Of a DNA stretch of 64,000 bases, positions 1-64,000 are shown in pieces (position 1 is the first letter of the stretch; each line of letters begins with the position of its first letter). The notes below the pieces were generated by a model. The model had not been told where the DNA came from and searched no databases. It saw only the letters and a list, made by a program, of their open reading frames with translations. Position numbers and translations under genes: made by a program. The stretch comes from Alphaproteobacteria bacterium (GTDB lineage Bacteria > Pseudomonadota > Alphaproteobacteria > UBA6615), in contig CBDHEC010000047.1 in the NCBI GenBank assembly GCA_965261975.1, positions 78,986 through 142,985 of the forward strand. The letters are read 5' to 3'.

Positions 1-2
1 CA

Positions 3-416
3 ATCGGCGGCGGCTGGTATGACTGGAATGACGATAAGGACGCGTTCGATTTTCGCGCGGAGTATCGTTCCGGGTACAAGCTGGCCGGGCTGGTGAAGCC
101 CTGGGTCGGTATCGAGGCCACCAGCGATCAGGCAATCTACGGCGTGGGCGGAATTCTCCTCGACCTCTATTTTGGTCGCCGCTGGGTCTTTACCCCGAGC
201 TTCGGTGCAGGATTTTACGCCGACGGCAGTGGCAAGGACCTTGGCCATACGATCGAGTTTCGCTCGCAGCTTGAGTTCGGCTATCGCTTCGATGACCGCT
301 CTCGCCTGTCACTAGCGGTGAGCCATATCTCGAATGCGAGCCTGGGCGACAGTAATCCGGGCACCGAGATCGCCACCATCTACTATCACATCCCCTTCTC
401 GGAAATTCTCGACTAG
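3..416 (+). CDS. Acyloxyacyl hydrolase / lipid A 3-O-deacylase (PagL family), 5'-partial
   Basis: Frame open from position 3 (IGGGWYDWND...); beta-barrel pattern with FRSQLEFGYRF and SHISNASLG..NPG motif. Confidence 0.8.
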   Translation: MGGGWYDWNDDKDAFDFRAEYRSGYKLAGLVKPWVGIEATSDQAIYGVGGILLDLYFGRRWVFTPSFGAGFYADGSGKDLGHTIEFRSQLEFGYRFDDRSRLSLAVSHISNASLGDSNPGTEIATIYYHIPFSEILD

Positions 417-436
417 CTGCCACGGGCACGCCGACC

Positions 437-1222
437 ATGGTTGAAAAGGGTGGCGCGTTGATCACGGGAGCAGCGCGACGGATCGGGCGTTGTCTGGCCG
501 AGACCCTTGCCGCCGGGGGCTGGCATGTTGTCGTCCATCACAATCAATCGACAGGTGACGCGGATGACGTGGTTCATCGGATCACCGAAGCCGGCGGTCG
601 CGCTGTCGCGGTGGCGGCCGATTTATCGAATCCCACGGCGTGTAATGGATTGATCGATGAGGCCCGCGAGCTGACGGGTGGGCTGGGGTGTCTGATCAAC
701 AATGCGTCGCTGTTTGTCGAAGACACGGCGCGAGATATCGATGCCGAAACCTTCGATCGTGTCATGGCGGTCAATCTGCGCGCACCGGCGATCCTGTCAC
801 GCGCGTTTGCCGAGCAGGTGCCGGATGATGGCGAGGCTGTGATCATCAATATCCTGGATCAGAAGCTCGTGAACCCCAATCCGGATTTCCTCTCATACAC
901 ATTGTCGAAGCACGGATTGTCGGTGCTCACGGAAATGATGGCGGCATCTCTGGGCCCGGCGGTCCGGGTCTGTGCCGTCGCGCCGGGCCTCACCTTGCCG
1001 AGCGGAGAACAGCCGCAATCCCAATTCGATGCCGTTCATGGCCGCACCCCGCTGGCGCGGGGCTCTCAGCCCGAGGACATCGCGGGTGCTGTGCTGTACC
1101 TGTTGGGCGCGCGGGCGGTCACGGGGGAGACAATCCTGGTCGATGGGGGACAACATTTGGTGCCGAGCGCACGTGACGTTATGTTCCTCGACCCGAGCCC
1201 TTCAAAGGATACTGGTGCATGA
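437..1222 (+). CDS. SDR family pteridine reductase-like oxidoreductase (FolM/PTR1-like)
   Basis: TGAARRIG, NNAS, YxxSK, APGLTL; overlaps folB start. Confidence 0.8.
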   Translation: MVEKGGALITGAARRIGRCLAETLAAGGWHVVVHHNQSTGDADDVVHRITEAGGRAVAVAADLSNPTACNGLIDEARELTGGLGCLINNASLFVEDTARDIDAETFDRVMAVNLRAPAILSRAFAEQVPDDGEAVIINILDQKLVNPNPDFLSYTLSKHGLSVLTEMMAASLGPAVRVCAVAPGLTLPSGEQPQSQFDAVHGRTPLARGSQPEDIAGAVLYLLGARAVTGETILVDGGQHLVPSARDVMFLDPSPSKDTGA

Positions 1223-1647
1223 GCATGCCCGTGAGCGATATGGCGGTCACCGACCCTGTGGAACAACGCTTGCTCGATCGGTGGCCCGAGGTGCGCAAGA
1301 TTTTCTTCCGCAATCTCCTCGTGGACATGCACATGGGCGTGCACGCGCATGAAAAAGGACGCACCCAACCCGTCCGGATCAATATGGTTCTGTATCTGCG
1401 CGCCGACATCGTCCCGAAAACGGATTCGATCGCAGAAGTTTTCAACTACGACCGCATCCATGGCGGGGTCCAGGATCTGATCGAGGGTCGCCACATTAAT
1501 CTCCAGGAGACCCTCGTCGGTGAGATTGCGGCCATGTGCCTTGGTTTCGATGAAGTCCTCGCTGTCCGTGTGTCCACGGAGAAGACGGACATTTATCCCG
1601 ATTGTGACGGGGTCGGATACGAGTTGGTGCGCGTGCGGGAAACTTGA
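1219..1647 (+). CDS. folB: Dihydroneopterin aldolase
   Basis: MGVHAHEKGRTQPVRIN, NYD, LQETLV, EKTDIY. Confidence 0.85.
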   Translation: MSMPVSDMAVTDPVEQRLLDRWPEVRKIFFRNLLVDMHMGVHAHEKGRTQPVRINMVLYLRADIVPKTDSIAEVFNYDRIHGGVQDLIEGRHINLQETLVGEIAAMCLGFDEVLAVRVSTEKTDIYPDCDGVGYELVRVRET

Positions 1648-1704
1648 TCCCGACCCGCGAAACGAAGCGCGCATCGTTGGGGTGTGCATGACAGGGAGAC
1701 AGAC

Positions 1705-2601
1705 ATGAGCCTCGATTGGCCGACAGATCGCATCGATTTCAATCCCATCCATGGCCGCGCGCCGTTGCCCCTGCCGGAGGGACGCAAGGTCGTCGTCTGG
1801 CCTTGCATCAATGTCGAGAACTGGGTGATCGAGAGCCCGATGCCGCGCACGGTGGTCAATCCGCCGGGCGGGGTTGAGAAATCAGTGCCGGATATTCCCA
1901 ACTGGGCCTGGCACGAATATGGCCAGCGGGTCGGTTTCTGGCGCCTCAAGCGAATCTTCGATGAATTCGGCGCGAAGTCGACGCTCGTCCTCAATGGCAC
2001 CGTTTGTGACGTGTATCCGCAGATCGTCGATGCCGCCCTCGAGTCCGGCTGGGACCTTTGCGGCCATGGCTGGATTCAACGCGCCCTGCCGGCGGTCGAG
2101 GACCAGGAGGATATGATCCACCGGGTATTCAAGAAGCTGAAGGAATATTCGGGCCGAGACCCGAAAGGGTGGTTGGGGCCGGCCCTGGCCGAGACCCATG
2201 ACACGGTGGACTGGCTGCATGAGGCGGGTTTCGAGTATGTCGCCGACTGGGTGCTCGATGACCAGCCGGTCGACCTGCGGACCACGTCGGGTACCCTGGT
2301 TGGCTTGCCGTATACCCAGGAGCTGAACGATCTGGCGATGCAATTGATCCAGGGTCACCGGGCTCAGGAATATGGCGACCGCGCGATTCGCGAGTTCGAC
2401 CAGCTGATCGAGGATGCCACCGCCGAACCGGGATCGACCCGGATCATGTGCTTCACCCTGCATCCCTACATCATGGGGGTGCCCCATCGCGCCCGTGAAA
2501 TCCGGCGTATCCTGGAGCATGTCTGCAACCGCGACGATACGTTCGTGTGGACAGGCGAAGAGATTCTCGACTGGTACAAGTCGGTCCGCCCGTCCCAGTA
2601 G
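1705..2601 (+). CDS. Polysaccharide deacetylase (CE4) family protein, PuuE-like subgroup
   Basis: INVENW, WHEYGQRVGFWR, HGW, GWLGP, DDQP, LHPYIMGVPHR; RBS GGGAG before ATG 1705. Confidence 0.8.
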   Translation: MSLDWPTDRIDFNPIHGRAPLPLPEGRKVVVWPCINVENWVIESPMPRTVVNPPGGVEKSVPDIPNWAWHEYGQRVGFWRLKRIFDEFGAKSTLVLNGTVCDVYPQIVDAALESGWDLCGHGWIQRALPAVEDQEDMIHRVFKKLKEYSGRDPKGWLGPALAETHDTVDWLHEAGFEYVADWVLDDQPVDLRTTSGTLVGLPYTQELNDLAMQLIQGHRAQEYGDRAIREFDQLIEDATAEPGSTRIMCFTLHPYIMGVPHRAREIRRILEHVCNRDDTFVWTGEEILDWYKSVRPSQ

Positions 2602-2611
2602 CCCGCCGGGT

Positions 2612-2780
2612 CAGTCGGGCCGAACCAGGTTTGTGAGGAACGTGCCCGATTCGACCCTTTGACGAGTGGGCCCGGGGAGAGACTGGCTCTCGACGGGACC
2701 GGCGCGTCATACGGAACACGTCCAATCTTCGGCGCAAATCCTGGTTGCCGAATTTGAGGGACCGGCTGCGTGTTTCCGTA
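2612..2780 (-). ncRNA. Candidate sigmaE-dependent structured small RNA (three stem-loops)
   Basis: Lies directly downstream of sigmaE-type promoter 2789-2814(-). Stems 2769-2780/2710-2720, 2705-2709/2660-2664 and 2645-2657/2617-2629; mismatches are G-U wobbles only on the minus strand. Ends approximate. Confidence 0.55.
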
Positions 2781-2788
2781 CCACCTTG

Positions 2789-2814
2789 TACGACCGCCCT
2801 TTGTGTTTGGATCA
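2789..2814 (-). promoter_or_regulatory. RpoE(ChrR-type) promoter TGATCC-N15-TCGTA
   Basis: Same motif and spacing as four other sites in the window. Confidence 0.7.
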
Positions 2815-2854
2815 CAACGGGGCCGCCGATCGTGCTGTTGAGGTTCCGCGTGCT

Positions 2855-2880
2855 TGATCCGTCGCGGCGTCGAGCACGTA
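2855..2880 (+). promoter_or_regulatory. RpoE-type promoter TGATCC-N15-ACGTA upstream of SDR
   Basis: Motif and spacing match. Confidence 0.7.
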
Positions 2881-2915
2881 GAAAGAGGCAATAGCGTCGA
2901 TCGGAAAAGGGTCAA

Positions 2916-3695
2916 TTGATGTCGGTGAGTAAGCCTCGAATCGCGTGGGTCACGGGCGCGAGCCGTGGAATCGGCCATGCGGTGGCGCTGGAACTGGCGC
3001 GGGAAGGCTGGACCGTCGCTGCCAGTGCGCGAAGCGTTGCGGATATCGAGGCTCTCGCGGCGGCGTGTGCCGAATTTCCCGGGGCCGTCCAGCCGTTTCC
3101 GCTCGACATCACTGACGAAAATGCGGCGCGAGAAACTGTCCGCGAGATTGAAAATCGGCTCGGGCCGATCGACCTCGCGGTCCTCAATGCCGGTACCCAT
3201 GAACCGGTGGATGGCCGCGCCATCTCGGTGGCGCCATTCCGTCGTCTTATGGAGATCAATTACATGGGAACGGTGAATTGCCTGGCGCCCGTCGCCGAAC
3301 GGTTCGTGGCGCGGCGCGCCGGCCGCATCGCCGTTGTGGCCTCGCTTGCCGGTTACCGTGGGCTTCCGACGGCCAGCGCCTACGGGGCGTCCAAGGCGGC
3401 GCTAATCAATATGTGTGAGGCGTTGCGGCCGGAGCTTCGGGCCGCCGACGTTCTTCTGTCTGTGGTCACACCCGGTTTTGTGCGGACACCCCTGACCGAT
3501 CGGAACCCGTTCCCGATGCCGTTCCTGATCGATGCGGACACTGCCGCGCGGCGCATCGTGCGGGGCCTCGCCACGTCCCGGTTCGAGATCACTTTCCCGC
3601 GGCGGTTCTCATATCTGATGAAGCTGCTGAGGGTCTTGCCCTACATGCTCTATTTCGCGGTGACGCGTCGGGCATTGCCGAAAAGCGAAACCTGA
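2916..3695 (+). CDS. SDR family oxidoreductase (cfa/DUF1365-associated)
   Basis: TGASRGIG, YGASK, PGFVRTPLT..NPFPMPF. Confidence 0.85.
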   Translation: MMSVSKPRIAWVTGASRGIGHAVALELAREGWTVAASARSVADIEALAAACAEFPGAVQPFPLDITDENAARETVREIENRLGPIDLAVLNAGTHEPVDGRAISVAPFRRLMEINYMGTVNCLAPVAERFVARRAGRIAVVASLAGYRGLPTASAYGASKAALINMCEALRPELRAADVLLSVVTPGFVRTPLTDRNPFPMPFLIDADTAARRIVRGLATSRFEITFPRRFSYLMKLLRVLPYMLYFAVTRRALPKSET

Positions 3696-3708
3696 CGGCC
3701 CGGCTTTT

Positions 3709-4971
3709 CTAGCCCGCGGACGTTATCCGGTACTGGGCGACGGAGATATTTCCGGCGCGGAACCCGGCCTCGCAATAGCAAAGATAATAGCGCCACAAGC
3801 GGCGGAAAGTTTCGTCGAAACCCTGGGCGGCGATCGTCGGCCAGGCGGCCTCGAAGGAAAGCCGCCACAGGCGCAGTGTCTCGGCGTAATCCCGCCCGAA
3901 TGTTCGGTTGTCCGAGATTTCCAGGCCCGCGTCGGATATTCCCTGTGCGAACCGTGTCGGGGAGGGCAACATGCCGCCGGGAAACACCCGAAGCTGGATG
4001 AAGTCGGGCGTGCGGCGATAGGCTTCGAACCGCGCTTCGTCGATCGTGATCACCTGCATACCGGCGATACCGCCGGGCCGGAGCCGTGCGCTGACCACGT
4101 CGAAGAAGGCCGGCCAGTAGGCCTCGCCGACCGCTTCGAACATTTCGATCGATGCGATCTTGTCGAACGTTCCCGACACATCGCGATAATCTTGCAAACG
4201 AACCTCGATCCGGTCGCTCAGGCCGGCATCGGAGATTTTCTGGCGCGCCCATGCGGCCTGTGATGGCGACACGGTCAGTGCGGTGACGCGACAGCCGTAT
4301 TGCGTGGCCACATGGATCGCAAACGCGCCCCAGCCGCAGCCGATTTCGAGCATGTGATCGCCGGGCTGGAGGTCCAGCATTTCCGCCAGCTGATCGAACT
4401 TGCGAATTTGTGCCGCGGTCACGGCCGTGCCCGAGCTGTTGCTGCCGGCATCGTGCCCGGCGTCGAAACAGGCGGACGAATAGGTCATGCTGGGGTCCAG
4501 CCATGCCGCGTAGAATTCATTGCCCAGATCGTAATGGGCGGCGATGTTCCGTCGGCTGCCTCTGCGCGTATTGGACCGCAACCGCAGGTGCAGGCGACCG
4601 AGCATTCGTGCGGCGCCCATGGGCGAAAAATGGTCGCTCAATGCATCGAGATTCTTGGCGCCCAGCTCGATCACGGCCGTGAGATCGTCGCTCTCCCAAT
4701 CGCCGGCGACATATGAATCCGCGAGTCCCAATGCACCGTCAAACAGGATGTGACGGGCGATGGTGTAGCGGTTGATCTTGATGGCGGCATCGGGGCCGTC
4801 GATGGGTCCCGTGGCACGGACGCGGCGTCCGTCGGGCAGTTCGATCGAGAGTTTTCCGGCCAACAGCTTCTCGGACAGGCGGTTCAGCGTGCTGGTCAGG
4901 AGGCGGGGGCCGATGGCGAGGCCGCGCGAACGGGGTTGAAGCGGAAAATCAGTCTGCGCGAACTGCGACAT
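3709..4971 (-). CDS. cfa: Cyclopropane-fatty-acyl-phospholipid synthase family methyltransferase (Cfa/UfaM-like)
   Basis: NIAAHYDLGNEFY, LDPSMTYS, LEIGCGWG, SIEMFEAVG, YLCYCEAGF; start 4971 or 4995. Confidence 0.9.
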   Translation of the reverse strand: MSQFAQTDFPLQPRSRGLAIGPRLLTSTLNRLSEKLLAGKLSIELPDGRRVRATGPIDGPDAAIKINRYTIARHILFDGALGLADSYVAGDWESDDLTAVIELGAKNLDALSDHFSPMGAARMLGRLHLRLRSNTRRGSRRNIAAHYDLGNEFYAAWLDPSMTYSSACFDAGHDAGSNSSGTAVTAAQIRKFDQLAEMLDLQPGDHMLEIGCGWGAFAIHVATQYGCRVTALTVSPSQAAWARQKISDAGLSDRIEVRLQDYRDVSGTFDKIASIEMFEAVGEAYWPAFFDVVSARLRPGGIAGMQVITIDEARFEAYRRTPDFIQLRVFPGGMLPSPTRFAQGISDAGLEISDNRTFGRDYAETLRLWRLSFEAAWPTIAAQGFDETFRRLWRYYLCYCEAGFRAGNISVAQYRITSAG

Positions 4972-5785
4972 GGGAAAACTTCCTCGGATCGACAACGATC
5001 GACACCGGGTTTGCGGGCGGTGCTGTGTGGCGGACGAGCGGCGTGCGTTTAAGCCACAAACGCAGCGCGTCCCAATGGATACTGGCGATCACTTTGAGGG
5101 TCAAAAGCGGGTAGCGCAAGATGGTCGAGGCAAGGAATTTATCGTTCAGTTCGACCCGTCGTGCGTGCAGGGTCGCGGCCAGCAATGGTCCGTCCCGGTC
5201 GCTTTCGCGAATGACGATGCTGACATCCGCACCAGGCGGTCGCAGCGTGATGTCATAGCGGCAATCCATCGGAATGAATGGCGAGACATGGAATACCTTG
5301 TCGAACCCGTGATGGAGGGTGGCGTCCGGGTCGTACGTACCGGTTTCTTCAGACTCATCGTTTCGTTGACCCACCAGATAGGTGTGGGATTCACCGAAGG
5401 TGTTTGCCACCTGATACAGCACCGCCGTCAATCGGTCGTCACGGTCATGGCAGAAATAGACGCTGAGAGGATTGAACGCATAGCCGAGGATGCGCGGCAG
5501 GCACAGGATGGATACCCGCCCGCCCGTCGGATCGATGCCGGCTGCCGACAACTGGGTATCCACCCATGCGCGCAGATCACTGCCGTCGCGCGGCCCGTGG
5601 TCGCGGTCGTGGAAACTGAACATTCCGGCCCTGTTGTGGGCAAAAAGCCGGGAGCCGCGGTCCAGATCATCGATCTCGTCCAGGTCGAGCAACAGATAGA
5701 AAACACCGTAGCGCAGTCGATGCGCGCGCGGCCGATGCCGGGCATGCACCACATGACCGGTAAAGGCTGTCGATCGTTGTGTCAT
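4949..5785 (-). CDS. DUF1365 family protein (UfaO-like)
   Basis: HARHRP..H, LPRILGYAFNPLSVY, NTFGESH, KVFHVSPF; likely start MTQRS at 5785 coupled to upstream stop. Confidence 0.85.
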   Translation of the reverse strand: MTQRSTAFTGHVVHARHRPRAHRLRYGVFYLLLDLDEIDDLDRGSRLFAHNRAGMFSFHDRDHGPRDGSDLRAWVDTQLSAAGIDPTGGRVSILCLPRILGYAFNPLSVYFCHDRDDRLTAVLYQVANTFGESHTYLVGQRNDESEETGTYDPDATLHHGFDKVFHVSPFIPMDCRYDITLRPPGADVSIVIRESDRDGPLLAATLHARRVELNDKFLASTILRYPLLTLKVIASIHWDALRLWLKRTPLVRHTAPPANPVSIVVDPRKFSHVAVRAD

Positions 5786-7170
5786 TCGGCAGCCGTCGCG
5801 TAACTGGTCATGTTGTTCGCCGAAATGTCTGCCGTGACGTTGATGCGGCTCGAGGGATCGGACAGCGACCAGGGGCGCATCTGACCCCCCAGGGCCTCCG
5901 CGACGGCAAGCCCGGATTGAAGTGCATCCTCGTGGAAACCGTATCCGAAGTAGCTGCCGCAGAACCATGTGTTGTGCGTGCCCTGCAATGACCAGAGTTC
6001 GGGTTGCGCCGCCAATGCGCCGCTGTCGAACATCGGGTGGTCGTACTCGAACATGGCGACCGGATTCGTCGGCGGCCGTTTGGGGTTCAAGGTGATGAAT
6101 ACATCCTCGTGGGCGTTGAGCCCCTGCAGACGATTTAGCCAGTAGCTGACCTGCGGCGGCCCGTTGTGGGTATCATCGCCTGCAGACGTGGCGGCGGCGT
6201 CCTCGCCAACATAGTTCCAGCTCGCCCAGACCGAACGTCGCCGTGGCATCTGCGTCGGATCCTTGTGCAGGTAGGTTCGGTTTCGCGTGTAGGGAATGGC
6301 GCCGAGCAGGGCGCGCTCGTCCGCCGTGGGGTCTGCCAGCAGCCGCAGGGCCTGATCTGCATGGGTGGCGATCACCGCGTGGTCGAAATCATGGACCCGC
6401 CCACGGTTGTCTGTGACCGACACACCGCCCGCGCGCCGGGTGATTCCGGCGACGCCCAGGTTTCGGTGAATGCGATTGGCGAAGGATGCGGTCAGCCGGT
6501 CGACATAGGTGCGGCTGCCGCCGGTGACCGTCCGCCATGTGGGCCGGTTGCGCAGTTCGAGCAACCCGTGGCTTTCGAAGAAGCGCACAAAGGCCTCTGC
6601 CGGGTAGGCGCGCATGTCTTCGGCGCTCGACGACCAGATGGCCGCCCCCATGGGGAGCAGATGATCTTCCACAAAGGCGCGCCCATAGTTGCCGCGTGAC
6701 AGATACTGGCCCAGCGACAGGCCGGCGAGTGCGCCGGCGGACAGATCTTCGGGAGCGACGCCATAAAAGCGTCGCAGATCGGCGAGCATCGACCAGAAGC
6801 GTGGCCGGGCGAGATTTCGCCGCTGACCGAACAGCCCGTTGGGCGCGTCACTGGAGTATTCCAGTCGCCCGCCGTCGAGCGATACCGCGAAGGACATGTC
6901 GCTTGACTGGGTCGGCACGTCGAGATGGCGAAAGAGCGCGACCAGGTTCGGATAGTTTCGCTCGTTGTAAACGATGAAACCCGTGTCCACGGGTGTGTCC
7001 CGACCATCCAGGGTGACGCTGCGCGTGTTCGCATGCCCGCCGGTCCAGCCGGCGGCCTCGAACACGGTGACCCGGTGGTACCGCGAGAGCTGCCACGCCG
7101 CCGACAGCCCCGCGATTCCGGTGCCGACGACCGCGATGTTGAGCACATGATGGTGCGAAGAGTCGGGCAT
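5782..7170 (-). CDS. FAD/NAD(P)-dependent oxidoreductase (UfaD-like fatty acid desaturase family)
   Basis: GxGxxG, VDTGFIVYNERNYP, GYGFHEDA. Confidence 0.85.
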   Translation of the reverse strand: MPDSSHHHVLNIAVVGTGIAGLSAAWQLSRYHRVTVFEAAGWTGGHANTRSVTLDGRDTPVDTGFIVYNERNYPNLVALFRHLDVPTQSSDMSFAVSLDGGRLEYSSDAPNGLFGQRRNLARPRFWSMLADLRRFYGVAPEDLSAGALAGLSLGQYLSRGNYGRAFVEDHLLPMGAAIWSSSAEDMRAYPAEAFVRFFESHGLLELRNRPTWRTVTGGSRTYVDRLTASFANRIHRNLGVAGITRRAGGVSVTDNRGRVHDFDHAVIATHADQALRLLADPTADERALLGAIPYTRNRTYLHKDPTQMPRRRSVWASWNYVGEDAAATSAGDDTHNGPPQVSYWLNRLQGLNAHEDVFITLNPKRPPTNPVAMFEYDHPMFDSGALAAQPELWSLQGTHNTWFCGSYFGYGFHEDALQSGLAVAEALGGQMRPWSLSDPSSRINVTADISANNMTSYATAAE

Positions 7171-7215
7171 GAGCAGCGGTTCCGGGGTGTGTATTGACGC
7201 GTTGTTGACGATTTC

Positions 7216-7241
7216 TACGCTGATTCTGCTTTCCTAGATCA
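7216..7241 (-). promoter_or_regulatory. RpoE-type promoter TGATCT-N15-GCGTA for oxidoreductase-DUF1365-cfa operon
   Basis: Motif and spacing match. Confidence 0.75.
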
Positions 7242-7267
7242 CGCGCGGCGAAATTTGCGGGAAAGAG

Positions 7268-7293
7268 TGATCTGAGCTCCGGCGGGCGGCGTA
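7268..7293 (+). promoter_or_regulatory. RpoE autoregulatory promoter TGATCT-N15-GCGTA
   Basis: Motif upstream of rpoE ATG 7317. Confidence 0.75.
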
Positions 7294-7316
7294 TCAGAGG
7301 TTGAAGGAAATCACTG

Positions 7317-8048
7317 ATGCACACCGAAGCCCTCCATATCGATGAGTTAAGTTCCCTGCGGGCGCCCCGTGCGCGCTCCGCTGCGGCGTCTCCTGCCTTG
7401 GTTTCGAGCGGCGTGGCGTCTAGAACGTCTGGAACGGAACGTGCGGCGGGACATCCTGCGGCATGGCGCGCAGCGAAGAAAGTGACGGCAAGAATGCAAA
7501 ATGGGGGCCCGGATTGGAGCGAAGTGCTGTGTGCCGTGGCCGAACGGGACAAGGCGTCTTTCGCCAGCCTGTTCCGGCATTTTGCGCCGCGGGTAAAGTC
7601 CTACATGCTGCGTCTCGGCTCGGACGATTCCCAGGCCGAGGACCTGGCCCAGGAAGCCATGGCCACGGTCTGGCGCAAGGCCGGTCAGTATGACCCAGCC
7701 CGCGCTGCAGCCTCGACGTGGATATTCACGATTGCACGTAACCTGCGTATCGATGCTTTCCGCCGCACAAACAGGCCCGAGCTCGACCCCGAAGACCCCG
7801 CCCTCGTGCCGGATGCCCCGCCTCAGGGTGACGCGGTGGTCGAACAGAAACAGAATGCCGCACGCATCCAGGCCGCGCTCGCGGAGTTGCCCGAGGAGCA
7901 GCGCCAGGTGATGCATATGTCCTTTTTCGATGAAAAGACCCATAGCGAGATCGCCGAGACCCTCGATCTGCCGCTGGGTACCGTCAAGTCCCGTATCCGA
8001 TTGGCCTTTGGGCGCGTGAAGGCGTCCATCGGCAGCGCAGAAGAGTAA
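7317..8048 (+). CDS. rpoE: ECF sigma factor RpoE (singlet oxygen response type)
   Basis: AEDLAQE, STWIFTIARNLRID, LPLGTVKSRIR; adjacent to chrR. Confidence 0.9.
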   Translation: MHTEALHIDELSSLRAPRARSAAASPALVSSGVASRTSGTERAAGHPAAWRAAKKVTARMQNGGPDWSEVLCAVAERDKASFASLFRHFAPRVKSYMLRLGSDDSQAEDLAQEAMATVWRKAGQYDPARAAASTWIFTIARNLRIDAFRRTNRPELDPEDPALVPDAPPQGDAVVEQKQNAARIQAALAELPEEQRQVMHMSFFDEKTHSEIAETLDLPLGTVKSRIRLAFGRVKASIGSAEE

Positions 8049-8741
8049 TTGCCCATGACCATTCACCACCACCCCGACGATGAACTGCTCGTTGCCTATG
8101 CCGCCGGCGAACTCGACGAGGCATGGTCGCTCCTGATCGCCACCCACCTGGCCTTGTGTCCTGACTGCCGTGCTCAGGTGCGCGCGGCGGAGAGCGTTGG
8201 TGCGGCTCTGCTTGAGGACATCGCCGCTGACGAACTGTCGGGAATGGCCGACGATGCGCTGGAGAAGACTCTGGCGCTTGCGACAGACCCCGCGGTGCAT
8301 CCGGCCGATGAGAAGCACGTCGCATCAGCGCCTGTTTCCGGAGATCCGGGCGGTGTCCCCGTCCTGCCACAGCCGCTGCGCGACTATGCGGGCGACGATG
8401 TGGACGGGCTCAAATGGCGGCGCCTCGGGTCGAGCGCGTTCCACATCCCGCTGGTTGCCCGGCGCGGTGCGCCGACTGCGCGGCTGCTTCGCATTCCTGC
8501 CGGCACCGCGGTGCCCGAGCATGGCCATAACGAGCTGGAGCTGACGATGGTCCTGGCGGGCAGCTTTGTCGATGCCGATGCACGGTTCGCGCGTGGCGAC
8601 GTTGAGACCGCCGACACTGATGTGGAGCATCAGCCCGTGGCCGAGGCGGGCACCGATTGTATCTGCCTCGCTGTGACCGACGCGCCGCTCCGCTTCCGCG
8701 GTCCCATTGCACGTCTGGTGCAGCCGTTTATCGGTATCTGA
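8049..8741 (+). CDS. chrR: ChrR anti-sigma-E factor
   Basis: [18 protein letters not shown] zinc motif, C-terminal cupin HGH..ELTMVL. Confidence 0.92.
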
Positions 8742-8817
8742 CGCCGCCGCTTTGCCATCGAACAGGCTGGCGCAGAAGCCGCGCTGGGGCTAATTAGGGG
8801 CGCACGTCGCGTGGCGG

Positions 8818-8894
8818 GCGCTCGTAGCTCAGTCGGATAGAGCGCGGGATTCCTAATCCCGAGGTCGCAGGTTCGATTCCTGCCGGGCGCACCA
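8818..8894 (+). tRNA. tRNA-Arg (anticodon CCT)
   Basis: Acceptor GCGCTCG/CGGGCGC, anticodon arm CGGGA-TTCCTAA-TCCCG, GGTTCGATTCC T arm, encoded CCA. Confidence 0.95.
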
Positions 8895-8899
8895 CGCGA
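8846..8899 (+). repeat. attL core (3' half of tRNA plus 5 nt)
   Basis: Identical to 44091-44144 except T8865 vs C44110. Confidence 0.95.
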
Positions 8900-9008
8900 C
8901 GCTGCGACATAGTACGATTATATCTAGATATCCGCGGTTCTTGGAGATCTCTCTATCCCCGGACCGTACTCTGCAGCATCGCTTCGTACCACTTGCTACG
9001 AGATAGAA

Positions 9009-9028
9009 CCGTTGCTAGACCGTTGCTG
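9009..9028 (+). repeat. Putative integrase arm-type sites CCGTTGCTAGA-CCGTTGCTG
   Basis: 11-bp tandem echoed near attR at 44013-44034. Confidence 0.55.
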
Positions 9029-9062
9029 TGTGTTTCGGTTTTGGTGAATTGGATGGCGAACA

Positions 9063-10244
9063 ATGCGCGGAAAAGTAACGAAAACATCGGTGGAGAGGAT
9101 CAAACCAAGCACCCGAGACCAGTTTTTGTGGGACAGCGAGGTTAAAGGGTTCGGTACGAAAGTTACTCCGAAAGGCCGCCGGGTCTATCTCGTCCAGTAC
9201 TGGAAGGACGGGCGAACGCGTCGGGTAACGATCGGCGAGCATGGCATCTTCACGGCAGACGAAGCGCGAAGAAGAGCTGTTTCTCTCAAGGGAAGATTGG
9301 CCGATGGCCATGACCCCGCGCTGGAGAAACGCCACGCAAAGATGGCATCGGTTAGATCTCGTGTTTTCGATGATGTGATGAGGGAATTCATTGAACGAGA
9401 CCAGAAACCACGTAACAGGACCTGGAGGCAGGTTGAACGGCGATTGGAAAACCATGTGTTGCCGAGATGGTCAGGATTGGAGCTCGATCAGATATCTCGG
9501 CTACACGTTATTGATCTGCTCGACGCTCTTGACGGTGAGGGACTGAGCGGCGGAGCAAATCGGGTCCTTGCTGCTATTAGACGGTTGTTCAACTGGTCGG
9601 TCGAAGTAGGGATTATGGAAAACTCTCCTGCTGTGGGGGTGAAGCCGCGCCAAAGAGAGAAGGAACGCGAGCGAGTTCTTTCGAACGACGAAGTCCGATC
9701 GATCTTGCTCACAAGCCGGGATACAGGTGGGCCATTCGGTGCGTTCTTCCAGATCCTACTATTGACAGGTCAAAGGCGCTCGGAGGTCGCGAATATGACT
9801 TGGTCAGATCTCGACTTGGACGCCGCAGTTTGGAATTTGCCAGGGGATGCGACGAAGGCCGGTCGTACACACCAAGTGCCTCTATCTGATGACGCGCTGA
9901 GGATTCTGGCTTCCACGTCGCGTGGGAAGCGCGGTGACTATGTTTTGAGCACGACCGGCGGGAAATCCCCGATATCAGGGTTCTCGAAATCGAAGGCTAA
10001 ACTCGTAAGGGATTCAGCAGAACTTGAGGGCTCTGTCGGCCTGACAAATGACTGGCGCATTCACGATATTCGAAGAACCGTGGCGACGGGTTTGGCCGAA
10101 AAAGGAGTGCCGGTTCATACGATCTCGAGAATTCTGAACCATGCCGAAGGAGGTGTAACTCGTCTCTACGACCGGCATAGCTATCTCATGGAGAAGCGCG
10201 AGGCTTTAGATATCTGGTCTGAACATCTTCGTTCTCTATCCTAG
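9063..10244 (+). CDS. Tyrosine recombinase/integrase with N-terminal arm-binding domain (P4-like)
   Basis: LWDSEVKGFG..VTPKG arm domain; catalytic TGQRRSE, HDIRR, LNH, Y intact. Confidence 0.93.
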   Translation: MRGKVTKTSVERIKPSTRDQFLWDSEVKGFGTKVTPKGRRVYLVQYWKDGRTRRVTIGEHGIFTADEARRRAVSLKGRLADGHDPALEKRHAKMASVRSRVFDDVMREFIERDQKPRNRTWRQVERRLENHVLPRWSGLELDQISRLHVIDLLDALDGEGLSGGANRVLAAIRRLFNWSVEVGIMENSPAVGVKPRQREKERERVLSNDEVRSILLTSRDTGGPFGAFFQILLLTGQRRSEVANMTWSDLDLDAAVWNLPGDATKAGRTHQVPLSDDALRILASTSRGKRGDYVLSTTGGKSPISGFSKSKAKLVRDSAELEGSVGLTNDWRIHDIRRTVATGLAEKGVPVHTISRILNHAEGGVTRLYDRHSYLMEKREALDIWSEHLRSLS

Positions 10245-10392
10245 TCGTTTGTCTGTTCTTGAGAGACATGGGGACAATGAAATTTTGGGTCGTTGGGCTT
10301 CGTTCGAATCGGGTTGAGTGCACAATTGCTTGGACGCGGCTCCTGGTTTCCGGGTGCGCGCTTCCGACCACTCGTGAAGCTGAGACATCCAC

Positions 10393-11043
10393 ATGACGGG
10401 CCGCAGTGAATATCCTTCTGATTCGTTCTCCTTGGTGGACGCTTTTCGACAGTTTGCAGAGGAGGGCATGCTCGAATCATTCGATCGTGCGACCGCAGAA
10501 GTGAATGCTGCAGAACCAGTCGTCCGAATTGTCGATAGCTGGGTCTCTGGGCCTAAGCCTCGAGTTGATCAACAAAAACGCCGCGCAGCTTTAGCCAAAC
10601 GGAAGCGTATTTGGAGTCAACTGGAGAGATACATTCGGGATCAGCTGCAAACCGGAAATTTGGCCGCTGTTGGGCGCCGTCATATGCCCGACGGCCCGTT
10701 GGTGGATATCTCTGCTGACTGGAAATCTATGCGGCTCAACCCTTTAAATGAGACTGTTAGTTGGCGAGGTAAGCCTCTGTATTTCGGGGTTCGGATCAGG
10801 AGGCCCGAACTCTCCGCGCAAACGGTCACAGCCCGTAACGAGTTTGCAGCAGATCGGTGGCTTCGAGAGATCTGCGGCGACGAGGGTGCGGCGACAAGAA
10901 ACAAGGGCTTCTATATTGAGCAGATGATCGATTTCACCGGTGTCAGCAGGAAAGGAGCTGAGAGGGTTTGGAAAAAGGTGATGGGTGACTACCCGGATTT
11001 TATGAAGCCTGGTCCCAAGCCACTTGATCGACGTACGAATTAA
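10393..11043 (+). CDS. Hypothetical protein of the element core
   Basis: 216-aa ORF between int and xis-like gene; no recognised family. Confidence 0.6.
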   Translation: MTGRSEYPSDSFSLVDAFRQFAEEGMLESFDRATAEVNAAEPVVRIVDSWVSGPKPRVDQQKRRAALAKRKRIWSQLERYIRDQLQTGNLAAVGRRHMPDGPLVDISADWKSMRLNPLNETVSWRGKPLYFGVRIRRPELSAQTVTARNEFAADRWLREICGDEGAATRNKGFYIEQMIDFTGVSRKGAERVWKKVMGDYPDFMKPGPKPLDRRTN

Positions 11044-11134
11044 TTCCGGCCCCCCAACTAGTTCGGTACCCCTATAACGCAAGGTAAGGTTCAGTGAACA
11101 TCCGCTTCCACCTACAAACACGGAGGAGCGGACA

Positions 11135-11491
11135 GTGGACCCAACTACGGAAACCTCGCATCGTCAAAGTGCTGACGAAGAGCCCTCCGGTCGGCCGATA
11201 CCAGAGCTAGAGGGCGCCCTCCTTACTACAGCTGAATCTGCTTACCTCTTGGGCTTATCGAAACGAAGCCTTGAAGCGCTGCGAGTTCGCGGTGGTGGGC
11301 CAGTGTTTGTTGTTCTGGGACGAAGAGCGGTCAGGTACAGGCGATCAGATATCGTCGCGTGGGTTGATGAACGCAGATACTCAAGCACCAGTGATATTCG
11401 AGCTAAGAGACCGGTGCCTCAGAGCTCGTTCGATCAGACGAAATCTCATTGCGGAGGTCGTTCGTCCGTCGGCCGCTTGGGCGTGAGCTAA
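11135..11491 (+). CDS. HTH excisionase/AlpA-like protein
   Basis: LLTTAESAYLLGLSKRSLEALRVRGGGPVF..GRRAVRYRRSDIVAWV; RBS GGAGGAG. Confidence 0.8.
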   Translation: MDPTTETSHRQSADEEPSGRPIPELEGALLTTAESAYLLGLSKRSLEALRVRGGGPVFVVLGRRAVRYRRSDIVAWVDERRYSSTSDIRAKRPVPQSSFDQTKSHCGGRSSVGRLGVS

Positions 11492-12271
11492 ATGGCTCCG
11501 CGCAAGCCGGTGATTGGGAATTCTGAGCTCTACGGCGCCGGCGCGATTCTGCGACTAATGGGGTGTGCTGCTGCTGACAGTCGGCTGACCAATCACCAAC
11601 TCCGCGTGTTCAATACGGTGGTGAGTTTCTCTGACTTCGAAAGTGCGGAATGCTGGCCTTCTCTCTCCACTGTCGGAGATATTTTGGGGAGTCCGCGTCA
11701 ATCAGTGCAGCGATCAATGCGAAAGCTGGAGTCCTTAGGCTACGTATTTCGCCAGCGGCAACACCATCGTAATGGTGGTTACAAATCCAACCGCTATCAC
11801 CCGAACACCTCGCTTGCGAATGTTCATGGGAGGGTAGTGGTTCCGATCGGGATCGATGGTTTCAGCTTCGGTAGTGCGTCCTACCCCATGCCGCCGGCAG
11901 TCGATGCAGGGGTTGCACCCAATGAGGGAGGCAAGGGAGGCACCCTCCAGGGGGATGCACAAAGAGAACATTTAAGAAATCAGAAGAAGCTTCCGACTAT
12001 CCCCGATGCCGTATCTTCCAAAGACGAATTTCTGATCGAAAAACAGAAGGCAAAAGAGCTGTGGTTGTCGATCGAGAGCGATCTCAGATTAAGTTTAGGC
12101 GACAGTGACTTTAACACTTGGCTGAGTTCGGAGTTGGTCGAGCCCGTTTTCTATGACGGTCAGTGCTTGGTGTTGAAGGCAGTAAACCATTTCACCAAGA
12201 AGTGGATCGTCGAAAATCACCTGGCCGCTATCGAAGAGAACCTCGATTGCGAGGTGAGTGTTCGCGTATAG
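11492..12271 (+). CDS. Replication-initiator-like protein: N-terminal winged HTH (HTH_36-like) plus C-terminal DnaA N-terminal-like domain
   Basis: CWPSLSTVGDILG..RQSVQRSMRKLESLGY..SNRY; C-term W..I...LR..LG..DFNTWL....LVL.A.NHF...WI. Confidence 0.75.
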   Translation: MAPRKPVIGNSELYGAGAILRLMGCAAADSRLTNHQLRVFNTVVSFSDFESAECWPSLSTVGDILGSPRQSVQRSMRKLESLGYVFRQRQHHRNGGYKSNRYHPNTSLANVHGRVVVPIGIDGFSFGSASYPMPPAVDAGVAPNEGGKGGTLQGDAQREHLRNQKKLPTIPDAVSSKDEFLIEKQKAKELWLSIESDLRLSLGDSDFNTWLSSELVEPVFYDGQCLVLKAVNHFTKKWIVENHLAAIEENLDCEVSVRV

Positions 12272-12349
12272 ACCGCAATTGCTTGGCAAAAGCTGAACTG
12301 AGCTGCTCAGCTAAACTGGAACTACTGAGGGGTCGTCGGGTTGGTTAGC

Positions 12350-12397
12350 GGGTCCTTCCTGGAGATCGCTCTACCACGGGTTACGCAGCACCGCGGT
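12350..12397 (+). other. Lambda-like cos site (cosQ GGGTCCT plus cosN-like dyad)
   Basis: CGGGTCCTTCCTGGAGATC resembles the lambda right end CGGGTCCTTTCCGGTGATC; 23 nt after GGGTCCT comes GTTACGCAGCAC-CGCGG, flanked by ACCACGG/CCGCGGT. Confidence 0.55.
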
Positions 12398-12705
12398 GAG
12401 CCGGAGTTTTTGCGACGCATGATCACCGTAGAACTTCATTCTCTATTATGCTTAAGCGACAACACAGCCGAATATCTCCAATCCGCGATAAACCCTCATT
12501 ATCAGAGATCAAGTCTTCGCTAACGAGCGAGTTCGGTGTTGAACCGCAGTCGAATTCCCCGCTTCCTCGTCATGTGCGGAATTCAGAGCGTTCAACCTCA
12601 AACTCATGACGGCCCAGTTCTGACTTTTCACCAGTATGTGAGCGGCTCCAACCGTGATGCTGGCCTATAGTTCGCTTCGAATATCCCCACTATTCCGAGG
12701 TTTGC

Positions 12706-13332
12706 GTGTCGATTAGAACAGGATCTTCTTTCCGGACAGTGTTTCGCTTTTTCTTGGGGCTCATATGTTTGGTGCTCATCCTTACCGCGGCACCAGAAGC
12801 GGTCGCTGACGAGTTCCTCGAAGGTCAAATAGCCGCGCACGATGGTAATCATGAGGCCGCGTTGCGCGCCTGGTTACCGCTCGCCCGTGACGGGCATGTC
12901 AAAGCGCAATACGCCGTCGGTTCGCTCTTCGCCGAAGGCCGGGGAACGACGCAGGATCTGAGCACGGCATTCGATTGGTGGTTGCAGGCCGCAACGCAGT
13001 CGCACGTGCGGGCTCAGTTCAATGTCGCCGCCATGTACAAGAATGGGGTGGGGGTTGGTCAGAACGAGGTGGAGGCTGCGCGGTGGATTTCTGCGGCGGC
13101 AAACCTGGGCGATCGTGACTCGCAGGTTCAGCTCAGCCAATTCTATCGAGATGGTTTTGGCGTTGGCCAGAATCCCGTCACGGCATACATGTGGCTCGAG
13201 ATTGCGCGACTCGGTGGTCATCCTTCGATCGCGAAAGCGTTGAAGGCGAGCGCTTCTCTGTTGTCGGAAGAGCAGATCATCGAGGCTCAGAAACGCGCGG
13301 TGTCATGGCTCGAGCGCAAGAGCGTCGACTAG
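12706..13332 (+). CDS. Sel1/TPR repeat exported protein
   Basis: Signal peptide; repeated AQ..VG..Y..G.G..Q...A..W...AA units. Confidence 0.85.
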   Translation: MSIRTGSSFRTVFRFFLGLICLVLILTAAPEAVADEFLEGQIAAHDGNHEAALRAWLPLARDGHVKAQYAVGSLFAEGRGTTQDLSTAFDWWLQAATQSHVRAQFNVAAMYKNGVGVGQNEVEAARWISAAANLGDRDSQVQLSQFYRDGFGVGQNPVTAYMWLEIARLGGHPSIAKALKASASLLSEEQIIEAQKRAVSWLERKSVD

Positions 13333-13515
13333 ATCGTTTTTGCCGGTCACAGCCATGGGCGCTGCATTTGTCCGTCTGACTCTCTGCTTCAACAATTTTC
13401 AATGAACATGGTCGGCGAAGCCATTCGTTCCTGCTTCGCAAGTGCGGTGCGGCGCATCCGCCCTTGATGATATATCGAGATCAGGTGTCCCTAGGCCGGA
13501 GCGAAAATTTGCGTA
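13275..13515 (+). repeat. 241-bp direct repeat, copy 1 (sel1 3' end plus amiC leader)
   Basis: About 11 mismatches versus 16464-16704 by manual count. Confidence 0.92.
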
Positions 13516-13825
13516 CTTTGAGCACAGATAGACCTCAAAGAATTGATCTAACTTTTGAGCAGAGGGGAATCAGAGCACAAGGTCAAATGGGTCACTTGGT
13601 GCAAAACTCTAATTTTACCCTCAGAATGAATTCTGCAGATCTCACTTCGGGGCAATGCGCCACGGCTGTCACGGTAAGTGCCCGTGGAAGAGAGTGGGCC
13701 GAATTCTGGAGGAAGAGGTGCAGCACGGCACAGTTTGACGCGTTCTGTTTAGTTGTTGATCGATCACAACGTCAGGGCAAGCCCATGATCAATTGGCATC
13801 CGAGCGAGTGCGGATGGGGAGTGGC

Positions 13826-14983
13826 TTAAAACACGATCAGAAGGCTGGTCGCGTACATGATCACGACGCCACCGGCGAAGCCCGCCAACCCAATAGACCA
13901 TGACGTATCGGCGGGATGCTTGGAGTTCAACTTGAGCATGTATCGGCCAATCTCCACGATGACCTGCAGGATGGCGCCGGCGCCGATGCTGAGCAGCAGC
14001 GCGGTCCAGTGCGGTGCGGTGGCGAAGGCGCCAGCCCACGTGCCGAGGATCGCCGGCGCTCCAGCGAGCGTAGTAAGTCCTACGAACAGCCGAAATCGCG
14101 GCTTTAAGCCGACCAGTAACACTGCGATGCAGATGCCCTCAGTTATGTTGTGCAGCGTGAAGCCTGCTATGAGGAACGAGCCTAGTGCCGCCTCGCCAGC
14201 CGTGAATGCCGCGCCAATGGCGAGCCCTTCGCCGAAATTGTGTAACCCGATCCCTGCTGCGATGAAGGTCGCCAGTGCGTCCTTTTCTGGTGCACTGCCA
14301 CTGCGATTGCTGGCGACCAAGAGCGTGGCCAAGCTCGCGAGTGTCGCAAGCCAGACGAGCTGCAGGCTGCGCAGACCCGGTGCGGCGCGGTTGGCGAGTT
14401 CGAGCGCTTCGTTGAGTGTGTCGATCAGCAGGAATGCGAGCAGACCGACCGTCAGGGAGAGCAGGAAGGTCATGCCCGTCTGGCCGAATCGTTGCAGCAG
14501 CGGAAAGAACATCATGCCGAGTGCTACCGGCAGGACACCCACGAACACACCTAGCAGTCCGAAGTTCGCCAACTGGGCAAGCCCGAATACCGGCGTCGAC
14601 CGGGATACTTCGATCACGTGATCAAAGGTCAGTCCCGACCGGGTGACGAGTGTTATCCGATGCGTTTCGTTTTCTATCCAGGGGTAGGGAATGCGAATCT
14701 TCGCCTTACCGAGATTGTCGACCGGTTTGGGCGGTTCTTGCTTGAACCGCCAATAAGCGCCATCGACCTGTATCTGGGCAATCTCGACCGGCATCGGCCC
14801 CATGGCACGAACCTCTAGGGTAACACCGCGATCATCGAGGATAGTGCGTTCAACCGTTAGATGCTCCGATGGCGGCGCATTGGATTCGAGCGGTGCTAAC
14901 GGGTTCGTGAACACGAACGCGACCAGTATCAGCCCGAGAAGCGACAGTGGTGCGATCGCGTATATTGCCTTGCGGCTCATCAC
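13826..14983 (-). CDS. ZIP family metal transporter with N-terminal periplasmic domain
   Basis: GIGLHNFGEGLAIG and LHNITEG ZIP signatures. Confidence 0.85.
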   Translation of the reverse strand: MMSRKAIYAIAPLSLLGLILVAFVFTNPLAPLESNAPPSEHLTVERTILDDRGVTLEVRAMGPMPVEIAQIQVDGAYWRFKQEPPKPVDNLGKAKIRIPYPWIENETHRITLVTRSGLTFDHVIEVSRSTPVFGLAQLANFGLLGVFVGVLPVALGMMFFPLLQRFGQTGMTFLLSLTVGLLAFLLIDTLNEALELANRAAPGLRSLQLVWLATLASLATLLVASNRSGSAPEKDALATFIAAGIGLHNFGEGLAIGAAFTAGEAALGSFLIAGFTLHNITEGICIAVLLVGLKPRFRLFVGLTTLAGAPAILGTWAGAFATAPHWTALLLSIGAGAILQVIVEIGRYMLKLNSKHPADTSWSIGLAGFAGGVVIMYATSLLIVF

Positions 14984-16068
14984 GCCACCTCGAAGAAGCC
15001 CATCCAGCCGAGCTCTGCAAACTCGCTCTGATGAGCATGAAACATGTACATGCCGGGCTCGTGATCGGCGAACGTGAACTCAAGAATGCCGCGCTGTCCC
15101 TGGCACTGCATTACGGTGTCGATCGTGCGCGATGTGGGCTCAAGTGTCGTGCCGGCATCGTAGTAATCAAAGAAGTTTGCGTGCAAATGGAACGAGTTAA
15201 TCGGGTCGAACTCGGTCACATTGACGAGATAAATACGTACCGGACGCGTGCGGTCGATCCGGATTGGTTGTTTCGAGAAGGCATGCGCGATCGAGTTGAC
15301 GGCGTAGACCTCGTTCTCATCGTCGAAATTCGTATCGAAGCCATTCATGACCATCACGAATTCCTGCCAAGCTGCATTTTCTGATGCGCCTAGCCTGCGG
15401 CTCCGAGCCACTTCAGCTTCTTCCGGGTGCCGTGCCGGATCAGGATCGACGATGAAGGCGCCATAGAGCCCTTTGTGAATGTGTCGTTTTAGCGGCACGG
15501 AGTGGCAGTGGTAGAGATGACAGCCGAACGGGAATGCGTCGAACTCGTAGACGAAGTTTTCGCCGGGATAGATCTCGCCAGCGCCTGGAATTCCGTCCAT
15601 GCGCGCGCTGTGGATTCCGTGAAAATGCATCGTGTGCGGGTGGCTACCGGCATTGCTGAATCTGATCCGTATACGATCGCCTTCGCCAACCCGCAATGTC
15701 GGCCCCGGCACTCGGCCATTATATGTCCAGGCGGGGAAGAACACGCGCGGCGCGATCTCGATCTCCCGATCGATGGCGACCACGTCGAACTCGCGCAGGG
15801 TTCTTCCGTCAGGAAGTGTCGATGCCTTGCCTTCGTCCCAGTCCGTCAGCATCGCAGTCGGATCGAAGCCGTTGCGGTCGTGACCGACCTGACCGACAGT
15901 CGTCATGACACCTTCGTGGTTCCGATTATTCTGATTACGCTCGATTGTGCCAGCACCTTCGGCGTGACGTCCGAAGAACAGCCCAATGCTGCCAAAAACA
16001 CTACCGCCCAATAGGCGGCGTCTGTTCATCAGAAAATTTAGCGACCGCGGCATGTTTCCTCTGGCCAT
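14980..16068 (-). CDS. Two-domain multicopper oxidase, Tat-exported
   Basis: NRRRLL Tat motif; HPHTMHFHG, YHCH..HIHKGL, FHLH, FHAH. Confidence 0.88.
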   Translation of the reverse strand: MARGNMPRSLNFLMNRRRLLGGSVFGSIGLFFGRHAEGAGTIERNQNNRNHEGVMTTVGQVGHDRNGFDPTAMLTDWDEGKASTLPDGRTLREFDVVAIDREIEIAPRVFFPAWTYNGRVPGPTLRVGEGDRIRIRFSNAGSHPHTMHFHGIHSARMDGIPGAGEIYPGENFVYEFDAFPFGCHLYHCHSVPLKRHIHKGLYGAFIVDPDPARHPEEAEVARSRRLGASENAAWQEFVMVMNGFDTNFDDENEVYAVNSIAHAFSKQPIRIDRTRPVRIYLVNVTEFDPINSFHLHANFFDYYDAGTTLEPTSRTIDTVMQCQGQRGILEFTFADHEPGMYMFHAHQSEFAELGWMGFFEVA

Positions 16069-16102
16069 CGTGGGAGCATCGTCCTGATATGTATATGCTA
16101 AA

Positions 16103-16124
16103 AAAATTAGCTAAGGCTACATTC
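16103..16124. promoter_or_regulatory. MntR/DtxR-type operator AAATTAGC-TAAG-GCTACATT
   Basis: TAGC-N4-GCTA dyad in AT-rich context just upstream of the MCO start. Confidence 0.55.
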
Positions 16125-16433
16125 TTAGTGTGGAGAAATCGAAAGCGCTGGGCATCGCCAAGTGAACATCCTTGGCGAAAGCCATGAGATTTGGGCGGCG
16201 ATTTATGCTCTTCCGGAACCGTTCACTTTCAGGGTTCTGTTCGTTCCGCGGGATCACTAGCCAACGGAACTTGCCTTGTGCGCATCGCCTGGCTCCGGAC
16301 GGTCAGGCCTCTCTCCGTGATGCCGATTCGTCCGCTGCGCGCGGCTGTATTTGCAATCTCCATAGGGAGAAGAACAATGGCTGAAAAGCTCACGACGAGA
16401 CTGCTGTCTGGTTTATGCCGGCCCCTTGGGTCA

Positions 16434-16521
16434 GCGCCGCAAACCTGGGGATCGTGATTCGCGGATCATCGAGGCTCAGAAACGCGCGGTGTCATGGCTC
16501 GAGCGTAAGAGCGCCGACTAG
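16434..16521 (+). pseudogene. Relic of a second sel1 gene copy with a 150-bp internal deletion
   Basis: 16439-16463 matches 13099-13125, then jumps to 13275 via GCAG microhomology. Confidence 0.7.
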
Positions 16522-16704
16522 ATCGTTTTTGCCGGTCACAGCCATGGGCGCTGCATTTGTCCGTCTGACTCTCTGCTTCAACAATTTTCAATGAACATGG
16601 TCGGCGATGCCATTCGTTCCTGATCCGCAAGTGCGTTGCGGCGCATCCACCCTTGCAGATATACCAAGATCAGGTGTCCCTAGGCCGGAGCGAAAATTTG
16701 CGTA
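16464..16704 (+). repeat. 241-bp direct repeat, copy 2
   Basis: Matches 13275-13515; ends at the A of the amiC ATG. Confidence 0.92.
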
Positions 16705-17909
16705 TGCAATGGAATTCTTCGCTGGTGACGACTTGGTTCGTCGTTGCGTTCCTGGCGGCGAGCGCGTTGCAACCAGGGATCGCTGATACGCTGCAGGTTG
16801 AAGACATCAGAATCGGTTCCGATGGGCGGACCACGCGGTTTGTCGTTGAATTGAACGATCGTGTTGAACCCAACGTGTTCGGGCTTCCCGATCCGTATCG
16901 TCTTGTGATTGACCTGCCAGAAGTTGGCTTCGATCTGGCTGAAGATCGGATGGGTAGGGGCGGCGGGATTATAACCAACATTCGTTACGGCCAGTTCCGG
17001 CCCGGAACGAGCCGCATCGTTCTCGATTTGGGTTCGCCGGCTAAAGTCCAAAAGCAATTCGTGCTCGGTCCGGACGGAAACAAACCGTGGCGATTGGTGT
17101 TCGACTTGCAGCAAGCAACGCGCGACGAATTCGTGACCTTGTTGCGCCCGAATGTTGCTGCGACACGACCGGCCGAACGCCAAGCATCAAACCCTGTCCC
17201 GCACGTCCCCAAGCAGCTCGCCAGAATCGTGATCGACCCCGGCCACGGAGGCGTCGATCCGGGGGCCATCGGAACATCAGGCGTCTACGAGAAGGACATT
17301 GCGCTCCGCTACTCTCATGCTGTCGCGCAGGAGCTACGAAACACCGGCAGGTTCGAGGTGAAGCTAACGCGTGATGAAGACGTTTTTTTACCGCTCCGGG
17401 ACCGCGTGCGACAGGCAAGGAGTTTGGGAGCCGACCTGTTCTTGTCCTTTCACGCCAATTCGCATCGTAACCGCTCTATACAGGGAGTTTCGGTTTTCAC
17501 TCTTTCAAACCGTGCATCCGATAAGGATGCGGCTGCGATGGCGGCACGCGAGAACAGATCTGACGCGATAAGCGGTGTGGATTTGGGTGATTACAGTGAC
17601 GAAGTGCAGGATATTCTCATAGATTTTGCCAGAACAAAGACCAACGAACTCTCCGTCCGCTTCGCGAGAGATATCCTCGTCGACAGGATCAAGCCGGATG
17701 CAGAACTTCTGCCACGACCCTGGAGGTCAGCCGGCTTCGCAGTTCTCAAAGCGCCCGATGTACCTTCTGTCCTGGTCGAACTGGGATATATTTCGAATCC
17801 AAAGGAAGAACGTCTTCTGAACTCGTCCGCGTACCGCGCAACATTGTCGCGAGCGATAAAAGAGGCGGTTGTCGAATACTTCTCCAGCACGCAGAGTTCC
17901 ACACTTTAG
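16704..17909 (+). CDS. amiC: N-acetylmuramoyl-L-alanine amidase with AMIN domain (AmiC-like)
   Basis: TRFVVEL/PYRLVIDLP AMIN; IDPGHGGVDPGA, SFHAN, AVLKAPDVPSVLVELGYISN. Confidence 0.9.
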   Translation: MQWNSSLVTTWFVVAFLAASALQPGIADTLQVEDIRIGSDGRTTRFVVELNDRVEPNVFGLPDPYRLVIDLPEVGFDLAEDRMGRGGGIITNIRYGQFRPGTSRIVLDLGSPAKVQKQFVLGPDGNKPWRLVFDLQQATRDEFVTLLRPNVAATRPAERQASNPVPHVPKQLARIVIDPGHGGVDPGAIGTSGVYEKDIALRYSHAVAQELRNTGRFEVKLTRDEDVFLPLRDRVRQARSLGADLFLSFHANSHRNRSIQGVSVFTLSNRASDKDAAAMAARENRSDAISGVDLGDYSDEVQDILIDFARTKTNELSVRFARDILVDRIKPDAELLPRPWRSAGFAVLKAPDVPSVLVELGYISNPKEERLLNSSAYRATLSRAIKEAVVEYFSSTQSSTL

Positions 17910-18010
17910 CTGGCCACAATCACATCTATGCCGCGTGCGTGAAGCGCGTACGTCGATGTCACATGCCGGTCCATCGACTATTTTCACTGCACTTGGAAAT
18001 AGAGAACCGC

Positions 18011-18517
18011 TCAGCTGCCGCTCTGTCGCAGACTGCCGAACAAAACGCCAACGACACCCAGAACAATCGCCGTATCGGCCAGGTTGAACGCGGGCCAATG
18101 GAGCGTGCCGAGGGAAAAGTCCAGAAAGTCTGTCACGGCGCCATCGTGAAGCCGGTCAATGAGATTGCTTGCCGCGCCACCTGTGATCGCTGCGACAGCC
18201 ATGGCTTCTCCGTGATGCCTGACCCGTCGCAGCCAGATCAAAAGAACCGCGATCATTACTCCAGCTGTGATCGACAGCAACGGCGGCCCCCAGGATCCCA
18301 GACCGCTGAGCATTCCGAAACTGATCCCTCGATTGAATCCGAGATTCAATCGAAAAAATGACGTGATCTCGATGGTTCGGGGTGGGTCCATAAGGGCCGT
18401 CGCCACTGTCCATTTCGTCGCCAAATCCACTGCCGCGATGAAAATGGCAATCAGCACAGCGATCCAAAACAGGCTTGGGGACCGCGCCGAGGTGCACTTG
18501 CTGCTGGCTTCAGTCAT
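18011..18517 (-). CDS. lspA: Lipoprotein signal peptidase II
   Basis: NRGISFG, GGAASNLIDR, VTDFLDF, WPAFNLAD. Confidence 0.9.
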   Translation of the reverse strand: MTEASSKCTSARSPSLFWIAVLIAIFIAAVDLATKWTVATALMDPPRTIEITSFFRLNLGFNRGISFGMLSGLGSWGPPLLSITAGVMIAVLLIWLRRVRHHGEAMAVAAITGGAASNLIDRLHDGAVTDFLDFSLGTLHWPAFNLADTAIVLGVVGVLFGSLRQSGS

Positions 18518-19937
18518 TCTGGGCTTCCGCTCGATGTTCAGCCTGCACGAGCTTCCGGAAGCCCGCCGGAACTTGTGAAAATTCAAACTCAGAAAAGGCA
18601 TCTTGAAGGCGTTCCAGTTCCTCCCCCGCCAGAACTTTTTGCGGCGGGGAATTCACCGTGACCGGATCGACCGCGGATCCGTTATGGAGGACCTCGTAAT
18701 GCAGATTTGGTCCCGTCGCGAGACCTGTCGCACCCACATACCCGATTGTCTCGCCCTGTCGAACGCGATCGCCCGCATTCAGACCTGCGGCATATCGGCT
18801 TAGATGAGCGTAAGCCGTTGCGTAGTCGCCGGAATGTTCGATCTGCACATAGTTGCCGAAACCGCCATTCCGCTCGCGTTTCGATACAATGCCGTCCCCC
18901 GCGGCGACGACAATGGCGCCGAGGGGCGCGGAAAAGTCGAGACCCTTGTGCATCCGTGTAAAACCCAACATCGGATGGTCGCGTTTGCCGAAAAGCGATG
19001 AAAGTCGGCCGCTGTCGACCGGCGTTTTCAACAATGCGGTGTCCGCGCTACGACCATCGGAATCGAAGAATCCCGTATACCCGTCACGCGTCGTGTATCG
19101 AAGAAATTGCACAACCCCACTCGAGAGCCCTATGGACGTGAACAGGAGTTCACCGGGGTGTGTGCCCCCGGCGTCACCGTCGTCGAATTGTTCATACCCG
19201 AGTGCAAACTTGTCGCCTGCGCGGATATCTCGTTGGAAGTCCACTGCATGACCCAGCAGCCGATAGGCCTCCAGGATCACGGTCGAGGGGATGCCTTCGA
19301 TCCGAGCGGCCTCGTAGAGGTTCGTCGAAATCGTGCCTGCGGCCAACTCCACGTCAACCGTGTGTTGGATCGATTGCTCGGCTGCCTCAAACCGCTCGTC
19401 ATTTTGATGTTCAATGACGATCTTACGATCTGTTTCCGGCACAAAAGTTAGACGTCTGAGATGAAGATCGTCGCCGTTCTCGGTTCTCGCGCCGAGACCA
19501 GCCGTCAGCGCTTGCCCCGCTTTCAGCGTTCTGGGGTCGAACACCGATTCAAGTGCGAGACTGGCTGCGTAAGCTTCTTTGTGCGCTATTCCCTGTTCTG
19601 CGAGAGCGCCGAGCAATGTTCCGCCGTCTTCGATTGACAACTCGGCAATCCGGAGTTCACGGTCGTCGTTTGTGGTCGATGGTGCTTTTCCAAGAAAACC
19701 GGCAAGCGGATTGTCCAGGCTTGGAACGTGATCTCGGTCGAGAGTTTCATTCACCGCTTTGGGCTCATCGTCCGGAGGGAGATTGGAGAAGACCATGGAT
19801 GAGATCATGGCCATCAGGATGAAAACGCCAGATGCGGGTAACAGGATGAGATAACGGATGTGGCTCGAACTCCGGCGCGGGATAGGTGCCTCGGATTCCT
19901 CGACTTCAAGGTTCGTTCTTCTGCAGCACTTCGTCAT
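18510..19937 (-). CDS. M23 family peptidoglycan DD-endopeptidase (MepM-like)
   Basis: HKGLDF, YAHL, TGPNLHYEV; N-terminal TM. Confidence 0.88.
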   Translation of the reverse strand: MTKCCRRTNLEVEESEAPIPRRSSSHIRYLILLPASGVFILMAMISSMVFSNLPPDDEPKAVNETLDRDHVPSLDNPLAGFLGKAPSTTNDDRELRIAELSIEDGGTLLGALAEQGIAHKEAYAASLALESVFDPRTLKAGQALTAGLGARTENGDDLHLRRLTFVPETDRKIVIEHQNDERFEAAEQSIQHTVDVELAAGTISTNLYEAARIEGIPSTVILEAYRLLGHAVDFQRDIRAGDKFALGYEQFDDGDAGGTHPGELLFTSIGLSSGVVQFLRYTTRDGYTGFFDSDGRSADTALLKTPVDSGRLSSLFGKRDHPMLGFTRMHKGLDFSAPLGAIVVAAGDGIVSKRERNGGFGNYVQIEHSGDYATAYAHLSRYAAGLNAGDRVRQGETIGYVGATGLATGPNLHYEVLHNGSAVDPVTVNSPPQKVLAGEELERLQDAFSEFEFSQVPAGFRKLVQAEHRAEAQND

Positions 19938-21028
19938 GGTGTCCAGCTCAACCTGCTCAACAGCCCGATGAAGACCGACATCGCGAATACGGAAAACGTA
20001 AACGCGGCAATGCCCGCCGCCATTGACCGGTTCTTCGTGCGGGCCATGCTGACGAGTGCCTTGCCAGTCGTTGGATAGAGAAGCGCGGCCGAGTTTGAGG
20101 GCGACCAGCGGGTCCGCCTTGTTTCCAGCCGGGCTTCATGCCGTCCATACATCTGGATAACAATGAGAACCGCGACAAGACACATCATGCTGCTCGGAAT
20201 CCAGATAATAATGCCACCGATCTGCTCGTCTGTCAGGGGCGCCATGTCGTGAAGCCGACCGGGGATGTCATAAGCGGTATAGAGAATCCGTGATTTAAGC
20301 GCGGTGTATGAACCCAGGACGATATTCGAGAGGATGACAAGCACCAGCATCAAGACTCTCGCTCCGTGTCGTGTACCGTGTGGTGCTGATCTGCGCTCGA
20401 ATATCTTCAACCAAAAGAGAAGTCCGGCAGCAAACATACTGGCATGCATGGAATAATGAACACCGTTATCCAGGATCGCTCGGTTGTGAAAACTCGGAAT
20501 CTGCCAGAGGTACAACGCCGCAACAAAAAGGACTGTCACCGAAGCCGGGTGGGAGATGGCGCCGAAACTCCTGCGGCACAGGCGGTTGGAAGCAATGGGG
20601 GCTAAAAGGTTGCGACGAAGGATTCTAGGGGTCCCGGCGATCAGCGTCGCAGCTGGCCATGCCAATGCGATCAGCATCGGCCCGAGCATGCGCAGTAACA
20701 GGTGCTGAACCTGATGAACGTAGAAAAGTCTTTCGGCTACGGGATCGATAGGTGATTGCAGAGCTGCGACGAACGCTACGATACCTGCGAAAAATGAGGC
20801 GTGACGCCAACCCGAGATTGCTTCTCCGGTCCGTCCGTTACGGCGGCGCATGCCAATCAAGTATATTGCTGAGGTGGCCAAAACCGAGATCGACACACTG
20901 GCGCTTGGCTGCCACGCAAGCCAGATATCACCGTCGGTGAGAGCGTTTCCGTTATGCGCATATGCGGTCAGCGGCCGAAACGTCCAAAGGGTCGCCACCC
21001 CGAGTGTGATTGCTGTCTTGCGAATCAC
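19934..21028 (-). CDS. Cytochrome c oxidase assembly protein (Caa3 CtaG family)
   Basis: SPIDP..LFYVHQVQHLLL, DEQIGGIIIWIP; start approximate. Confidence 0.8.
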   Translation of the reverse strand: MIRKTAITLGVATLWTFRPLTAYAHNGNALTDGDIWLAWQPSASVSISVLATSAIYLIGMRRRNGRTGEAISGWRHASFFAGIVAFVAALQSPIDPVAERLFYVHQVQHLLLRMLGPMLIALAWPAATLIAGTPRILRRNLLAPIASNRLCRRSFGAISHPASVTVLFVAALYLWQIPSFHNRAILDNGVHYSMHASMFAAGLLFWLKIFERRSAPHGTRHGARVLMLVLVILSNIVLGSYTALKSRILYTAYDIPGRLHDMAPLTDEQIGGIIIWIPSSMMCLVAVLIVIQMYGRHEARLETRRTRWSPSNSAALLYPTTGKALVSMARTKNRSMAAGIAAFTFSVFAMSVFIGLLSRLSWTP

Positions 21029-21287
21029 GATTGCCCCGCAAACACAGCTGACCTCTGGTCGATAAAGCAAAACTCGTAGGGTGCGTCTGCGCCGCGCACT
21101 CGCTGCGGATGGTATTCGACAGCCTGAGATGCCGTTTCTGCTCCGGCCCCTTTACGGCGTGCCTCGGACTGTCGGAAGCCTTTTCGGTCGCCTGGTTTCT
21201 CGATAGGCAGTCTCGTACAGGGTTTTGCAAGTCCGGTCGGAGTCAAAGGGCCGAAGAGCCCGCCCCCGCGCGCCACTGAAATTTTCA

Positions 21288-21794
21288 CTAGTGCCCCGCT
21301 TCGGATTCGATCACGACTGTCACATCGAGCGTTCCCGCGCTGCCGAAATCCAGCGTCAAATCAAAAGAATCTCCCTCGCCGAGGGGACGTTTCAGACCTG
21401 TTACCCAGAGGTGTTCGCGCCAGGGCGCCAAAGCGAACGGCCGTCCGGGTTCGAATTTGATCGCTTCCGGCCACCGAACCGATCCGTTCTTGGCCTTGCG
21501 AATACGCACTGTGCCGGCGACTGAAGTTGTCGCTCCGACAAGGCTTACGGGCTTGCTGCTGCTGTTCAGAACGCCCGCGTATATGGGGATGTTCCCGCTT
21601 CCATCGACAGGCTGCGGCGCCCATATATGGCCGACGGCGAGATCACCGAGTTCATAACTGTGCGCCGACGTGGCCGTTGGGTTGAAAACGAAAAGCAATG
21701 CCGCCGCGAACCCGCTCAGCCGTGATATTATGCAGGACCGGCTTTCGGACAAGCTGTTTCTGGAACGAGCTACAGGGTTCCCATGTGAGATCAT
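21288..21794 (-). CDS. PCu(A)C-like periplasmic chaperone with degenerate ligand set
   Basis: AHSYELGDL.V..W, LVGATTSVAGTV, L.EGDSFDLTLDF; lacks canonical H-x10-M and HxM Met. Confidence 0.7.
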   Translation of the reverse strand: MISHGNPVARSRNSLSESRSCIISRLSGFAAALLFVFNPTATSAHSYELGDLAVGHIWAPQPVDGSGNIPIYAGVLNSSSKPVSLVGATTSVAGTVRIRKAKNGSVRWPEAIKFEPGRPFALAPWREHLWVTGLKRPLGEGDSFDLTLDFGSAGTLDVTVVIESEAGH

Positions 21795-22255
21795 TGTCCA
21801 GGGCCCCGGGAACCGGGCCCCATGACCGGCACCGTGAGTTCGACCCGCTCGCCGTTCGAAAAACGCACCGCCAGGGGAAACTCGCCCCCCCTGACGATCG
21901 GCTGTCTGAGGTTCATCAACATCACGTGGAGACCACCAGGCGCCAGGGTTACGCTGCCGCCGGCTGGAATTTCGACATCCCCCGCAGATTGCATGCTCAG
22001 TACGCCACCGTCTTGTATGATTCGGTGGATTTCCGCGCGTCCCGCGACGGGCGTTTCCACCCCAACGATCCATACCGCTTCGCGCCCGTTGTTCTGGACG
22101 GTCAAATAGGCTGCGGAAGGCCGCGAGGTGCCGATTGAGGCGCGCGCCCATGGCTGGACTATTTGAACGGCATTCTGTTCCTGCGCGGTGACGGTAACCG
22201 GCACGAACCCGAAACCGACTATCAGCAGGGCCGCGGCAAGCAATCTGACAGTCAT
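21791..22255 (-). CDS. Copper chaperone PCu(A)C
   Basis: PWARAS, AAYLTV.N, EIH-x10-M, LAPGGLHVML. Confidence 0.88.
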   Translation of the reverse strand: MTVRLLAAALLIVGFGFVPVTVTAQEQNAVQIVQPWARASIGTSRPSAAYLTVQNNGREAVWIVGVETPVAGRAEIHRIIQDGGVLSMQSAGDVEIPAGGSVTLAPGGLHVMLMNLRQPIVRGGEFPLAVRFSNGERVELTVPVMGPGSRGPGQ

Positions 22256-22974
22256 TCTCTTTCTCCATCGGGTCGACCCAGGGTCGAGAGCGCCAATCGG
22301 ATCGTCGAGACCATTTCGTCTGCCGACGAACCGAAACTGAAATGTGTCAGATAGTCATTGTCCGGCGACATCAGGTAGGTCTGTCCCTGGTGACTTACGA
22401 GGTAATCGTCGCCCTTCGGCTCGGTTCGGTCGCGCTGCGTGGGGTCGCTTTCAAAGTAGGCGTCGACACTGGTCTTCTCGTAGAAGATCCGGTACGCCTC
22501 GGCGACCGTGGCGATCTGTTCCGCCGAGCCGGTCAAACCTATGATCCGGGGGTCGAACGCGGCCACATACTCGGCCATCAAATCCGGCGTGTCGCGTTCG
22601 GGATCGATGCTGATGAACAAGGGCCAAACGGTCTTGGCGTCTGTACCGAGCATGTCCAGCGCGACTGAGATGTCGCCCAGCGTCGTGGGGCAGACGTCGG
22701 GACAATTGGTGAACCCGAAGAAAACGAGAAGATACTTGCCCGCAAATTCCTCATCCGTGACCGTGCGGCCTTCGTGGTCGACAAGTGTAAACGGACCGCC
22801 GATGGGCACGGTGCCGGGCGGTGCGAACCGGTCCGACGCACCTGCGTCGACCGCGGTTTGCGGGCCTCTATCCTTCAAAAGGTGCAGGGTACTGAATGCC
22901 AGCCCGAGCAACGCGGCGGTGGCGGCGATGATGAGCAGGGTCGGGCGGATATGCTGTCGCACAGGCAAGATCAA
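22252..22974 (-). CDS. SCO family copper chaperone
   Basis: GGPFTLVD, FGFTNCPDVCP, IDPERD, YLVSH. Confidence 0.92.
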   Translation of the reverse strand: MILPVRQHIRPTLLIIAATAALLGLAFSTLHLLKDRGPQTAVDAGASDRFAPPGTVPIGGPFTLVDHEGRTVTDEEFAGKYLLVFFGFTNCPDVCPTTLGDISVALDMLGTDAKTVWPLFISIDPERDTPDLMAEYVAAFDPRIIGLTGSAEQIATVAEAYRIFYEKTSVDAYFESDPTQRDRTEPKGDDYLVSHQGQTYLMSPDNDYLTHFSFGSSADEMVSTIRLALSTLGRPDGERE

Positions 22975-23147
22975 AACCTTTTTTCGATGCCGTTTGGCAA
23001 GCCGATGATTTCCGCGTTGTGCAAGGCATCCACGCGCGTGTTTCTATCTCGTCGCCAGCAAACGTATGAAGGCTGATTTACTGGTAGCAGCACGGACTGG
23101 GGACGCATCGATATGGTGCGTTAACCGGGTGGATCGTCCCATGTGAC

Positions 23148-23819
23148 CTACTGACGCGATTTCGTTCGCGCCGCTGCCACTTCGGCATCGACGAACTCAA
23201 CGAGTTGGCGCTGACCGAATTCCGGCAGTGGCTTTCCGTTCACAAAGAATGTGGGTGTGCCCCTGACCCCGACGGATTTTACGTCCGCCATGTCTTGCAG
23301 AACAATTGACGTAATGTCGGGCAGTTGCATGAATTTTCGCGCTTTTTCGAGATCGAGCCCGGCGGCGGCGGCAGCTTGATAAGCCAGTTCTATTTGCGGG
23401 GATCCATGACGTGCCCATCTTGGCTGTGTCTCGAGAATGGCTTCCAGGACAGGTTCGTAAACATTCTGCAGCCGTGCCGTCTCAAGCAATCGGACAACTT
23501 CCTCTGAACTTGCGTGGAAGGGTGTGTAGCGGATTACGACCCTTACTTCCTCGGGATACTTCGCCAGAATTCCCTTCACTGTGGGGTGAAATGCCCGACA
23601 CGATTCGCACGCGGGATCGAAGAACTCCACAACTGTCACGGGCGCGTCCGCGGGGCCGAAGCTGGGAGAGTAGGAGCGCTCGAGAACGCTCTCCTCGGAA
23701 ACCGCCTCCGCCGTTAAATCGGGAGCGATCGGCGGCGGGCGTTGAAAAACCAGCGCGCTGGCCGCGAAGCCGCCAAGAGCGACGGCGGCGATCGCGATGA
23801 CGAGGTTGCGTGTGTTCAC
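23148..23819 (-). CDS. DsbA family thiol-disulfide oxidoreductase
   Basis: VEFFDPACESC, GTPTFFVNG; GTG start overlapping dsbB stop. Confidence 0.85.
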   Translation of the reverse strand: MNTRNLVIAIAAVALGGFAASALVFQRPPPIAPDLTAEAVSEESVLERSYSPSFGPADAPVTVVEFFDPACESCRAFHPTVKGILAKYPEEVRVVIRYTPFHASSEEVVRLLETARLQNVYEPVLEAILETQPRWARHGSPQIELAYQAAAAAGLDLEKARKFMQLPDITSIVLQDMADVKSVGVRGTPTFFVNGKPLPEFGQRQLVEFVDAEVAAARTKSRQ

Positions 23820-24256
23820 GATGTTGTTCTCCTTTGTACGCCCCAGAGAAGCGAGGCAATGGCGATGAAGGCAGCAAGAGAGAGGTACGGGATGGGCACG
23901 CCGCCGAATATGGTCATTCCGGTGTCGGTGCATGATGGGCCTGTGCCGCAAGGCACGAGGGGGGTGGGAATCACTCCGGCATAAAGCGCCGAATGATAGG
24001 CCGCTATGAGTCCGCCAATCGCCGCCAGCGGCAGTGCGTAGCGCCAGACGGCAAATTCCATCCGGTAAGAGGCAACACCGAGAACAACGGCGAGCGGGAA
24101 CATGAAAGCCCTCTGGTACCAGCAAAGAACGCAGGGTGTCTGACCCAACACTTCGCCGATAAACAGTGCGCCGAGACTGGAAACCAGTGCAATCACCCAC
24201 GCCCCCAACAGAATGCCGGAACAGACCGTCCCTGGCCTTGACTCGCTTTCGGTCAT
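23816..24256 (-). CDS. dsbB: Disulfide bond formation protein B (BdbC-type)
   Basis: PCVLCWYQR, second Cys pair PCGTGPSC. Confidence 0.85.
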   Translation of the reverse strand: MTESESRPGTVCSGILLGAWVIALVSSLGALFIGEVLGQTPCVLCWYQRAFMFPLAVVLGVASYRMEFAVWRYALPLAAIGGLIAAYHSALYAGVIPTPLVPCGTGPSCTDTGMTIFGGVPIPYLSLAAFIAIASLLWGVQRRTTS

Positions 24257-24289
24257 CGTATCGACGCCTTCCTCAGAATTGTTCGGGTC

Positions 24290-26653
24290 TTAACCGGCCA
24301 ACCGGCTGGAGCTGTTCGACGCTGCGCGCATGGATGGGGGCTTCCCTTCAGATGTCACACATCGCGGTGCGCCGGTTCCCGCGCGCGCCTTCAATAGCCT
24401 CAAGGCGTTCGCAACGACAAGCAGCGAGGCACCGACGTCCGCGGCGATCGCACCCCAAAGCGATGCGAAGCCCGCAAATGTCAGGATGACGAACAATGCC
24501 TTGACCCCGAGTGAGAATGCGATGTTTTGCCGGATTATCGACAGCGTGTGTCGGGAGTGACTCACGAGCCAGGCGAGCTTTGCCAGGTCGTCCGTCATGA
24601 GCGCGATGTCTGCAGTTTCTATGGCCGCGTCCGAGCCTGCGGCTCCCATGGCGACGCCGAAGCTGGCGCGCGCCATCGCGGGTGCATCGTTCACACCGTC
24701 CCCTATCATGGCGACGGTTCCATATCTCTCGACGAGTGCGTCGATCATGGAGACCTTATCTTCCGGCAGAAGCTCGGCGTGGACCTCATCGAGATCCAGG
24801 TCCTGGGCAATAGCTTCAGCGGTTAGCTTGTTGTCGCCCGTTAGCATGACCAGATGCTCGATTCCGGCGCGGCGAAGCGCATCGAGCGACTGTCGCGCGC
24901 CGGGTCGCAACGTGTCCGAGATTGCGATCAGACCGCAAACGTGTCGGTCGTTGCCAACGGCGACCACGGTGTTACCTGCCCGCTCCAATGTGTTGACCCG
25001 GGCCTGGATCTCGTCGATGTTCAGGTTGCGTTCGACGAGGTAACGGTTCGAACCGAGCCAGAAGAACTCGCCGCCGAAAACGCCGTTTACGCCTTTGCCC
25101 TTGATTGTCTGTACGTCGGTTGCCGGGTGCACCTTTATTCCCCGTTCGATCGCGCTATCGATTACCGCGCGTGCCAGCGGATGCTGGCTTCGCGCTTCCA
25201 GTGCAGCGGCGCGCTCCAGGACAGACTCTTCCGTGTGTCCGTACAGCGGGATGACATTCGTGACAACGGGCTGGCCTCGCGTGAGCGTTCCGGTCTTGTC
25301 GAACGCGAGCGCCTTCGTGTGCGCGGGCAGTTCGACGTACACTCCGCCCTTGATCAACACGCCGCTGCGAGCTGCCGCCGCCAGTGCGGATACGATACTG
25401 ACGGGCGTCGAGATGACCAGCGCACAGGGACAAGCGATGACGAGCAGCACGAGCGACCTGTAGAGCCACTCGCTCCAGTCGGCGCCGAACACGACCGGCG
25501 GAATCAACAGAACGGCAATCGATGCAAGAATGACGAGAGGCGTGTAAACGCGCGCGAACTTCTCGACCCACTGCTCCGCATTTGCGCGGCGGCCCTGCGC
25601 GTCCTCGACCATGCGAATAATTCTGGCAATGGTCGTTTCTTCCGCGCGCTTCGTGCTCTCGACCTCGAGCGCGCCATCCCCGTTGATCGTGCCGGCAAAA
25701 ACGCCGTCGCCCAACTCCTTCGCAACGGGAATGCTTTCGCCCGTGATCGGTGCCTGGTCGACACTGCTCGATCCGCCAACGATTTGTCCGTCGAGGGGTA
25801 TGCGCTCGCCCGGCTTGACGATGAACAGGGCTCCAACCGGGACGTCGGCAGCCCTGACCTCTTTCTCGCTCCCGTCGGCCTGCTTTACGCGCACCGTTGT
25901 CGGCGCTAGGTCCAGCAGCGCGGAAATCGCACGCCGCGCCCGCGCGATGCTCCATCCCTCGAGCGTGAGGGATAGCGAAAACAGGAAGGCAACGGCGGCA
26001 CCCTCGAACCACTCCCCGATTCCGATCGCGCCCGCAACCGCGATGACCATGAGCAGGTTGATGTCGGGCCGCAGTCGCGTCGCGGCGTGCCATGCCTTTG
26101 GCAGAACGAAGAGCACGCCGAAACCGATGGCCAGCGCGTAAGCGACGATTTCCAAAGGGGGCACTGACTGGCCACCGTGGCCGGAAAAGAGTTGAAAACC
26201 TTCCGATAACCCGCCCGCGTGCCAGAAATGAAAGGCTATTCCCTTCAGCACCCCGATACCGCTCAATGCAGTGAAGAATGTTCGATAGCGCTGATGGCTG
26301 TTTTCCGACCCCTGGTTATCCGAGACCGTTCCCTGTTCCTCGGCTGTCAGTCCTGCGCGGGTGACCGCCTTCTTCACATCGCTGGCGGAAACGGGCGACG
26401 CATTATCGAGAACGGCCATTTCGCCTCTGATCAAATTGAAAGCCAGTTTGTCCGCGCCACCCGCCAGCGGCCCCACCTCTCGTTCGAGAGCGGTTATCTC
26501 CGCCGCGCAATCGAGGCCATGGACCTTGAATCGAAAGCGTACGCCGTCCTGACTGGGGAATTCAGACGCAGATGCGGTGTCCGACTCCCCCGGGGTTAGC
26601 ATTGTCTGGTCGTGCGGCTGGCGGTCGGACATCATGATTCCTGTATCGATCAA
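24290..26653 (-). CDS. Zn/Cd/Pb-transporting P1B-2 ATPase (ZntA/CadA-like)
   Basis: [29 protein letters not shown] Lys (GVKA) and ADVG. Confidence 0.9.
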   Translation of the reverse strand: MIDTGIMMSDRQPHDQTMLTPGESDTASASEFPSQDGVRFRFKVHGLDCAAEITALEREVGPLAGGADKLAFNLIRGEMAVLDNASPVSASDVKKAVTRAGLTAEEQGTVSDNQGSENSHQRYRTFFTALSGIGVLKGIAFHFWHAGGLSEGFQLFSGHGGQSVPPLEIVAYALAIGFGVLFVLPKAWHAATRLRPDINLLMVIAVAGAIGIGEWFEGAAVAFLFSLSLTLEGWSIARARRAISALLDLAPTTVRVKQADGSEKEVRAADVPVGALFIVKPGERIPLDGQIVGGSSSVDQAPITGESIPVAKELGDGVFAGTINGDGALEVESTKRAEETTIARIIRMVEDAQGRRANAEQWVEKFARVYTPLVILASIAVLLIPPVVFGADWSEWLYRSLVLLVIACPCALVISTPVSIVSALAAAARSGVLIKGGVYVELPAHTKALAFDKTGTLTRGQPVVTNVIPLYGHTEESVLERAAALEARSQHPLARAVIDSAIERGIKVHPATDVQTIKGKGVNGVFGGEFFWLGSNRYLVERNLNIDEIQARVNTLERAGNTVVAVGNDRHVCGLIAISDTLRPGARQSLDALRRAGIEHLVMLTGDNKLTAEAIAQDLDLDEVHAELLPEDKVSMIDALVERYGTVAMIGDGVNDAPAMARASFGVAMGAAGSDAAIETADIALMTDDLAKLAWLVSHSRHTLSIIRQNIAFSLGVKALFVILTFAGFASLWGAIAADVGASLLVVANALRLLKARAGTGAPRCVTSEGKPPSMRAASNSSSRLAG

Positions 26654-26677
26654 CGGGCTCGAACCCGAATGCGCGTG

Positions 26678-26708
26678 AGTGTAGAATCTACAGCCACTGG
26701 AGCTTCAA
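26678..26708 (-). promoter_or_regulatory. MerR-type promoter TTGAAG-19bp-TACACT with CTCCAGTGGCTGTAG dyad
   Basis: 19-bp spacer with internal dyad, upstream of the ATPase. Confidence 0.8.
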
Positions 26709-26774
26709 GGGGTTTCTTGATACGGTAATTGCGCTGCTTCGGCGCACGCATCAGCGGAGAGAAAGGAACCGGCA

Positions 26775-27218
26775 ATGGCCCTCAACACGAACCTGTCGAT
26801 CGGAGATCTTTCGCGGCACACCGGCTGCAAGGTTCAGACGATCCGATACTATGAGGATGTCGGGCTTATGCCGAGACCGCGCCGCACGGCTGGCAATCAG
26901 CGCCGATATGCCTCAGGAGATGCAGACCGCCTTGCTTTCATTCGGCACGCCCGCGAGCTGGGTTTCGATTTGGCGGCGATACGCGAGCTGTTGGATCTAT
27001 CGGATGCGCCCGACAAACCCTGCGAAACCGCCGACACAATCGCGCGCACTCAACTGCGGCACATCGACAGCCGACTTACCCGCCTACGGGCGCTCCGAAA
27101 GGAACTGAAACGAATGATCGACGATTGCGAAGGCGATCGCGTCGCGAGCTGTCGGGTCATCCAGATACTTGCAGATCATTCGGAGTGTTTGAGCGACGAC
27201 CACCAGGCGCCGCATTGA
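26775..27218 (+). CDS. MerR family Zn/Cd/Pb-responsive regulator (ZntR/CadR/PbrR-like)
   Basis: TIRYYE HTH; three Cys (PCET, DCEGDRVASC). Confidence 0.88.
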   Translation: MALNTNLSIGDLSRHTGCKVQTIRYYEDVGLMPRPRRTAGNQRRYASGDADRLAFIRHARELGFDLAAIRELLDLSDAPDKPCETADTIARTQLRHIDSRLTRLRALRKELKRMIDDCEGDRVASCRVIQILADHSECLSDDHQAPH

Positions 27219-27314
27219 CAACGAGGCCGGTCGCGGCTCGGAAACGCCCTCCGCGGTGAGCGCCTAGCTCGTTTGAGCTGCGCTCCCTGGGGTGTTCTTG
27301 CCTTACTTCGGTTC

Positions 27315-28317
27315 CTATTTGTGAATCGAACCTTCGGGGAAAAAGGCGTTGAAGGCGAAGGCGAATGTCACGTCGTGAACGGCGTCGACGAGCGAACCGT
27401 TTTCCCGGCGCTGGACCACAATATTTCCGATATCGCGACCTTGCGAAATATTTCGCGCGTCCATCGCGGCGTTCTGACCCGGTTCCCAGGTTATCACCAG
27501 CTCCTCGGTTTTCGATCCGCTTTTGCTTTTGTAGCAGGTCGAGTGACCAAGCCTGATCGTCGACCGCGACGACATAGGCGAGCGGGGCGATTCCTTCGGG
27601 GAAGCTGCCGCGGAACAGGAACGGCTTCGAAGCTGAGTCGTAGCCCGCATACGGATTGAATCCGGGTCCGCCGCGCGGGCTCAACAGGACCTCGCCATCG
27701 GGGAACCGTTCCTTGAACCTGTCGAACGATTCCGTACGGGACGGCAGAAAGTCGAGTTCGACCCCGGTCATTTCACCAACGATGGCCTGGCCCGTGAACT
27801 GCAACCACCAGCTCTCCGTCTGCCGGTCCCACATTACGAGGTTCGAGTTGTAGAGTTTGCCCGAAACCCCGAACTCGTGAACCTTGCCGTCGATGGTCCG
27901 GTCGAACACAAAGGCGGAATTGCACAGCGGACACCAGGTCACCGCAATCGGCATGCCACCCAGCACATCGTTCACGATCTCATGGGTCATGAGGACGCCG
28001 AGCGCATAGGCGCGCGCCTCGCCGTTGATGCTGATCGTGATCATCGGCTCGGTACCGACATAGAGTCGGTCCACCTCCTCGATCGAGGCGAAACGCGGAT
28101 TGTAGATCGGCGGAATGCCGTCCTTCGGAACGCCGCCAGAGAAAATACTCTCAAGCGGCACACTGGATTTCGAGAAGTCTGTCTTCGGCCATTCCAGCTG
28201 CCAGAAAGCAGGGTTCGCCTGACCGCTCATCGAAACTGCGAGAAAGAGGATGCCTGCGGCGAGCACGGTGGCGACGCGGACCCGTTTCTGTGTCGTAAGT
28301 ATCGGCATGAGAAACAT
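27315..28317 (-). pseudogene. DUF3179 family exported protein with +1 frameshift near 27509-27512
   Basis: SGGVPKDGIP, HEIVND, TWCPLCNS, GVSGKL..SNLVMWDRQTES; conserved tail ..DVTFAFAFNAFFP is in another frame. Confidence 0.75.
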
Positions 28318-28505
28318 CCTTCATTATTCCCGGAACAGATGGAAGGTGCGTTTTCAGCGAAATCCTCTCACTCTGGGAATGAAGGCAAAAATCAACTGCA
28401 ATCACATTTCACGGAGCGATGTCATCTGTGGCGTCCGGGCTGCCCGTCGCACGGGCTTGCCGTTTCCTACCATGGAGCCACTGTAGATATGTTTGAAGTC
28501 TCGAA

Positions 28506-30125
28506 TCACCGTGCGAATTCAAGCTCCAACCATTCGCTCCACGATTCCAGTGATGATGCCGGACGAACCCGAAACCGGACGCGCCCATAAGGAAGTACCC
28601 AAGTGTTCCAGTAGCCTTGGTCGACTGCACCAAAATCGTACCGCGTTCCGTCGACTTCGATTTGCCCTGAAAGCGCCAGCAGACCGGTTCCCGACTCATA
28701 CTCGAGCACATGGCGCGCTGCCGCATTGCCAGTCCAGCTCAAGTAAGCGGCGCCGGCGATATCATCGAAACCGATTTCTCCGCTCTGTTCGGGGTGCACC
28801 CAACCAGGAATTCCGTCTCTCACGTCCGAGCGTGATGGCGCTTGGGGATTTGAAGCCAGACGCATAGTGGCGATTTGGTCCTCGATGCGTCGAATAAGGG
28901 GTTCGAAGTTGCCTGTTGTTGCTTGACCCGACCTCTCTTCGTTCGGGTCCTCATTCAGGTTCCATTTCTCGACTTTCGTAACTTTCCCCTGATCGATTTG
29001 CATCTGAACTTTCAACCGTCCGTCTGACGCGGCGGCAACGAATCTTTTTACATCATCTGGCTCTGGTTCCGAAAAACCGGCGATGCTTGTCAGCGCGCTC
29101 CACAGGTAGTTTCGGTCGGAATCCCATAAACGCGGTTTGCCGCTGTTTGACGGTGCCTCCAGGCCCACAATGTCGACAATCGTCGGTGCGATCATCAGGT
29201 GGTCAGTTGGGGAGCTAATTCGACTCCCGGGAGGAACTGGCAGACGTCCCGGCGGCGCCCAAACGAACAAAGGGATTCGCACGATTTCCTCATGTAGGTG
29301 TCCGGCCCGCGTCGTCGACGCATGTCCGACCAATCCGCGTTCCAGCAGTTCTTCTCCGTGATCTGCCGTGACGACGAGCACGGTCGATTCCCGCAACCCG
29401 GAGGTCTCGAAGAATTCCCAGAACTCACCGAACCAGGTGTCGAAATCGCGAACGCCACGCATGTAGGCCGAGCGAACCCATTCCCGGTCAGACGGCCGAA
29501 AGACAACAGCGTTAGCCGCGATCGCGGGCAATGTGCGCACGCTATCCTGCCTGCGGGACAGCTCCGGATCGTCTGGCGGGGTCACGTTGTCGGCATCGCT
29601 CTTCCCAGGAGAATCGTAGGGCAGGTGCGTTTGAAGATAGTGATACCAGAGAAAAAACTTCTGCCGGTCGCGGTTCCGATCTTCGATCCAGGATTTGAGC
29701 TCAGCACCCGGATCGAACTCGATTCCGAGATTCTTGAACAGATCGATCAACATGAACGCCTGTAGACCTGTGACCTGCCATCCAAGCTGACGGGCTCTTT
29801 TCGTCGGTAAATCAAGATCCGCTGGTAGCGAATTACCGCGCGCATGCAGCCCCTGCTCGAAACTTGAGAGACCCGTCAAGACGGCGACCACATTGGGGCC
29901 TGTCCACCCCGAAATCGCACGGTGTTTTTCGAACACAACGCCCGAACGCGCTGCCTCGAACAGTTGTGGCATCAATTCGGGGGTCGCCGAGTCGGCGCGC
30001 CAACTGTCCACTGTCAGCACGATCACGTTGAGCGGACGAGGACGAAAGTTCTCGTAGAGCGTGAGCACCGACAGCAGCACCAGACAAACTGCTGCGAGGT
30101 TGATAGAAATTCGCTGACGTGACAT
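28506..30125 (-). CDS. Sulfatase-like hydrolase/transferase (alkaline phosphatase superfamily)
   Basis: NVIVLTVDSWRAD, WTGPN, HLPY, TADHGE, GH. Confidence 0.8.
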   Translation of the reverse strand: MSRQRISINLAAVCLVLLSVLTLYENFRPRPLNVIVLTVDSWRADSATPELMPQLFEAARSGVVFEKHRAISGWTGPNVVAVLTGLSSFEQGLHARGNSLPADLDLPTKRARQLGWQVTGLQAFMLIDLFKNLGIEFDPGAELKSWIEDRNRDRQKFFLWYHYLQTHLPYDSPGKSDADNVTPPDDPELSRRQDSVRTLPAIAANAVVFRPSDREWVRSAYMRGVRDFDTWFGEFWEFFETSGLRESTVLVVTADHGEELLERGLVGHASTTRAGHLHEEIVRIPLFVWAPPGRLPVPPGSRISSPTDHLMIAPTIVDIVGLEAPSNSGKPRLWDSDRNYLWSALTSIAGFSEPEPDDVKRFVAAASDGRLKVQMQIDQGKVTKVEKWNLNEDPNEERSGQATTGNFEPLIRRIEDQIATMRLASNPQAPSRSDVRDGIPGWVHPEQSGEIGFDDIAGAAYLSWTGNAAARHVLEYESGTGLLALSGQIEVDGTRYDFGAVDQGYWNTWVLPYGRVRFRVRPASSLESWSEWLELEFAR

Positions 30126-30216
30126 TGGCGGATTCCGAGCAGACTAACAGTTCGAGCATAGAGCTGTCAGGATATCAGCTCTTGATGACTGTCCGTCGCC
30201 GGCTCCTGAGTGCGGT

Positions 30217-30948
30217 CTATGGTCTGCTTAGCACTTTCGCGCCGATAATCGTTCCGAGATCAATCTTCTGAAGTAGGACGGCAATCCTATCCGATGAGGC
30301 CTCGAATCCTTCAATCGGGACTGTCAGCACGAGCGCGCGACCCTCATAGAGCCCGACGGCATGCAGGTCGCGTACGACGTTGGTGTTCTTCAGTTCGAGA
30401 CCTGCGTTATCGCCCTCGCTCACATATGTTTTCAGCGAAGGCGTATACTGGACGATCAGCACGACATACTTCGCAGAGACCTCGGCGGGCCCGATCTCGA
30501 TTCGGGCCGCATTGCGCTCAACCAGCCGGACCGCGAGTGCAGGCCGCTTGGGGCCTTCCTCCTCCTTGGCCGAAAGGATCTCTTCCAACAGTCCGACGCC
30601 TGAACCGGCCAGTTGCAATTGGCCGTTGATGACGAATTGTGGCGTGGCGACAAAAGGTACGCTGAACCGCGTGTTGTAGATGCGTTGCCGAATGGTGAAA
30701 GCCTCTTTGGCAAAAGGATCTTTCCACCCGGTGAAGTCCCAGTAGTTCACGTGGAATGCCAGGGGCAGCACGTCGTCGCGATCCGAAAGTTCTTCGATCA
30801 GCGCCTCGGCCGGCCGGCAAGCCGGACATGCCTGAGATGTGAACAGTTCGACAACGGTGTTTTGTGCAGATGCCGTCGCGTCGAACAGTGCGACCTGCAC
30901 AATGCCGAGCAATAGTCCTGATAAGAGGCCTTTCTTACCCATTCGCAA
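30217..30948 (-). CDS. DUF1223 thioredoxin-like exported protein
   Basis: VVELFTSQACPACRPA, AFHVNYWD..GWKDPF, TPQ, GDNAG..NVVR. Confidence 0.85.
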   Translation of the reverse strand: MRMGKKGLLSGLLLGIVQVALFDATASAQNTVVELFTSQACPACRPAEALIEELSDRDDVLPLAFHVNYWDFTGWKDPFAKEAFTIRQRIYNTRFSVPFVATPQFVINGQLQLAGSGVGLLEEILSAKEEEGPKRPALAVRLVERNAARIEIGPAEVSAKYVVLIVQYTPSLKTYVSEGDNAGLELKNTNVVRDLHAVGLYEGRALVLTVPIEGFEASSDRIAVLLQKIDLGTIIGAKVLSRP

Positions 30949-31117
30949 ATCCTGACCGCTGGGCCCGATTGAGGCCAGTCACGACCCGGTGAGTTCGGAT
31001 ACCGTGCGTAACCCCGTCGGTGCGTCATTGATATTCCGATGTTCATGCGATCGGTGGATTGGACGCGACAACCGCTGCCCATCACAGAAGTTTGACGATG
31101 AAGCATGCAGAAACTGA

Positions 31118-31148
31118 TTGAGCCTCCAGTTACTGAAGGTTTTACGGT
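31118..31148 (+). promoter_or_regulatory. MerR-type promoter TTGAGC-19bp-TACGGT with CTCCAGTTACTGAAG dyad
   Basis: Same dyad as 26678-26708. Confidence 0.75.
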
Positions 31149-31191
31149 TTCCTGACGTGAGGAGTTGTTCTGCAGCCGAGGAGGTTCAGGA

Positions 31192-31764
31192 ATGATACCG
31201 ATATCCATCAGACTGCTGTTGGGTGCTTTGCTGGTCTTTGTCGGCGCCTCGACGGCTTTCGCCGACGAAGATCCGCCTGTCTCGGGTTCCGTGCAAAACT
31301 TCGTCGTCTTCGACAAACCCATTCCGGCTTCCCAGATATCACTGAGCGCGAAAGCAGGCGGCGAACAGACTCTCGGCGACTACCGCGGCAAGGTCGTCGT
31401 CCTCAATTTCTGGGCGACCTGGTGCGGACCGTGCGTGCGCGAAATGCCGACCCTAGCGCGGCTGCAGGAGAAGTTCGCCGGCGACGATTTCGCGATGGTT
31501 ATCGTCAGCCAGGATCGCGGCGGGTGGAAGGATATCGACCGCTTTATGGCCCGGCTGAAACTGGATTTTCCGAACAGCCTCCTGGATGACCGCCTCAAGA
31601 TGAGCCGGGAAATGCAGGTGCAAAGCCTGCCGGTTGTCGCGATCCTCGATCGGCAAGGCAACGAGGTCGGTCGAGTTGTCGGTGGCGCTGAATGGGATAC
31701 GCCGGAGGCCTTTGCGTTGGTCGAATACTACCTGAACCGCGACGACCGCAACGGTGGCAGCTGA
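31192..31764 (+). CDS. TlpA family disulfide reductase
   Basis: LNFWATWCGPCVREMP. Confidence 0.9.
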   Translation: MIPISIRLLLGALLVFVGASTAFADEDPPVSGSVQNFVVFDKPIPASQISLSAKAGGEQTLGDYRGKVVVLNFWATWCGPCVREMPTLARLQEKFAGDDFAMVIVSQDRGGWKDIDRFMARLKLDFPNSLLDDRLKMSREMQVQSLPVVAILDRQGNEVGRVVGGAEWDTPEAFALVEYYLNRDDRNGGS

Positions 31765-31770
31765 CGCAAG

Positions 31771-34020
31771 ATGAGTCGTATTGGACATACTTCAATGCGA
31801 ACCCTTGCCTCGCGATTTTTTTGCACGCTCGTAGTAAGCTTGGCCATCCAGACCCTGTCGCCAGATGGTGTTGTTGCACAGACAACCACCGCGGCGAGTG
31901 ACTGGGTCGGCGAACTCGACAAACTGCCGGCGCGCGCGCGGATGGTCGCCGCGACCACCGGCGTCGGTCAATTGGACCGGATTCCGGTCGGCATCGAGAT
32001 CGAGCTGAAACCGGGGTTCAAGACATACTGGCGCACACCCGGCGGTCCCGGCTTCCCTACAGTGGTCGACTGGACGGGCAGCGCCAATCTCGCCGAAGCC
32101 GAGTTCAAATGGCCCGGACCGACCCGCTTCGATGTGCTTGGCTTCGACAGTCTCGGTTATAAGAAGCACGTCGTATTTCCTATCTTCGTGCGCCCCAGCG
32201 ACATCGGGCAGGAATTGAGGTTGCGCGCCAACGTTCGCTACCTTGCCTGCGACGATATATGCGTGCCGATGGAAGCGAATCTGGCGCTCGACCTGCCGGG
32301 TGGAGCGGCGGAACCTTCTCCGCATGTCAATCTGATTGACCAGTATCGCGCCCGCGTGCCGGCAACCGATGGATCACTGGTCGGGCTCGAACTTCAGGCG
32401 TCGTCGCTGCGGGGCTCGGCGGAGGCGCCGGTCATCCAGGTCGCGTTCAACGCAGATCAACCATTCGAGTCTCCGGACCTGTTTATCGAGGGACCGGAAA
32501 GCGTCATCTTCGGTCGGCCCGCACTGCGGCGCAACGCAACGACCGCCGTGTTCAGCGTGCCGGCAGAGGACGAGTTGGGCGACGGCCCGGTCAAGGTTGC
32601 TGGAAAACCGATCCGGGTAACCTTGGTGGATCGCGGTCGGGCGTTCGAGGCGAATATCACGCTCGATCCTGGCGGGCCCGATCTGGTGCTGTCCAACGCG
32701 CTCGGCGGCTCCGGTTCGGGCATTGTCAATTTGACACCGGGTCCGGCCTCGGGCGGGGACATTGTCGGTTCGGGCCTGTCGTTGTTGGCCATCCTGGGCT
32801 TTGCGCTATTGGGCGGCCTGATCCTCAACATCTTCCCCTGCGTGCTGCCGGTATTGTCGATCAAGCTGCTGTCCGTGGTAGGGCATGGCGGCGGCAACCC
32901 GAAGGAGGTCCGACGGGGCTTCTTGGCGACAGTGGCCGGTGTTATCGCCGCTTTCCTGGCGCTCGCCACCGTCGTGGTCGGACTCAAGGCAGCGGGTCAG
33001 ACGGTTGGGTGGGGCATCCAGTTCCAGCAGCCGCTGTTCCTGGTCGCCATGGTGCTGATCCTGACCCTGTTCGCCGGCAATATGTGGGGACTGTTCGAGG
33101 TCCGCTTGCCGGGTCGCTTGTCCGACGCCGCGGTGCGTCATTCGGGCGGCAGCGGTCTCAAGGGCCATTTTTTCTCCGGTGGTTTTACCACCTTGCTGGC
33201 GACACCCTGCACCGCGCCGTTCCTCACCACCGCAATCGGCTTTGCGTTAACCCGTGGTACCGGCGAGGTGTACGCCGTGTTCACCGCGCTGGGGGTCGGG
33301 CTGGCGACACCGTTTATTCTCGTCGCGGCATTTCCCAGGGTGGTCACAAAACTGCCGAAGCCGGGGCCGTGGATGATTACCGTCAAGAAGGTGCTCTCCC
33401 TCGCGCTGGTGGCGACCGCGGTATGGCTGCTGTGGGTCATGTCCGCGCAGGTCTCCACCCTGGCCGCGCTGGTCGTGGCCGGATTGATGGCCGCCGCCTT
33501 GCTCACAATCGCATTGCGCCGGCTGGTTCCGGCGGAGGCCGTCATCGCGGTGCCGGCGTTGGTCGTCGTGTTGGCCGTGGTTGCGTTTGCCGCCCCCCAG
33601 CTGCTGCCGCGCGCAGAAGTGGGAACCGCCAGTGATGATCAACGTACCGTCTTTTCCTACAAAGCTTTCGACCGGACTGCGATCCCGCAACTTGTGGCGG
33701 CCGGAAAGGTGGTGCTGGTTCACGTTACCGCAGACTGGTGCATCACCTGCAAGGTCAACGAGAAGCGGGTATTGGAGGCCGGCGAGGTCGCCGCGGCTCT
33801 GGCCAGGGATGAAGTAGTGGTGATGAAGGCGGACTGGACCCGGCCGGACGACGAAATCGCCACCTATCTGGCGAGCTTCGACCGCTTTGGTATTCCGTTC
33901 GACGTCGTCTATGGGTTGGACACACCGGCGGGCACGACCCTGCCGGAATTCCTTACATCGAATACCGTCTTGACCGCACTGCGGTCGGCCAGCCCGACGC
34001 TGCGCGTGGCCCTCAACTGA
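31771..34020 (+). CDS. DsbD/ScsB-type protein-disulfide reductase
   Basis: KTYWRTPG, ACDDICVP, LNIFPCVLPV, LATPCTAPF, ADWCITCK. Confidence 0.9.
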   Translation: MSRIGHTSMRTLASRFFCTLVVSLAIQTLSPDGVVAQTTTAASDWVGELDKLPARARMVAATTGVGQLDRIPVGIEIELKPGFKTYWRTPGGPGFPTVVDWTGSANLAEAEFKWPGPTRFDVLGFDSLGYKKHVVFPIFVRPSDIGQELRLRANVRYLACDDICVPMEANLALDLPGGAAEPSPHVNLIDQYRARVPATDGSLVGLELQASSLRGSAEAPVIQVAFNADQPFESPDLFIEGPESVIFGRPALRRNATTAVFSVPAEDELGDGPVKVAGKPIRVTLVDRGRAFEANITLDPGGPDLVLSNALGGSGSGIVNLTPGPASGGDIVGSGLSLLAILGFALLGGLILNIFPCVLPVLSIKLLSVVGHGGGNPKEVRRGFLATVAGVIAAFLALATVVVGLKAAGQTVGWGIQFQQPLFLVAMVLILTLFAGNMWGLFEVRLPGRLSDAAVRHSGGSGLKGHFFSGGFTTLLATPCTAPFLTTAIGFALTRGTGEVYAVFTALGVGLATPFILVAAFPRVVTKLPKPGPWMITVKKVLSLALVATAVWLLWVMSAQVSTLAALVVAGLMAAALLTIALRRLVPAEAVIAVPALVVVLAVVAFAAPQLLPRAEVGTASDDQRTVFSYKAFDRTAIPQLVAAGKVVLVHVTADWCITCKVNEKRVLEAGEVAAALARDEVVVMKADWTRPDDEIATYLASFDRFGIPFDVVYGLDTPAGTTLPEFLTSNTVLTALRSASPTLRVALN

Positions 34021-34038
34021 TATCGCAAGGAACTGGAC

Positions 34039-34578
34039 GTGAAACGGCTTTTGTATTTTTTGCCAGTCGCGGTTTTTGCCGGGGTGGCTGTGTCGTTCCT
34101 GTGGGGAGTGGACCGCGGAGCTTCTGTCTTGCCGTCGGCGCTCATCGATCAACCAGCGCCGCAGTTTGTCCTGCCGCCGGTTGAGGACGTCGACCGGCCC
34201 GGTTTCAGCACAGCGGACCTGAAAGGACAGGTGGTGTTGGTCAATTTTTTCGCGTCCTGGTGCGTACCGTGCCTGGCCGAGCACCCGCTGATCACCCGGC
34301 TGGCCGACCAAGGGCTGCCGGTATACGGCATAAACTATAAAAACGAGCCAGCAGAGGCGTCAGCGTGGCTGGCGAAGTACGGCAACCCATATACGTTAAT
34401 CGGTTCGGACTTCGACGGACGCATCGGCGTCGAGTTCGGTGTCACCGGGATGCCGGAAAGCTTCGTGATCGATCGTAATGGCGTGATCCGCTACAAGCAG
34501 GTCGGTGCCATTGCATCGGACGATCTTAAGAGAACGATTTTACCGATCATTGCACGTCTCGAACGGGCGGCCGATTGA
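34039..34578 (+). CDS. DsbE/CcmG thiol:disulfide interchange protein
   Basis: LPSALID, FASWCVPCLAEHP, GINYK, GVTGMPESF. Confidence 0.9.
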   Translation: MKRLLYFLPVAVFAGVAVSFLWGVDRGASVLPSALIDQPAPQFVLPPVEDVDRPGFSTADLKGQVVLVNFFASWCVPCLAEHPLITRLADQGLPVYGINYKNEPAEASAWLAKYGNPYTLIGSDFDGRIGVEFGVTGMPESFVIDRNGVIRYKQVGAIASDDLKRTILPIIARLERAAD

Positions 34579-34878
34579 TCTTGCTCCGCTCATTTGTCTC
34601 ACAAGTTTTCGGCTGCGGTCACGGATCATCAGGAACGTTACCACTTGCCTCATTGGCGCGAGGACCATCGTCGCGACAAATTTCTGCGCGTCGCGGTGCC
34701 GACGGCTTCGCCTTCCTGTGTCTTTACTGCGGACAAGCTGGCTTCCGCTCGTTCCCAACTATCAAGACTCAACCTAGTAGGCTTTAAACGGCTTTCCGTT
34801 CCTCAATTCTGCCCAATGATGTCGCCTTGGCGATTTTCGAGAAGAATCGAAGTTCTCGGCTGTCTTCAATTACTCCCC

Positions 34879-34909
34879 TTGACCTTCCGGCCGCTGGAAG
34901 GATTACCTT
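34879..34909 (+). promoter_or_regulatory. CueR promoter TTGACC-19bp-TACCTT with CCTTCC-N7-GGAAGG
   Basis: Canonical CueR dyad and spacing. Confidence 0.85.
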
Positions 34910-34953
34910 CTGCTCGTCGGTGGACATGACCGGCAAAACACGGGGTCAGTAAA

Positions 34954-35352
34954 TTGAACATCAGCGAAGCGGCCGAACGAGCAGGTTTGCCACCCAAAAC
35001 GATCCGATACTACGAGGATATTGGTCTTGTTGAACCGGCACGCCGGCGAGACAACGGCTATCGCGACTACGCAGATCGCGACGTCCATATGCTGCGTTTC
35101 TTGTCCCGCGCACGGAGTTTGGGTTTCTCCGTAGCAGATTGCCGGTCTCTGGTGGAGCTGTATGGCGACACCAACCGCAAGAGCGCGGATGTGAAAGAAC
35201 TCGCCTTCAAGCGTGTAAGGGATATAGACGCCAAGGTTTCAGAGTTGCAGGCGATGCGTGCAACACTTGTGAAACTCGCCGAAAATTGCCACGGCGACGA
35301 TCGACCCGACTGCCCGATTATCGATGACCTGTCCGACAGCGGGGGCCTTTGA
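34954..35352 (+). CDS. cueR: Cu(I)-responsive regulator CueR
   Basis: [29 protein letters not shown]. Confidence 0.92.
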
Positions 35353-35353
35353 T

Positions 35354-37675
35354 ATGAGCGCTGAAGTTACTTTGGATGCTCGGGTGCAGGACCCCGTCTG
35401 TGGCATGGACGTCGACCCCACGAACACGGCGCACTATCTCGAGCACGTGGGCGAGACCTACTATTTTTGCTCTGCCGGGTGTGCTGCAAAGTTCGTCGGT
35501 GATCCCGAGCATTATCTGCTCCCGCCGGACGAACGGCCCGCGCCGATCGTCGCTCCGGGTACGCAATATACCTGTCCTATGCATCCCGAGATCATTCGCG
35601 ATGAGCCCGGTAGTTGTCCGATCTGTGGCATGGCGTTGGAGCCGATGGGCGTTTCGCTAGATGACGGCCCCAACCCGGAGCTCGCAGATTTCACACGGCG
35701 CTTCCGGTTTGGCGCTGTCCTGACTGTCCCGCTGCTCGGGATCGTGATGGGCGACTTGCTGCCTGGTGTCCATTTTGCCGAGTGGATTGGCTCCCCCTGG
35801 TATGGCGCGTTGCAGTTTGTGCTCGGTACGCCGGTGATTCTCTGGTCGGGGAAACCCTTCTTCGAACGCGGCTGGGCATCGGTCGTCACGCGTAACCTGA
35901 ATATGTTCACGCTTATCGCATTGGGAACCGGCGCGGCGTTCATATATTCGACTGTTGCTGCATTCGTACCGGGAATTTTCCCCGACGATTTCCGTGGACC
36001 CTCCGGTGGTGTCGAAATGTACTTCGAAGCTGCGGCGGTCATCATTGTGCTGGTCCTTCTGGGGCAGGTGATGGAGTTGCGGGCGCGCGAACAGACCAGT
36101 GGCGCGTTGCGCGCGCTCCTCGATCTGGCGCCGAAAACCGCGCGCCGGATACGCGATGACGGATCGGACGAGGAAGTGTCTCTCGATGCGATTGTGCCGG
36201 ACGACAGGCTGCGAGTGCGTCCGGGCGAGAAAGTTCCCGTTGACGGGACTGTGGTCGAAGGTCGTAGCTCCATCGACGAATCGATGGTGACGGGCGAATC
36301 CATCCCGGTCGAAAAAGCGCCCGACGATACGGTGATCGGGGCCACCCTGAACGGCACCGGTGGACTGGTAATCCGCGCCGATCGCGTCGGCGCCGATACC
36401 ATGCTGTCGCGGATCGTGCAGATGGTTGCGGAAGCCCAGCGATCCCGTGCCCCGATCCAGCGACTGGCGGATGCCGTCGCCGGGTATTTCGTTCCAGTGG
36501 TCGTGGTGATCGCCATTGTCGCCTTTATCGTCTGGGCGATCTGGGGGCCGCCGCCGGCCATGGCGTTTGCGCTCATCTCGGCGGTGTCCGTTCTGATCAT
36601 CGCCTGTCCGTGCGCCCTCGGCCTCGCCACCCCCATGTCGATCATGGTCGGGACCGGGCGCGGCGCCCAGGCCGGGGTCTTGATCAAGAACGCCGAGGCG
36701 CTCGAGAAGTTCGAAAAGGTGGACACGCTGGTGGTCGACAAGACCGGCACGCTGACGGAAGGCAAGCCGCGGCTAACGTCCATTGAAACCGCTTCCGGCA
36801 CGGCAAATGACGATCTTCTGCTTCTGGCTGCCAGCCTGGAACGCGGCAGTGAACATCCGCTTGCCGCTGCCATTGTTGATGCGGCACTTGATGCGGATCT
36901 CGATCTCGTGGAACCCACAAGGTTCGAGGCAGTGACTGGTAAGGGTGTTGCGGGCGAGGTCGATGGTCAGAAAGTCCTCCTGGGGAATGCCAGGATGCTC
37001 GAACATGCAGGGATTGACCCGGGCAACTGGACCGACCACGCAGACGAGCTTCGCCGGGAGGGTGAGACAGTCATGCTGGTCGCGGTCGACGGCGCGATTG
37101 CCGGCATCATCGGTGTCGCGGACCCGGTCAAGCAATCAACTCCCGAGGCCCTGCGTTTGTTGCGCGAGGAAGGTATTCGCGTGGTCATGCTCACCGGTGA
37201 CAATCGGACGACCGCAGAGGCCGTGGCACGCCGCCTCGGAATCGAAGATGTCGAAGCAGACGTTCTGCCCGAGGAAAAGGCGGCGGTCGTAAAGAAATAC
37301 CAGTCCGAAGGCCGGATCGTGGCCATGGCGGGTGACGGCGTGAACGACGCGCCGGCGCTCGCGAGCGCGGATGTGGGCATCGCCATGGGCACGGGGACGG
37401 ATGTGGCGATCGAAAGTGCGGGCATCACGCTGATCAAGGGTGACCTGATGGGTGCCGTGCGGGCACGGCGCCTGTCGCGCGCAACCATGCGAAACATCCG
37501 CCAGAACCTGTTCTTTGCGTTCTTCTATAACGCGCTTGGTGTGCCGATCGCGGCCGGTGTGCTGTTCCCGTTCCTGGGCATTCTGCTTAGCCCGATGTTC
37601 GCGGCTGCGGCGATGAGCCTGAGTTCGGTATCTGTGGTCGGGAACGCGTTGCGGTTGAAGAAGGTTCGGGTGTGA
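35354..37675 (+). CDS. copA: Cu(I)-transporting P1B-1 ATPase with YHS and CPMH domains
   Basis: DPVCGM..YFCS..C, YTCPMHP, CPC, DKTGT, YN, MSLSS. Confidence 0.93.
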
Positions 37676-37810
37676 CAAGTGAGAGAGTTCGATGCGCATG
37701 ACCAATCTCGAGTGTGCGGGGAAACGGGCGCTTTGTATGGCGCAAGGGCTCTTTGGTTTCACCCGCTGAGAATGCGCATCTGCCAGTTCGCCAAACCCAG
37801 GAGGACTTAC

Positions 37811-38158
37811 GTGCGACAAACTTTAGGGATGTTACTGACAGTCATGTGGATCGTGATCGAACCGGCAACGGCGGCGGCCATTGGGTATGGCGATAACTTT
37901 ATGGGTTGGGGCTCCAGCTTCGGTCTTGGCCACATGTTCTTTGGTGGCGCGATGATGATTGCGTTCTGGGGCGCGATTGTCCTGCTGTTCGTGGTGATTC
38001 ACAGGTTCTCAGGATCACGAACAGAGCAACTCCATAGTGCGTCCAAGCAGAGTCTCTCTTTGAGCGTTCTGAATGAACGATATGCCCGTGGTGATATCGA
38101 TCACGACGAGTTCGAAAAACGACGGCAATCGCTGCGGCAGTCGAATGGGTCGGTTTGA
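37811..38158 (+). CDS. SHOCT domain membrane protein
   Basis: MGWG..GHMFFGG, LNERYARGDIDHDEFE; GAGGA RBS before GTG 37811. Confidence 0.75.
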   Translation: MRQTLGMLLTVMWIVIEPATAAAIGYGDNFMGWGSSFGLGHMFFGGAMMIAFWGAIVLLFVVIHRFSGSRTEQLHSASKQSLSLSVLNERYARGDIDHDEFEKRRQSLRQSNGSV

Positions 38159-38248
38159 GGCGGGGGGACTGAATACGGCTGTTCGTTGGCGTGTTGAGTC
38201 GGCGGCGCCGCATCGATGGGAACAATCTTAACCGAAGACAGGAACCAG

Positions 38249-38632
38249 ATGATGAAAACGATACTCAGTGTACTTGCAGTTTCCGCATTTCTTGCGTCAC
38301 CGGCTCTAGCCCACAGCGCCAATGACGCTCAAGGTGCGAGCCCAAGATTCGCTCAGATGGACCGGATGATGGATCGTGCGGATGAAACAACCGATCCCCG
38401 CGAACGCCGTGAATTCGTGGAGGAACACCTGAAACTCATGAGTTCGCAGATGGCCATGATGCACGAGATGATGGGCGGTCATCGCGACGGAACGCCGGAT
38501 TCTCCGCGCATGGGTCCGGACTCGATGCAAGACCGGGCGGGCCGCATGGAAGACCGCATGGATATGATGCAACAGATGATGGAGCACATGTTCTCGCAGC
38601 AGGAAATGATGATGCGTGACGAAAGTCGGTAG
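38249..38632 (+). CDS. Met-rich periplasmic protein (putative Cu/Ag binder)
   Basis: Signal peptide; 21 Met in about 106 mature residues. Confidence 0.75.
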   Translation: MMKTILSVLAVSAFLASPALAHSANDAQGASPRFAQMDRMMDRADETTDPRERREFVEEHLKLMSSQMAMMHEMMGGHRDGTPDSPRMGPDSMQDRAGRMEDRMDMMQQMMEHMFSQQEMMMRDESR

Positions 38633-38716
38633 GATCACGACGTCATCCCCATTCGCTCGGGCAGGTCTGTTATGCGCGTGCGCACGACAGTCCGGTCCGA
38701 GCATTGGCTGGCCATT

Positions 38717-39478
38717 ATGAATGTCCGGGGAACCTACACCCTGTGCCGCCGCGAGACCCTGCGCTTCAAATCAGTCTGGCTGCAGACGATTCTGGGGCCG
38801 GTGATCAGCGTTCTGCTCTTCGTCATCGTGTTCGCCGCGGCGTTGGGGCGCGGCGATATCGTCATAAACGGCACGTCCTATGTCGCGTTCATCGTGCCCG
38901 GGCTGGTCCTGATGGCGATGCTCCAGAATGCATATGCGAACACGTCGTCGTCACTGCTGATTGCAAAGGTCAGCGGTACCATCGTCGATGTTCTGATGGC
39001 CCCGCTCGCACCCTTTGAGCTTGTGATCGGTTATGCCGCAGCAGCCGTTTTCCGGGCCTTCATTATCGCGGTCTTGTTGGTTTTGGCGGTGTCCCCATTT
39101 GTGGATCTTGCCGTTCGCAGTTGGCCGTTGTTGATCGCGGTCGGGCTTCTCGCCAGCACCGCATTCGCTGTCCTGGGGATTCTCAACGGTATCGTCGCCA
39201 CTCGCATGGAGCATGTGGCGGGCGCGTCGACCATTCTTATTGCACCGCTGACGATGCTAGCTGGCACCTTCTATTCGGTGTCGTCCCTGGCCGAACCCTT
39301 TCGGTCCATCAGTTACTTGAACCCGGTTTTCTTCCTCGTGGATTCCTTTCGGTCCGCCTTCACGGGTGTGTCGGAGGCCGCCCCGGTGCTCACGCTGCTC
39401 GGCCTGGTCGCGGTGAACATCATGCTGACGTGGGTCACGATTCTCATTTTAAGAAGCGGTTATCGCCTCAAGGGTTGA
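38717..39478 (+). CDS. ABC-2 type transporter permease (YadH-like)
   Basis: RETLRF..VWLQT, FIVPGL, NAYANTSSS, NPVFFLVD. Confidence 0.85.
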   Translation: MNVRGTYTLCRRETLRFKSVWLQTILGPVISVLLFVIVFAAALGRGDIVINGTSYVAFIVPGLVLMAMLQNAYANTSSSLLIAKVSGTIVDVLMAPLAPFELVIGYAAAAVFRAFIIAVLLVLAVSPFVDLAVRSWPLLIAVGLLASTAFAVLGILNGIVATRMEHVAGASTILIAPLTMLAGTFYSVSSLAEPFRSISYLNPVFFLVDSFRSAFTGVSEAAPVLTLLGLVAVNIMLTWVTILILRSGYRLKG

Positions 39479-39527
39479 AAGGAACTGTTTCCGGAGGCCG
39501 AATTTGCACTCAAACAGGAGATGAAGA

Positions 39528-39785
39528 ATGAACCTCAATGCGAACAAACTGGCAATTTCTACTGCCGTCGTGTTTGGCGTTCTTTGGGTTATCTGCAGCG
39601 CTCTGGTTGCCCTGTTTCCCGGGCAAATGCTTCGGATGACCGGGTATATGGTCCATTCGGAGCTCATTTCGTTCCAATGGTCCCTGACACTGGCCGGGTT
39701 TGTCGGCGGACTGGTGCTCTGGTCCGTTCTGTCGGGCCTGATTGTCTGGCTGGTAGCGCGCTTCTACAACCGAATCGCGGCTTGA
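39528..39785 (+). CDS. Small membrane protein (DUF5676-like)
   Basis: 85 aa, two TMs, WVICS..MVH, FYNR; RBS AGGAG. Confidence 0.65.
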   Translation: MNLNANKLAISTAVVFGVLWVICSALVALFPGQMLRMTGYMVHSELISFQWSLTLAGFVGGLVLWSVLSGLIVWLVARFYNRIAA

Positions 39786-39874
39786 TCTTCTCCAACCGAC
39801 GAACCGGATGATTGCGAACGTTTCTCGGTGTCGCTCGATTGACTGGCGGATGCGCCCGGCTGATACGAAATGTT

Positions 39875-40423
39875 TCAGCAACCTCGCTTACGCTTCGCCA
39901 GTTCTCTGTACAGTGCTTCCGGACTGACGCCGATCTGTTGTGCGAGGCTTCTCCATTCACCTTTCGGGGGTAGCGTGCCATACCAGCTTTCCCATGCTGC
40001 CAGTCTTCCTTCGATCGTTCTGAGCGAAAGCGTTTCCGCGCGAAACCGTGTGCTCTGAACTTCGTGGGCCAGGTGCGCCATGAAGGCCTCCGCAAGATCT
40101 GGCTCTTCGCGCAACCGTTTTCGCACCGCCCCTTGCGGGATGCTCTGGACAGTTGTGGCGTCTGTCGCGATGGCGTCACAGTGATAGGCCTTTGCGAACA
40201 GAGACGCTTCTGCGACGACTTCGCCGGGCTGCGTTCGTTGCAGAATGACGGAGCCGCCTGTCTCGCCGAATCGGACAAGATGCACTTCGCCCGCAAGCAC
40301 CAGGTGCAGTCGCCGGACGGGCTCTCCAAGGTGAAAAAGATACTCACCCGGAGTGAGCGCCCGCCGGGAACCGCCTGACAATCGGAACGAATCAAAAATC
40401 TCGGAAGACATGATCTTGATCAT
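39875..40423 (-). CDS. Short Crp/Fnr family transcriptional regulator
   Basis: cNMP-like domain GEYLF..GEVHLVR..AEASLF..YHCDA; HTH LAQQIGVSPEALYREL. Confidence 0.85.
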   Translation of the reverse strand: MIKIMSSEIFDSFRLSGGSRRALTPGEYLFHLGEPVRRLHLVLAGEVHLVRFGETGGSVILQRTQPGEVVAEASLFAKAYHCDAIATDATTVQSIPQGAVRKRLREEPDLAEAFMAHLAHEVQSTRFRAETLSLRTIEGRLAAWESWYGTLPPKGEWRSLAQQIGVSPEALYRELAKRKRGC

Positions 40424-40426
40424 GTC
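40407..40426. promoter_or_regulatory. Perfect palindrome GACATGATC-TT-GATCATGTC (FNR-box-like ATGAT-N4-ATCAT)
   Basis: Overlaps the regulator start codons, upstream of the divergent gene. Confidence 0.7.
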
Positions 40427-40481
40427 AGTGATCTTGCTGCTCTGGCAAGTTCGGGAACGAATTCACACTCGGGAGCAGAGA

Positions 40482-41063
40482 ATGTTGAAACACATAGTGA
40501 TCGCCACAGTATTGTTAGTGCCGCTCGCCGCTCAGGCACAGCCTGTCGACCGAGCGCACAGTTCCGGCATGACGCATGTCGACCATGGCGCCGAAATGGA
40601 ACGCACTAGAGGGGCCTCTGCCCGGGAACCCGGCCAGGGCGCTTTCGCGGCAATTCAGGAGATTGTCGCCCTCCTGGATTCCGATGCGGACACCGACTGG
40701 ACGAAGGTCAATATCGACGGGCTCCGCCAGCATCTGGTCGACATGGATAATGTGACGCTGCATGCCGAAGTTTCGGAAACAAGGATTGCGGGTGGAAGGC
40801 GCTATCTGGTCACGGGCGCTGGTGCGGTCCGGGAATCCATCGATCGGATGATCAAGGCGCATGCCGAGACCATGGATGGGGTAAACGGCATGCGCATCTC
40901 GGCCGCGACCGTGCCTGATGGAACGACAATGACCGTGACCGTGGCAGAACCGACGGATTTGCCCAGGCTGGAAGGTCTCGGCTTTATTGGCGTCATGGCG
41001 CTGGGCGCGCATCATCAGGAACACCATCTCATGATTGCGAAGGGTGAAGGACCGCACGGATGA
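40482..41063 (+). CDS. His/Met-rich exported hypothetical protein
   Basis: Signal peptide; PGQGAFAAIQEIV, LRQHLVDM, AHA.TM, GAHHQEHHLMIAKG. Confidence 0.75.
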   Translation: MLKHIVIATVLLVPLAAQAQPVDRAHSSGMTHVDHGAEMERTRGASAREPGQGAFAAIQEIVALLDSDADTDWTKVNIDGLRQHLVDMDNVTLHAEVSETRIAGGRRYLVTGAGAVRESIDRMIKAHAETMDGVNGMRISAATVPDGTTMTVTVAEPTDLPRLEGLGFIGVMALGAHHQEHHLMIAKGEGPHG

Positions 41064-41202
41064 TATTCGAAGCTGAGGGGTCGCGTGCGTCTCTTGCTGA
41101 ATCCGGGGAATCGCGAATACGGTGGCCCAACCGGCCCGGGCCAAAAGAACTGACCCGGGTCGGCACGATGCGGCACAAGCCGGAAGCGGCGCTACTCGTG
41201 AT

Positions 41203-42099
41203 CTATTCCGTTTCGTTGTTCAGAAGATAATGGGCGATCGCGCGCAGGTCCTCGTCGGTCAGCCACGAGGTGCCGTCGCGAATGACCTCCCCCATGCTGC
41301 CGCCAAGCACGTCACCATTGGGTTTCGTGCCGAATCTTAGCCCGAACGCGAGATTGTTCTCGGTCCAGCCGCGCTCACCGAGCGCGGCGGGCGTGATCGG
41401 CGGCGAGCGTTCGCCGCCTGGCAGACCGCCCGCACCGTGAAGTGCCTGCTCGGCATCGCCCGCGCCGAGAAGGTTACGGGGCGTGTGACACGCGCCGCAA
41501 TGCGCGGGCCCCTCGACGATGTACCGGCCCCTGTTCCAGGCGTCGCTCCTGCTCGGGTCATCCTCGAACCGCTCGGAATCAAAGAAGAGGTTCTGCCAAC
41601 CGCGAAGTGCCCAACGTTGATCGAATGGAAAACCGAGTTCCTGGGTCTTCGAGGGAATGTCCGCATTAGGAACCGTTTTCATCGCGGCCCAAAGGTCGGC
41701 GACATCCTGGTCGGTAAGCTTTGAATAGAAGGTATACGGGAACGCCGGATAGTAGGGTTCGCCTTCTGGGGAAATGCCGTGTCGCAAGGCGCGTGCGAAG
41801 TCATTCAGGGACCAGTTTCCCAAGCCTGAAATGGGGTCCGGCGTGATATTCGGGCCGTAGAACGTCCCGAACGGCGTCTTGAGGGGTGGGCCTCCGGCCA
41901 GGAGTTCTCCGCCCCCCGCTTCGTTTGTGTGGCAAGCGATGCAGCCCGCGAGGCGTGCGACATAGGCGCCGCGCTCCGGATCGCCTTCGAGTTGCGCGAT
42001 CACCGTGTCGGGCACCGTGTTGCCGCGGAGAACGGTCACGGCACTGCCGACCGCGACCACCGCGATCGCCGCGGCAGCCACCAAGTAAAACTTTCTCAT
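41203..42099 (-). CDS. Diheme c-type cytochrome
   Basis: CIACH, PNITPD, CGACHTPRN. Confidence 0.88.
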   Translation of the reverse strand: MRKFYLVAAAAIAVVAVGSAVTVLRGNTVPDTVIAQLEGDPERGAYVARLAGCIACHTNEAGGGELLAGGPPLKTPFGTFYGPNITPDPISGLGNWSLNDFARALRHGISPEGEPYYPAFPYTFYSKLTDQDVADLWAAMKTVPNADIPSKTQELGFPFDQRWALRGWQNLFFDSERFEDDPSRSDAWNRGRYIVEGPAHCGACHTPRNLLGAGDAEQALHGAGGLPGGERSPPITPAALGERGWTENNLAFGLRFGTKPNGDVLGGSMGEVIRDGTSWLTDEDLRAIAHYLLNNETE

Positions 42100-42108
42100 G
42101 AGTGCCGC

Positions 42109-42717
42109 CTACTGTTTCTTGCGAAACTGGGTGTGGCAGGCGCTGCATGTCTGTGTGACACGTGCGAATGCTGCGTCGGGCGGCATCTTCGCGAGGGCCG
42201 CCGGATCGTTCATCGGCATGCCGCTCGAGGATGACCCGCCCATCATGGGGTTGCGGCGTCCCATCGGGCTTGTCCCCATACCGCCCTGGCGTCCCTGATT
42301 CATGCTTGCGCCCATGCCCGGACCGCGGGGATTGTCGGCTGCCTCTGCCAGAGCGCTGGCATATTTTGTCAGGTCGTTCGCGAGTTCCGAAAACCGGTCC
42401 CAGTCCTGCCAGATCGCAGGCAGGGATTCACTCGGTCCCTGAATGCTGCCTTCGGGAAACAATCGGGTCATTTGTTCGCCGCCATGGTTTCCGATGAAGG
42501 CCGCAGCTTCGCGAAGAGCCGCCGCATCGAAAGGTTTCTCACCCTGAAACATCTCCGTAATGGTTTTCATGGATTTACCGACGGCATCCATGAGGTCCAT
42601 CCGCTCTTTCACGATTCCCGTGGCGCCGCCGTGGGCAAAGGCCAGGCCGGTTGAGGCCACGATAATGAGCGCCCCGACCGGGGCCAAGATTTTGAGTTTT
42701 AAGTTCCGCATGTTCAC
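42109..42717 (-). CDS. Cytochrome c'/c556 (class II) with Gly/Met-rich insertion
   Basis: C-terminal CSACH, IWQDWDRF; insertion GPGMGASMNQGRQGGMG..MMGG. Confidence 0.85.
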   Translation of the reverse strand: MNMRNLKLKILAPVGALIIVASTGLAFAHGGATGIVKERMDLMDAVGKSMKTITEMFQGEKPFDAAALREAAAFIGNHGGEQMTRLFPEGSIQGPSESLPAIWQDWDRFSELANDLTKYASALAEAADNPRGPGMGASMNQGRQGGMGTSPMGRRNPMMGGSSSSGMPMNDPAALAKMPPDAAFARVTQTCSACHTQFRKKQ

Positions 42718-42747
42718 GTCTCACTTCCGAGCATTGGCTTTAAATGC

Positions 42748-42783
42748 GTCATATTTCCGGCTCACATGGGCTGGAAATATGAC
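42748..42783. promoter_or_regulatory. Intergenic inverted repeat GTCATATTTCC...GGAAATATGAC
   Basis: 16-bp imperfect stem between leader-like ORF and cytochrome c'. Confidence 0.5.
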
Positions 42784-42808
42784 CGCAAAAGCATTGAAAG
42801 AAAATCAG

Positions 42809-43222
42809 CTAACCAAGTTCAGCTGTTCTCTGCTTCGGAGGAGGAGGATCAACCGTGAGAAACGAAGCGGGTCGAAACCCTGGTATGACGGAGAATGGCT
42901 CAGTGTTGATCGATCGAGGCGCGCCGGCCAGATCTGCATTGGACATCGAATAGCCGGGTGAACAGGGAACAGCACCGTGATGACATGCCGGCGCTTCCTC
43001 TTGGCCGCCATTCGGCTGACCCGGGTCCAGCGTTCCTGTGAGGATTTGCGTTGTCGTTTCTGACGGTTTGCCCTGGTGGGCGTGTGCGGTCGATGCGGTT
43101 CCCAGGGACAGGAAACATACGACCGCGACAGCAGCCCACAGAAGCGAGGCGCTGGAAAAACACCTTTCGATCAAGCTGCTGCCCAGCTCTTCCTTGTCAT
43201 GATCTGCGAGTGCTTTGCTCAA
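42809..43222 (-). CDS. Small exported protein with CHH..C and C-terminal PPPP (CopL/CutF-like)
   Basis: Signal-like segment, ACHHGAVPC, VDPPPPK; start uncertain. Confidence 0.5.
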   Translation of the reverse strand: MSKALADHDKEELGSSLIERCFSSASLLWAAVAVVCFLSLGTASTAHAHQGKPSETTTQILTGTLDPGQPNGGQEEAPACHHGAVPCSPGYSMSNADLAGAPRSINTEPFSVIPGFRPASFLTVDPPPPKQRTAELG

Positions 43223-43225
43223 TGA

Positions 43226-43699
43226 TCAGGAGCCTCTGGCGCGTCTGTTCATGTCGCTCTGTCGCTGCTGGATCTTGCCGGGCCAGCGCGACTTAATATA
43301 AGCGAGCACTGCCCAGATTTGCTCGTCTGAAAGTACCCCTTCGTAAACCGGCATGTCCGTCTGCACAGGTTGCCCGACCACGGCGGACAACCCGAATTTC
43401 GTGAGATTGAACAGGGACACGTCGTCATGATGCCAAGTGTGTCCCGATGCGTCATGGGGGGGAGCCGGCAGCCTGCCGTTGGCCTTGCGTGATCGCCAGT
43501 TTGGCTGGCCTTCGAGATTGGCACCGTGGCACGCTGCGCATTGGGATGCATATACCTGCCGCCCCAGGGCCACGAGTTCCGCGTTCGAAGGATCGGCCGA
43601 AAGCGTTGCTTCGGCAGTCGGTTTGCCAATCGAGAGATAGATGCCCGCGGCAACGACCGCGATCACAAAAACCGTTATCACCAGACTACGTTTGGACAT
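43226..43699 (-). CDS. Monoheme c-type cytochrome (copper-cluster associated)
   Basis: CAACHGANLEGQPNW, PAPPHDASGHTWHH, MP..LSD. Confidence 0.88.
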   Translation of the reverse strand: MSKRSLVITVFVIAVVAAGIYLSIGKPTAEATLSADPSNAELVALGRQVYASQCAACHGANLEGQPNWRSRKANGRLPAPPHDASGHTWHHDDVSLFNLTKFGLSAVVGQPVQTDMPVYEGVLSDEQIWAVLAYIKSRWPGKIQQRQSDMNRRARGS

Positions 43700-43725
43700 A
43701 AACCTGCTCACCAAGTGCAGATCAT

Positions 43726-43756
43726 GTCCTACAGCTTCCACCTGCTGGAAGGTCAA
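43726..43756 (-). promoter_or_regulatory. CueR-type promoter TTGACC with CTTCC-N7-GGAAG dyad
   Basis: TTGACCTTCCAGCAGGTGGAAGCTG; weak -10 TAGGAC at 19 bp. Confidence 0.75.
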
Positions 43757-44012
43757 GCGCGGACTTGATTGAACATTCTCCAGTGGTACACGAGATGTTG
43801 GTGCGTATTTGGTACACTTCGTCACAAACAACCATGATTAACGGTGATCAATCAGGACAAGACGTTCACGAAAGTCGCCCAATTTTTCTATTGCCGTTGA
43901 TCTTGGTTGATACCCGCCGGGTCACTCGGTCGTGACTACGGATCAGATGGCTGTTCACAGGGGGTTGGCTAGAGCCTTGTGTGGTTGAACTTTCCGGTCA
44001 ATGATGGAGATA

Positions 44013-44034
44013 CCGTTTCTATTCCATTGCTAGA
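44013..44034 (+). repeat. Putative arm-type sites CCGTTTCTATT-CCATTGCTAGA
   Basis: Match to 9009-9028. Confidence 0.5.
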
Positions 44035-44090
44035 TGTGGAATGACGTCCAGTAAAATGTTTTAAAACAGTAAATTGTGATTAAAACACAT

Positions 44091-44144
44091 GGGATTCCTA
44101 ATCCCGAGGCCGCAGGTTCGATTCCTGCCGGGCGCACCACGCGA
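44091..44144 (+). repeat. attR core (displaced 3' half of tRNA-Arg)
   Basis: 54-bp copy of 8846-8899. Confidence 0.95.
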
Positions 44145-44185
44145 TGTTACTATGGTCTACGATTCTGCCTGTTTTCCAGTGAATA

Positions 44186-44542
44186 ATGGATCTCACCCTA
44201 AAACTCAGTGAACTCACAGGCAGCGCATCCTGCGCGTTGCTCCAGATGATCGGGACGAACTGGAAAATTCCGGTGCTCATTGCGGTGGCGATTGGCCTGC
44301 AGGCCTGCGTTCCCGCGGTTAGTGTTGTAGAGGGTCTCAAGCAGCTCGGCAGTTATGGCGTCGAACAGGCGTTCGCCGAGGAGGACAAGTATCTGAAGAA
44401 CTACTCTGACAGGCGCGTCTGTTTATCGGCGACGCTTGAGAATCTGGAATGGGATAAATCTGTTGCTGCCGAGCCATTTGTCAGGGAAGCGGGGCGGCGC
44501 GATATTGGAAAAGACTGCCGCAACAAATACACCACCACCTGA
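44186..44542 (+). CDS. Hypothetical lipoprotein
   Basis: Hydrophobic stretch ending in LQAC lipobox; start uncertain. Confidence 0.5.
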   Translation: MDLTLKLSELTGSASCALLQMIGTNWKIPVLIAVAIGLQACVPAVSVVEGLKQLGSYGVEQAFAEEDKYLKNYSDRRVCLSATLENLEWDKSVAAEPFVREAGRRDIGKDCRNKYTTT

Positions 44543-44553
44543 CATCAGGTCGT

Positions 44554-45369
44554 TCACCGGGCCAGAGGTGGTTCGGTATCCGCGGCCATGCCGATGAGAA
44601 ACCTGTAGAAAGCGGCGGCGCGATTTACGAACGACTTCGCATTACCGGTCCCGATACCGGAGCGGGCCGCCGAAATTCCATAGTAATCCCATGCGCCGGT
44701 CTCGGTTCGGTCGAAAAAATGGACGGAGACCAGAGCCTGCGGTTTGAACAATGTGACGAAGGTATATCGAATGGCCGATATATTCGCGATTGTGGCGACG
44801 ACCCGATCGGGTCCCAATTCGCGAACGGTCAGGCTGTAGGTGTTCGGGCCGCTGGACCTCGAATCGTTCTGCATGAAGTACAGCCTGTCGCCACCCGATA
44901 ACTCAGATGCGGTGAAATCGGGCCGGCGAATGCCGCTGATGGGGCTCTCGATCGCGTGAGATTCGGTCACCAATGTTCGCCATCTTTGATCGGTCGTCGA
45001 CCAGTAGCGCAGTCCTTGGGTGGCGGAAATCTCGCCGATCCGCGTGAGGATATCGTTGCTCGATAGAGAGCCGTTGAATTTTCCGGCCAGGGTGACCACC
45101 AGCGCCAATCGACCCGACAGTGTGCCAAGGCAGCCCGCGGGATCATTCAGTTCCAGGTCCTGCCAAACTTGTACGATCGGCGCCTCCCCGAGGCCTCCGT
45201 AGGCGGGTGTCGTGTCGGCCTCGTTGTCCGGGCAAGGCGGGACGGGTTGCGCGGACGCCTGTGGCGCGGCGAGGAGGAGGATCACGACTGACAGGACGAC
45301 CGAAGCCAAGTTTGCAAGCATGTCTACCTTCCGCATCCCCATCGACTGCAAGCTGCAGTCCCGGGTCAT
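44554..45369 (-). CDS. Conserved-looking exported hypothetical protein
   Basis: Signal peptide, long ORF, GLRYWSTTD..W and SFVNRAAAFYR. Confidence 0.65.
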   Translation of the reverse strand: MTRDCSLQSMGMRKVDMLANLASVVLSVVILLLAAPQASAQPVPPCPDNEADTTPAYGGLGEAPIVQVWQDLELNDPAGCLGTLSGRLALVVTLAGKFNGSLSSNDILTRIGEISATQGLRYWSTTDQRWRTLVTESHAIESPISGIRRPDFTASELSGGDRLYFMQNDSRSSGPNTYSLTVRELGPDRVVATIANISAIRYTFVTLFKPQALVSVHFFDRTETGAWDYYGISAARSGIGTGNAKSFVNRAAAFYRFLIGMAADTEPPLAR

Positions 45370-45386
45370 TCTAATGCGTGCCCAAA

Positions 45387-45418
45387 GAAAAAGCCCCGGC
45401 GACCGGCCGGGGCTTTTC
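45387..45418. terminator. Rho-independent terminator
   Basis: AAAAGCCCCGGC-GACCG-GCCGGGGCTTTT after the permease. Confidence 0.85.
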
Positions 45419-45440
45419 TATTCACTTATGTGTTCGGCGA

Positions 45441-46823
45441 TCAGTCGGCGCCGGCACCCTGGGCGACATCGTCCGCCAGTTCTTCCGGCAGGATGAGGTT
45501 CAGGATGATCGCGATGAACGCCGCCGGCAGCAGGCCCGAGGCCAGCAACACGCGGATCGAATCCGGGACATGCTGCAGCGCGCCCGGCTCGAGATACAGC
45601 CCCAGACCGAAGGCCATGGAGACGGCGAAGATGATCATGTTGCGCCGGTTCCAGGTGACTTCGGCCAGCATCGACAGGCCCGCCGAAGCGACCATGCCGA
45701 ACATCACGATGACACCGCCACCGAGAACCTCGATGGGGATCGTCGTAACCAGCGCGCCGACCTTGGGAATCAGCCCGGCGAGGACCAGGAAGATGGCGCC
45801 GATGGTCACCACGTGCCGGCTCATCACGCCGGTCATGGCGACCAGGCCGACATTCTGGCTGAACGAGGTGTTCGGCAGGGCGCCGAACAGGCCCGCAACG
45901 GCGGAACCAAGACCATCAGCATAGGTCGCGCCGACGATCTCCTTGTCCGTGGCCTCGCGTCCGGCACCACCCTTGGCGATACCCGAAACGTCGCCGACGG
46001 TTTCAACCGCCGAGACGAAGGCCATGAGACAGAAGCCGACGATCGCTGCGGTGGTGAACTCAACCCCGAACGGGAAGAGCTCCGGCACCTCGAAGACGGC
46101 GGCCCGGCCCACATTGGCGAAACTCACCATGCCCAGTGCCATCGCGAAGAAGTAACCTACGATCAGACCGATGAGCACCGCCGCGACGGACCACATGCCG
46201 CGGACGAAGAATTTCAGCCCCAGGGTCACCACGATGACGCTGCCGGCGACGGACCAGTTCAGCAGGCTGCCATATTCGGGCTTGCCGATGGCGGGAACAC
46301 CACCCGCCGAATACTGGATGCCGACTTTCACCAGGATCAACCCGATCAGCAACACCACGATGCCGGTGATCAGCGGCGGCAGCGCGAAGCGGATCTTGCC
46401 GATGAACGTGCCGAGCAGCGCGTGGAACAGGCCACCGACGAGCACGCCGCCGAACAGGGCCGGGAGCGCTTCGACACCCTGGCCCGCGACCAGCGGGATC
46501 ATGATCGGCAGGAACGCGAAGCTCGTGCCCTGGACGACCGGCATCTTGGCGCCGACGGGGCCGAGTCCGATGGTCTGGATCAGGGTGGCGACGCCGGCGA
46601 ACAGCATCGACATCTGGATCATGTACAGCAGCACCGGGAAATCAGGTGAATTCGAGCCGAAGCCGAAGCCTGCTGCACCGGCGACGATGATCGCGGGTGT
46701 GACGTTGGAAATGAACATTGCCAGCACATGCTGGATGCCGAGCGGAATCGCTTTCGCGATCGGCGGCATATAGTTCGGATCGCGGAGTTGCTCCGGCGTT
46801 CCGAGGTTGGACGTGTTAGCCAT
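45441..46823 (-). CDS. NCS2 xanthine/uracil permease
   Basis: GIQHVLAMF, PVVQGTSFAF, ETVGD, SFSQNVGLVAMTGV. Confidence 0.92.
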   Translation of the reverse strand: MANTSNLGTPEQLRDPNYMPPIAKAIPLGIQHVLAMFISNVTPAIIVAGAAGFGFGSNSPDFPVLLYMIQMSMLFAGVATLIQTIGLGPVGAKMPVVQGTSFAFLPIMIPLVAGQGVEALPALFGGVLVGGLFHALLGTFIGKIRFALPPLITGIVVLLIGLILVKVGIQYSAGGVPAIGKPEYGSLLNWSVAGSVIVVTLGLKFFVRGMWSVAAVLIGLIVGYFFAMALGMVSFANVGRAAVFEVPELFPFGVEFTTAAIVGFCLMAFVSAVETVGDVSGIAKGGAGREATDKEIVGATYADGLGSAVAGLFGALPNTSFSQNVGLVAMTGVMSRHVVTIGAIFLVLAGLIPKVGALVTTIPIEVLGGGVIVMFGMVASAGLSMLAEVTWNRRNMIIFAVSMAFGLGLYLEPGALQHVPDSIRVLLASGLLPAAFIAIILNLILPEELADDVAQGAGAD

Positions 46824-46875
46824 CGTTAAGTGTGCCTCCAGTGGTTGGGGAAGAGCTTACGAGCGCCGATCTGCA

Positions 46876-47376
46876 TCAGCCTTCGATTCCTGTTATCTCG
46901 TAGGGTTCGTCGAACCAGTGCTCCTCCAGATTTTCGCCCGGACCGATCCTGTCGATCACGGCGAACAGACCGGGTTCATGGAGCGGCGTGAGTACACCGT
47001 GCCAGGTCCCCCGGTGATAATTGACGCCCTGACCGGGGTCGGTCAGGAACGCCTTCGGTTCGTGCGGGCTTCCATTTAGGTCGCTCGCGACGATGACAAG
47101 GAACGGATCGGCGGTCATGGGCACGAAGGCCTGACTGCCGAGTGGATGCCGTTCCATTAAATCCAGCGAATACGGTAGCGTGCGCGCCGTGGCCTTGAAC
47201 ACGCTTATTCCAGCGCGCCCGTCTTCATGCTCCAGGTCGATTTTGACGCGGTCATGATATCGCCCGCACATACCCTGATTGATCATCATGTCAGGCGCGC
47301 CAGACGCGTCGAATACATCTCCATAGGAAGCGAACGCTTCGGCCGTCAGCGGCGCAATGGTGATTGTGGCGCTCAC
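46876..47376 (-). CDS. allA: Ureidoglycolate lyase
   Basis: MERHPLGSQAFVP, GVNYHRGTWH. Confidence 0.9.
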   Translation of the reverse strand: MSATITIAPLTAEAFASYGDVFDASGAPDMMINQGMCGRYHDRVKIDLEHEDGRAGISVFKATARTLPYSLDLMERHPLGSQAFVPMTADPFLVIVASDLNGSPHEPKAFLTDPGQGVNYHRGTWHGVLTPLHEPGLFAVIDRIGPGENLEEHWFDEPYEITGIEG

Positions 47377-48416
47377 GCGACGCGGCCGAACAGGCGCAGG
47401 CGGCTGACGCCGCCGTCGGGGAAGATGTTGAGCCGGACATGGGTGGCCGTGCCGAGGTCGCAGACCTGGTCGTCGACAAATTCATGCACCGCATCGGCGG
47501 AGAGTTTCTGCTGGGCGAGCAAGGTCGGCCAGTCTTCCGATGCCGCGATCGCGTCATCGCCGATATCGATGCCGGTCATGCCCAGGTCGATCGCCTGTAT
47601 CGAACAGCTGTCGGGGTAGTTGCCCTTGAAATATGCGGTGTCCACGACGGTGCGGGAGATCGTGCCACGCACGCCGAGCGCCAGGATGATCCAGTCATGG
47701 CCCGGTCCGCGGCGTCGGCGGGTCTCCCAGCCATCGCCCATGTTCTGGCCCCGGCCCGGCGCGAGCAGCCGGTGATAGGTGCCGTAATGCGCATCCGAGT
47801 ATCCGACGATCCGTCCGCCGTTGAGGGTCGCCACGAGATCGATGTCGCGGCCCTGGAGAGATGCGGGCTCCAGATAAGGGGTGCCAAACACCCGCAATCG
47901 CGCGACGCCGCCGTCGGGATGTATGTGAAAACGTAGATGGCTCCATACATTGTCGTCGGCACAACGCAGGAAATGATGGGAGTCGGGTTCGAGATGCTGC
48001 ATGGGCAGCAGCTCGGTCCATTCCGTCCCGTCATCCGGGTCGCCGTCGGACAGGCAGGCCTCGATCCGGCATTCGGGCGGGTGATTGCCGGTGAAGAAGG
48101 ATGTGTCCACGTCGAAACCGTCGATCGTGCCCGGCACCGCCAGCGCGATAATTGCGTGGTCGTGACCGCCGCCGCGCCGTCGCCGCGATTCCCAGCCGTC
48201 CATCCATTTACCGTGATCGTCATATTTGTCGGTGATGAAGATCGGCGTGCTGTCCTGGAGCATGCGAACAAGGGGTGCGAAGAATTCATCGGTCGCCGAC
48301 ACGCCGCGTGCGCCCAGGCTCGCCGACGCCAGGTTGATCGCGTTGCGCGCGAAATCCGGCAGCTCGTGGGTCTGCAGCAGCGGTTTGCGTTCCATGTTCA
48401 GGGCGGCGTCAGTCAT
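47373..48416 (-). CDS. alc: Allantoicase
   Basis: Duplicated DGWE.RRRR and PDGGV.RLR motifs. Confidence 0.92.
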   Translation of the reverse strand: MTDAALNMERKPLLQTHELPDFARNAINLASASLGARGVSATDEFFAPLVRMLQDSTPIFITDKYDDHGKWMDGWESRRRRGGGHDHAIIALAVPGTIDGFDVDTSFFTGNHPPECRIEACLSDGDPDDGTEWTELLPMQHLEPDSHHFLRCADDNVWSHLRFHIHPDGGVARLRVFGTPYLEPASLQGRDIDLVATLNGGRIVGYSDAHYGTYHRLLAPGRGQNMGDGWETRRRRGPGHDWIILALGVRGTISRTVVDTAYFKGNYPDSCSIQAIDLGMTGIDIGDDAIAASEDWPTLLAQQKLSADAVHEFVDDQVCDLGTATHVRLNIFPDGGVSRLRLFGRVA

Positions 48417-49848
48417 TGAGTAAGTCCTTCAGGCGCAGAAGCGCGATGCGTTCGACCTGGCGACAGGCCTCGGCGAATTCGGTCGCCCGGTCGTGTTCGA
48501 CCCGGCGCTGGAAGGCGGCGAGGATATCCGCCTTGGTCAGCCCCTTCACCGCGATGATGAACGGGAAGCCGAACTTGTCGCGATAGGTCGTGTTGAGTTC
48601 CTCGAATGTCGCGCGCTCATCATCCGTGAGCGCATCGAGCCCGGCCGAGGCCTGTTCGGCAGTGGATTCATCAGTCAGGCGCTTGGCCTGGGCGAGCTTG
48701 CCCGCCAGGTCCGGATGGGCGGTCAGCACGCCGAGATGTTCCTCCGCGCTGCCGGCACGGAACACCCGCGCCATGGCGTGGTGCAGCCCGGTCGCCGTGT
48801 CGTGAGCTGGGCCGAGTTCCAGTGCGTGGGCACGTTCGGCCACCCAGGGTGAATGTTCGAAGATGCCGCCATAGCGGGCGACGAATTCGTCCTTCGACAG
48901 GGTCGAGGGACGGTCGGTCAGGTCCGGCGGCGGAAAATGCGTGTGCCAGTGGCGCGCGATGTCGACCCGGCGGGCGAACCAGACTGCGTCATGAGACCGG
49001 ACATATTCGACGAAGCGCTTGAGCGCCTGGATGCGGCCGGGGCGGCCGACGATCCGGCAGTGCAGGCCAATCGACAGCATTTTGGGCGCCCCCGCTTCGC
49101 CTTCGGCATAAAGCGCGTCGAAGCTGTCCTTGAGATAGGTGAAAAACTGATCGCCGGAGTTGAAGCCCTGCGCCGTGGCGAAGCGCATGTCGTTGGCTTC
49201 CAGCGTGTAGGGCACGACGAGCAGTGGTTTGCTGCCCGACATATGCCAGTAGGGCAGTTCATCGGCATAACTGTCGGCGGTGTAGGCAAACCCGCCGATA
49301 TCAGCGAGCAGGTCGAGGGTGTTCGCGGTGCCCCGGCCCGTGTACCAGCCCAGCGGGCGTTCACCGGTCGCCTCGGTGTGGATACGGATACCGTCCTCGA
49401 TCAGGCGACGTTCCTCGTCGATCGAGAAATCCTTCCACTCGATCCATTTATGGCCGTGGCTGGCGATCTCCCAGCCAGCGTCGATCATCGCTGCGGTCTG
49501 GGCCGGTGAGCGTTCCAGTGCGGTGCCGACAGCATAGACGGTGACGGGAATCTCGGCCTCGGTGAACAAGCGGTGCAGGCGCCAGAAGCCGACGCGCGCG
49601 CCATACTCGTACATCGTCTCGATGTTCCAGTGCCGTTGGCCGGGCCAGGGCTGGGCGCCGACGACTTCCGACAGGAACGCCTCGGATGCGGCATCGCCAT
49701 GCAGAATATTGTTCTCGCCGCCTTCTTCGTAATTCATGACGAACTGCACGGCGATGCGGGCACCGTCCGGCCATTGCGGGTCGGGCGGTGTGGCGCCGTA
49801 GCCATGCAGATCACGTGGATAACGGTTCAAGTTTGTCCCCCTCGGCAA
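48409..49848 (-). CDS. puuE: Allantoinase PuuE fused to OHCU decarboxylase (UraD)
   Basis: NYEEGGE, YEYG.RVGFWR, GLHCR; C-term FEHSPW, AHPDLAG, S..EQ..AGL, FGFPFI. Confidence 0.92.
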   Translation of the reverse strand: MPRGTNLNRYPRDLHGYGATPPDPQWPDGARIAVQFVMNYEEGGENNILHGDAASEAFLSEVVGAQPWPGQRHWNIETMYEYGARVGFWRLHRLFTEAEIPVTVYAVGTALERSPAQTAAMIDAGWEIASHGHKWIEWKDFSIDEERRLIEDGIRIHTEATGERPLGWYTGRGTANTLDLLADIGGFAYTADSYADELPYWHMSGSKPLLVVPYTLEANDMRFATAQGFNSGDQFFTYLKDSFDALYAEGEAGAPKMLSIGLHCRIVGRPGRIQALKRFVEYVRSHDAVWFARRVDIARHWHTHFPPPDLTDRPSTLSKDEFVARYGGIFEHSPWVAERAHALELGPAHDTATGLHHAMARVFRAGSAEEHLGVLTAHPDLAGKLAQAKRLTDESTAEQASAGLDALTDDERATFEELNTTYRDKFGFPFIIAVKGLTKADILAAFQRRVEHDRATEFAEACRQVERIALLRLKDLLND

Positions 49849-49886
49849 ACAGACATTTACGTATAATCGAAAAGAATGTGTTCGAT

Positions 49887-49905
49887 TTTCAAATAAACGA
49901 TGAAA
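49887..49905. promoter_or_regulatory. Inverted repeat TTTCA-N9-TGAAA, possible LysR site
   Basis: Between divergent puuE and uraH. Confidence 0.35.
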
Positions 49906-49998
49906 GACATATATCGAAACACGGGTTTCGATTCGAGGTGTTAGTCGCTTGGATTGTCACGCGCTAACAGGGAATGCGAGATAAGGGGAGAGCAGCCG

Positions 49999-50364
49999 AT
50001 GGCCGCTGATGGCGGATACCTAACGACCCATGTTCTGGATACGGCGCGTGGCGCGCCGGCCGCGGGGCTGCGCATCGAGTTGTTTCGCCTCGACGGCGAG
50101 AACAGGGAACCTCTCGGGACCTTTGAAACGAACGCCGACGGGCGGACCGACGCGCCGGTTTTGCCGGCCGAGACGTTTGCGACCGGCGCATACGAACTGG
50201 TCTTTCACGCCGGAGATTATATCGCGCGGTCCGGCGCAACGCTGGCCGAGGGGGTTTTCCTCGATGTGGTGCCGATCCGCTTCACGATCTCCGACGGGGC
50301 GGCGCATTATCATGTGCCGTTGCTGCTGTCGCCCTATGGCTATGCGACCTATCGCGGAAGCTGA
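49999..50364 (+). CDS. uraH: 5-hydroxyisourate hydrolase
   Basis: [27 protein letters not shown]. Confidence 0.93.
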
Positions 50365-51281
50365 AACAGGGAATCGCGTTCCTTGAGCTGCGACTTGCAC
50401 TTGCTGACCATGAAATCGATGAAGAGCTGGATCTTGGGATCGAGGAATCGCTTGTGCGGATAAAGACAGCTCAGCTGCGCGGAGGTCGGCGGGGTCCGGG
50501 TCGCCACCGGCACGAGGGTGCCCGCCCGCAGATGTTCGGCAATCTCGAAGATCGGCTTGATGGCAATGCCGCGACCGTCCAGGGCCCAGGCGGTCAGCAC
50601 ATCGCCGTCGTCGGATTCGAACGGGCCGGTCACCTCGAAACGCTGCGGCCCGTCGTCGGTGGCGAGTGTCCACTGCATTTCGTCGGCGCCGGGAAACCGC
50701 AGCAGCAGGCAATCATGTCCGTCCGCGACGAGATCGTGACCGCTTTCCGGCGTCCCGCGCCGCGCAAGGTACTCAGGCGCGGCACACAGTACGCGCTGGC
50801 ATTCCGCGATGTTCGTCAGGCGAAGGGCGGAGTCCGCGAGGTTGCCGAGGTGGAACGCGATGTCCACCCCCTCGCGGGTCAAGTCGACGTTCCTGTCGGA
50901 CATGCGCAGCCGTACGCTGATTTCGGGATACGCGTCATTGAAGGCGGGCACATGCGGCGCGATCAGACGTTTGCCGACACCCAGGGGGGCTGCCACATAG
51001 ATCGACCCGCGCGGGTTCTGCGCGATATTGGCCACCGCCGCCTCGGCCTCGTCGATCGCCTGGAGAATATTAATCGCGCCGTCATAGTAGGTGGTGCCAT
51101 GTTCGGTCGGGTGCAGCCGTCGGGTCGTGCGGTTGAACAGGCGCACGCCGAGATGTTTTTCGAGCTTGGAGATGCGGCTCGAGGCGACGGCGGGCGAGAC
51201 CTGCTGGTCGCGCGCGGCTTCGGACATGCTTCCCAGTTCGTAGACCCGGACGAACATTCTGATGTTTTCAACATGTGGCAT
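50349..51281 (-). CDS. LysR family regulator
   Basis: [23 protein letters not shown]. Confidence 0.92.
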
Positions 51282-51385
51282 GGTGCGAGCAATCTATCGG
51301 AAAAGGCTGCAAACTCTGTAAGCTTTTGTGCTCTGAAGGGCCGACACAAGAAACACCGGTGCGGGCGCACCATAAGGGGGACGTG

Positions 51386-52636
51386 ATGGAAACGGCGTTG
51401 GTAATGGAATGGCTGTCTTTCGCAGCACGATGGTTTCACGTGATCGCAGGCATCGCCTGGATCGGCTCATCCTTCTACTTCATTGCGCTCGACCTGGGGT
51501 TGCGCAAGGCGCCCGACCTGCCCGAGGGGGCCTATGGCGAGGAATGGCAGGTGCATGGCGGCGGCTTCTATCACATCCAGAAATACCTCGTGGCGCCGGC
51601 CGCGCTGCCGGAGCATCTGACCTGGTTCAAATGGGAATCCTACTGGGCCTGGATGTCGGGATTCATCCTTCTGGTGCTCGTCTACTACATGGGTGCGGAG
51701 CTCTACCTGGTCGACCCCGATGTCCTGGATATCTCGCCGGCGGTCGGGATCGCGATTTCGTTCGGATCGCTGGTGTTCGGCTGGATCGCCTATGACTTCA
51801 TCTGCAAGAGCCCGCTGGGCCGGAACAACACGACCCTGATGCTGTTGCTCTATGTGCTGCTGGTCATCATGGCCTGGGGATACACCCAGGTGTTCACGCC
51901 CCGCGCGGCATTCCTGCATCTGGGCGCCTTCACCGCGACGATCATGTCGGCGAACGTGTTCATCACCATCATCCCGAGCCAGCGTATCGTGGTCGCCGAC
52001 CTGAAGGCCGGTCGTACGCCCGAGGCCAAGCACGGCATCCTCGCCAAGCAGCGCTCGAGGCACAATAACTACCTGACCCTTCCGGTCGTGTTCCTGATGC
52101 TGTCGAACCATTATCCGCAGGCGTTCGCGACCGAGTTCAGTTGGGTGATCGCCAGCCTGATCTTCCTGATGGGCGTGACGATCCGCCACTATTTCAACTC
52201 GGTCCATGCCCGAAAGGGAAACCCGATCTGGACCTGGGGTGCCACGGCGATGATCTTCATCATCATCATGTGGTTGTCGGCTTTCTCGACCCTGTTCGAG
52301 AACGACGCCGAGGAGACGACTGAGCTGACGCCGTCACAGCAGCGATTCGCCGAAGCGCCGACTTTCCACGCGGTGCGCGATGTTGTGCAGGGTCGCTGCG
52401 CCATGTGCCATGCGTCGGTCACCTCGTGGGACGGCATCATCAAGGCGCCGAAGGGCGTGAAGTTGGAGACCGAAAGGCAGATCGCCTCCTATGCCCGCGA
52501 GATATACCTGCAGGCCGGTCACACGCGCGCCATGCCGCCGGCGAATGTCTCGTTCATGGAAGATGATGAGCGGCGTTTGATCGTCGATTGGTACCGGTCG
52601 GTCGCGGGGACGCGCTTCGCCTCATTCTGGGACTGA
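51386..52636 (+). CDS. puuD: Urate hydroxylase PuuD
   Basis: RWFHVIAGIAWIGSSFYF, WQVHGGGFY, RSRHNNY, C-terminal CAMCH. Confidence 0.92.
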   Translation: METALVMEWLSFAARWFHVIAGIAWIGSSFYFIALDLGLRKAPDLPEGAYGEEWQVHGGGFYHIQKYLVAPAALPEHLTWFKWESYWAWMSGFILLVLVYYMGAELYLVDPDVLDISPAVGIAISFGSLVFGWIAYDFICKSPLGRNNTTLMLLLYVLLVIMAWGYTQVFTPRAAFLHLGAFTATIMSANVFITIIPSQRIVVADLKAGRTPEAKHGILAKQRSRHNNYLTLPVVFLMLSNHYPQAFATEFSWVIASLIFLMGVTIRHYFNSVHARKGNPIWTWGATAMIFIIIMWLSAFSTLFENDAEETTELTPSQQRFAEAPTFHAVRDVVQGRCAMCHASVTSWDGIIKAPKGVKLETERQIASYAREIYLQAGHTRAMPPANVSFMEDDERRLIVDWYRSVAGTRFASFWD

Positions 52637-52718
52637 TCGGGCGAATACGCGCCGTTTTTCGGGTAAATGCGTTGCGATAATGCGTCCGTTTGCGCGACGG
52701 CGGTGATACGCCGTCCCC

Positions 52719-53198
52719 ATGACGGCACCCGCGACCCAAACTGATTACGATCCCTATGTCTGGCACGACGACACGCTCTACGGCATGCGGTTCCACACGC
52801 CTGATCTGACCACGCCCAATCCCGGCGCAAGCGACTGGGCCAGCCTGTTCATTCTGGATATCGACCATATCGTCGCCTGGGTACGCGCGGGCGAGACGAT
52901 GCGGTTTCGCATCGCGCCCGCCGACCTGATTTTCCGCGAGGTATGCGATCTCGAGATGGCCGTCGACTGGGGCGACTCTGACGGACAGATCGGACTGCAC
53001 GAGCCGGCCATCGACCAGATTGAGCGCGATCCGGTCGCGGTCGCGGATGGCCGGCCGTCGATGTTTCAGTGGCGGATCGCGTTGCGTAATCCCACCGGCG
53101 GTGTGATCGAGTTTCGCGCGCGCGGATTCGATCTGAATCTGCGCTGCGATCCCGTCTTGCGCGACGAGCAGCGCATGCCCGTTTCGGTGCGCGCCTAG
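52719..53198 (+). CDS. Hypothetical protein
   Basis: 159 aa with host-like codon usage; WHD..YG, LDIDHI. Confidence 0.6.
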   Translation: MTAPATQTDYDPYVWHDDTLYGMRFHTPDLTTPNPGASDWASLFILDIDHIVAWVRAGETMRFRIAPADLIFREVCDLEMAVDWGDSDGQIGLHEPAIDQIERDPVAVADGRPSMFQWRIALRNPTGGVIEFRARGFDLNLRCDPVLRDEQRMPVSVRA

Positions 53199-54487
53199 TT
53201 CGCGTCCAGGGGATAGTTCCAGATCAGCCGGATGGCGAGGAGCTTGAAGGCGACCGGCACCAGCCCGTAGAGGCCGGCGAGCACCAGGAGGGATGCGGGG
53301 CTGTTGGTCGCGGCATCGCCGCTGAACCCGGCGAGACCCAGAATCGGAAACGCGATGCCGACGCCCAGCGCCAGGGGTATCTTGGCGGCGACCCCCCACA
53401 GGCCGAACAGCATGCCGGTCCGCCGGGACCCGGTGCGTGCCGTATCGAGGTCGACGACATCGGCCTGCATCGAGGGTGGCATGACGAGCTCGGCCCCCAG
53501 CGGGATACCCGTCCAGATACAGATCGCGATAAACCAGGCGAGATCGCCATCGCCGAGCAAGGCCGCGGGCCAGAAGCCCGTCGCGGCCATCGACATGGCG
53601 AGGATCCAGCTGCGGCGCTTGCCGAGGCGGCGGCTGACCGCCAACCAGATCGGCAATGCCGCGATCGCGCTTGCGAAGTAGATGATCAGCAACAACCACG
53701 ACCAGTCAGGCCGGCCCAGAACATGCTCGGTGTAGAGGAGAAACAGCGTGGCCGGCAGGCCGTAGGCGATTCCGTTGACGAAATAGGCGGAGATCAACTG
53801 GCGGAAGGGATGATTGCCCCAGAGTTGCCCGAGGCCGGACAGCACCGGTTTCTGCAAGGCTGGTTTCGCCACGGGCGGATCGGGCAATGCCACCAGTGCG
53901 ATGCCGATGGTCAGCGGTGCGAGCACGAGCAACGCGATGGCGGTCCCGTCCATGATGATCGCGCGGTCGATGCCGAACAGGGCCGGGACTGCCATCGCGC
54001 ACAGGGTACCGATGACCAGCGCGGCCTCCCGTGCGCCGGCGATCCGGCTCCGCTCGTGATGGTCCGACGAGAGTTCGGCCGCCCAGGCCGTGTAGGGCAG
54101 CATCACCATCGTGCCGCCGAGATAGAGGGTCGCGGTGGCCATCGCCAGGTGGGGCCACCCGATGGCGGCAGGGGGCTGGAACAGGGCCCACGCGCCCGCG
54201 ACCATCAGCGGGATCCCGGCCAGAAGCCAGGGCCGTCGGCGCCCCAGACGGCTGCGGGTGCGATCCGACAGGGTGCCGACCAGGGGGTCGGTCACGACGT
54301 CCCAGGCGCGTGCCAGAAGCAGGACCAGTCCCACGGTCGTGAACCCGAGGCCCAGGTCGTCGGCATAGTAGGTCGGAACCGTGATGAAGAGCGGCAGCAG
54401 GAGGATGGCGAGCGGCAGCCCCGGCAGGCCATAGGCGAGAAGTTGCCCGCTCGACAGGCCGCGGGAAGGGGTTGATGGGCGGTCCAC
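53195..54487 (-). CDS. MFS/GPH family transporter
   Basis: DVVTDPLVGTLSDRT..GRRRPW, PSMQADVVD. Confidence 0.88.
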   Translation of the reverse strand: MDRPSTPSRGLSSGQLLAYGLPGLPLAILLLPLFITVPTYYADDLGLGFTTVGLVLLLARAWDVVTDPLVGTLSDRTRSRLGRRRPWLLAGIPLMVAGAWALFQPPAAIGWPHLAMATATLYLGGTMVMLPYTAWAAELSSDHHERSRIAGAREAALVIGTLCAMAVPALFGIDRAIIMDGTAIALLVLAPLTIGIALVALPDPPVAKPALQKPVLSGLGQLWGNHPFRQLISAYFVNGIAYGLPATLFLLYTEHVLGRPDWSWLLLIIYFASAIAALPIWLAVSRRLGKRRSWILAMSMAATGFWPAALLGDGDLAWFIAICIWTGIPLGAELVMPPSMQADVVDLDTARTGSRRTGMLFGLWGVAAKIPLALGVGIAFPILGLAGFSGDAATNSPASLLVLAGLYGLVPVAFKLLAIRLIWNYPLDAN

Positions 54488-54497
54488 GGTATGCCGG

Positions 54498-55220
54498 CTA
54501 GCGCCGCGCGTTCATGATGGTTCCCGCCATACTGATGGGGACATCGCCCAGCCGTTCCACCAGCCGGTACGTGACCTGCGCACCGCGCGCCACGAAGGCC
54601 AGCCCGACCAGGACGCCGCCGTCGTCGTACCAGAGGTCGATCTCGAGATCGCCTTCCATCCGGTATTGGGTGGCCGGGATCATGCCCGCCGGGCCGGACA
54701 CCGGCTCGCGCCCCACCCGGCGTACCGCGACCTCGAGCAACTCGCCGGTCTGGGAATTGATCAGCTGGTTCTGGCGCACCGTTGCGGCCATCCAGTAGGT
54801 CGAGGGCAACATCGAAGGCGTGACGGTGATGGCGGCCGTGTCGTCGGCAATGACCCGCAGGCCGCCACCGTCGGAAACCGCCTGTACCCGGTGCCGGGTC
54901 CCGTTGTCGTCGGTAACGCTTTGCAGGGCGACGAGCTGCCCGCCGCGCCATTCCGTACGGTTTGTATGGCTGTAGGTAAACACGGTGAACGGGCCGAACT
55001 TGATGTTGAGATCGATGTCGATCGCCACGTTCAGCCTGTCATCGGGCCGGCGTTCGAAGGTGAGGGCATGTTCACCGATCGGCCGGCCGTCGAGATCGAC
55101 TTCGAAGCGCAGGACGCTGTCGCGTGATGCGTCTGCCGACAGTTGCGCGGCGGGGAGAATAATCAACCCGGCCAGGACGGCACCCGCGGAAATATATCTG
55201 ATGATGTGCTGCATGATCAC
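54498..55220 (-). CDS. Exported protein (DUF6134-like)
   Basis: F.V..DG..IGEH, YSH.N.TEW..G.L, PSTYW, LWYD. Confidence 0.7.
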   Translation of the reverse strand: MIMQHIIRYISAGAVLAGLIILPAAQLSADASRDSVLRFEVDLDGRPIGEHALTFERRPDDRLNVAIDIDLNIKFGPFTVFTYSHTNRTEWRGGQLVALQSVTDDNGTRHRVQAVSDGGGLRVIADDTAAITVTPSMLPSTYWMAATVRQNQLINSQTGELLEVAVRRVGREPVSGPAGMIPATQYRMEGDLEIDLWYDDGGVLVGLAFVARGAQVTYRLVERLGDVPISMAGTIMNARR

Positions 55221-55226
55221 ACCGGA

Positions 55227-55252
55227 TACGCAGCAGACCTGCTGTTGGATCA
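55227..55252 (-). promoter_or_regulatory. RpoE-type promoter TGATCC-N15-GCGTATC
   Basis: Perfect motif; the -35 TGA is also the ubiX stop codon. Confidence 0.78.
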
Positions 55253-55855
55253 GCTCTTGTCGGCGGTGCCCGTCCAGCGTTGGAGCAGGTCGTGCTCGAT
55301 CCCGAACAGATCGAGCGCGCGCCCGACCGTATGGTCGATCATGTCGTCGATGGTCTCGGGTCGGGGATAGAAGGCCGGCATGGGCGGCATGATGATCGCG
55401 CCGATCTCCGACGCTTCCGTCAGGGTGCGCAGGTGGCCCGTATGCAGAGGGCTCTCGCGAACCATCAGCACCAGCCGCCGACGTTCCTTGAGCGTGACAT
55501 CGGCAGCGCGCGTCAGCAATGTCTGGGTTGCGCCGGACGCGATCTCGGCGGCCGATTTTACGGCACAGGGCGCGACGATCATGCCCAGGGTGATCATCGA
55601 CCCCGACGAGATGGCTGCGCCGACATCGCTGGCCGGGTAGACCGTGTCGGCGAGCGCGTATAGATCATCGCGCGTGAGGTCAGTCTCGTAGTCCAGGGTC
55701 ATCAGCCCCGGCCGGGTGATCACCAGATGGCTTTCCACATCGGTATCGCGCAGGGCCTGCAGCAGGCGGATGCCGTAGGCAATGCCCGTCGCGCCGGAAA
55801 TACCGACAATCAGGCGGCGGGGTTCGCCGGGAGGAAAATAGGGATCATGAGACAT
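55250..55855 (-). CDS. ubiX: Flavin prenyltransferase UbiX
   Basis: GISGATG, ISSGS, RAADVTLKERR, RESP, PAFY. Confidence 0.92.
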   Translation of the reverse strand: MSHDPYFPPGEPRRLIVGISGATGIAYGIRLLQALRDTDVESHLVITRPGLMTLDYETDLTRDDLYALADTVYPASDVGAAISSGSMITLGMIVAPCAVKSAAEIASGATQTLLTRAADVTLKERRRLVLMVRESPLHTGHLRTLTEASEIGAIIMPPMPAFYPRPETIDDMIDHTVGRALDLFGIEHDLLQRWTGTADKS

Positions 55856-55883
55856 GGAACAGCGGTTCTAGCCGGTTCGGACG

Positions 55884-56102
55884 CTAGACACCATCCGCCA
55901 GCGCCCGCACCTCGTCGTCATCCGGGAAGCGCGCATTCTCGAGTTTCGAGAACAGCAACGCGCCGTCGCGGGTGATTTCGAATGCGCCGGTGCGTCCGGG
56001 GGCAACCTCGACGGTTGCACCAAGCTGTTCGAGCAGGTCCCTCGCACGGAGCGCACGCGGCTCATAGTTTCAAATCTTGCAGTATTCGATCTGGAAGTTC
56101 AT
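55884..56102 (-). CDS. SelW/Rdx family selenoprotein (CxxU, in-frame TGA at 56070-56072)
   Basis: MNFQIEYCKI-U-NYEPRALRARDLL..GRTGAFEIT.DG.LLFSKL...RFP..EV, 72 aa. Confidence 0.85.
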
Positions 56103-56196
56103 CGGCACCATCCGGCGGTCGCGTTGTGAATGTTCATATGGTCTGCGATTGACCTAACGCAACCGGAAAGCTGATTGGCGCGCTAGAATTTTGCTT

Positions 56197-56526
56197 ATGC
56201 GCTTCATTGCTACACTAATTCTTGCCGTGTCGCTTGGCGCGACGATGTCGGCGTCGAGCCCGGCCGCCGCGCAGGAGGAACGTGAACGGCGTATCGGCGC
56301 GCAGCTGTCGCAGGATTTGTGCGCCGGATGTCATATCGTTTCCGAAGAACAACGCGGGCCGGTGCTGGAAGGCATGCCGTCCTTCCCCGAGCTTGCGCGT
56401 TCCAGGCGCTCCGACGCGCAGTTGCGGGCCTGGCTCACGGATCCCCATCCGCCGATGCCGCCACTTCCCCTGTCTGAACGAGAGATCGCCAGCGTCATCG
56501 CCTACATCCGCTCCTTTGCGGACTGA
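56197..56526 (+). CDS. Small c-type cytochrome
   Basis: Signal peptide, CAGCH, PHPPMP. Confidence 0.85.
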   Translation: MRFIATLILAVSLGATMSASSPAAAQEERERRIGAQLSQDLCAGCHIVSEEQRGPVLEGMPSFPELARSRRSDAQLRAWLTDPHPPMPPLPLSEREIASVIAYIRSFAD

Positions 56527-56555
56527 CCGGGTTGTCCCCGCATCACTCGATGCCC

Positions 56556-57386
56556 CTAGAGCGCCACCCCGGGTTCCTCGAGGCCGTGGGCCGTCAGTGT
56601 TTGTGTGATGTGGTGATAGGCGTCATCGATCGAATCGGTTCGGTAGAAAAGGTCGAGATCGCCTTCGCTGATGGTGCCGAAATCGATGAGCGCATCCATG
56701 TCGATCACCCGATCCCAGAATTCGTGCCCGAACAGGACGACCGGCAGGCGTTTCTTTATTTTCTGGGTCTGTACCAGGGTCAGGATTTCGAACAGTTCGT
56801 CGAGCGTTCCGAAGCCACCGGGAAACAGCACGACGGCCTTGGCCGGGTAGGTGAACCAGAATTTCCGCATGAAGAAGTAGTGGAACATCACGTTCAGCTC
56901 GCGGCTGACATAGGGGTTCTCGAAATCCTCGAATGGCAGTGAGATGGTCAGGCCGATGTTCATGCCCTTGGCCTCGGACGCGCCGCGGTTCGCGGCCTCC
57001 ATGATGCCCGGCCCCCCGCCGGTGCAGACGACGAACCGGCGTTTGTCTTCGCCCAGTCCTTTCGACCATTCGGTGAGCCGGAAGGCCAGCGCGCGTGCGG
57101 CCTCGTAGTAAACCGACATGCGCTCGGCCCGGGCGGCCGCGTTCTTGTCGCCGTCGCCCTGTTCGGCCGCCGCGACCATGGCCGCAGCATCTTCGGGCGA
57201 CTTAATCCGGGCGGACCCCATAAACACGATGGTGTCATCGATGTCGTAATGCTCGAACCGGGAAAGCGGCTCCTGATACTCCGCAAGGATGCGGATCGCA
57301 CGCGCGTCCCGGCTGTGGAGGAAATCCGGGTTCTCGTATGCCTTCGGGGGAATTAAGGAGGGTTTGTCTGCGCTCTCATCGCTCAT
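56556..57386 (-). CDS. LOG family nucleotide phosphoribohydrolase
   Basis: TGGGPGIMEAANRGA, FFMRK, PGGFGTLDE. Confidence 0.9.
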   Translation of the reverse strand: MSDESADKPSLIPPKAYENPDFLHSRDARAIRILAEYQEPLSRFEHYDIDDTIVFMGSARIKSPEDAAAMVAAAEQGDGDKNAAARAERMSVYYEAARALAFRLTEWSKGLGEDKRRFVVCTGGGPGIMEAANRGASEAKGMNIGLTISLPFEDFENPYVSRELNVMFHYFFMRKFWFTYPAKAVVLFPGGFGTLDELFEILTLVQTQKIKKRLPVVLFGHEFWDRVIDMDALIDFGTISEGDLDLFYRTDSIDDAYHHITQTLTAHGLEEPGVAL

Positions 57387-57431
57387 GGATGGCGTCCGTC
57401 CTGTCCTCGGGTTGTCGCTGCGCCGTTTGGC

Positions 57432-58286
57432 TCAGTTGTCGGAGAATTCCGGGATGTTTGGCCGTGCGCCCCACATGCAGAACGACTCGTCCTTGAACGG
57501 CAGCTGGCGCGGCCGCCAGTCGGCGTCCACGTTTCGCACGCCTGACGAATACTCATAGGTCATGCCGTCGGGTCCCTCGTAGTAGAGGAACATCGCACCG
57601 GATGTCGGGTGGCGGCCGGGGCCGAACCTGATCTGCACCTGCCGCTCCGTGAGGAAATAGTGAGAGCGCATGATGTCGTCGATCGATTCGACCTGGAAAT
57701 TGATGTGCTGGATGCCTGCATGATCCGTGGGGAACAGCGCGATGCGGTGATGCACCTCGTCGAACGACATCAGGGCGGCATCGCCGATCCGGTCATTGGC
57801 CCGGATGTTGAACAGGCCCGACCAGAATTTTTCGTCACGTACCGGGTCGGTTGTCTTGATGCCGATATGGCTGAACTCTGTGATGCCCGCATCACGCGAC
57901 GGGAAGTAGCGACGCCCTGAATGGAAGGGCCGCACCACGAGATCGACCGAGTTGCCCGTCGGGTCGGCGAAGTTGATGAATCCCATGACCCGTCGATCCG
58001 CCGCGTCCGCGTCGCTGCCCCGGTTCACGCTGATCCCCGCGGCCTCCAGTGTGGCCGCGGCCGCCTCCAGCGCGTCGAAGGTTTCGACCTCCAGCCCGAA
58101 GCTGTGGTCTTTCGGGTCACCTTCGAAATAGCAGATGTTGTGATCGCGATGATCGCCACGCAGATACACCTGACCGTTGGCACGGTCGACTTCTTCCAAT
58201 CCAATCAGGTTCTTGGCGAAATCGACGGTTGAGTCGAGGTCGGTTGTCCCGAGGCGGCAGTAACGGATGTCGACGATTTCGATCAT
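57432..58286 (-). CDS. VOC extradiol ring-cleavage dioxygenase (CmtC/DhbA-like), copy 2
   Basis: YCRLGT, DPTGN, FSHIG, HHRIAL, QHINF, GPGRHP, YEYS. Confidence 0.8.
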   Translation of the reverse strand: MIEIVDIRYCRLGTTDLDSTVDFAKNLIGLEEVDRANGQVYLRGDHRDHNICYFEGDPKDHSFGLEVETFDALEAAAATLEAAGISVNRGSDADAADRRVMGFINFADPTGNSVDLVVRPFHSGRRYFPSRDAGITEFSHIGIKTTDPVRDEKFWSGLFNIRANDRIGDAALMSFDEVHHRIALFPTDHAGIQHINFQVESIDDIMRSHYFLTERQVQIRFGPGRHPTSGAMFLYYEGPDGMTYEYSSGVRNVDADWRPRQLPFKDESFCMWGARPNIPEFSDN

Positions 58287-58304
58287 TGTTTCGGGTCTCG
58301 CCCT

Positions 58305-59171
58305 TTATTCGGCAGCGTCCGTGCCCTCGAGCACACTCAGGTCCGGCTTCGATCCCCAGGCGCAGAAGGACGCGTCGTTGACCGGGAACTGGCGTGCACG
58401 CCATGTGTCGTCAACCATCCGAACCCCGCAGGAATACTCGTAGATCATTTCGTCGGGTCCGTAGAAATACAGGAACCGTGCCCCCGAGAGTGAATGCCGC
58501 CCGGGCCCTGCTTGTATGCGCACCTGGTGGTCGCGCAGAAAATAGTTTGACCGCATGACGTCGTCGGTCTCCGACACCTGAAAATTGATGTGCTGGATGC
58601 CGGGCCTGTCGGACGGGAAAAGGGCAAAGCGATGATGCACCTCATCGAAGGTCATCAACGCCGACCAGCCGATCCAGTCGCTGGTTTTGAAGTTAAAGAC
58701 CTCGGACCAGAACTTCTCCGCTTCGCGCGGATCGGTGACCGCGAGCCCGATATGACTGAATTCGTCGATTCCGGCGTCGCGACCGGGAAAGTAGCGGCGC
58801 CCGGACGCAAACGGCCGCACCGTCAGATCGATCGAGTTGCCGCTCGGGTCCTTGAAGTTGATATAGCCCATGCAACGCCGGGCGGCGGCCTCCTCGTCGC
58901 TGCCGCGATAGACATCGAGTCCGGCGGCGGACAGCGCCGATTCTGCCGCATCGAGCTCCTCGAAACCGTCCAGTTCGAGACCCAGTGTGTGGTCAGTCGG
59001 GTCGCCTTCGAAGTAGCAAATATTGTGGTCCCGGTCGTCGCCGCGCATATAGACGAACCCATTCTCGCGCCCGACCTCTTCCAGGCCGATCATGTTGGTG
59101 GCGAATTTGACGGTTTCCCCGAGATTTGCCGTTCCCAGCCGACAATATCGAAAGCCCACAATATTGATCAT
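58305..59171 (-). CDS. VOC extradiol ring-cleavage dioxygenase (CmtC/DhbA-like), copy 1
   Basis: Same motifs as its neighbour. Confidence 0.8.
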   Translation of the reverse strand: MINIVGFRYCRLGTANLGETVKFATNMIGLEEVGRENGFVYMRGDDRDHNICYFEGDPTDHTLGLELDGFEELDAAESALSAAGLDVYRGSDEEAAARRCMGYINFKDPSGNSIDLTVRPFASGRRYFPGRDAGIDEFSHIGLAVTDPREAEKFWSEVFNFKTSDWIGWSALMTFDEVHHRFALFPSDRPGIQHINFQVSETDDVMRSNYFLRDHQVRIQAGPGRHSLSGARFLYFYGPDEMIYEYSCGVRMVDDTWRARQFPVNDASFCAWGSKPDLSVLEGTDAAE

Positions 59172-59240
59172 GACGATTCTCCAGAGTTTGGATGTCAGTC
59201 TATCGAACTTGTGCGGGGCTGACGACCATACGGACCGGCC

Positions 59241-59256
59241 TTAAACAATTGTTAAC
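59241..59256 (+). promoter_or_regulatory. CtrA box TTAA-N7-TTAAC
   Basis: TTAA-ACAATTG-TTAAC, perfect consensus in high-GC background. Confidence 0.7.
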
Positions 59257-59339
59257 CAAAGTCCGAATAGGTTGAGGTGTTGGAAATCCGCGCCTTCCGC
59301 GCGTGGGAAAGATGACCTGACCGGCTGAGAGTAAGGGAT

Positions 59340-62300
59340 TTGGGAACCGCACTAGAGATCAGCGATTGGGATACAGCCGACGGCAATTCGGGTGTCGCGG
59401 ATGACATGTATGCGCCGCTGGCAACCGCATTTTCCCATTTGCAGGATTCCGCGATTGTCTATTCGGTCGACGGCGAGATCGTTGTCTGGAACGCCGGTGC
59501 GGAGGATCTTTTCGGATACACGTTCGATGAGGGCCGTCGGCGCGATGTCAGCTTTCTCTGCACGCCCGAAGATTCCGGGGATACGCTGAAACTGTTCACC
59601 CGTGCATTGTCCGCGCAACCCGTCGAACCCCGCCAGGTGGACCGCATTCGCAAGGATGGCACGCCGGTTCGCGTATCGGTCCGCGTGAGCCCGCTGGAGA
59701 ATGCCGCTGGAGAGATTTTCGGCGTCCTGTTTCTGGCGCGCGATATATCGTCAGAGGCGGCACGCGAGCAACAGCTGACAGAGTTGATGTTGCGTGAACG
59801 CAACATCGCGGCGCTCGTTCCCGACGCGATCTACGTGCACCGCAACGGCAAGGTGTTGTGGGCCAATCCGGCCGCGGTCGAATTATACGGTGCTCGGTCA
59901 CAAACCGATCTTGTCGGGCGCTCGGCCTGGGATCTGATTGTTCCCGAGGATCTGCCGAAGGTCCTGGAACGCCACAGCGAGCTCGGCAGTCCGTCGGAAT
60001 CGGACCCGATCTATATTCGCCGGATGCGTCTTGACGGTGTGGAGTTTCCCTCCCAAGGCCGGGGCGCCGAAATCATCTGGGAAGATGAACCAGCGACACT
60101 GATGGTGGTGCGCGATCTCAGTGATCATGAACGGACCGTGTCCGCGCTGGTCGAGAGTGAAACGCGCCAGCGGGATTTCGCCGAAATCAGCCCGGATGCC
60201 GTGATTGTCCATGTTGACGGCGAGATCGTTTTTGCCAACCAGGCGGCTGCGGACATGTTCGCAGCGACGGGTGCCGATCAGTTGATTGGCCTTCAGAATT
60301 CCAGTCTCGTGACGCCCGAGGACTGGGCGCGCGTCGTCGAAAGCTGGGACAACGATTCGTCGGTGCCCGGGTCGGATTTCCTGCAAGTCGAACAAGTGCG
60401 TTTTGATGGTTCCACGTTTCAGGGCCAGGGGCGGGCCAAGCCGATCATCTGGGATGGTCAGGATGCGCTTCTGGTGGTGATCAGGGATGTCACGGAACAG
60501 ATTGAAAAGGAACTTGCCCTGCGCGAAGCCGAGGCACGCCAGCGCGATTTCGCGGCAATCAGTCCCGACGCGATGCTGGTTCATGTCGACGGGGAAATCG
60601 TGTTTGTGAATGAGGCCGCCTTACGGATGTTCCGCGCGGATTCCGAAACGAGTCTCATCGGCCGGCAGGTGATAGAGACCATTCACCCCGACGACCGGGG
60701 AATTCTGCAGAATAATATCGACACGGCGCTCGATGACCAGCGCTCTGACTTCTTCGAAGTACGCCGTTTGCGGCTGGACGGTACGATTTTCCTGGGCGAA
60801 GGCCGGTTCCGGACGGTTGACTGGAAGGGCTCAGCGGGCGTGCTGGTCGTTATTCGGGATGTCACGGAGAAGGTGGCGGCCCAGAATGCGCTCTTGGAAA
60901 GCGAAGAGCGGTACCGTCAGATCGTCGATGTGACACCGGATGCCGTCCTCGTCCACGTAGATGACGAAATTGTCTTCGCCAACCATGCGGCGGCCGCGAT
61001 GCTCGGCACCGCCACCGCGCGGAATCTCGTCGGCCGGAAGATGATGGAGCTTGTGCCTCCCGACGAGCGTGTGCGCGCGATGGAGCGCCGGAGCAGGGTT
61101 GCTGCCGAGGGCATTGTGGCGCTCGATACACTTCCACGATGCCGTCTCGATGGCAGCGAATTCATGACTGAAGTGATCGGCAGCCAGTATGTCTGGGATG
61201 GCGTGCCGGCGATCCTGACCATCATGCGCGACATCACCGAGCGTCTCGAAGGTGAGCGCGCCCGGGAACTCCTTGAACAACGCAACCGTGACATTCTTGA
61301 TCTCTCGCCCGAGGCGATCCTCGTGCATTGCGGCGGCGACATTGTTTTCGCAAACCCCGCCGCCGCACGCATGTTCGGCGGGCAAAACGTGCAGGACATC
61401 ATCGGGCGCCCCATCATGGATCTCGTGCATCCCGAAGAGCATGAAACCATTTTGACGTCGCGCAAGAAAATGAGCATTGGCGACACATTCGAGGAACGGG
61501 AGATTCGCCGGTTGCGGCTGGACGGAAGTGATTTCTACACCCGCGCCACCGGGGCACTGATTGATTGGGATGGCGAGCAGGGATTCATTGTCATCGCCAG
61601 CGATATCACCGATGAGCGGGCGGCCAAGAAAGAATTACAGCTCCGGACCGACAAACTCGAAAGTGCGAATGCGGAGCTGGAACGATTTGCCTATGTGGCC
61701 TCACATGATCTGAAAGAGCCGCTGCGCATGGTCTCGAGCTTTTGTGGTCTCCTGCAAGAACGCTACGCAGACCAGCTCGACGAACAGGCCGGTGAGTTCA
61801 TTGGGTTTGCTGTCGACGGCGCGCGTCGCATGCAGGGATTGATCGATGATCTGATGAAGCTGTCACAGACCGGTACGTCGGGTCTTGAGGCAACGACGGT
61901 GGATCTGAACCATGTCCTGGACGAGGTGAAACTCAATCTGGCCGCGCAGGTTGAGGGGGCCGCTGCGGAAGTCAGGACCGAGAAACTGCCTGTCGTTCTG
62001 GGCGACCGAACCCTGTTGCTCCAGCTGTTCCAGAACCTGGTTTCGAACGGCATCAAGTTTCGTTCCGAGGCGGCGCCGGTGATTGATATTCGCCACACTC
62101 AACGAGGCGGCGAGGACATGTTCTCCGTTTCGGACAATGGTATTGGCCTGGACCCGCGCCATCATGAACGCGTGTTTGAGGTGTTCAATACGTTGAACCC
62201 GCGTGGTCAGTTCGAAGGCAACGGCGTCGGGCTTTCGATTTGCAAGAAAGTCGTCGAACGCCACGGTGGCAAGATCTGGGTTGAATCTGAACCGGGGAGA

Positions 62301-62354
62301 GGCACCAGTTTCTGGTTCACGCTTCCCGCGCAGCTAGAGGAAGAAATGAAATGA
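59340..62354 (+). CDS. Cytoplasmic histidine kinase with six PAS domains
   Basis: Six PD/AI.VH..G.IVFAN repeats; FAYVASHDLKEPLR, NLVSNGIKF, DNGIG, GVGLSIC. Confidence 0.92.
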   Translation: MGTALEISDWDTADGNSGVADDMYAPLATAFSHLQDSAIVYSVDGEIVVWNAGAEDLFGYTFDEGRRRDVSFLCTPEDSGDTLKLFTRALSAQPVEPRQVDRIRKDGTPVRVSVRVSPLENAAGEIFGVLFLARDISSEAAREQQLTELMLRERNIAALVPDAIYVHRNGKVLWANPAAVELYGARSQTDLVGRSAWDLIVPEDLPKVLERHSELGSPSESDPIYIRRMRLDGVEFPSQGRGAEIIWEDEPATLMVVRDLSDHERTVSALVESETRQRDFAEISPDAVIVHVDGEIVFANQAAADMFAATGADQLIGLQNSSLVTPEDWARVVESWDNDSSVPGSDFLQVEQVRFDGSTFQGQGRAKPIIWDGQDALLVVIRDVTEQIEKELALREAEARQRDFAAISPDAMLVHVDGEIVFVNEAALRMFRADSETSLIGRQVIETIHPDDRGILQNNIDTALDDQRSDFFEVRRLRLDGTIFLGEGRFRTVDWKGSAGVLVVIRDVTEKVAAQNALLESEERYRQIVDVTPDAVLVHVDDEIVFANHAAAAMLGTATARNLVGRKMMELVPPDERVRAMERRSRVAAEGIVALDTLPRCRLDGSEFMTEVIGSQYVWDGVPAILTIMRDITERLEGERARELLEQRNRDILDLSPEAILVHCGGDIVFANPAAARMFGGQNVQDIIGRPIMDLVHPEEHETILTSRKKMSIGDTFEEREIRRLRLDGSDFYTRATGALIDWDGEQGFIVIASDITDERAAKKELQLRTDKLESANAELERFAYVASHDLKEPLRMVSSFCGLLQERYADQLDEQAGEFIGFAVDGARRMQGLIDDLMKLSQTGTSGLEATTVDLNHVLDEVKLNLAAQVEGAAAEVRTEKLPVVLGDRTLLLQLFQNLVSNGIKFRSEAAPVIDIRHTQRGGEDMFSVSDNGIGLDPRHHERVFEVFNTLNPRGQFEGNGVGLSICKKVVERHGGKIWVESEPGRGTSFWFTLPAQLEEEMK

Positions 62355-62794
62355 GCACGTCCAATGCAACGCCGGATATTCTGCTGGTGGAAGACAGTCC
62401 CGGTGACGTGATTCTCGTGCGCGAGGCCCTTAAGGGGCTCGACATGTGTGGCGAGATTCATGTGGTGGGTGACGGCAACGAAGCATTGAGTTTCCTCAAT
62501 CGCGACGAGGGTTTCCCGGATGCGCCGGTACCGGATCTGATTCTCCTGGATTTGAACTTGCCGGGAATGGATGGCCGCGAAGTGCTGCGCGAGGTCAAGG
62601 CGCATCCTGAATGGCACCGGATTCCGGTGGCCGTTCTGAGCACGTCGGAGAACGAAGACGATATTCGGTCGAGCTATGAGTTGAGTGCGAACTGCTACAT
62701 CGTAAAACCGCTGGATCTTGCGAGCTTTCGCCGTGCCATGCGGGCGCTGAATGATTTCTGGTTCTCCGTTGTGAAGTTTCCACCGAAACACTGA
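62351..62794 (+). CDS. Single-domain response regulator (Rcp1-like)
   Basis: LLVEDSPGD, LLDLNLP, ANCYIVKP, FW. Confidence 0.9.
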   Translation: MSTSNATPDILLVEDSPGDVILVREALKGLDMCGEIHVVGDGNEALSFLNRDEGFPDAPVPDLILLDLNLPGMDGREVLREVKAHPEWHRIPVAVLSTSENEDDIRSSYELSANCYIVKPLDLASFRRAMRALNDFWFSVVKFPPKH

Positions 62795-62890
62795 TCCCCG
62801 CTCCCAGACGCAGCCACGGGGCGAGTCGCCCGACCCGGACGGCAGGCATGCTGCGTATCCGGCCGTTATTTCGAGAGCGGTATCATGGCG

Positions 62891-62921
62891 TTAAGTTTTT
62901 GGTAACCAAGGCGGCGTTAAC
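62891..62921 (+). promoter_or_regulatory. CtrA-like box TTAA-N7-GTAAC plus half site GTTAAC
   Basis: One mismatch to consensus, upstream of the hybrid kinase. Confidence 0.55.
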
Positions 62922-62958
62922 CTTTGCTTCACGCCAGAATTGAACAGCGGGTAAGCCT

Positions 62959-64000
62959 TTGCCGATCGAAAATTCCATTCGTGTCCTGATTGTCGAAGAC
63001 AATCCCGGCGATGCGGTGCTTATCCAGCAGCTCATCGCGGGTTTCTCGGACATCACGGTGGAATCTCGGGTCGCCATGAACATCGGGGAGGCGGAAACTC
63101 TTCTGAGCACGGAAGAGTTCTCACTGATTTTCTGTGATCTGGATCTGCCTGACAGCGCCGGGATCGAGACGGTCGGCCGGATTCTGTCGAACTCACAGGC
63201 ATTGCCTGTGATCGTTCTGACAGGTGGTAATTCGAAGCGTACGGCGATCGATGCGATTCGGCTGGGCGCGCAGGACTTTCTCGAAAAAGGCACCGTCACG
63301 ACAGAGTCACTTGAGCGGATTGTGGCGCACAGCCTCGAGCGGCAGTCGTTGAACCGTGCGCTGCAGGACAGTTTGGCAAATCTCGAAGCCGCGAATGCCC
63401 GTTTCGTCAATCTGGTTTCGGATCTCACCGACGCGGTCGTGGTGACCAATCTGGATGGGGTTGTTCTGTTTATCAATCCCGCCGCCGAGAAGCTGTTCGA
63501 GCGGGACTTCTCCGCGGCCGTCGTCGAAACCTGCGGTTTGCCAATGGATTCCAGCGTGCCGGTTGAAATTGGTTTGGCAGACCCGGATGGCGCTGAGCGT
63601 ATTGCCGAGCTTCGCGTGGTTGAGACCCACTGGGATGGGCAGCCCGCGAAACTGGCGTCCCTGCGCGATGTGACGGACCGTAAGCACGGTGAGCGCATGA
63701 TGCAGTCGGCGCAGAAGGCGGCAGAAACGGCAAACGACATGAAATCGCGTTTCCTGGCGAACATGAGCCATGAACTGCGCACGCCTCTCAACTCGATTAT
63801 CGGGTTTTCCGAAGTGATAAAGGACGAAGTATTCGGCGTGATCGGGAATGCCCAGTACCGGGATTATGCCGGTGATATCCATCGTTCCGGCCATCACTTG
63901 CTTTCCCTGATTAACGATCTCCTGGATCTGTCGAAAGCAGAATCAGGCCACTACGAGTTCCCGGAAACCGATTTCGACCTGGTGGTGGCGCTTCAGGAAT
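62959..64000 (+). CDS. REC-PAS-histidine kinase (PleC/DivJ-like HisKA), 3'-partial
   Basis: TTG start [53 protein letters not shown]; runs off the window and is absent from the ORF track. Confidence 0.88.

Follow-up and report, generated by a model that had tools for sequence, protein, structure and literature searches.

A candidate RpoE-controlled small RNA gene with conserved hairpins and C-rich loop motifs in uncultured marine alphaproteobacteria

The DNA analyzed here is a 64-kb stretch, which we call the window, from an uncultured marine alphaproteobacterium. Near its beginning a spacer at 2602-2918 separates two genes of the plus strand, a polysaccharide-deacetylase-type open reading frame (ORF) at 1684-2601 and the gene of a short-chain dehydrogenase (SDR) at 2919-3695, with its ATG at 2919. 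A match to the RpoE (ECF11)-type promoter pattern, conserved in homologous loci, lies on the minus strand at 2789-2814, where the -35 element TGATCC (2814-2809) is followed after 16 nt by the -10 element CGTA (2792-2789). A previous sequence-only reading had described a TGATCC-N15-TCGTA promoter aimed at a gene-free gap; that site (TCGTA at 2793-2789) is present and is the same as ours, and because both flanking genes lie on the plus strand it does face a gap without genes. The predicted small RNA, of about 170 nt, occupies 2782-2613 of the minus strand. Its start near 2782 is an assumption, 7 nt past the -10 box, and its end was set after the last hairpin, so that both ends are placed from the sequence and the predicted folds. 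Back to back with this promoter is a second, divergent RpoE-type promoter at 2855-2880 on the plus strand, assigned to the SDR gene. The element itself is upstream of that promoter and on the opposite strand, and so it is not a leader of the SDR messenger. A scan of 2300-3200 for sigma-70 promoters and terminators returned 0 promoter-like and 0 terminator-like sites.

How credible is an RpoE-type promoter at this position? The promoter pattern occurs three times in the 64-kb window where 0.30 occurrences are expected, and TGATCY-N16-CGTA occurs five times against an expectation of 0.17, a number reached in none of 100 shuffles. All five of these sites precede either the small RNA or genes of the type found in the regulon (rpoE, the cyclopropane-fatty-acid (CFA) synthase operon, SDR, and a DUF6134 + MFS_2 pair). 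Beyond the two in the spacer, they are by pattern match the promoters of rpoE-chrR (TGATCT-N16-CGTA, 7268-7293, plus strand), of the amine-oxidase operon (7241-7216, minus strand) and of the DUF6134 + MFS_2 pair (55252-55227, minus strand). The presumed regulators are encoded on the plus strand by rpoE (7317-8048; Sigma70_r2/r4 in Pfam) and chrR (8049-8741), the presumed anti-sigma factor, which has a zf-HC2 domain and the ChrR cupin and scores 220.4 bits with TIGR02451 against a cut-off of 124.5. In Rhodobacter sphaeroides ChrR lets go of RpoE upon singlet oxygen or peroxides. Between the spacer and rpoE lies an operon of the cyclopropane/furan-fatty-acid type on the minus strand, comprising a CFA-synthase-type methyltransferase (3709-4995), a DUF1365 protein (4949-5968) and a flavin amine-oxidase-type protein (5782-7170), so that the window holds rpoE-chrR, this operon and the SDR gene together. 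The RpoE operon RSP_1087-1091 of R. sphaeroides is described as encoding, besides an SDR, a GPH symporter and a hypothetical protein, two fatty-acid proteins of the cyclopropane type (PMC7074977), and the operon and SDR of the window are of these same gene types. The conserved core of the RpoE regulon is given as rpoE-chrR and the furan-fatty-acid genes, and is described there in terms of protein-coding genes (PMC6852236). Given such regulon-type surroundings, the putative RpoE-type promoter of the small RNA is credible.

The minus strand of the element has a marked propensity to fold. The minimum-free-energy structure of 2785-2612 has an energy of -71.7 kcal/mol (z = -2.85), equalled by one of 200 shuffles, while for the plus strand of the same region z = -1.22 and 18 of 200 shuffles are equally good. 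The fold reproduces the three stems that had been drawn from the sequence alone, UACGGAAACACG/CGUGUUCCGUA with its inner helices, GAGAG/CUCUC, and GGGUCGAAUCGGG/CCUGGUUCGGCCC. Hairpin 1 (2780-2710) is built on the first of these as a long stem, with inner helices CCGGUC/GAUUGG and UUCGGC/GCCGAA and an unpaired CCCUC at 2760-2756. In the consensus fold hairpin 2 (2700-2669) comprises an outer helix GGUCC/GGGCC and an inner helix GAGA(G)/(C)UCUC, after which a run of C is unpaired; an additional closing helix can be formed between UGACG (2709-2705) and CGUCA (2665-2661). The conserved motif UCUCNCCC is located here (2682-2674) in invariant columns, and its C-run is a candidate seed, CUCCCC, similar to an anti-Shine-Dalgarno word. 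Hairpin 3 (2657-2617), the presumed terminator, has a G+C-rich stem of 13 bp, GGGUCGAAUCGGG with CCUGGUUCGGCCC, and a 15-nt loop containing GUUCCUC at 2641-2635. The five G-U pairs claimed for the named stems were all counted, among seven in the full fold. Of the C-rich words, CCCUC is unpaired with a mean probability of 0.78 in the 2785-2612 fold, and GUUCCUC with 0.81 in that fold and 0.57 on a 178-nt transcript; the CCCC following CUCUC is ~0.5 unpaired in the window, where part of the C-run is able to pair. What had been seen in the sequence alone is confirmed.

How general is this element? Relatives were collected by scanning species-representative genomes with the SDR protein, giving 80 loci (numbered here with the prefix L), all in metagenome-assembled alphaproteobacteria, many of which are labelled Rhodospirillaceae or Rhodospirillales; organisms carrying the element are known from metagenome-assembled genomes (MAGs) only. 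A blastn search with the spacer matched its whole length in L001 (93%), 2606-2768 in L002, and 2613-2682 in L005, L015 and L012. Where the SDR is 65-84% identical, blastn no longer picks up anything of the spacer but the RNA body. Reading of the spacers gave nine sequences with a common layout, and on these we built a covariance model, R1, of the conserved core, i.e. hairpins 2 and 3. Searched over 81 sources (the window and the 80 SDR-linked loci; 949,643 bases), R1 found ten at E <= 6e-13, all on the RNA strand. These are the nine seeds and L004, which scores 71.2 bits from outside the seed, compared with 89.7 bits for the core of the window at 2613-2711. At E <= 1 there are 18 matches, the other eight being one of 16 bits, in L010, and seven weak echoes, at 16-24 bits, of the same places on the opposite strand. 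The small-RNA loci are thus ten in number (the window, L001, L002, L004, L005, L006, L009, L012, L015 and L075), with predicted RNA lengths of about 135-178 nt. The element is not a repeat within the window, where R1 finds one copy and blastn with the spacer gives none besides the spacer itself, its further matches being no longer than 37 nt and at E >= 0.056. Nor does it appear to be a plasmid element, as a search of a plasmid collection in distant mode gave no match.

The promoter is conserved along with the RNA. TGATCC-N16-CGT(A/T) is directly upstream of the RNA in all ten loci. When 52 upstream columns of the ten loci are stacked without gaps the invariant ones are a G with TGATCC, and CGT, while the 16-nt spacer and the flanks vary. 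The final A of the -10 element is kept in nine of the ten, L001 having CGTT. The plus-strand promoter of the SDR gene, TGATCY-N15/16-CGTA, is likewise found in every small-RNA locus, 15-45 bp from the RNA promoter. The gene downstream of the RNA is less constant; eight loci have the deacetylase there, L001 has FolB and L004 another ORF. Given these three different neighbours, the predicted RNA is kept independently of the downstream gene. As the RNA is retained both in L001, without a deacetylase gene, and in L004, with another ORF in its place, the element is not merely a terminator of the deacetylase gene.

Covariation among relatives, a check that the sequence-only reading had named, bears out its three-hairpin structure, which is found in the full-length folds of all ten homologues. 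RNAalifold applied to a MAFFT alignment of nine sequences gives 22 pairs, four with compensatory change. In the ten-sequence alignment fitted to the model pairing is kept in 97.3% of 220 pair cells, and six pairs (14 cells) are altered on both sides; when the structure is slid by 1-3 columns 0-1 such pairs are left. The covariation score was attained by none of 500 column shuffles, a figure that is not a probability because the ten rows are related, with window/L001 and L005/L015 as near-duplicate pairs, and relatedness alone can exceed a shuffle control. All ten share the middle hairpin, with GAGA/UCUC followed by the unpaired C-run, and the 3' hairpin with its invariant GUUCCNC loop; hairpin 3 includes four pairs with compensatory change. 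Hairpin 1 is the variable part. It is long and branched in the window, L001 and L002, and is replaced in L004, L006, L009, L012 and L075 by a short hairpin of 9 bp with three compensatory pairs. The consensus fold of this latter subgroup alone has 43 pairs, nine of them compensatory, again in three hairpins.

The alignment also allows the strand to be assigned. On the minus strand 214 of the 220 cells can pair, as against 198 on the plus strand, and there are 18 G-U cells to two A-C cells. Hairpin 3 is followed by a run of at least four U in five of the ten homologues (L004, L005, L006, L012 and L015). Both observations favour the minus strand as the RNA strand. The remaining five (the window, L001, L002, L009 and L075) have no run of at least four U after hairpin 3, and a simple terminator scan found no hairpin-plus-U-run at the element of the window. 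Because the window, L001 and L002 are without a U-tract and the terminator scan was empty, the 3' end is uncertain, and transcription could read through antisense to the deacetylase gene. Such read-through might itself be the function, if RpoE-induced antisense transcription ran past a weak terminator into the deacetylase gene at its 3' end and reduced the expression of that gene. The five copies without U-tracts would be in keeping with this, as would the end of the deacetylase gene 12 nt from hairpin 3 in the window. Yet a U-tract terminator is clear in five homologues, the deacetylase gene is missing downstream in L001 and L004, and the conserved loops and three-hairpin fold would be left unexplained, and we therefore consider action in cis to be quite unlikely.

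Could the RNA encode a peptide? Among the candidate ORFs of the homologues none is conserved in frame, start or stop. Most stay open beyond the RNA, into the neighbouring gene and antisense to it, and a Shine-Dalgarno-like word precedes only two of the 18 ORFs listed (one in L002, one in L015). The C-run has indels of 1-2 nt, and substitutions track base pairing and not codons. A precedent for coding does exist in Pos19, a described RpoE-dependent small RNA of R. sphaeroides with a translated 150-nt small ORF (PMC5036791), and in L004, L006, L009, L012 and L075 hairpin 1 has, in its conserved loop, GUG or AUG followed by CGU UCG. That the active product should be a short peptide, from a dual-function or a purely coding RNA comparable to Pos19, is nevertheless extremely improbable, as the candidate ORFs vary in start codon, position and frame and the sequence changes are those of a paired RNA. 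The element corresponds to no known family in Rfam 15. With gathering thresholds only a tRNA passes in the whole window, and none at the element; permissive scans gave no match at the element either, at E <= 10 within 2500-3000 of the window and at E <= 5 in L002, L004, L006, L009 and L012. The suggestion that this might be a new family is therefore upheld for the window and five other members. With conserved promoter, covarying structure and no conserved ORF, we think it very probable that the element is a conserved gene for a non-coding RNA driven by an RpoE-type promoter.

A repressing RNA arm beside a protein-coding regulon is familiar from the enterobacteria, in the ECF sigma-E-dependent small RNAs MicA, RybB and MicL of the RseA-controlled response to envelope stress. 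Those belong to another ECF group with another signal, their sequences are unrelated, and none of them was matched in the Rfam scans of the window. The nearest counterpart in regulation is Pos19. As the sequence-only reading had noted, Pos19 is described as being under the control of RpoE-ChrR in R. sphaeroides (PMC5036791). Its published description is of an RNA (RSs0019) of 219 nt responding to singlet oxygen, with a Shine-Dalgarno sequence before its 150-nt small ORF, encoded on chromosome 2, where its neighbours are cxp and fadB, and reported solely from R. sphaeroides strains (PMC5036791). It has the promoter TGATCC(N15)GCGTA, and a terminator hairpin without a poly-U tail (PMC5036791). 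Pos19 and the RNA predicted here are both free-standing with an RpoE-ChrR-type promoter, TGATCC(N15)TCGTA in the window being one base different, and the window copy similarly lacks a poly-U tail after its last hairpin. On that description the small ORF sets Pos19 apart from the present RNA, which has no conserved ORF and is about 135-178 nt long. A further difference is that the RNA found here is adjacent to the SDR gene of the regulon and is kept in ten MAG-level species. In the open-access literature searched we found no ChrR-linked small RNA outside Rhodobacter, and Pos19 was the sole RpoE-dependent one.

In architecture the closer resemblance is to the cuckoo / CcsR (RSs0680) / ar14 family, described as having two to four adjacent hairpins with C-rich anti-Shine-Dalgarno-like motifs, and as induced by oxidative stress in R. 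sphaeroides (PMC4615179). We find three adjacent hairpins in all ten homologues, also with C-rich motifs. But the defining feature of the cuckoo family is CCUCCUCCC, present in all of its hairpin loops (PMC4615179) and missing from all ten homologue sequences; here the motifs are UCUCCCC(C), in an internal loop, and GUUCCCC. The promoters differ also, since the CcsR RNAs are reported to be co-transcribed with RSP_6037 from an RpoHI/HII promoter (PMC4615179) and that of the present RNA is of the RpoE type. The RNA is thus like Pos19 in its predicted regulation and like the cuckoo family in its architecture, and is a member of neither. In view of the missing cuckoo motif, the lack of a conserved ORF like that of Pos19, and the literature search that found no other ChrR-linked small RNA outside Rhodobacter, we regard it as a new family of a known kind.

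What might such an RNA do? Its loops are better conserved than its stems, and two C-rich words, predicted to be single-stranded, are its most conserved parts. One is UCUCNCCC, to which the inner stem of hairpin 2 contributes its 3' strand, with the C-run that follows; the other is GUUCCNC in the loop of hairpin 3. The C-run is unpaired with a probability of at least 0.97 in eight of the ten members, the window with 0.51 and L001 with 0.65 being the exceptions. The hairpin 3 word is unpaired with a probability of 0.57-0.81, compared with whole-molecule means of 0.29-0.40. The CCCUC of hairpin 1 is an addition of the subgroup of the window. By analogy with R. sphaeroides, singlet oxygen or peroxide would cause ChrR to release RpoE, and RNA polymerase with RpoE would then start at TGATCC-N16-CGTA. 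Because the RpoE promoters are paired back to back, the small RNA and the SDR gene would be switched on together. Transcription would stop at hairpin 3, and the RNA would act in trans, UCUCCCC(C), GUUCCCC and, in the subgroup of the window, CCCUC pairing with G-rich ribosome-binding regions and so reducing translation. The RNA would in this way probably work like those of the cuckoo / CcsR / ar14 family. A similar use of UCCC loops as the first contact with ribosome-binding sites has been proposed for staphylococcal small RNAs such as RNAIII (PMC4615179), an analogy of mechanism only, as phylum, size and regulation are unrelated.

We searched for complements of the motifs 3-14 nt before the starts of ORFs that are 60 codons or longer, in nine loci besides the window. 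The matches were scattered and none was conserved between loci, and a 64-kb window is too small for target prediction. The invariant parts of the RNA are short apical and internal-loop motifs (GUUCCNC, UCUCNCCC) carried on conserved stems, and this is the form that protein-binding RNA takes. An RpoE-controlled RNA that binds or titrates a protein through its C-rich loops, without pairing to messengers, could therefore be imagined, and the lack of a conserved target site near the starts of neighbouring genes in the ten loci would agree with it. However, we know of no protein that binds such C-rich loops in alphaproteobacteria. Moreover, C-rich loops are generally read as a signature of small RNAs that pair with ribosome-binding sites, as set out in the account of the cuckoo family (PMC4615179), and we judge a protein-binding role to be rather unlikely. 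Anti-Shine-Dalgarno pairing is itself proposed by analogy, and we hold it with slightly more doubt than belief. It is likely, on the sequence comparisons, that 2782-2613 of the minus strand is a free-standing non-coding RNA gene of the RpoE-ChrR (ECF11) regulon acting in trans through its C-rich words. The comparative evidence supports the interpretation offered by the sequence-only reading. RpoE-ChrR is a well-studied singlet-oxygen switch, to which the element would add an RNA arm found in several species and tied physically to the core genes. It makes testable whether the ECF11 response generally includes post-transcriptional repression. Its hosts are abundant uncultured marine alphaproteobacteria, and R1 can be used in the annotation of MAGs and metatranscriptomes.

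The distribution of the element bears on its origin. A tree of the SDR was made with the window and 23 loci out of the 80, namely L001-L022 and L075; the 57 left out are more distant. All ten RNA-bearing rows fall within a single clade of 12 rows (support 88/85). The other two rows, L003 and L014, have FolB abutting the SDR gene and lack both the RNA and the deacetylase gene. As they belong to the clade and are without the RNA, it is dispensable in some lineages. The sister clade (99/98) comprises L007, L008, L010, L011 and L013, and in the first four of these the equivalent divergent TGATCY-N16-CGTA drives a gene with a fasciclin domain, behind a leader of ~35 nt. The terminators of the fasciclin genes have a stem CCGGACCRG/CYGGUCCGG with a CCCCCAC loop, and resemble hairpin 3. 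A covariance model of hairpin 3 alone (R2), run with filters off over seven fasciclin loci (67,428 bases), had fasciclin terminators as its top matches, in L008 (E = 3.8e-4), L010 (3.2e-3) and L007 (0.2), the best two on the wrong strand; the stem is nearly palindromic. The fasciclin terminator of L013 was matched at E = 2.9, and neither L021 nor L011, which is truncated, gave a match. With an nhmmer profile of hairpin 3 no fasciclin terminator came up in the 81 sources at E <= 10, and tblastn with two fasciclin proteins against the same sources gave no hit at E <= 10 for any of the ten with the small RNA.

The RNA might have been born from a fasciclin messenger, if the ancestor of the clade lost the coding sequence but kept the promoter and 3' end, and the remnant became a riboregulator. 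We put this forward as a conceivable but doubtful origin; descent from the fasciclin gene is possible only, because R2 favours it on either strand, nhmmer finds no terminator and there is no coding remnant. If true, it would be a dated and traceable birth of a small RNA from a messenger, possibly from a pre-existing small RNA derived from the 3'-UTR. Could the element be no more than a functionless leftover, an old fasciclin promoter joined to a bidirectional terminator of the convergent deacetylase gene, or simply a decaying spacer? The fasciclin promoters of L007, L008, L010 and L011 lend themselves to this, as does the loss of the element from L003 and L014; hairpin 3 starts 12 nt past the stop codon of the deacetylase gene, with UUU next on the plus strand. 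Set against this are the lack of any fasciclin match in the small-RNA sources, the persistence of the RNA body alone of the spacer in blastn of relatives with a 65-84% identical SDR, and its retention in L001 and L004 without the deacetylase gene. Furthermore, conservation with compensatory changes extends to hairpins 1 and 2 and to the loops, and the G-U pairs and U-tracts favour the minus strand. A functionless remnant is thus very unlikely, and a non-coding RNA gene under its own RpoE-type promoter is the reading that we prefer. The occupation of one promoter position by a fasciclin gene in one clade and by the RNA in the other may be a natural example of how a small RNA gene originates. 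The same unit of promoter and fasciclin gene is found nearby in L013 and in the outlying L021, and a fasciclin gene, RSP_1409, is listed in the RpoE regulon of R. sphaeroides (PMC7074977).

The intergenic position divergent from the SDR gene (2919-3695, plus strand) is not occupied in the same way in all of the related loci, which were drawn from metagenome-assembled alphaproteobacteria. Where the window's clade carries the small RNA, four loci (L007, L008, L010 and L011) have instead a fasciclin-domain gene that is divergent from the SDR gene and is provided with its own RpoE-type promoter. Fasciclin-domain genes with their own RpoE-type promoter are also found in L013 (4106-4651) and L021 (4935-5480). 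The terminator hairpin of the fasciclin gene has a C-rich loop, CCCCCAC, and its stem is similar to that of hairpin 3, the 3′ stem-loop of the small RNA.

Within the small RNA itself, one subgroup of five loci has a short hairpin 1, and in four of them its loop contains the conserved word (A/G)UGCGUUCG. This word lies 14-24 nt from the predicted 5′ end in L004, and 15-27 nt from it in L006, L009 and L012. The word is absent from the small RNAs of the window's own subgroup. Possible readings of the word are a third seed and a feature resembling a start codon.

The presence of the deacetylase gene that adjoins the small RNA varies among the loci. In L001 (5586-5700), the closest relative (SDR identity 97%), the deacetylase is absent and the small RNA is kept, its promoter having a –10 box of CGTT. 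L003 (1-416) and L014 (3660-3850) are without both deacetylase and small RNA, and there the SDR gene is directly adjoined by FolB. Upstream of the deacetylase in the window are a second SDR gene (437-1222) and the dihydroneopterin-aldolase (FolB) gene (1219-1647), and the synteny of these two genes (437-1647) holds in most of the RNA-bearing loci. Since folE2, a gene of the pterin pathway, appears in the R. sphaeroides RpoE regulon table (PMC7074977), a pterin link to the RpoE regulon may be conceivable.

Pattern matching places two TGATCT-N16-CGTA promoters back to back at 7216-7293, on the minus and plus strands, separating an amine-oxidase/DUF1365/CFA-synthase operon (minus) from rpoE-chrR (plus). 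The promoters of the small RNA and of the SDR gene are arranged in the same divergent way. The ATG at 7317 was taken as the start of rpoE because it fits the position of the promoter; about 80 residues then precede sigma region 2 (7317-7560). This stretch is longer than expected of an ECF sigma factor, and thus either the N-terminus is extended or translation really begins downstream of 7317. A tRNA gene (8818-8891) lies just 3′ of chrR; L002, L004, L006 and L012 likewise carry a tRNA downstream of their SDR gene, with a similar spacing of about 5-6 kb.

A fifth RpoE-type promoter (55252-55227, minus) lies directly upstream of a DUF6134 protein gene (54498-55220, minus), with an MFS_2/GPH-type transporter gene beyond it (53195-54487, minus). 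These two genes resemble the RSP_1088/1089 pair of R. sphaeroides (hypothetical protein and symporter), yet unlike that pair they are 50 kb from the remaining operon genes in the window.

Follow-up and report, generated by a model that had tools for sequence, protein, structure and literature searches.

How does a 35-kb metal-resistance island spread when it encodes neither phage particles nor a conjugation apparatus? The question is raised by an alphaproteobacterial island in the stretch of DNA analyzed here (the window, 64,000 nt), in which a site resembling the cos sites of lambda-type phages follows the replication gene. On sequence comparison, this site is very probably homologous to the cosQ–cosN region found in phages whose terminase is of the lambda gpA type.

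Insertion site and gene content

The 35-kb island is a true insertion into the 3′ end of tRNA-Arg(CCT), since four genomes of the same genus (G004, G007, G002, G010) have an empty site, where the tRNA gene is followed directly by homologues of the window sequence from 44551 or 45380 onward. The island length, 35,245 bp, is the start-to-start spacing of the two flanking repeats (Table 1). The 3′ core of the tRNA occurs in two copies only within the 64-kb window, and the GC content at position 9000 changes from 0.65 to 0.53–0.55. The attL/attR pair and the unit of this length, claimed in a first-pass annotation of the window, are thus borne out by the nearly perfect repeats and the empty sites. 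The island is listed for 24 public runs, all stored as contigs; across contigs from several studies, its core differs by at most one base. Runs X1/X2 have contigs in which the ACCGTTGCT array gains one unit through an 11-nt insertion after 9007.

Table 1. Coordinates of the island features in the window
Feature	Position	Strand	Remarks
tRNA-Arg(CCT), integration target	8818–8894	+	ARAGORN; Rfam tRNA, 72.8 bits
attL, 54-nt repeat	8846–8899	+	formed by the tRNA 3′ part and 5 more nt
Tandem ACCGTTGCT repeats, 11-nt period	9008–9027	+	candidate arm-type integrase sites
Tyrosine integrase with arm-binding domain (P4-type)	9063–10244	+	Phage_integrase, Arm-DNA-bind_3, Phage_int_M
Orphan ORF, 216 aa	10393–11043	+	no family
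HTH_17 excisionase/AlpA-like DNA-binding protein (predicted)	11135–11491	+	PF12728, 2.2e-8; phrog_66 (excisionase/regulator), 1.5e-10
Rep-like initiator, 259 aa	11492–12271	+	N-terminal winged helix (HTH_36, phage O/DnaD-like) and C-terminal DnaA domain-I-like module
cosQ-like element, 15-mer GCGGGTCCTTCCTGG (12348–12362) and 16th base	12348–12363	+	15-mer identical to that of gpA-terminase phages
13-nt spacer from cosQ-like element to predicted nick region	12364–12376	+	register of the family profile
Predicted cosN: CG, 13 nt (12379–12391), CG	12377–12393	+	
Non-coding stretch, candidate cosB and/or replication origin	12394–12705	+	no convincing ORF
Cargo	12706–43831	.	Sel1/MerG-like protein, ZIP-like permease, multicopper oxidase, AmiC-type amidase, M23 peptidase; CtaG, PCuAC, SCO1, DsbA-like and DsbD proteins, redoxins; two P-type ATPases and two MerR regulators, c-type cytochromes
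Two tandem 18-mers just inside attR	44049–44084	+	possible arm or bending sites
attR, second copy of the repeat, 54 nt	44091–44144	+	1 mismatch (53/54) to attL

Pfam and PHROG matches agree with the core as first annotated, i.e., an integrase, a gene of unknown function, an Xis/AlpA-like HTH gene, and a Rep-like gene. The best relative of the integrase among 400 other genomes of the class has 44% identity. The orphan ORF falls into no Pfam, PHROG, or NCBIfam family; a homologue search returned only the ORF itself, and a protein atlas gave only unnamed clusters. The excisionase-like ORF is co-directional with the integrase gene, matches HTH_17 and not the AlpA family PF05930, and, across 62 residues, shares 43.5–48% identity with HTH_17 genes in two other genomes (G276 and G416); its real start is probably later than 11135. 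The Rep-like ORF gives a weak match to HTH_36, one to DnaA_N (3e-8), and others to PHROG families for replication initiation (as low as 1e-10). All three of these ORFs (int, xis, and rep) are intact.

The first cargo gene, the next one past the cos-like site, encodes a 208-aa Sel1-repeat protein. No relaxase, T4SS, terminase, portal, capsid, or tail gene is found in the island (41 ORFs compared with Pfam; 8 and 16 ORFs with PHROGs), nor a primase or helicase domain (Pfam), nor an rpp- or terS-like gene past cos; among the 41 ORFs there is also no trbJ, trbL, or traJ, named as PIME hallmarks in a preprint (10.64898/2026.01.12.698999). Outside the core, the phage library matches only one family whose function is unknown and the generic domains of an amidase and an M23 peptidase. 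In the host assembly, which is 94.6% complete, searches for terminases (gpA included), portals, and capsids found nothing, as did those for relaxases, coupling proteins, and VirB4 (PF03432, PF02534, PF03135, PF08751, PF03389). Hence the claimed lack of transfer, terminase, and virion genes holds for both the island ORFs and the assembly, and the resident prophage with a matching cos, suggested as a thing to look for, did not turn up there, the motif and the gap behind it being single-copy.

The cos-like site and its relatives

The cos-like site starts 77 nt past rep. The 15-mer GCGGGTCCTTCCTGG is identical (15/15) in nine prophage loci, in a second island (genome G276), and in at least 119 viral contigs, whereas the 16th base is A in the island and C in the G276 island and all nine aligned prophage loci. 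The 16-mer occurs in at least 119 IMG/VR contigs, these matches coming from a pattern that ends in C; in most of them, the motif is followed by a spacer of ~13 nt and a G-rich block starting with CGGG or GGG. A weight matrix trained on nothing but the 40 nt that follow the 16-mer in 98 distinct viral sequences gives the island site, in register, a score of 4.24, which ranks among the best 0.53% of the 127,920 positions in the window. Among viral sites, the closest (L261, L311) read CG, GGTAAYGCGCAC, CG, with a predicted cohesive end of 12 nt vs. 13 nt in the island. Termini had been expected near 12380–12391, and the nick region predicted from the family profile covers them; GGTTACG, previously read as a match to the right end of lambda, falls inside the predicted cohesive end in the alignment with the nearest viral sites, and this part of the likeness to lambda is coincidental for this reason. 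What stands of the lambda-like cos motif reported at ~12349–12397 is therefore the site itself, the left part of which is the exact 15-mer marking cos of gpA phages, while its likeness to E. coli lambda is near chance. The decisive evidence for the predicted cos homology is its relatives, not similarity to E. coli lambda.

The non-coding stretch behind the site holds only ORFs of up to 74 aa. No similarity is seen between positions 12364–12705 and the flanks of 119 viral and nine prophage loci; cosB, where the small terminase of a helper binds, is phage-specific, so that a missing match has no weight either way. The contigs of runs X1/X2 break at 12499–12528.

GpA_ATPase is encoded by four of the five motif-bearing viral records tested, the fifth being a 10.6-kb fragment. 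Contig G435 has the order motif, 228-aa ORF, gpA, which is the cos–terS–terL order of lambda, and contigs G438 and G439 both terminate exactly 25 nt past the 16-mer; G438 (42,549 nt, classed linear, 92% complete) carries gpA at the opposite end and an 8-nt terminal repeat. The motif appears tied to genome ends, because of both these contig ends and the terS/gpA adjacency in G435. Within the taxonomic family of the host, gpA-type terminases are present in 5 of 45 other genomes, and in none of 11 genomes of the same genus. The core proteins of the island match none of the three motif-bearing phage contigs compared, hence no helper is identified among these.

Across 401 genomes of the class, 17 exact copies of the 15-mer are present, spread over 13 genomes, vs. 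five for the reversed control, and nine of the 17 carry a common conserved block of ~75 nt. Pfam context, taken for four of these nine prophage loci, shows a gpA terminase in two and a lambda-family portal in three; in the three loci that still have phage genes, the block has replication genes on one side and methylase/terminase/portal/capsid genes on the other. HTH_36 Rep-like proteins are present within complete prophages (L198, L059).

The G276 island, at tRNA-Arg(ACG), spans 22,022 bp between 49-nt repeats, has the exact 15-mer 7 nt past the stop of its Rep-like gene, and holds helicase, PLD, and SNF2 genes as cargo. Identity to the proteins of the window island is 43.5% for xis, 27% for rep, and 29% for int, and the motif lies in a different reading frame. 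A 10-mer, GGAGATCGCT, is common to both islands, near or in the 3′ end of rep. A third, possibly related element (G140) measures 4.7 kb, with perfect 64-nt repeats and only int and rep-like genes; iteron-like repeats lie directly past its rep gene. The expectation of related cores with varied cargo is borne out in part: the G276 island fits it, but the G140 element lacks the motif.

Helper packaging and the alternatives

A lambda-type packaging signal without phage particle genes suggests that the island probably spreads inside helper phage heads. We give about an even chance to the reading of the element as a helper-dependent integrative island, i.e., a cos-type phage satellite or “natural cosmid” that would be packaged by a helper. 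Int and Xis would excise the island as a circle; Rep, by means of its winged helix and DnaA-domain-I-like module, would start replication in or near the rep-proximal gap, yielding concatemers; a gpA-type helper, whether infecting or induced, would supply the terminase that nicks at ~12378/12379 and 12391/12392 and packs from cos to cos, with the cosQ element permitting termination of packaging. One 35.2-kb unit would take up ~0.74–0.83 of a 42.5–47.8-kb head. On arrival in a new host, the island would be integrated at the conserved tRNA gene by its integrase, and the host would gain genes for copper and redox homeostasis. The first-pass annotation placed the element near helper-genome size, and it does reach 0.83 of the 42.5-kb phage genome with the motif at its physical end; however, the second motif-bearing island is 22 kb, so that the monomer need not be tuned to a capsid, nor the unit bound to one head.

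Counted against packaging are the missing cosB match, rpp/terS-like gene past cos, and helper, the 13-nt cohesive end, and the deviating 16th base, as well as the fact that replacement of late genes in a prophage would also leave an int–xis–rep–cos block. The latter is the main rival: the int–xis–rep–cos block would be what remains of a temperate gpA-type phage, its early arm, with late genes replaced by cargo and cos kept by descent, unused, and the island would move rarely, or only by its integrase and generalized routes. The motif lies exactly at the early/late junction in the prophage loci, so deletion of the late arm would leave the layout of the island; the Rep-like proteins of the complete prophages and the three missing items (helper, cosB match, rpp gene) point the same way. 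We nevertheless consider a remnant rather unlikely, given that the same reduction, with the motif kept exactly, is seen in two independent islands whose cores have diverged strongly; that the three core ORFs are intact and the att repeats nearly perfect; that the core is almost unchanged between studies; and that the G140 element suggests a living int–rep platform.

Alternatively, the motif could have another role, regulatory or replication-linked, at the early/late boundary, with the island mobilized, e.g., by oriT-mimic conjugation or generalized transduction. The adjacency of the site to rep in both islands, the shared 10-mer, and the iteron-like repeats of the G140 element are consistent with this, and unrelated phages can carry islands without transfer genes (PMC12595487). 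Against it, two viral contigs stop 25 nt past the motif, which in G435 lies just upstream of terS/gpA; relaxase, coupling protein, and VirB4 are found neither in the island nor in the assembly, and the PIME hallmarks are missing, which makes this role improbable. A fortuitous look-alike without function is very improbable: although 3, 2, or 17 of 293 window tiles and 1, 8, or 64 of 100 shuffled windows (by scoring used) score equally high against lambda alone, and the reversed 15-mer also has its five matches, the exact 15-mer recurs beside rep in the second island (BLAST E 0.035 over ~130 kb of loci, position not counted) and the sequence behind it matches the viral profile in register (0.5% level).

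If the helper-dependent reading is correct, packaging via cos would offer large metal-resistance islands a route among marine Alphaproteobacteria without plasmids or conjugation, and cos-type satellites would extend beyond enteric bacteria and staphylococci, up to single-unit head-filling size. More tentatively, Alphaproteobacteria may harbor a class of int–xis–rep–cos “platform” islands that exploit the near-invariant cosQ of gpA-terminase phages from very different hosts; so far, the class comprises two motif carriers (22 and 35 kb), with the motif-less G140 element possibly related. Varied lambda-type phages would then transduce whole cargo blocks (copper resistance, defense systems), with no need for a capsid-remodelling or terminase-redirecting gene. 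The motif is a simple search key for such islands, and the predicted pair of nick sites is open to termini mapping.

Comparison with known systems

The E. coli PICIs are described as having helper-like cosQ and cosN without a cosB match and as transferred by lambda and phi80 (PMC6092414, PMC9026076; SaPIbov5 is mentioned in the former). Like these cos-type PICIs (EcCICFT073/PICI-A), the island is integrated, has co-directional int and AlpA/Xis-type regulator genes and a replication gene, lacks virion genes, and combines a cosQ-like element and a predicted cosN, resembling those of lambda-type helpers, with no recognizable cosB. Unlike them, it is ~35 kb long, of which 31 kb is metal and redox cargo, resides in an alphaproteobacterial host, has an O-like initiator (winged helix and DnaA_N) and not a primase-replicase, and lacks rpp past cos; as described in PMC9026076, Rpp is a winged-helix protein of 135–154 aa encoded directly past cos. 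The core has neither pri-rep nor rpp, and the PICI-type core of the first-pass annotation is thus not upheld. The monomer would nearly fill a head, whereas packing as multimers is assumed for EcCICFT073. What is new relative to known cos-type satellites is the large size, the cargo load, and the alphaproteobacterial host.

SaPIbov5-type cos islands and P4 are satellites that carry the cos of their helper and depend on its terminase; they are small, often with capsid-size or interference genes. The island belongs to other lineages and hosts, and no such genes are recognized in it.

VEIMEs (PMC9618062) and PICMIs (PMC10803314) are likewise integrase-bearing elements of marine bacteria, including Alphaproteobacteria; they travel in phage particles, and some use plasmid-like replication genes. 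Concatemer-derived monomers of VEIMEs were recovered from phage particles (PMC9618062), whereas for the island, travel in particles is predicted from sequence; the gene content of a typical PICMI, in contrast to the island, is reduced (PMC10803314). The tmRNA-linked islands moved by jumbo phages (I55; PMC12595487) are similarly large, are flanked by repeats, and have a tyrosine integrase but no recognized autonomous-transfer genes; however, they carry phage-defense cargo, and the available part of that paper does not mention a cos site.

As in lambda cos and laboratory cosmids, the cosQ-like element lies upstream of a predicted, CG-flanked nick region, the motif family goes with gpA terminases, and the unit length is within range for a 42–48-kb head. 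The packaging limits of lambda are ~75–105%. Unlike lambda, the island has a predicted cosN with 5/12 matching positions (by eye), a different cosQ-to-nick spacing, and only a candidate cosB. The right end of lambda and the island have CGGGTCCTT in common, followed by CC..GG with small shifts.

Borders and gene content of the island

The island is bounded by the two copies of a repeat that comprises the last 49 nt of tRNA-Arg(CCT), the sole tRNA gene in the window, and the next 5 nt (see Table). The copies differ by one mismatch and lie 35,245 bp apart; the 3′ core of the tRNA has no window copies beyond them. GC content falls from 0.65 to 0.53–0.55 at position 9000. The empty site is seen in four genomes of the same genus (G004, G007, G002, and G010), where the tRNA is followed by homologues of the window from 44551 or from 45380 onward; the closest relative, G008, carries 2.1 kb of different DNA at the same place. 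Hence, the att-bounded 35,245-bp element proposed in the first-pass annotation is recovered. The DNA separating attR from the conserved flank is itself variable in the genus, its larger part lying beside the tRNA in G004 and missing in G007, G002, and G010; the pattern suggests a recombination hotspot or what is left of an older insertion.

Annotation of the core yields the order integrase, unknown gene, Xis-like HTH, Rep-like protein, as had been read from the sequence alone. The N-terminal winged helix of Rep matches phage replication-initiation families (best 1.2e-10), and its C-terminus matches DnaA domain I (3e-8); among PDB sequences, Rep gives a marginal match to DnaA domain I alone (E 0.067). 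The remaining 31 kb is cargo with copper and redox functions. Relaxase, T4SS, terminase, and virion families are absent from the 41 island ORFs compared with Pfam and from the 8 + 16 ORFs compared with PHROGs, and none of ten marker families for these functions occurs in the whole assembly (3.03 Mb, 94.6% complete), in agreement with the initial claim. A plasmid search with the cargo matches the P-type ATPase genes only (73–75%), and an Rfam search over the island finds the tRNA only. One arm of a perfect 11-nt inverted repeat lies in the 3′ part of rep and the other directly after the 15-mer discussed below; the 10-mer GGAGATCGCT also occurs in the 3′ end of rep in the island of genome G276. 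No iterons are evident in the non-coding DNA 3′ of rep (the gap).

Table. Coordinates and content of features of the island, its surroundings, and related elements (window positions unless a contig is named)
Feature	Position	Description
tRNA-Arg(CCT)	8818–8894	insertion target
Left repeat	8846–8899	tRNA 3′ 49 nt + 5 nt
Integrase	9063–10244	with arm-binding domain
Orphan ORF	10393–11043	216 aa
Excisionase-like ORF	11135–11491	HTH_17 / phrog_66
Rep-like protein	11492–12271	259 aa
Inverted repeat, 11 nt	12075–12085 / 12362–12372	perfect
15-mer	12348–12362	exact match in G276 island
Putative cosQ homologue	12348–12363	
Predicted nick region	12377–12393	
Predicted ends	about 12378/12379 and 12391/12392	
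Direct repeat, 244 nt	13272–13515 and 16461–16704	95% identical; flanks 3.2-kb module
Cargo products		multicopper oxidase, CtaG, PCuAC, SCO1, DsbA-like and DsbD proteins, c-type cytochromes, two P-type ATPases with MerR regulators
Right repeat	44091–44144	copy of left repeat
Stretch variable in genus	44145–45380	44551–45349 present in G004
G220 island (L197)	G220:C69, 7233–11672	integrase, unknown ORF, rep-like gene
G140 element (L196)	G140:C53, 1951–6725	4,711 bp
G276 island (L199, L344–L346)	G276:C1	22,022 bp

The cos-like site 3′ of rep

The first-pass annotation had described a lambda-like cos motif in the gap. Comparison with the fetched ends of the lambda genome shows that the window shares CGGGTCCTT, GATC, and GGTTACG with the last 31 nt of lambda, but with 6 extra bases; over the next 12 nt, 5 of 12 positions match the lambda cohesive end (by eye). 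Local alignment of lambda cos against 293 window tiles under several scorings places this similarity near chance: with strict scoring the gap reaches 24 vs 27 for the best tile of the window, and under three lenient schemes 3, 2, and 17 tiles score as high as the gap. With the lambda 31-mer alone the gap is the best place in the window, equalled in 1, 8, or 64 of 100 shuffled windows, depending on the scoring. No match to the gap is found by blastn among 50,697 phage records. A pattern fitted to the window and lambda retrieves 120 viral contigs, all with the 31-nt spacing of lambda, 116 with lambda's own 12-mer, and none with the spacing of the window, whose exact 50-mer does not occur in IMG/VR. 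Comparison with lambda alone would have led to rejection of the cos reading.

Comparison of the gap with the DNA after rep genes of relatives reveals one exact 15-nt match, GCGGGTCCTTCCTGG, shared with the G276 island, where it lies 7 nt 3′ of the rep stop codon. The two copies are in different reading frames, hence, it is the DNA itself that is conserved. Across 401 genomes of the class, the 15-mer has 17 matches in 13 genomes, compared with 5 for the reversed control. Two belong to the islands in the window and in G276; six, including one in the unpublished genome G076, lack any phage or island context; and the other nine have in common a conserved block of about 75 nt, for which Rfam has no family. 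We annotated 20 kb around four of the latter loci. In G293, the motif is preceded by genes for AAA_24, DUF669, a helicase, a primase-polymerase, and DUF6362, and followed by a ParB-like methylase, DUF3489, a 186-aa ORF, the lambda-type terminase gpA (ATPase and nuclease domains), a lambda-family portal, and a capsid gene. The order is motif, methylase fragment, gpA, and portal in G334, and motif, methylase, portal fragment, capsid, cement protein, and tail tube in G179; the G226 locus is full of insertion sequences. Where phage genes remain (three of the four loci), the motif thus marks the early/late junction of lambda-type prophages.

The 15-mer extended by C, GCGGGTCCTTCCTGGC, is found exactly in at least 119 IMG/VR contigs (L221–L339; records G435–G439), whose flanks are otherwise unalike. 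The sequence 3′ of this 16-mer differs by group, most keeping about 13 variable bases and then a block starting with CGGG or GGG; at the place of this block, 32 of the at least 119 contigs have GGGCGGGC, close to the lambda cohesive end. GpA_ATPase is encoded in four of five motif-bearing records tested, the fifth being a 10.6-kb fragment. In viral record G435, a 228-aa ORF (no Pfam match) lies between the motif and gpA, similar to the cos-Nu1-A order of lambda. Contigs G438 and G439 both terminate exactly 25 nt past the 16-mer; G438 (42,549 nt, classed linear, 92% complete) has gpA about 0.9 kb from the opposite end, and its ends share 8 nt. Such a layout is that of a genome cut at cos. Three phage contigs compared, with GC of 0.49, 0.68, and 0.56, have nothing in common with the island beyond the motif, hence, it is a widely kept signal and not the mark of one lineage, and the 16-mer looks like a cosQ element conserved far beyond the enteric lambda group.

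Termination of packaging in lambda-like phages requires cosQ, a highly conserved 7-bp element. As the 15-mer contains GGGTCCT of lambda, the 5′ part of the window site is read as a putative cosQ homologue. The window order is motif, A, GATCGCTCTACCA, CGGGTTACGCAGCACCGCGG. The predicted nick region has the form CG, GGTTACGCAGCAC, CG, that is, CG, 13 nt, CG; the closest viral sites found by eye, CGGGTAATGCGCACCGCGG (L261) and CGGGTAACGCGCACCGC (L311), have CG, 12 nt, CG. GGTTACG, noted at first as a likeness to the right end of lambda, falls inside the predicted cohesive end, hence, that likeness is coincidental. A weight matrix covering only the 40 nt after the 16-mer (98 distinct sequences) gives the window site a score of 4.24 (background: mean −8.7, sd 5.2), placing it in the top 0.53% of 127,920 positions; the score collapses at shifts −2, −1, and +2, and not at +1 (3.76). 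The G276 site scores 0.68. No likeness to cosB is seen at the site, and no rpp- or terS-like gene in the island. The claim of a cos-like motif thus holds for the 15-mer, exact in the second island, in prophages, and in viral contigs, and not for the likeness to lambda; homology of the site to phage cos is very likely.

Relatives of the core

The HMMER search with Rep among 1.84 billion representatives reveals one near-full-length relative, P0003 (36% identical); nearly all other matches listed (402 in all, E up to 0.001) cover the winged helix only. Rep, P0003, or their alignment as query retrieve nothing from genome, metagenome, or viral contigs; a word-index protein search with Rep and with the orphan ORF returns the query itself alone; and Rep is not found in 60 relatives. 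The orphan ORF falls into unnamed clusters only in a protein atlas. The best integrase relative among 400 other genomes of the class is 44% identical, and the surroundings of 13 integrase relatives vary, with primase-helicase modules, AAA_25 replicases, terminases in one case, and cargo directly adjoining in some. The island core is rare.

A profile of Rep and three relatives has matches in 10 of 400 other class genomes, and four of these loci were looked at. The match in G269 is inside a prophage, just upstream of genes for ClpP, the small and large terminase, and portal. Directly after the G220 island comes a CRISPR array of at least 22 units (36-nt repeat, 66-nt period) that reaches the contig end. 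Between perfect 64-nt repeats that include a terminator-like hairpin, the G140 element encodes only an integrase (33% identical to that of the window), a Rep-like HTH_36 protein, and small ORFs. Iteron-like repeats directly follow its rep-like gene, and both cargo and the cos motif are lacking. The G276 island lies at tRNA-Arg(ACG) between 49-nt repeats, with an unknown ORF, HTH_17 xis, the rep-like gene, and the cos motif at one end and the integrase at the other; its cargo of UvrD-like helicase, PLD-like, and SNF2 helicase genes is possibly a defence system.

Packaging, and the island in public runs

The resident prophage with a matching cos envisaged in the first-pass annotation does not appear: gpA is absent from the host assembly, as from 11 same-genus genomes, and the gap is single-copy in the assembly. 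Among 45 other genomes of the host's family, gpA is found in five. The ATPase domain of the gpA terminase has 11 matches in one genome of this family, G014, an unusual load of lambda-type prophages or their derivatives. Portal (PF04860), HK97-type capsid (PF05065), and terminase (PF03237, PF03354) have no match in the whole host assembly (G000), hence, no gene-transfer-agent-like cluster is detected.

Lambda packaging limits are about 75–105%. The island has 0.83 of the length of G438 and 0.74 of that of G436, and for the G276 island two units (44 kb) would be required; the size argument is only consistent with packaging. Passages in two papers (PMC6092414, PMC9026076) describe E. coli PICIs as carrying cosQ and cosN similar to those of their helpers, without a cosB match; plasmids into which their cos sites are cloned can be transferred by lambda and phi80, and deletion of both cos sites abolishes PICI transfer. 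By analogy, these elements would be a precedent for the cos site of the island, which would work in the same way as a cos-type PICI, but without pri-rep and rpp, and is far larger. We consider the chances of the island being packaged by a helper to be about even. The main alternative, a prophage remnant that has kept its cos by descent, is possible though rather doubtful.

In public runs the island is present as contigs only, in which no molecule ends or circle junctions can be seen. In X1 and X2, whose tables are identical and which are probably one data set, a 3,664-nt contig spans 8876–12528 and differs by one base change and an insertion of 11 nt; core and cargo pieces with 0–1 changes are present in X19 and X9. 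The left chromosomal flank (6501–8500) is almost uncovered in all four runs and the island is covered, coverage holes proving nothing; no joint or loose end readable as attP or empty attB is seen in the run contigs, which cannot show circle junctions. X1/X2 also contain a second contig form (depth 26.2), in which 24 nt of different sequence take the place of 8906–9006; past 9053, shortly ahead of the integrase start, one contig no longer follows the window. The att-proximal DNA (8905–9053) may be common to this island and a related element that encodes another integrase. The 3.2-kb module between the 244-nt direct repeats comprises a ZIP-like permease, a multicopper oxidase, and a small ORF; its X1/X2 contigs have a depth of 5–7 vs 31–39 on both sides, as if the module were missing from most copies.
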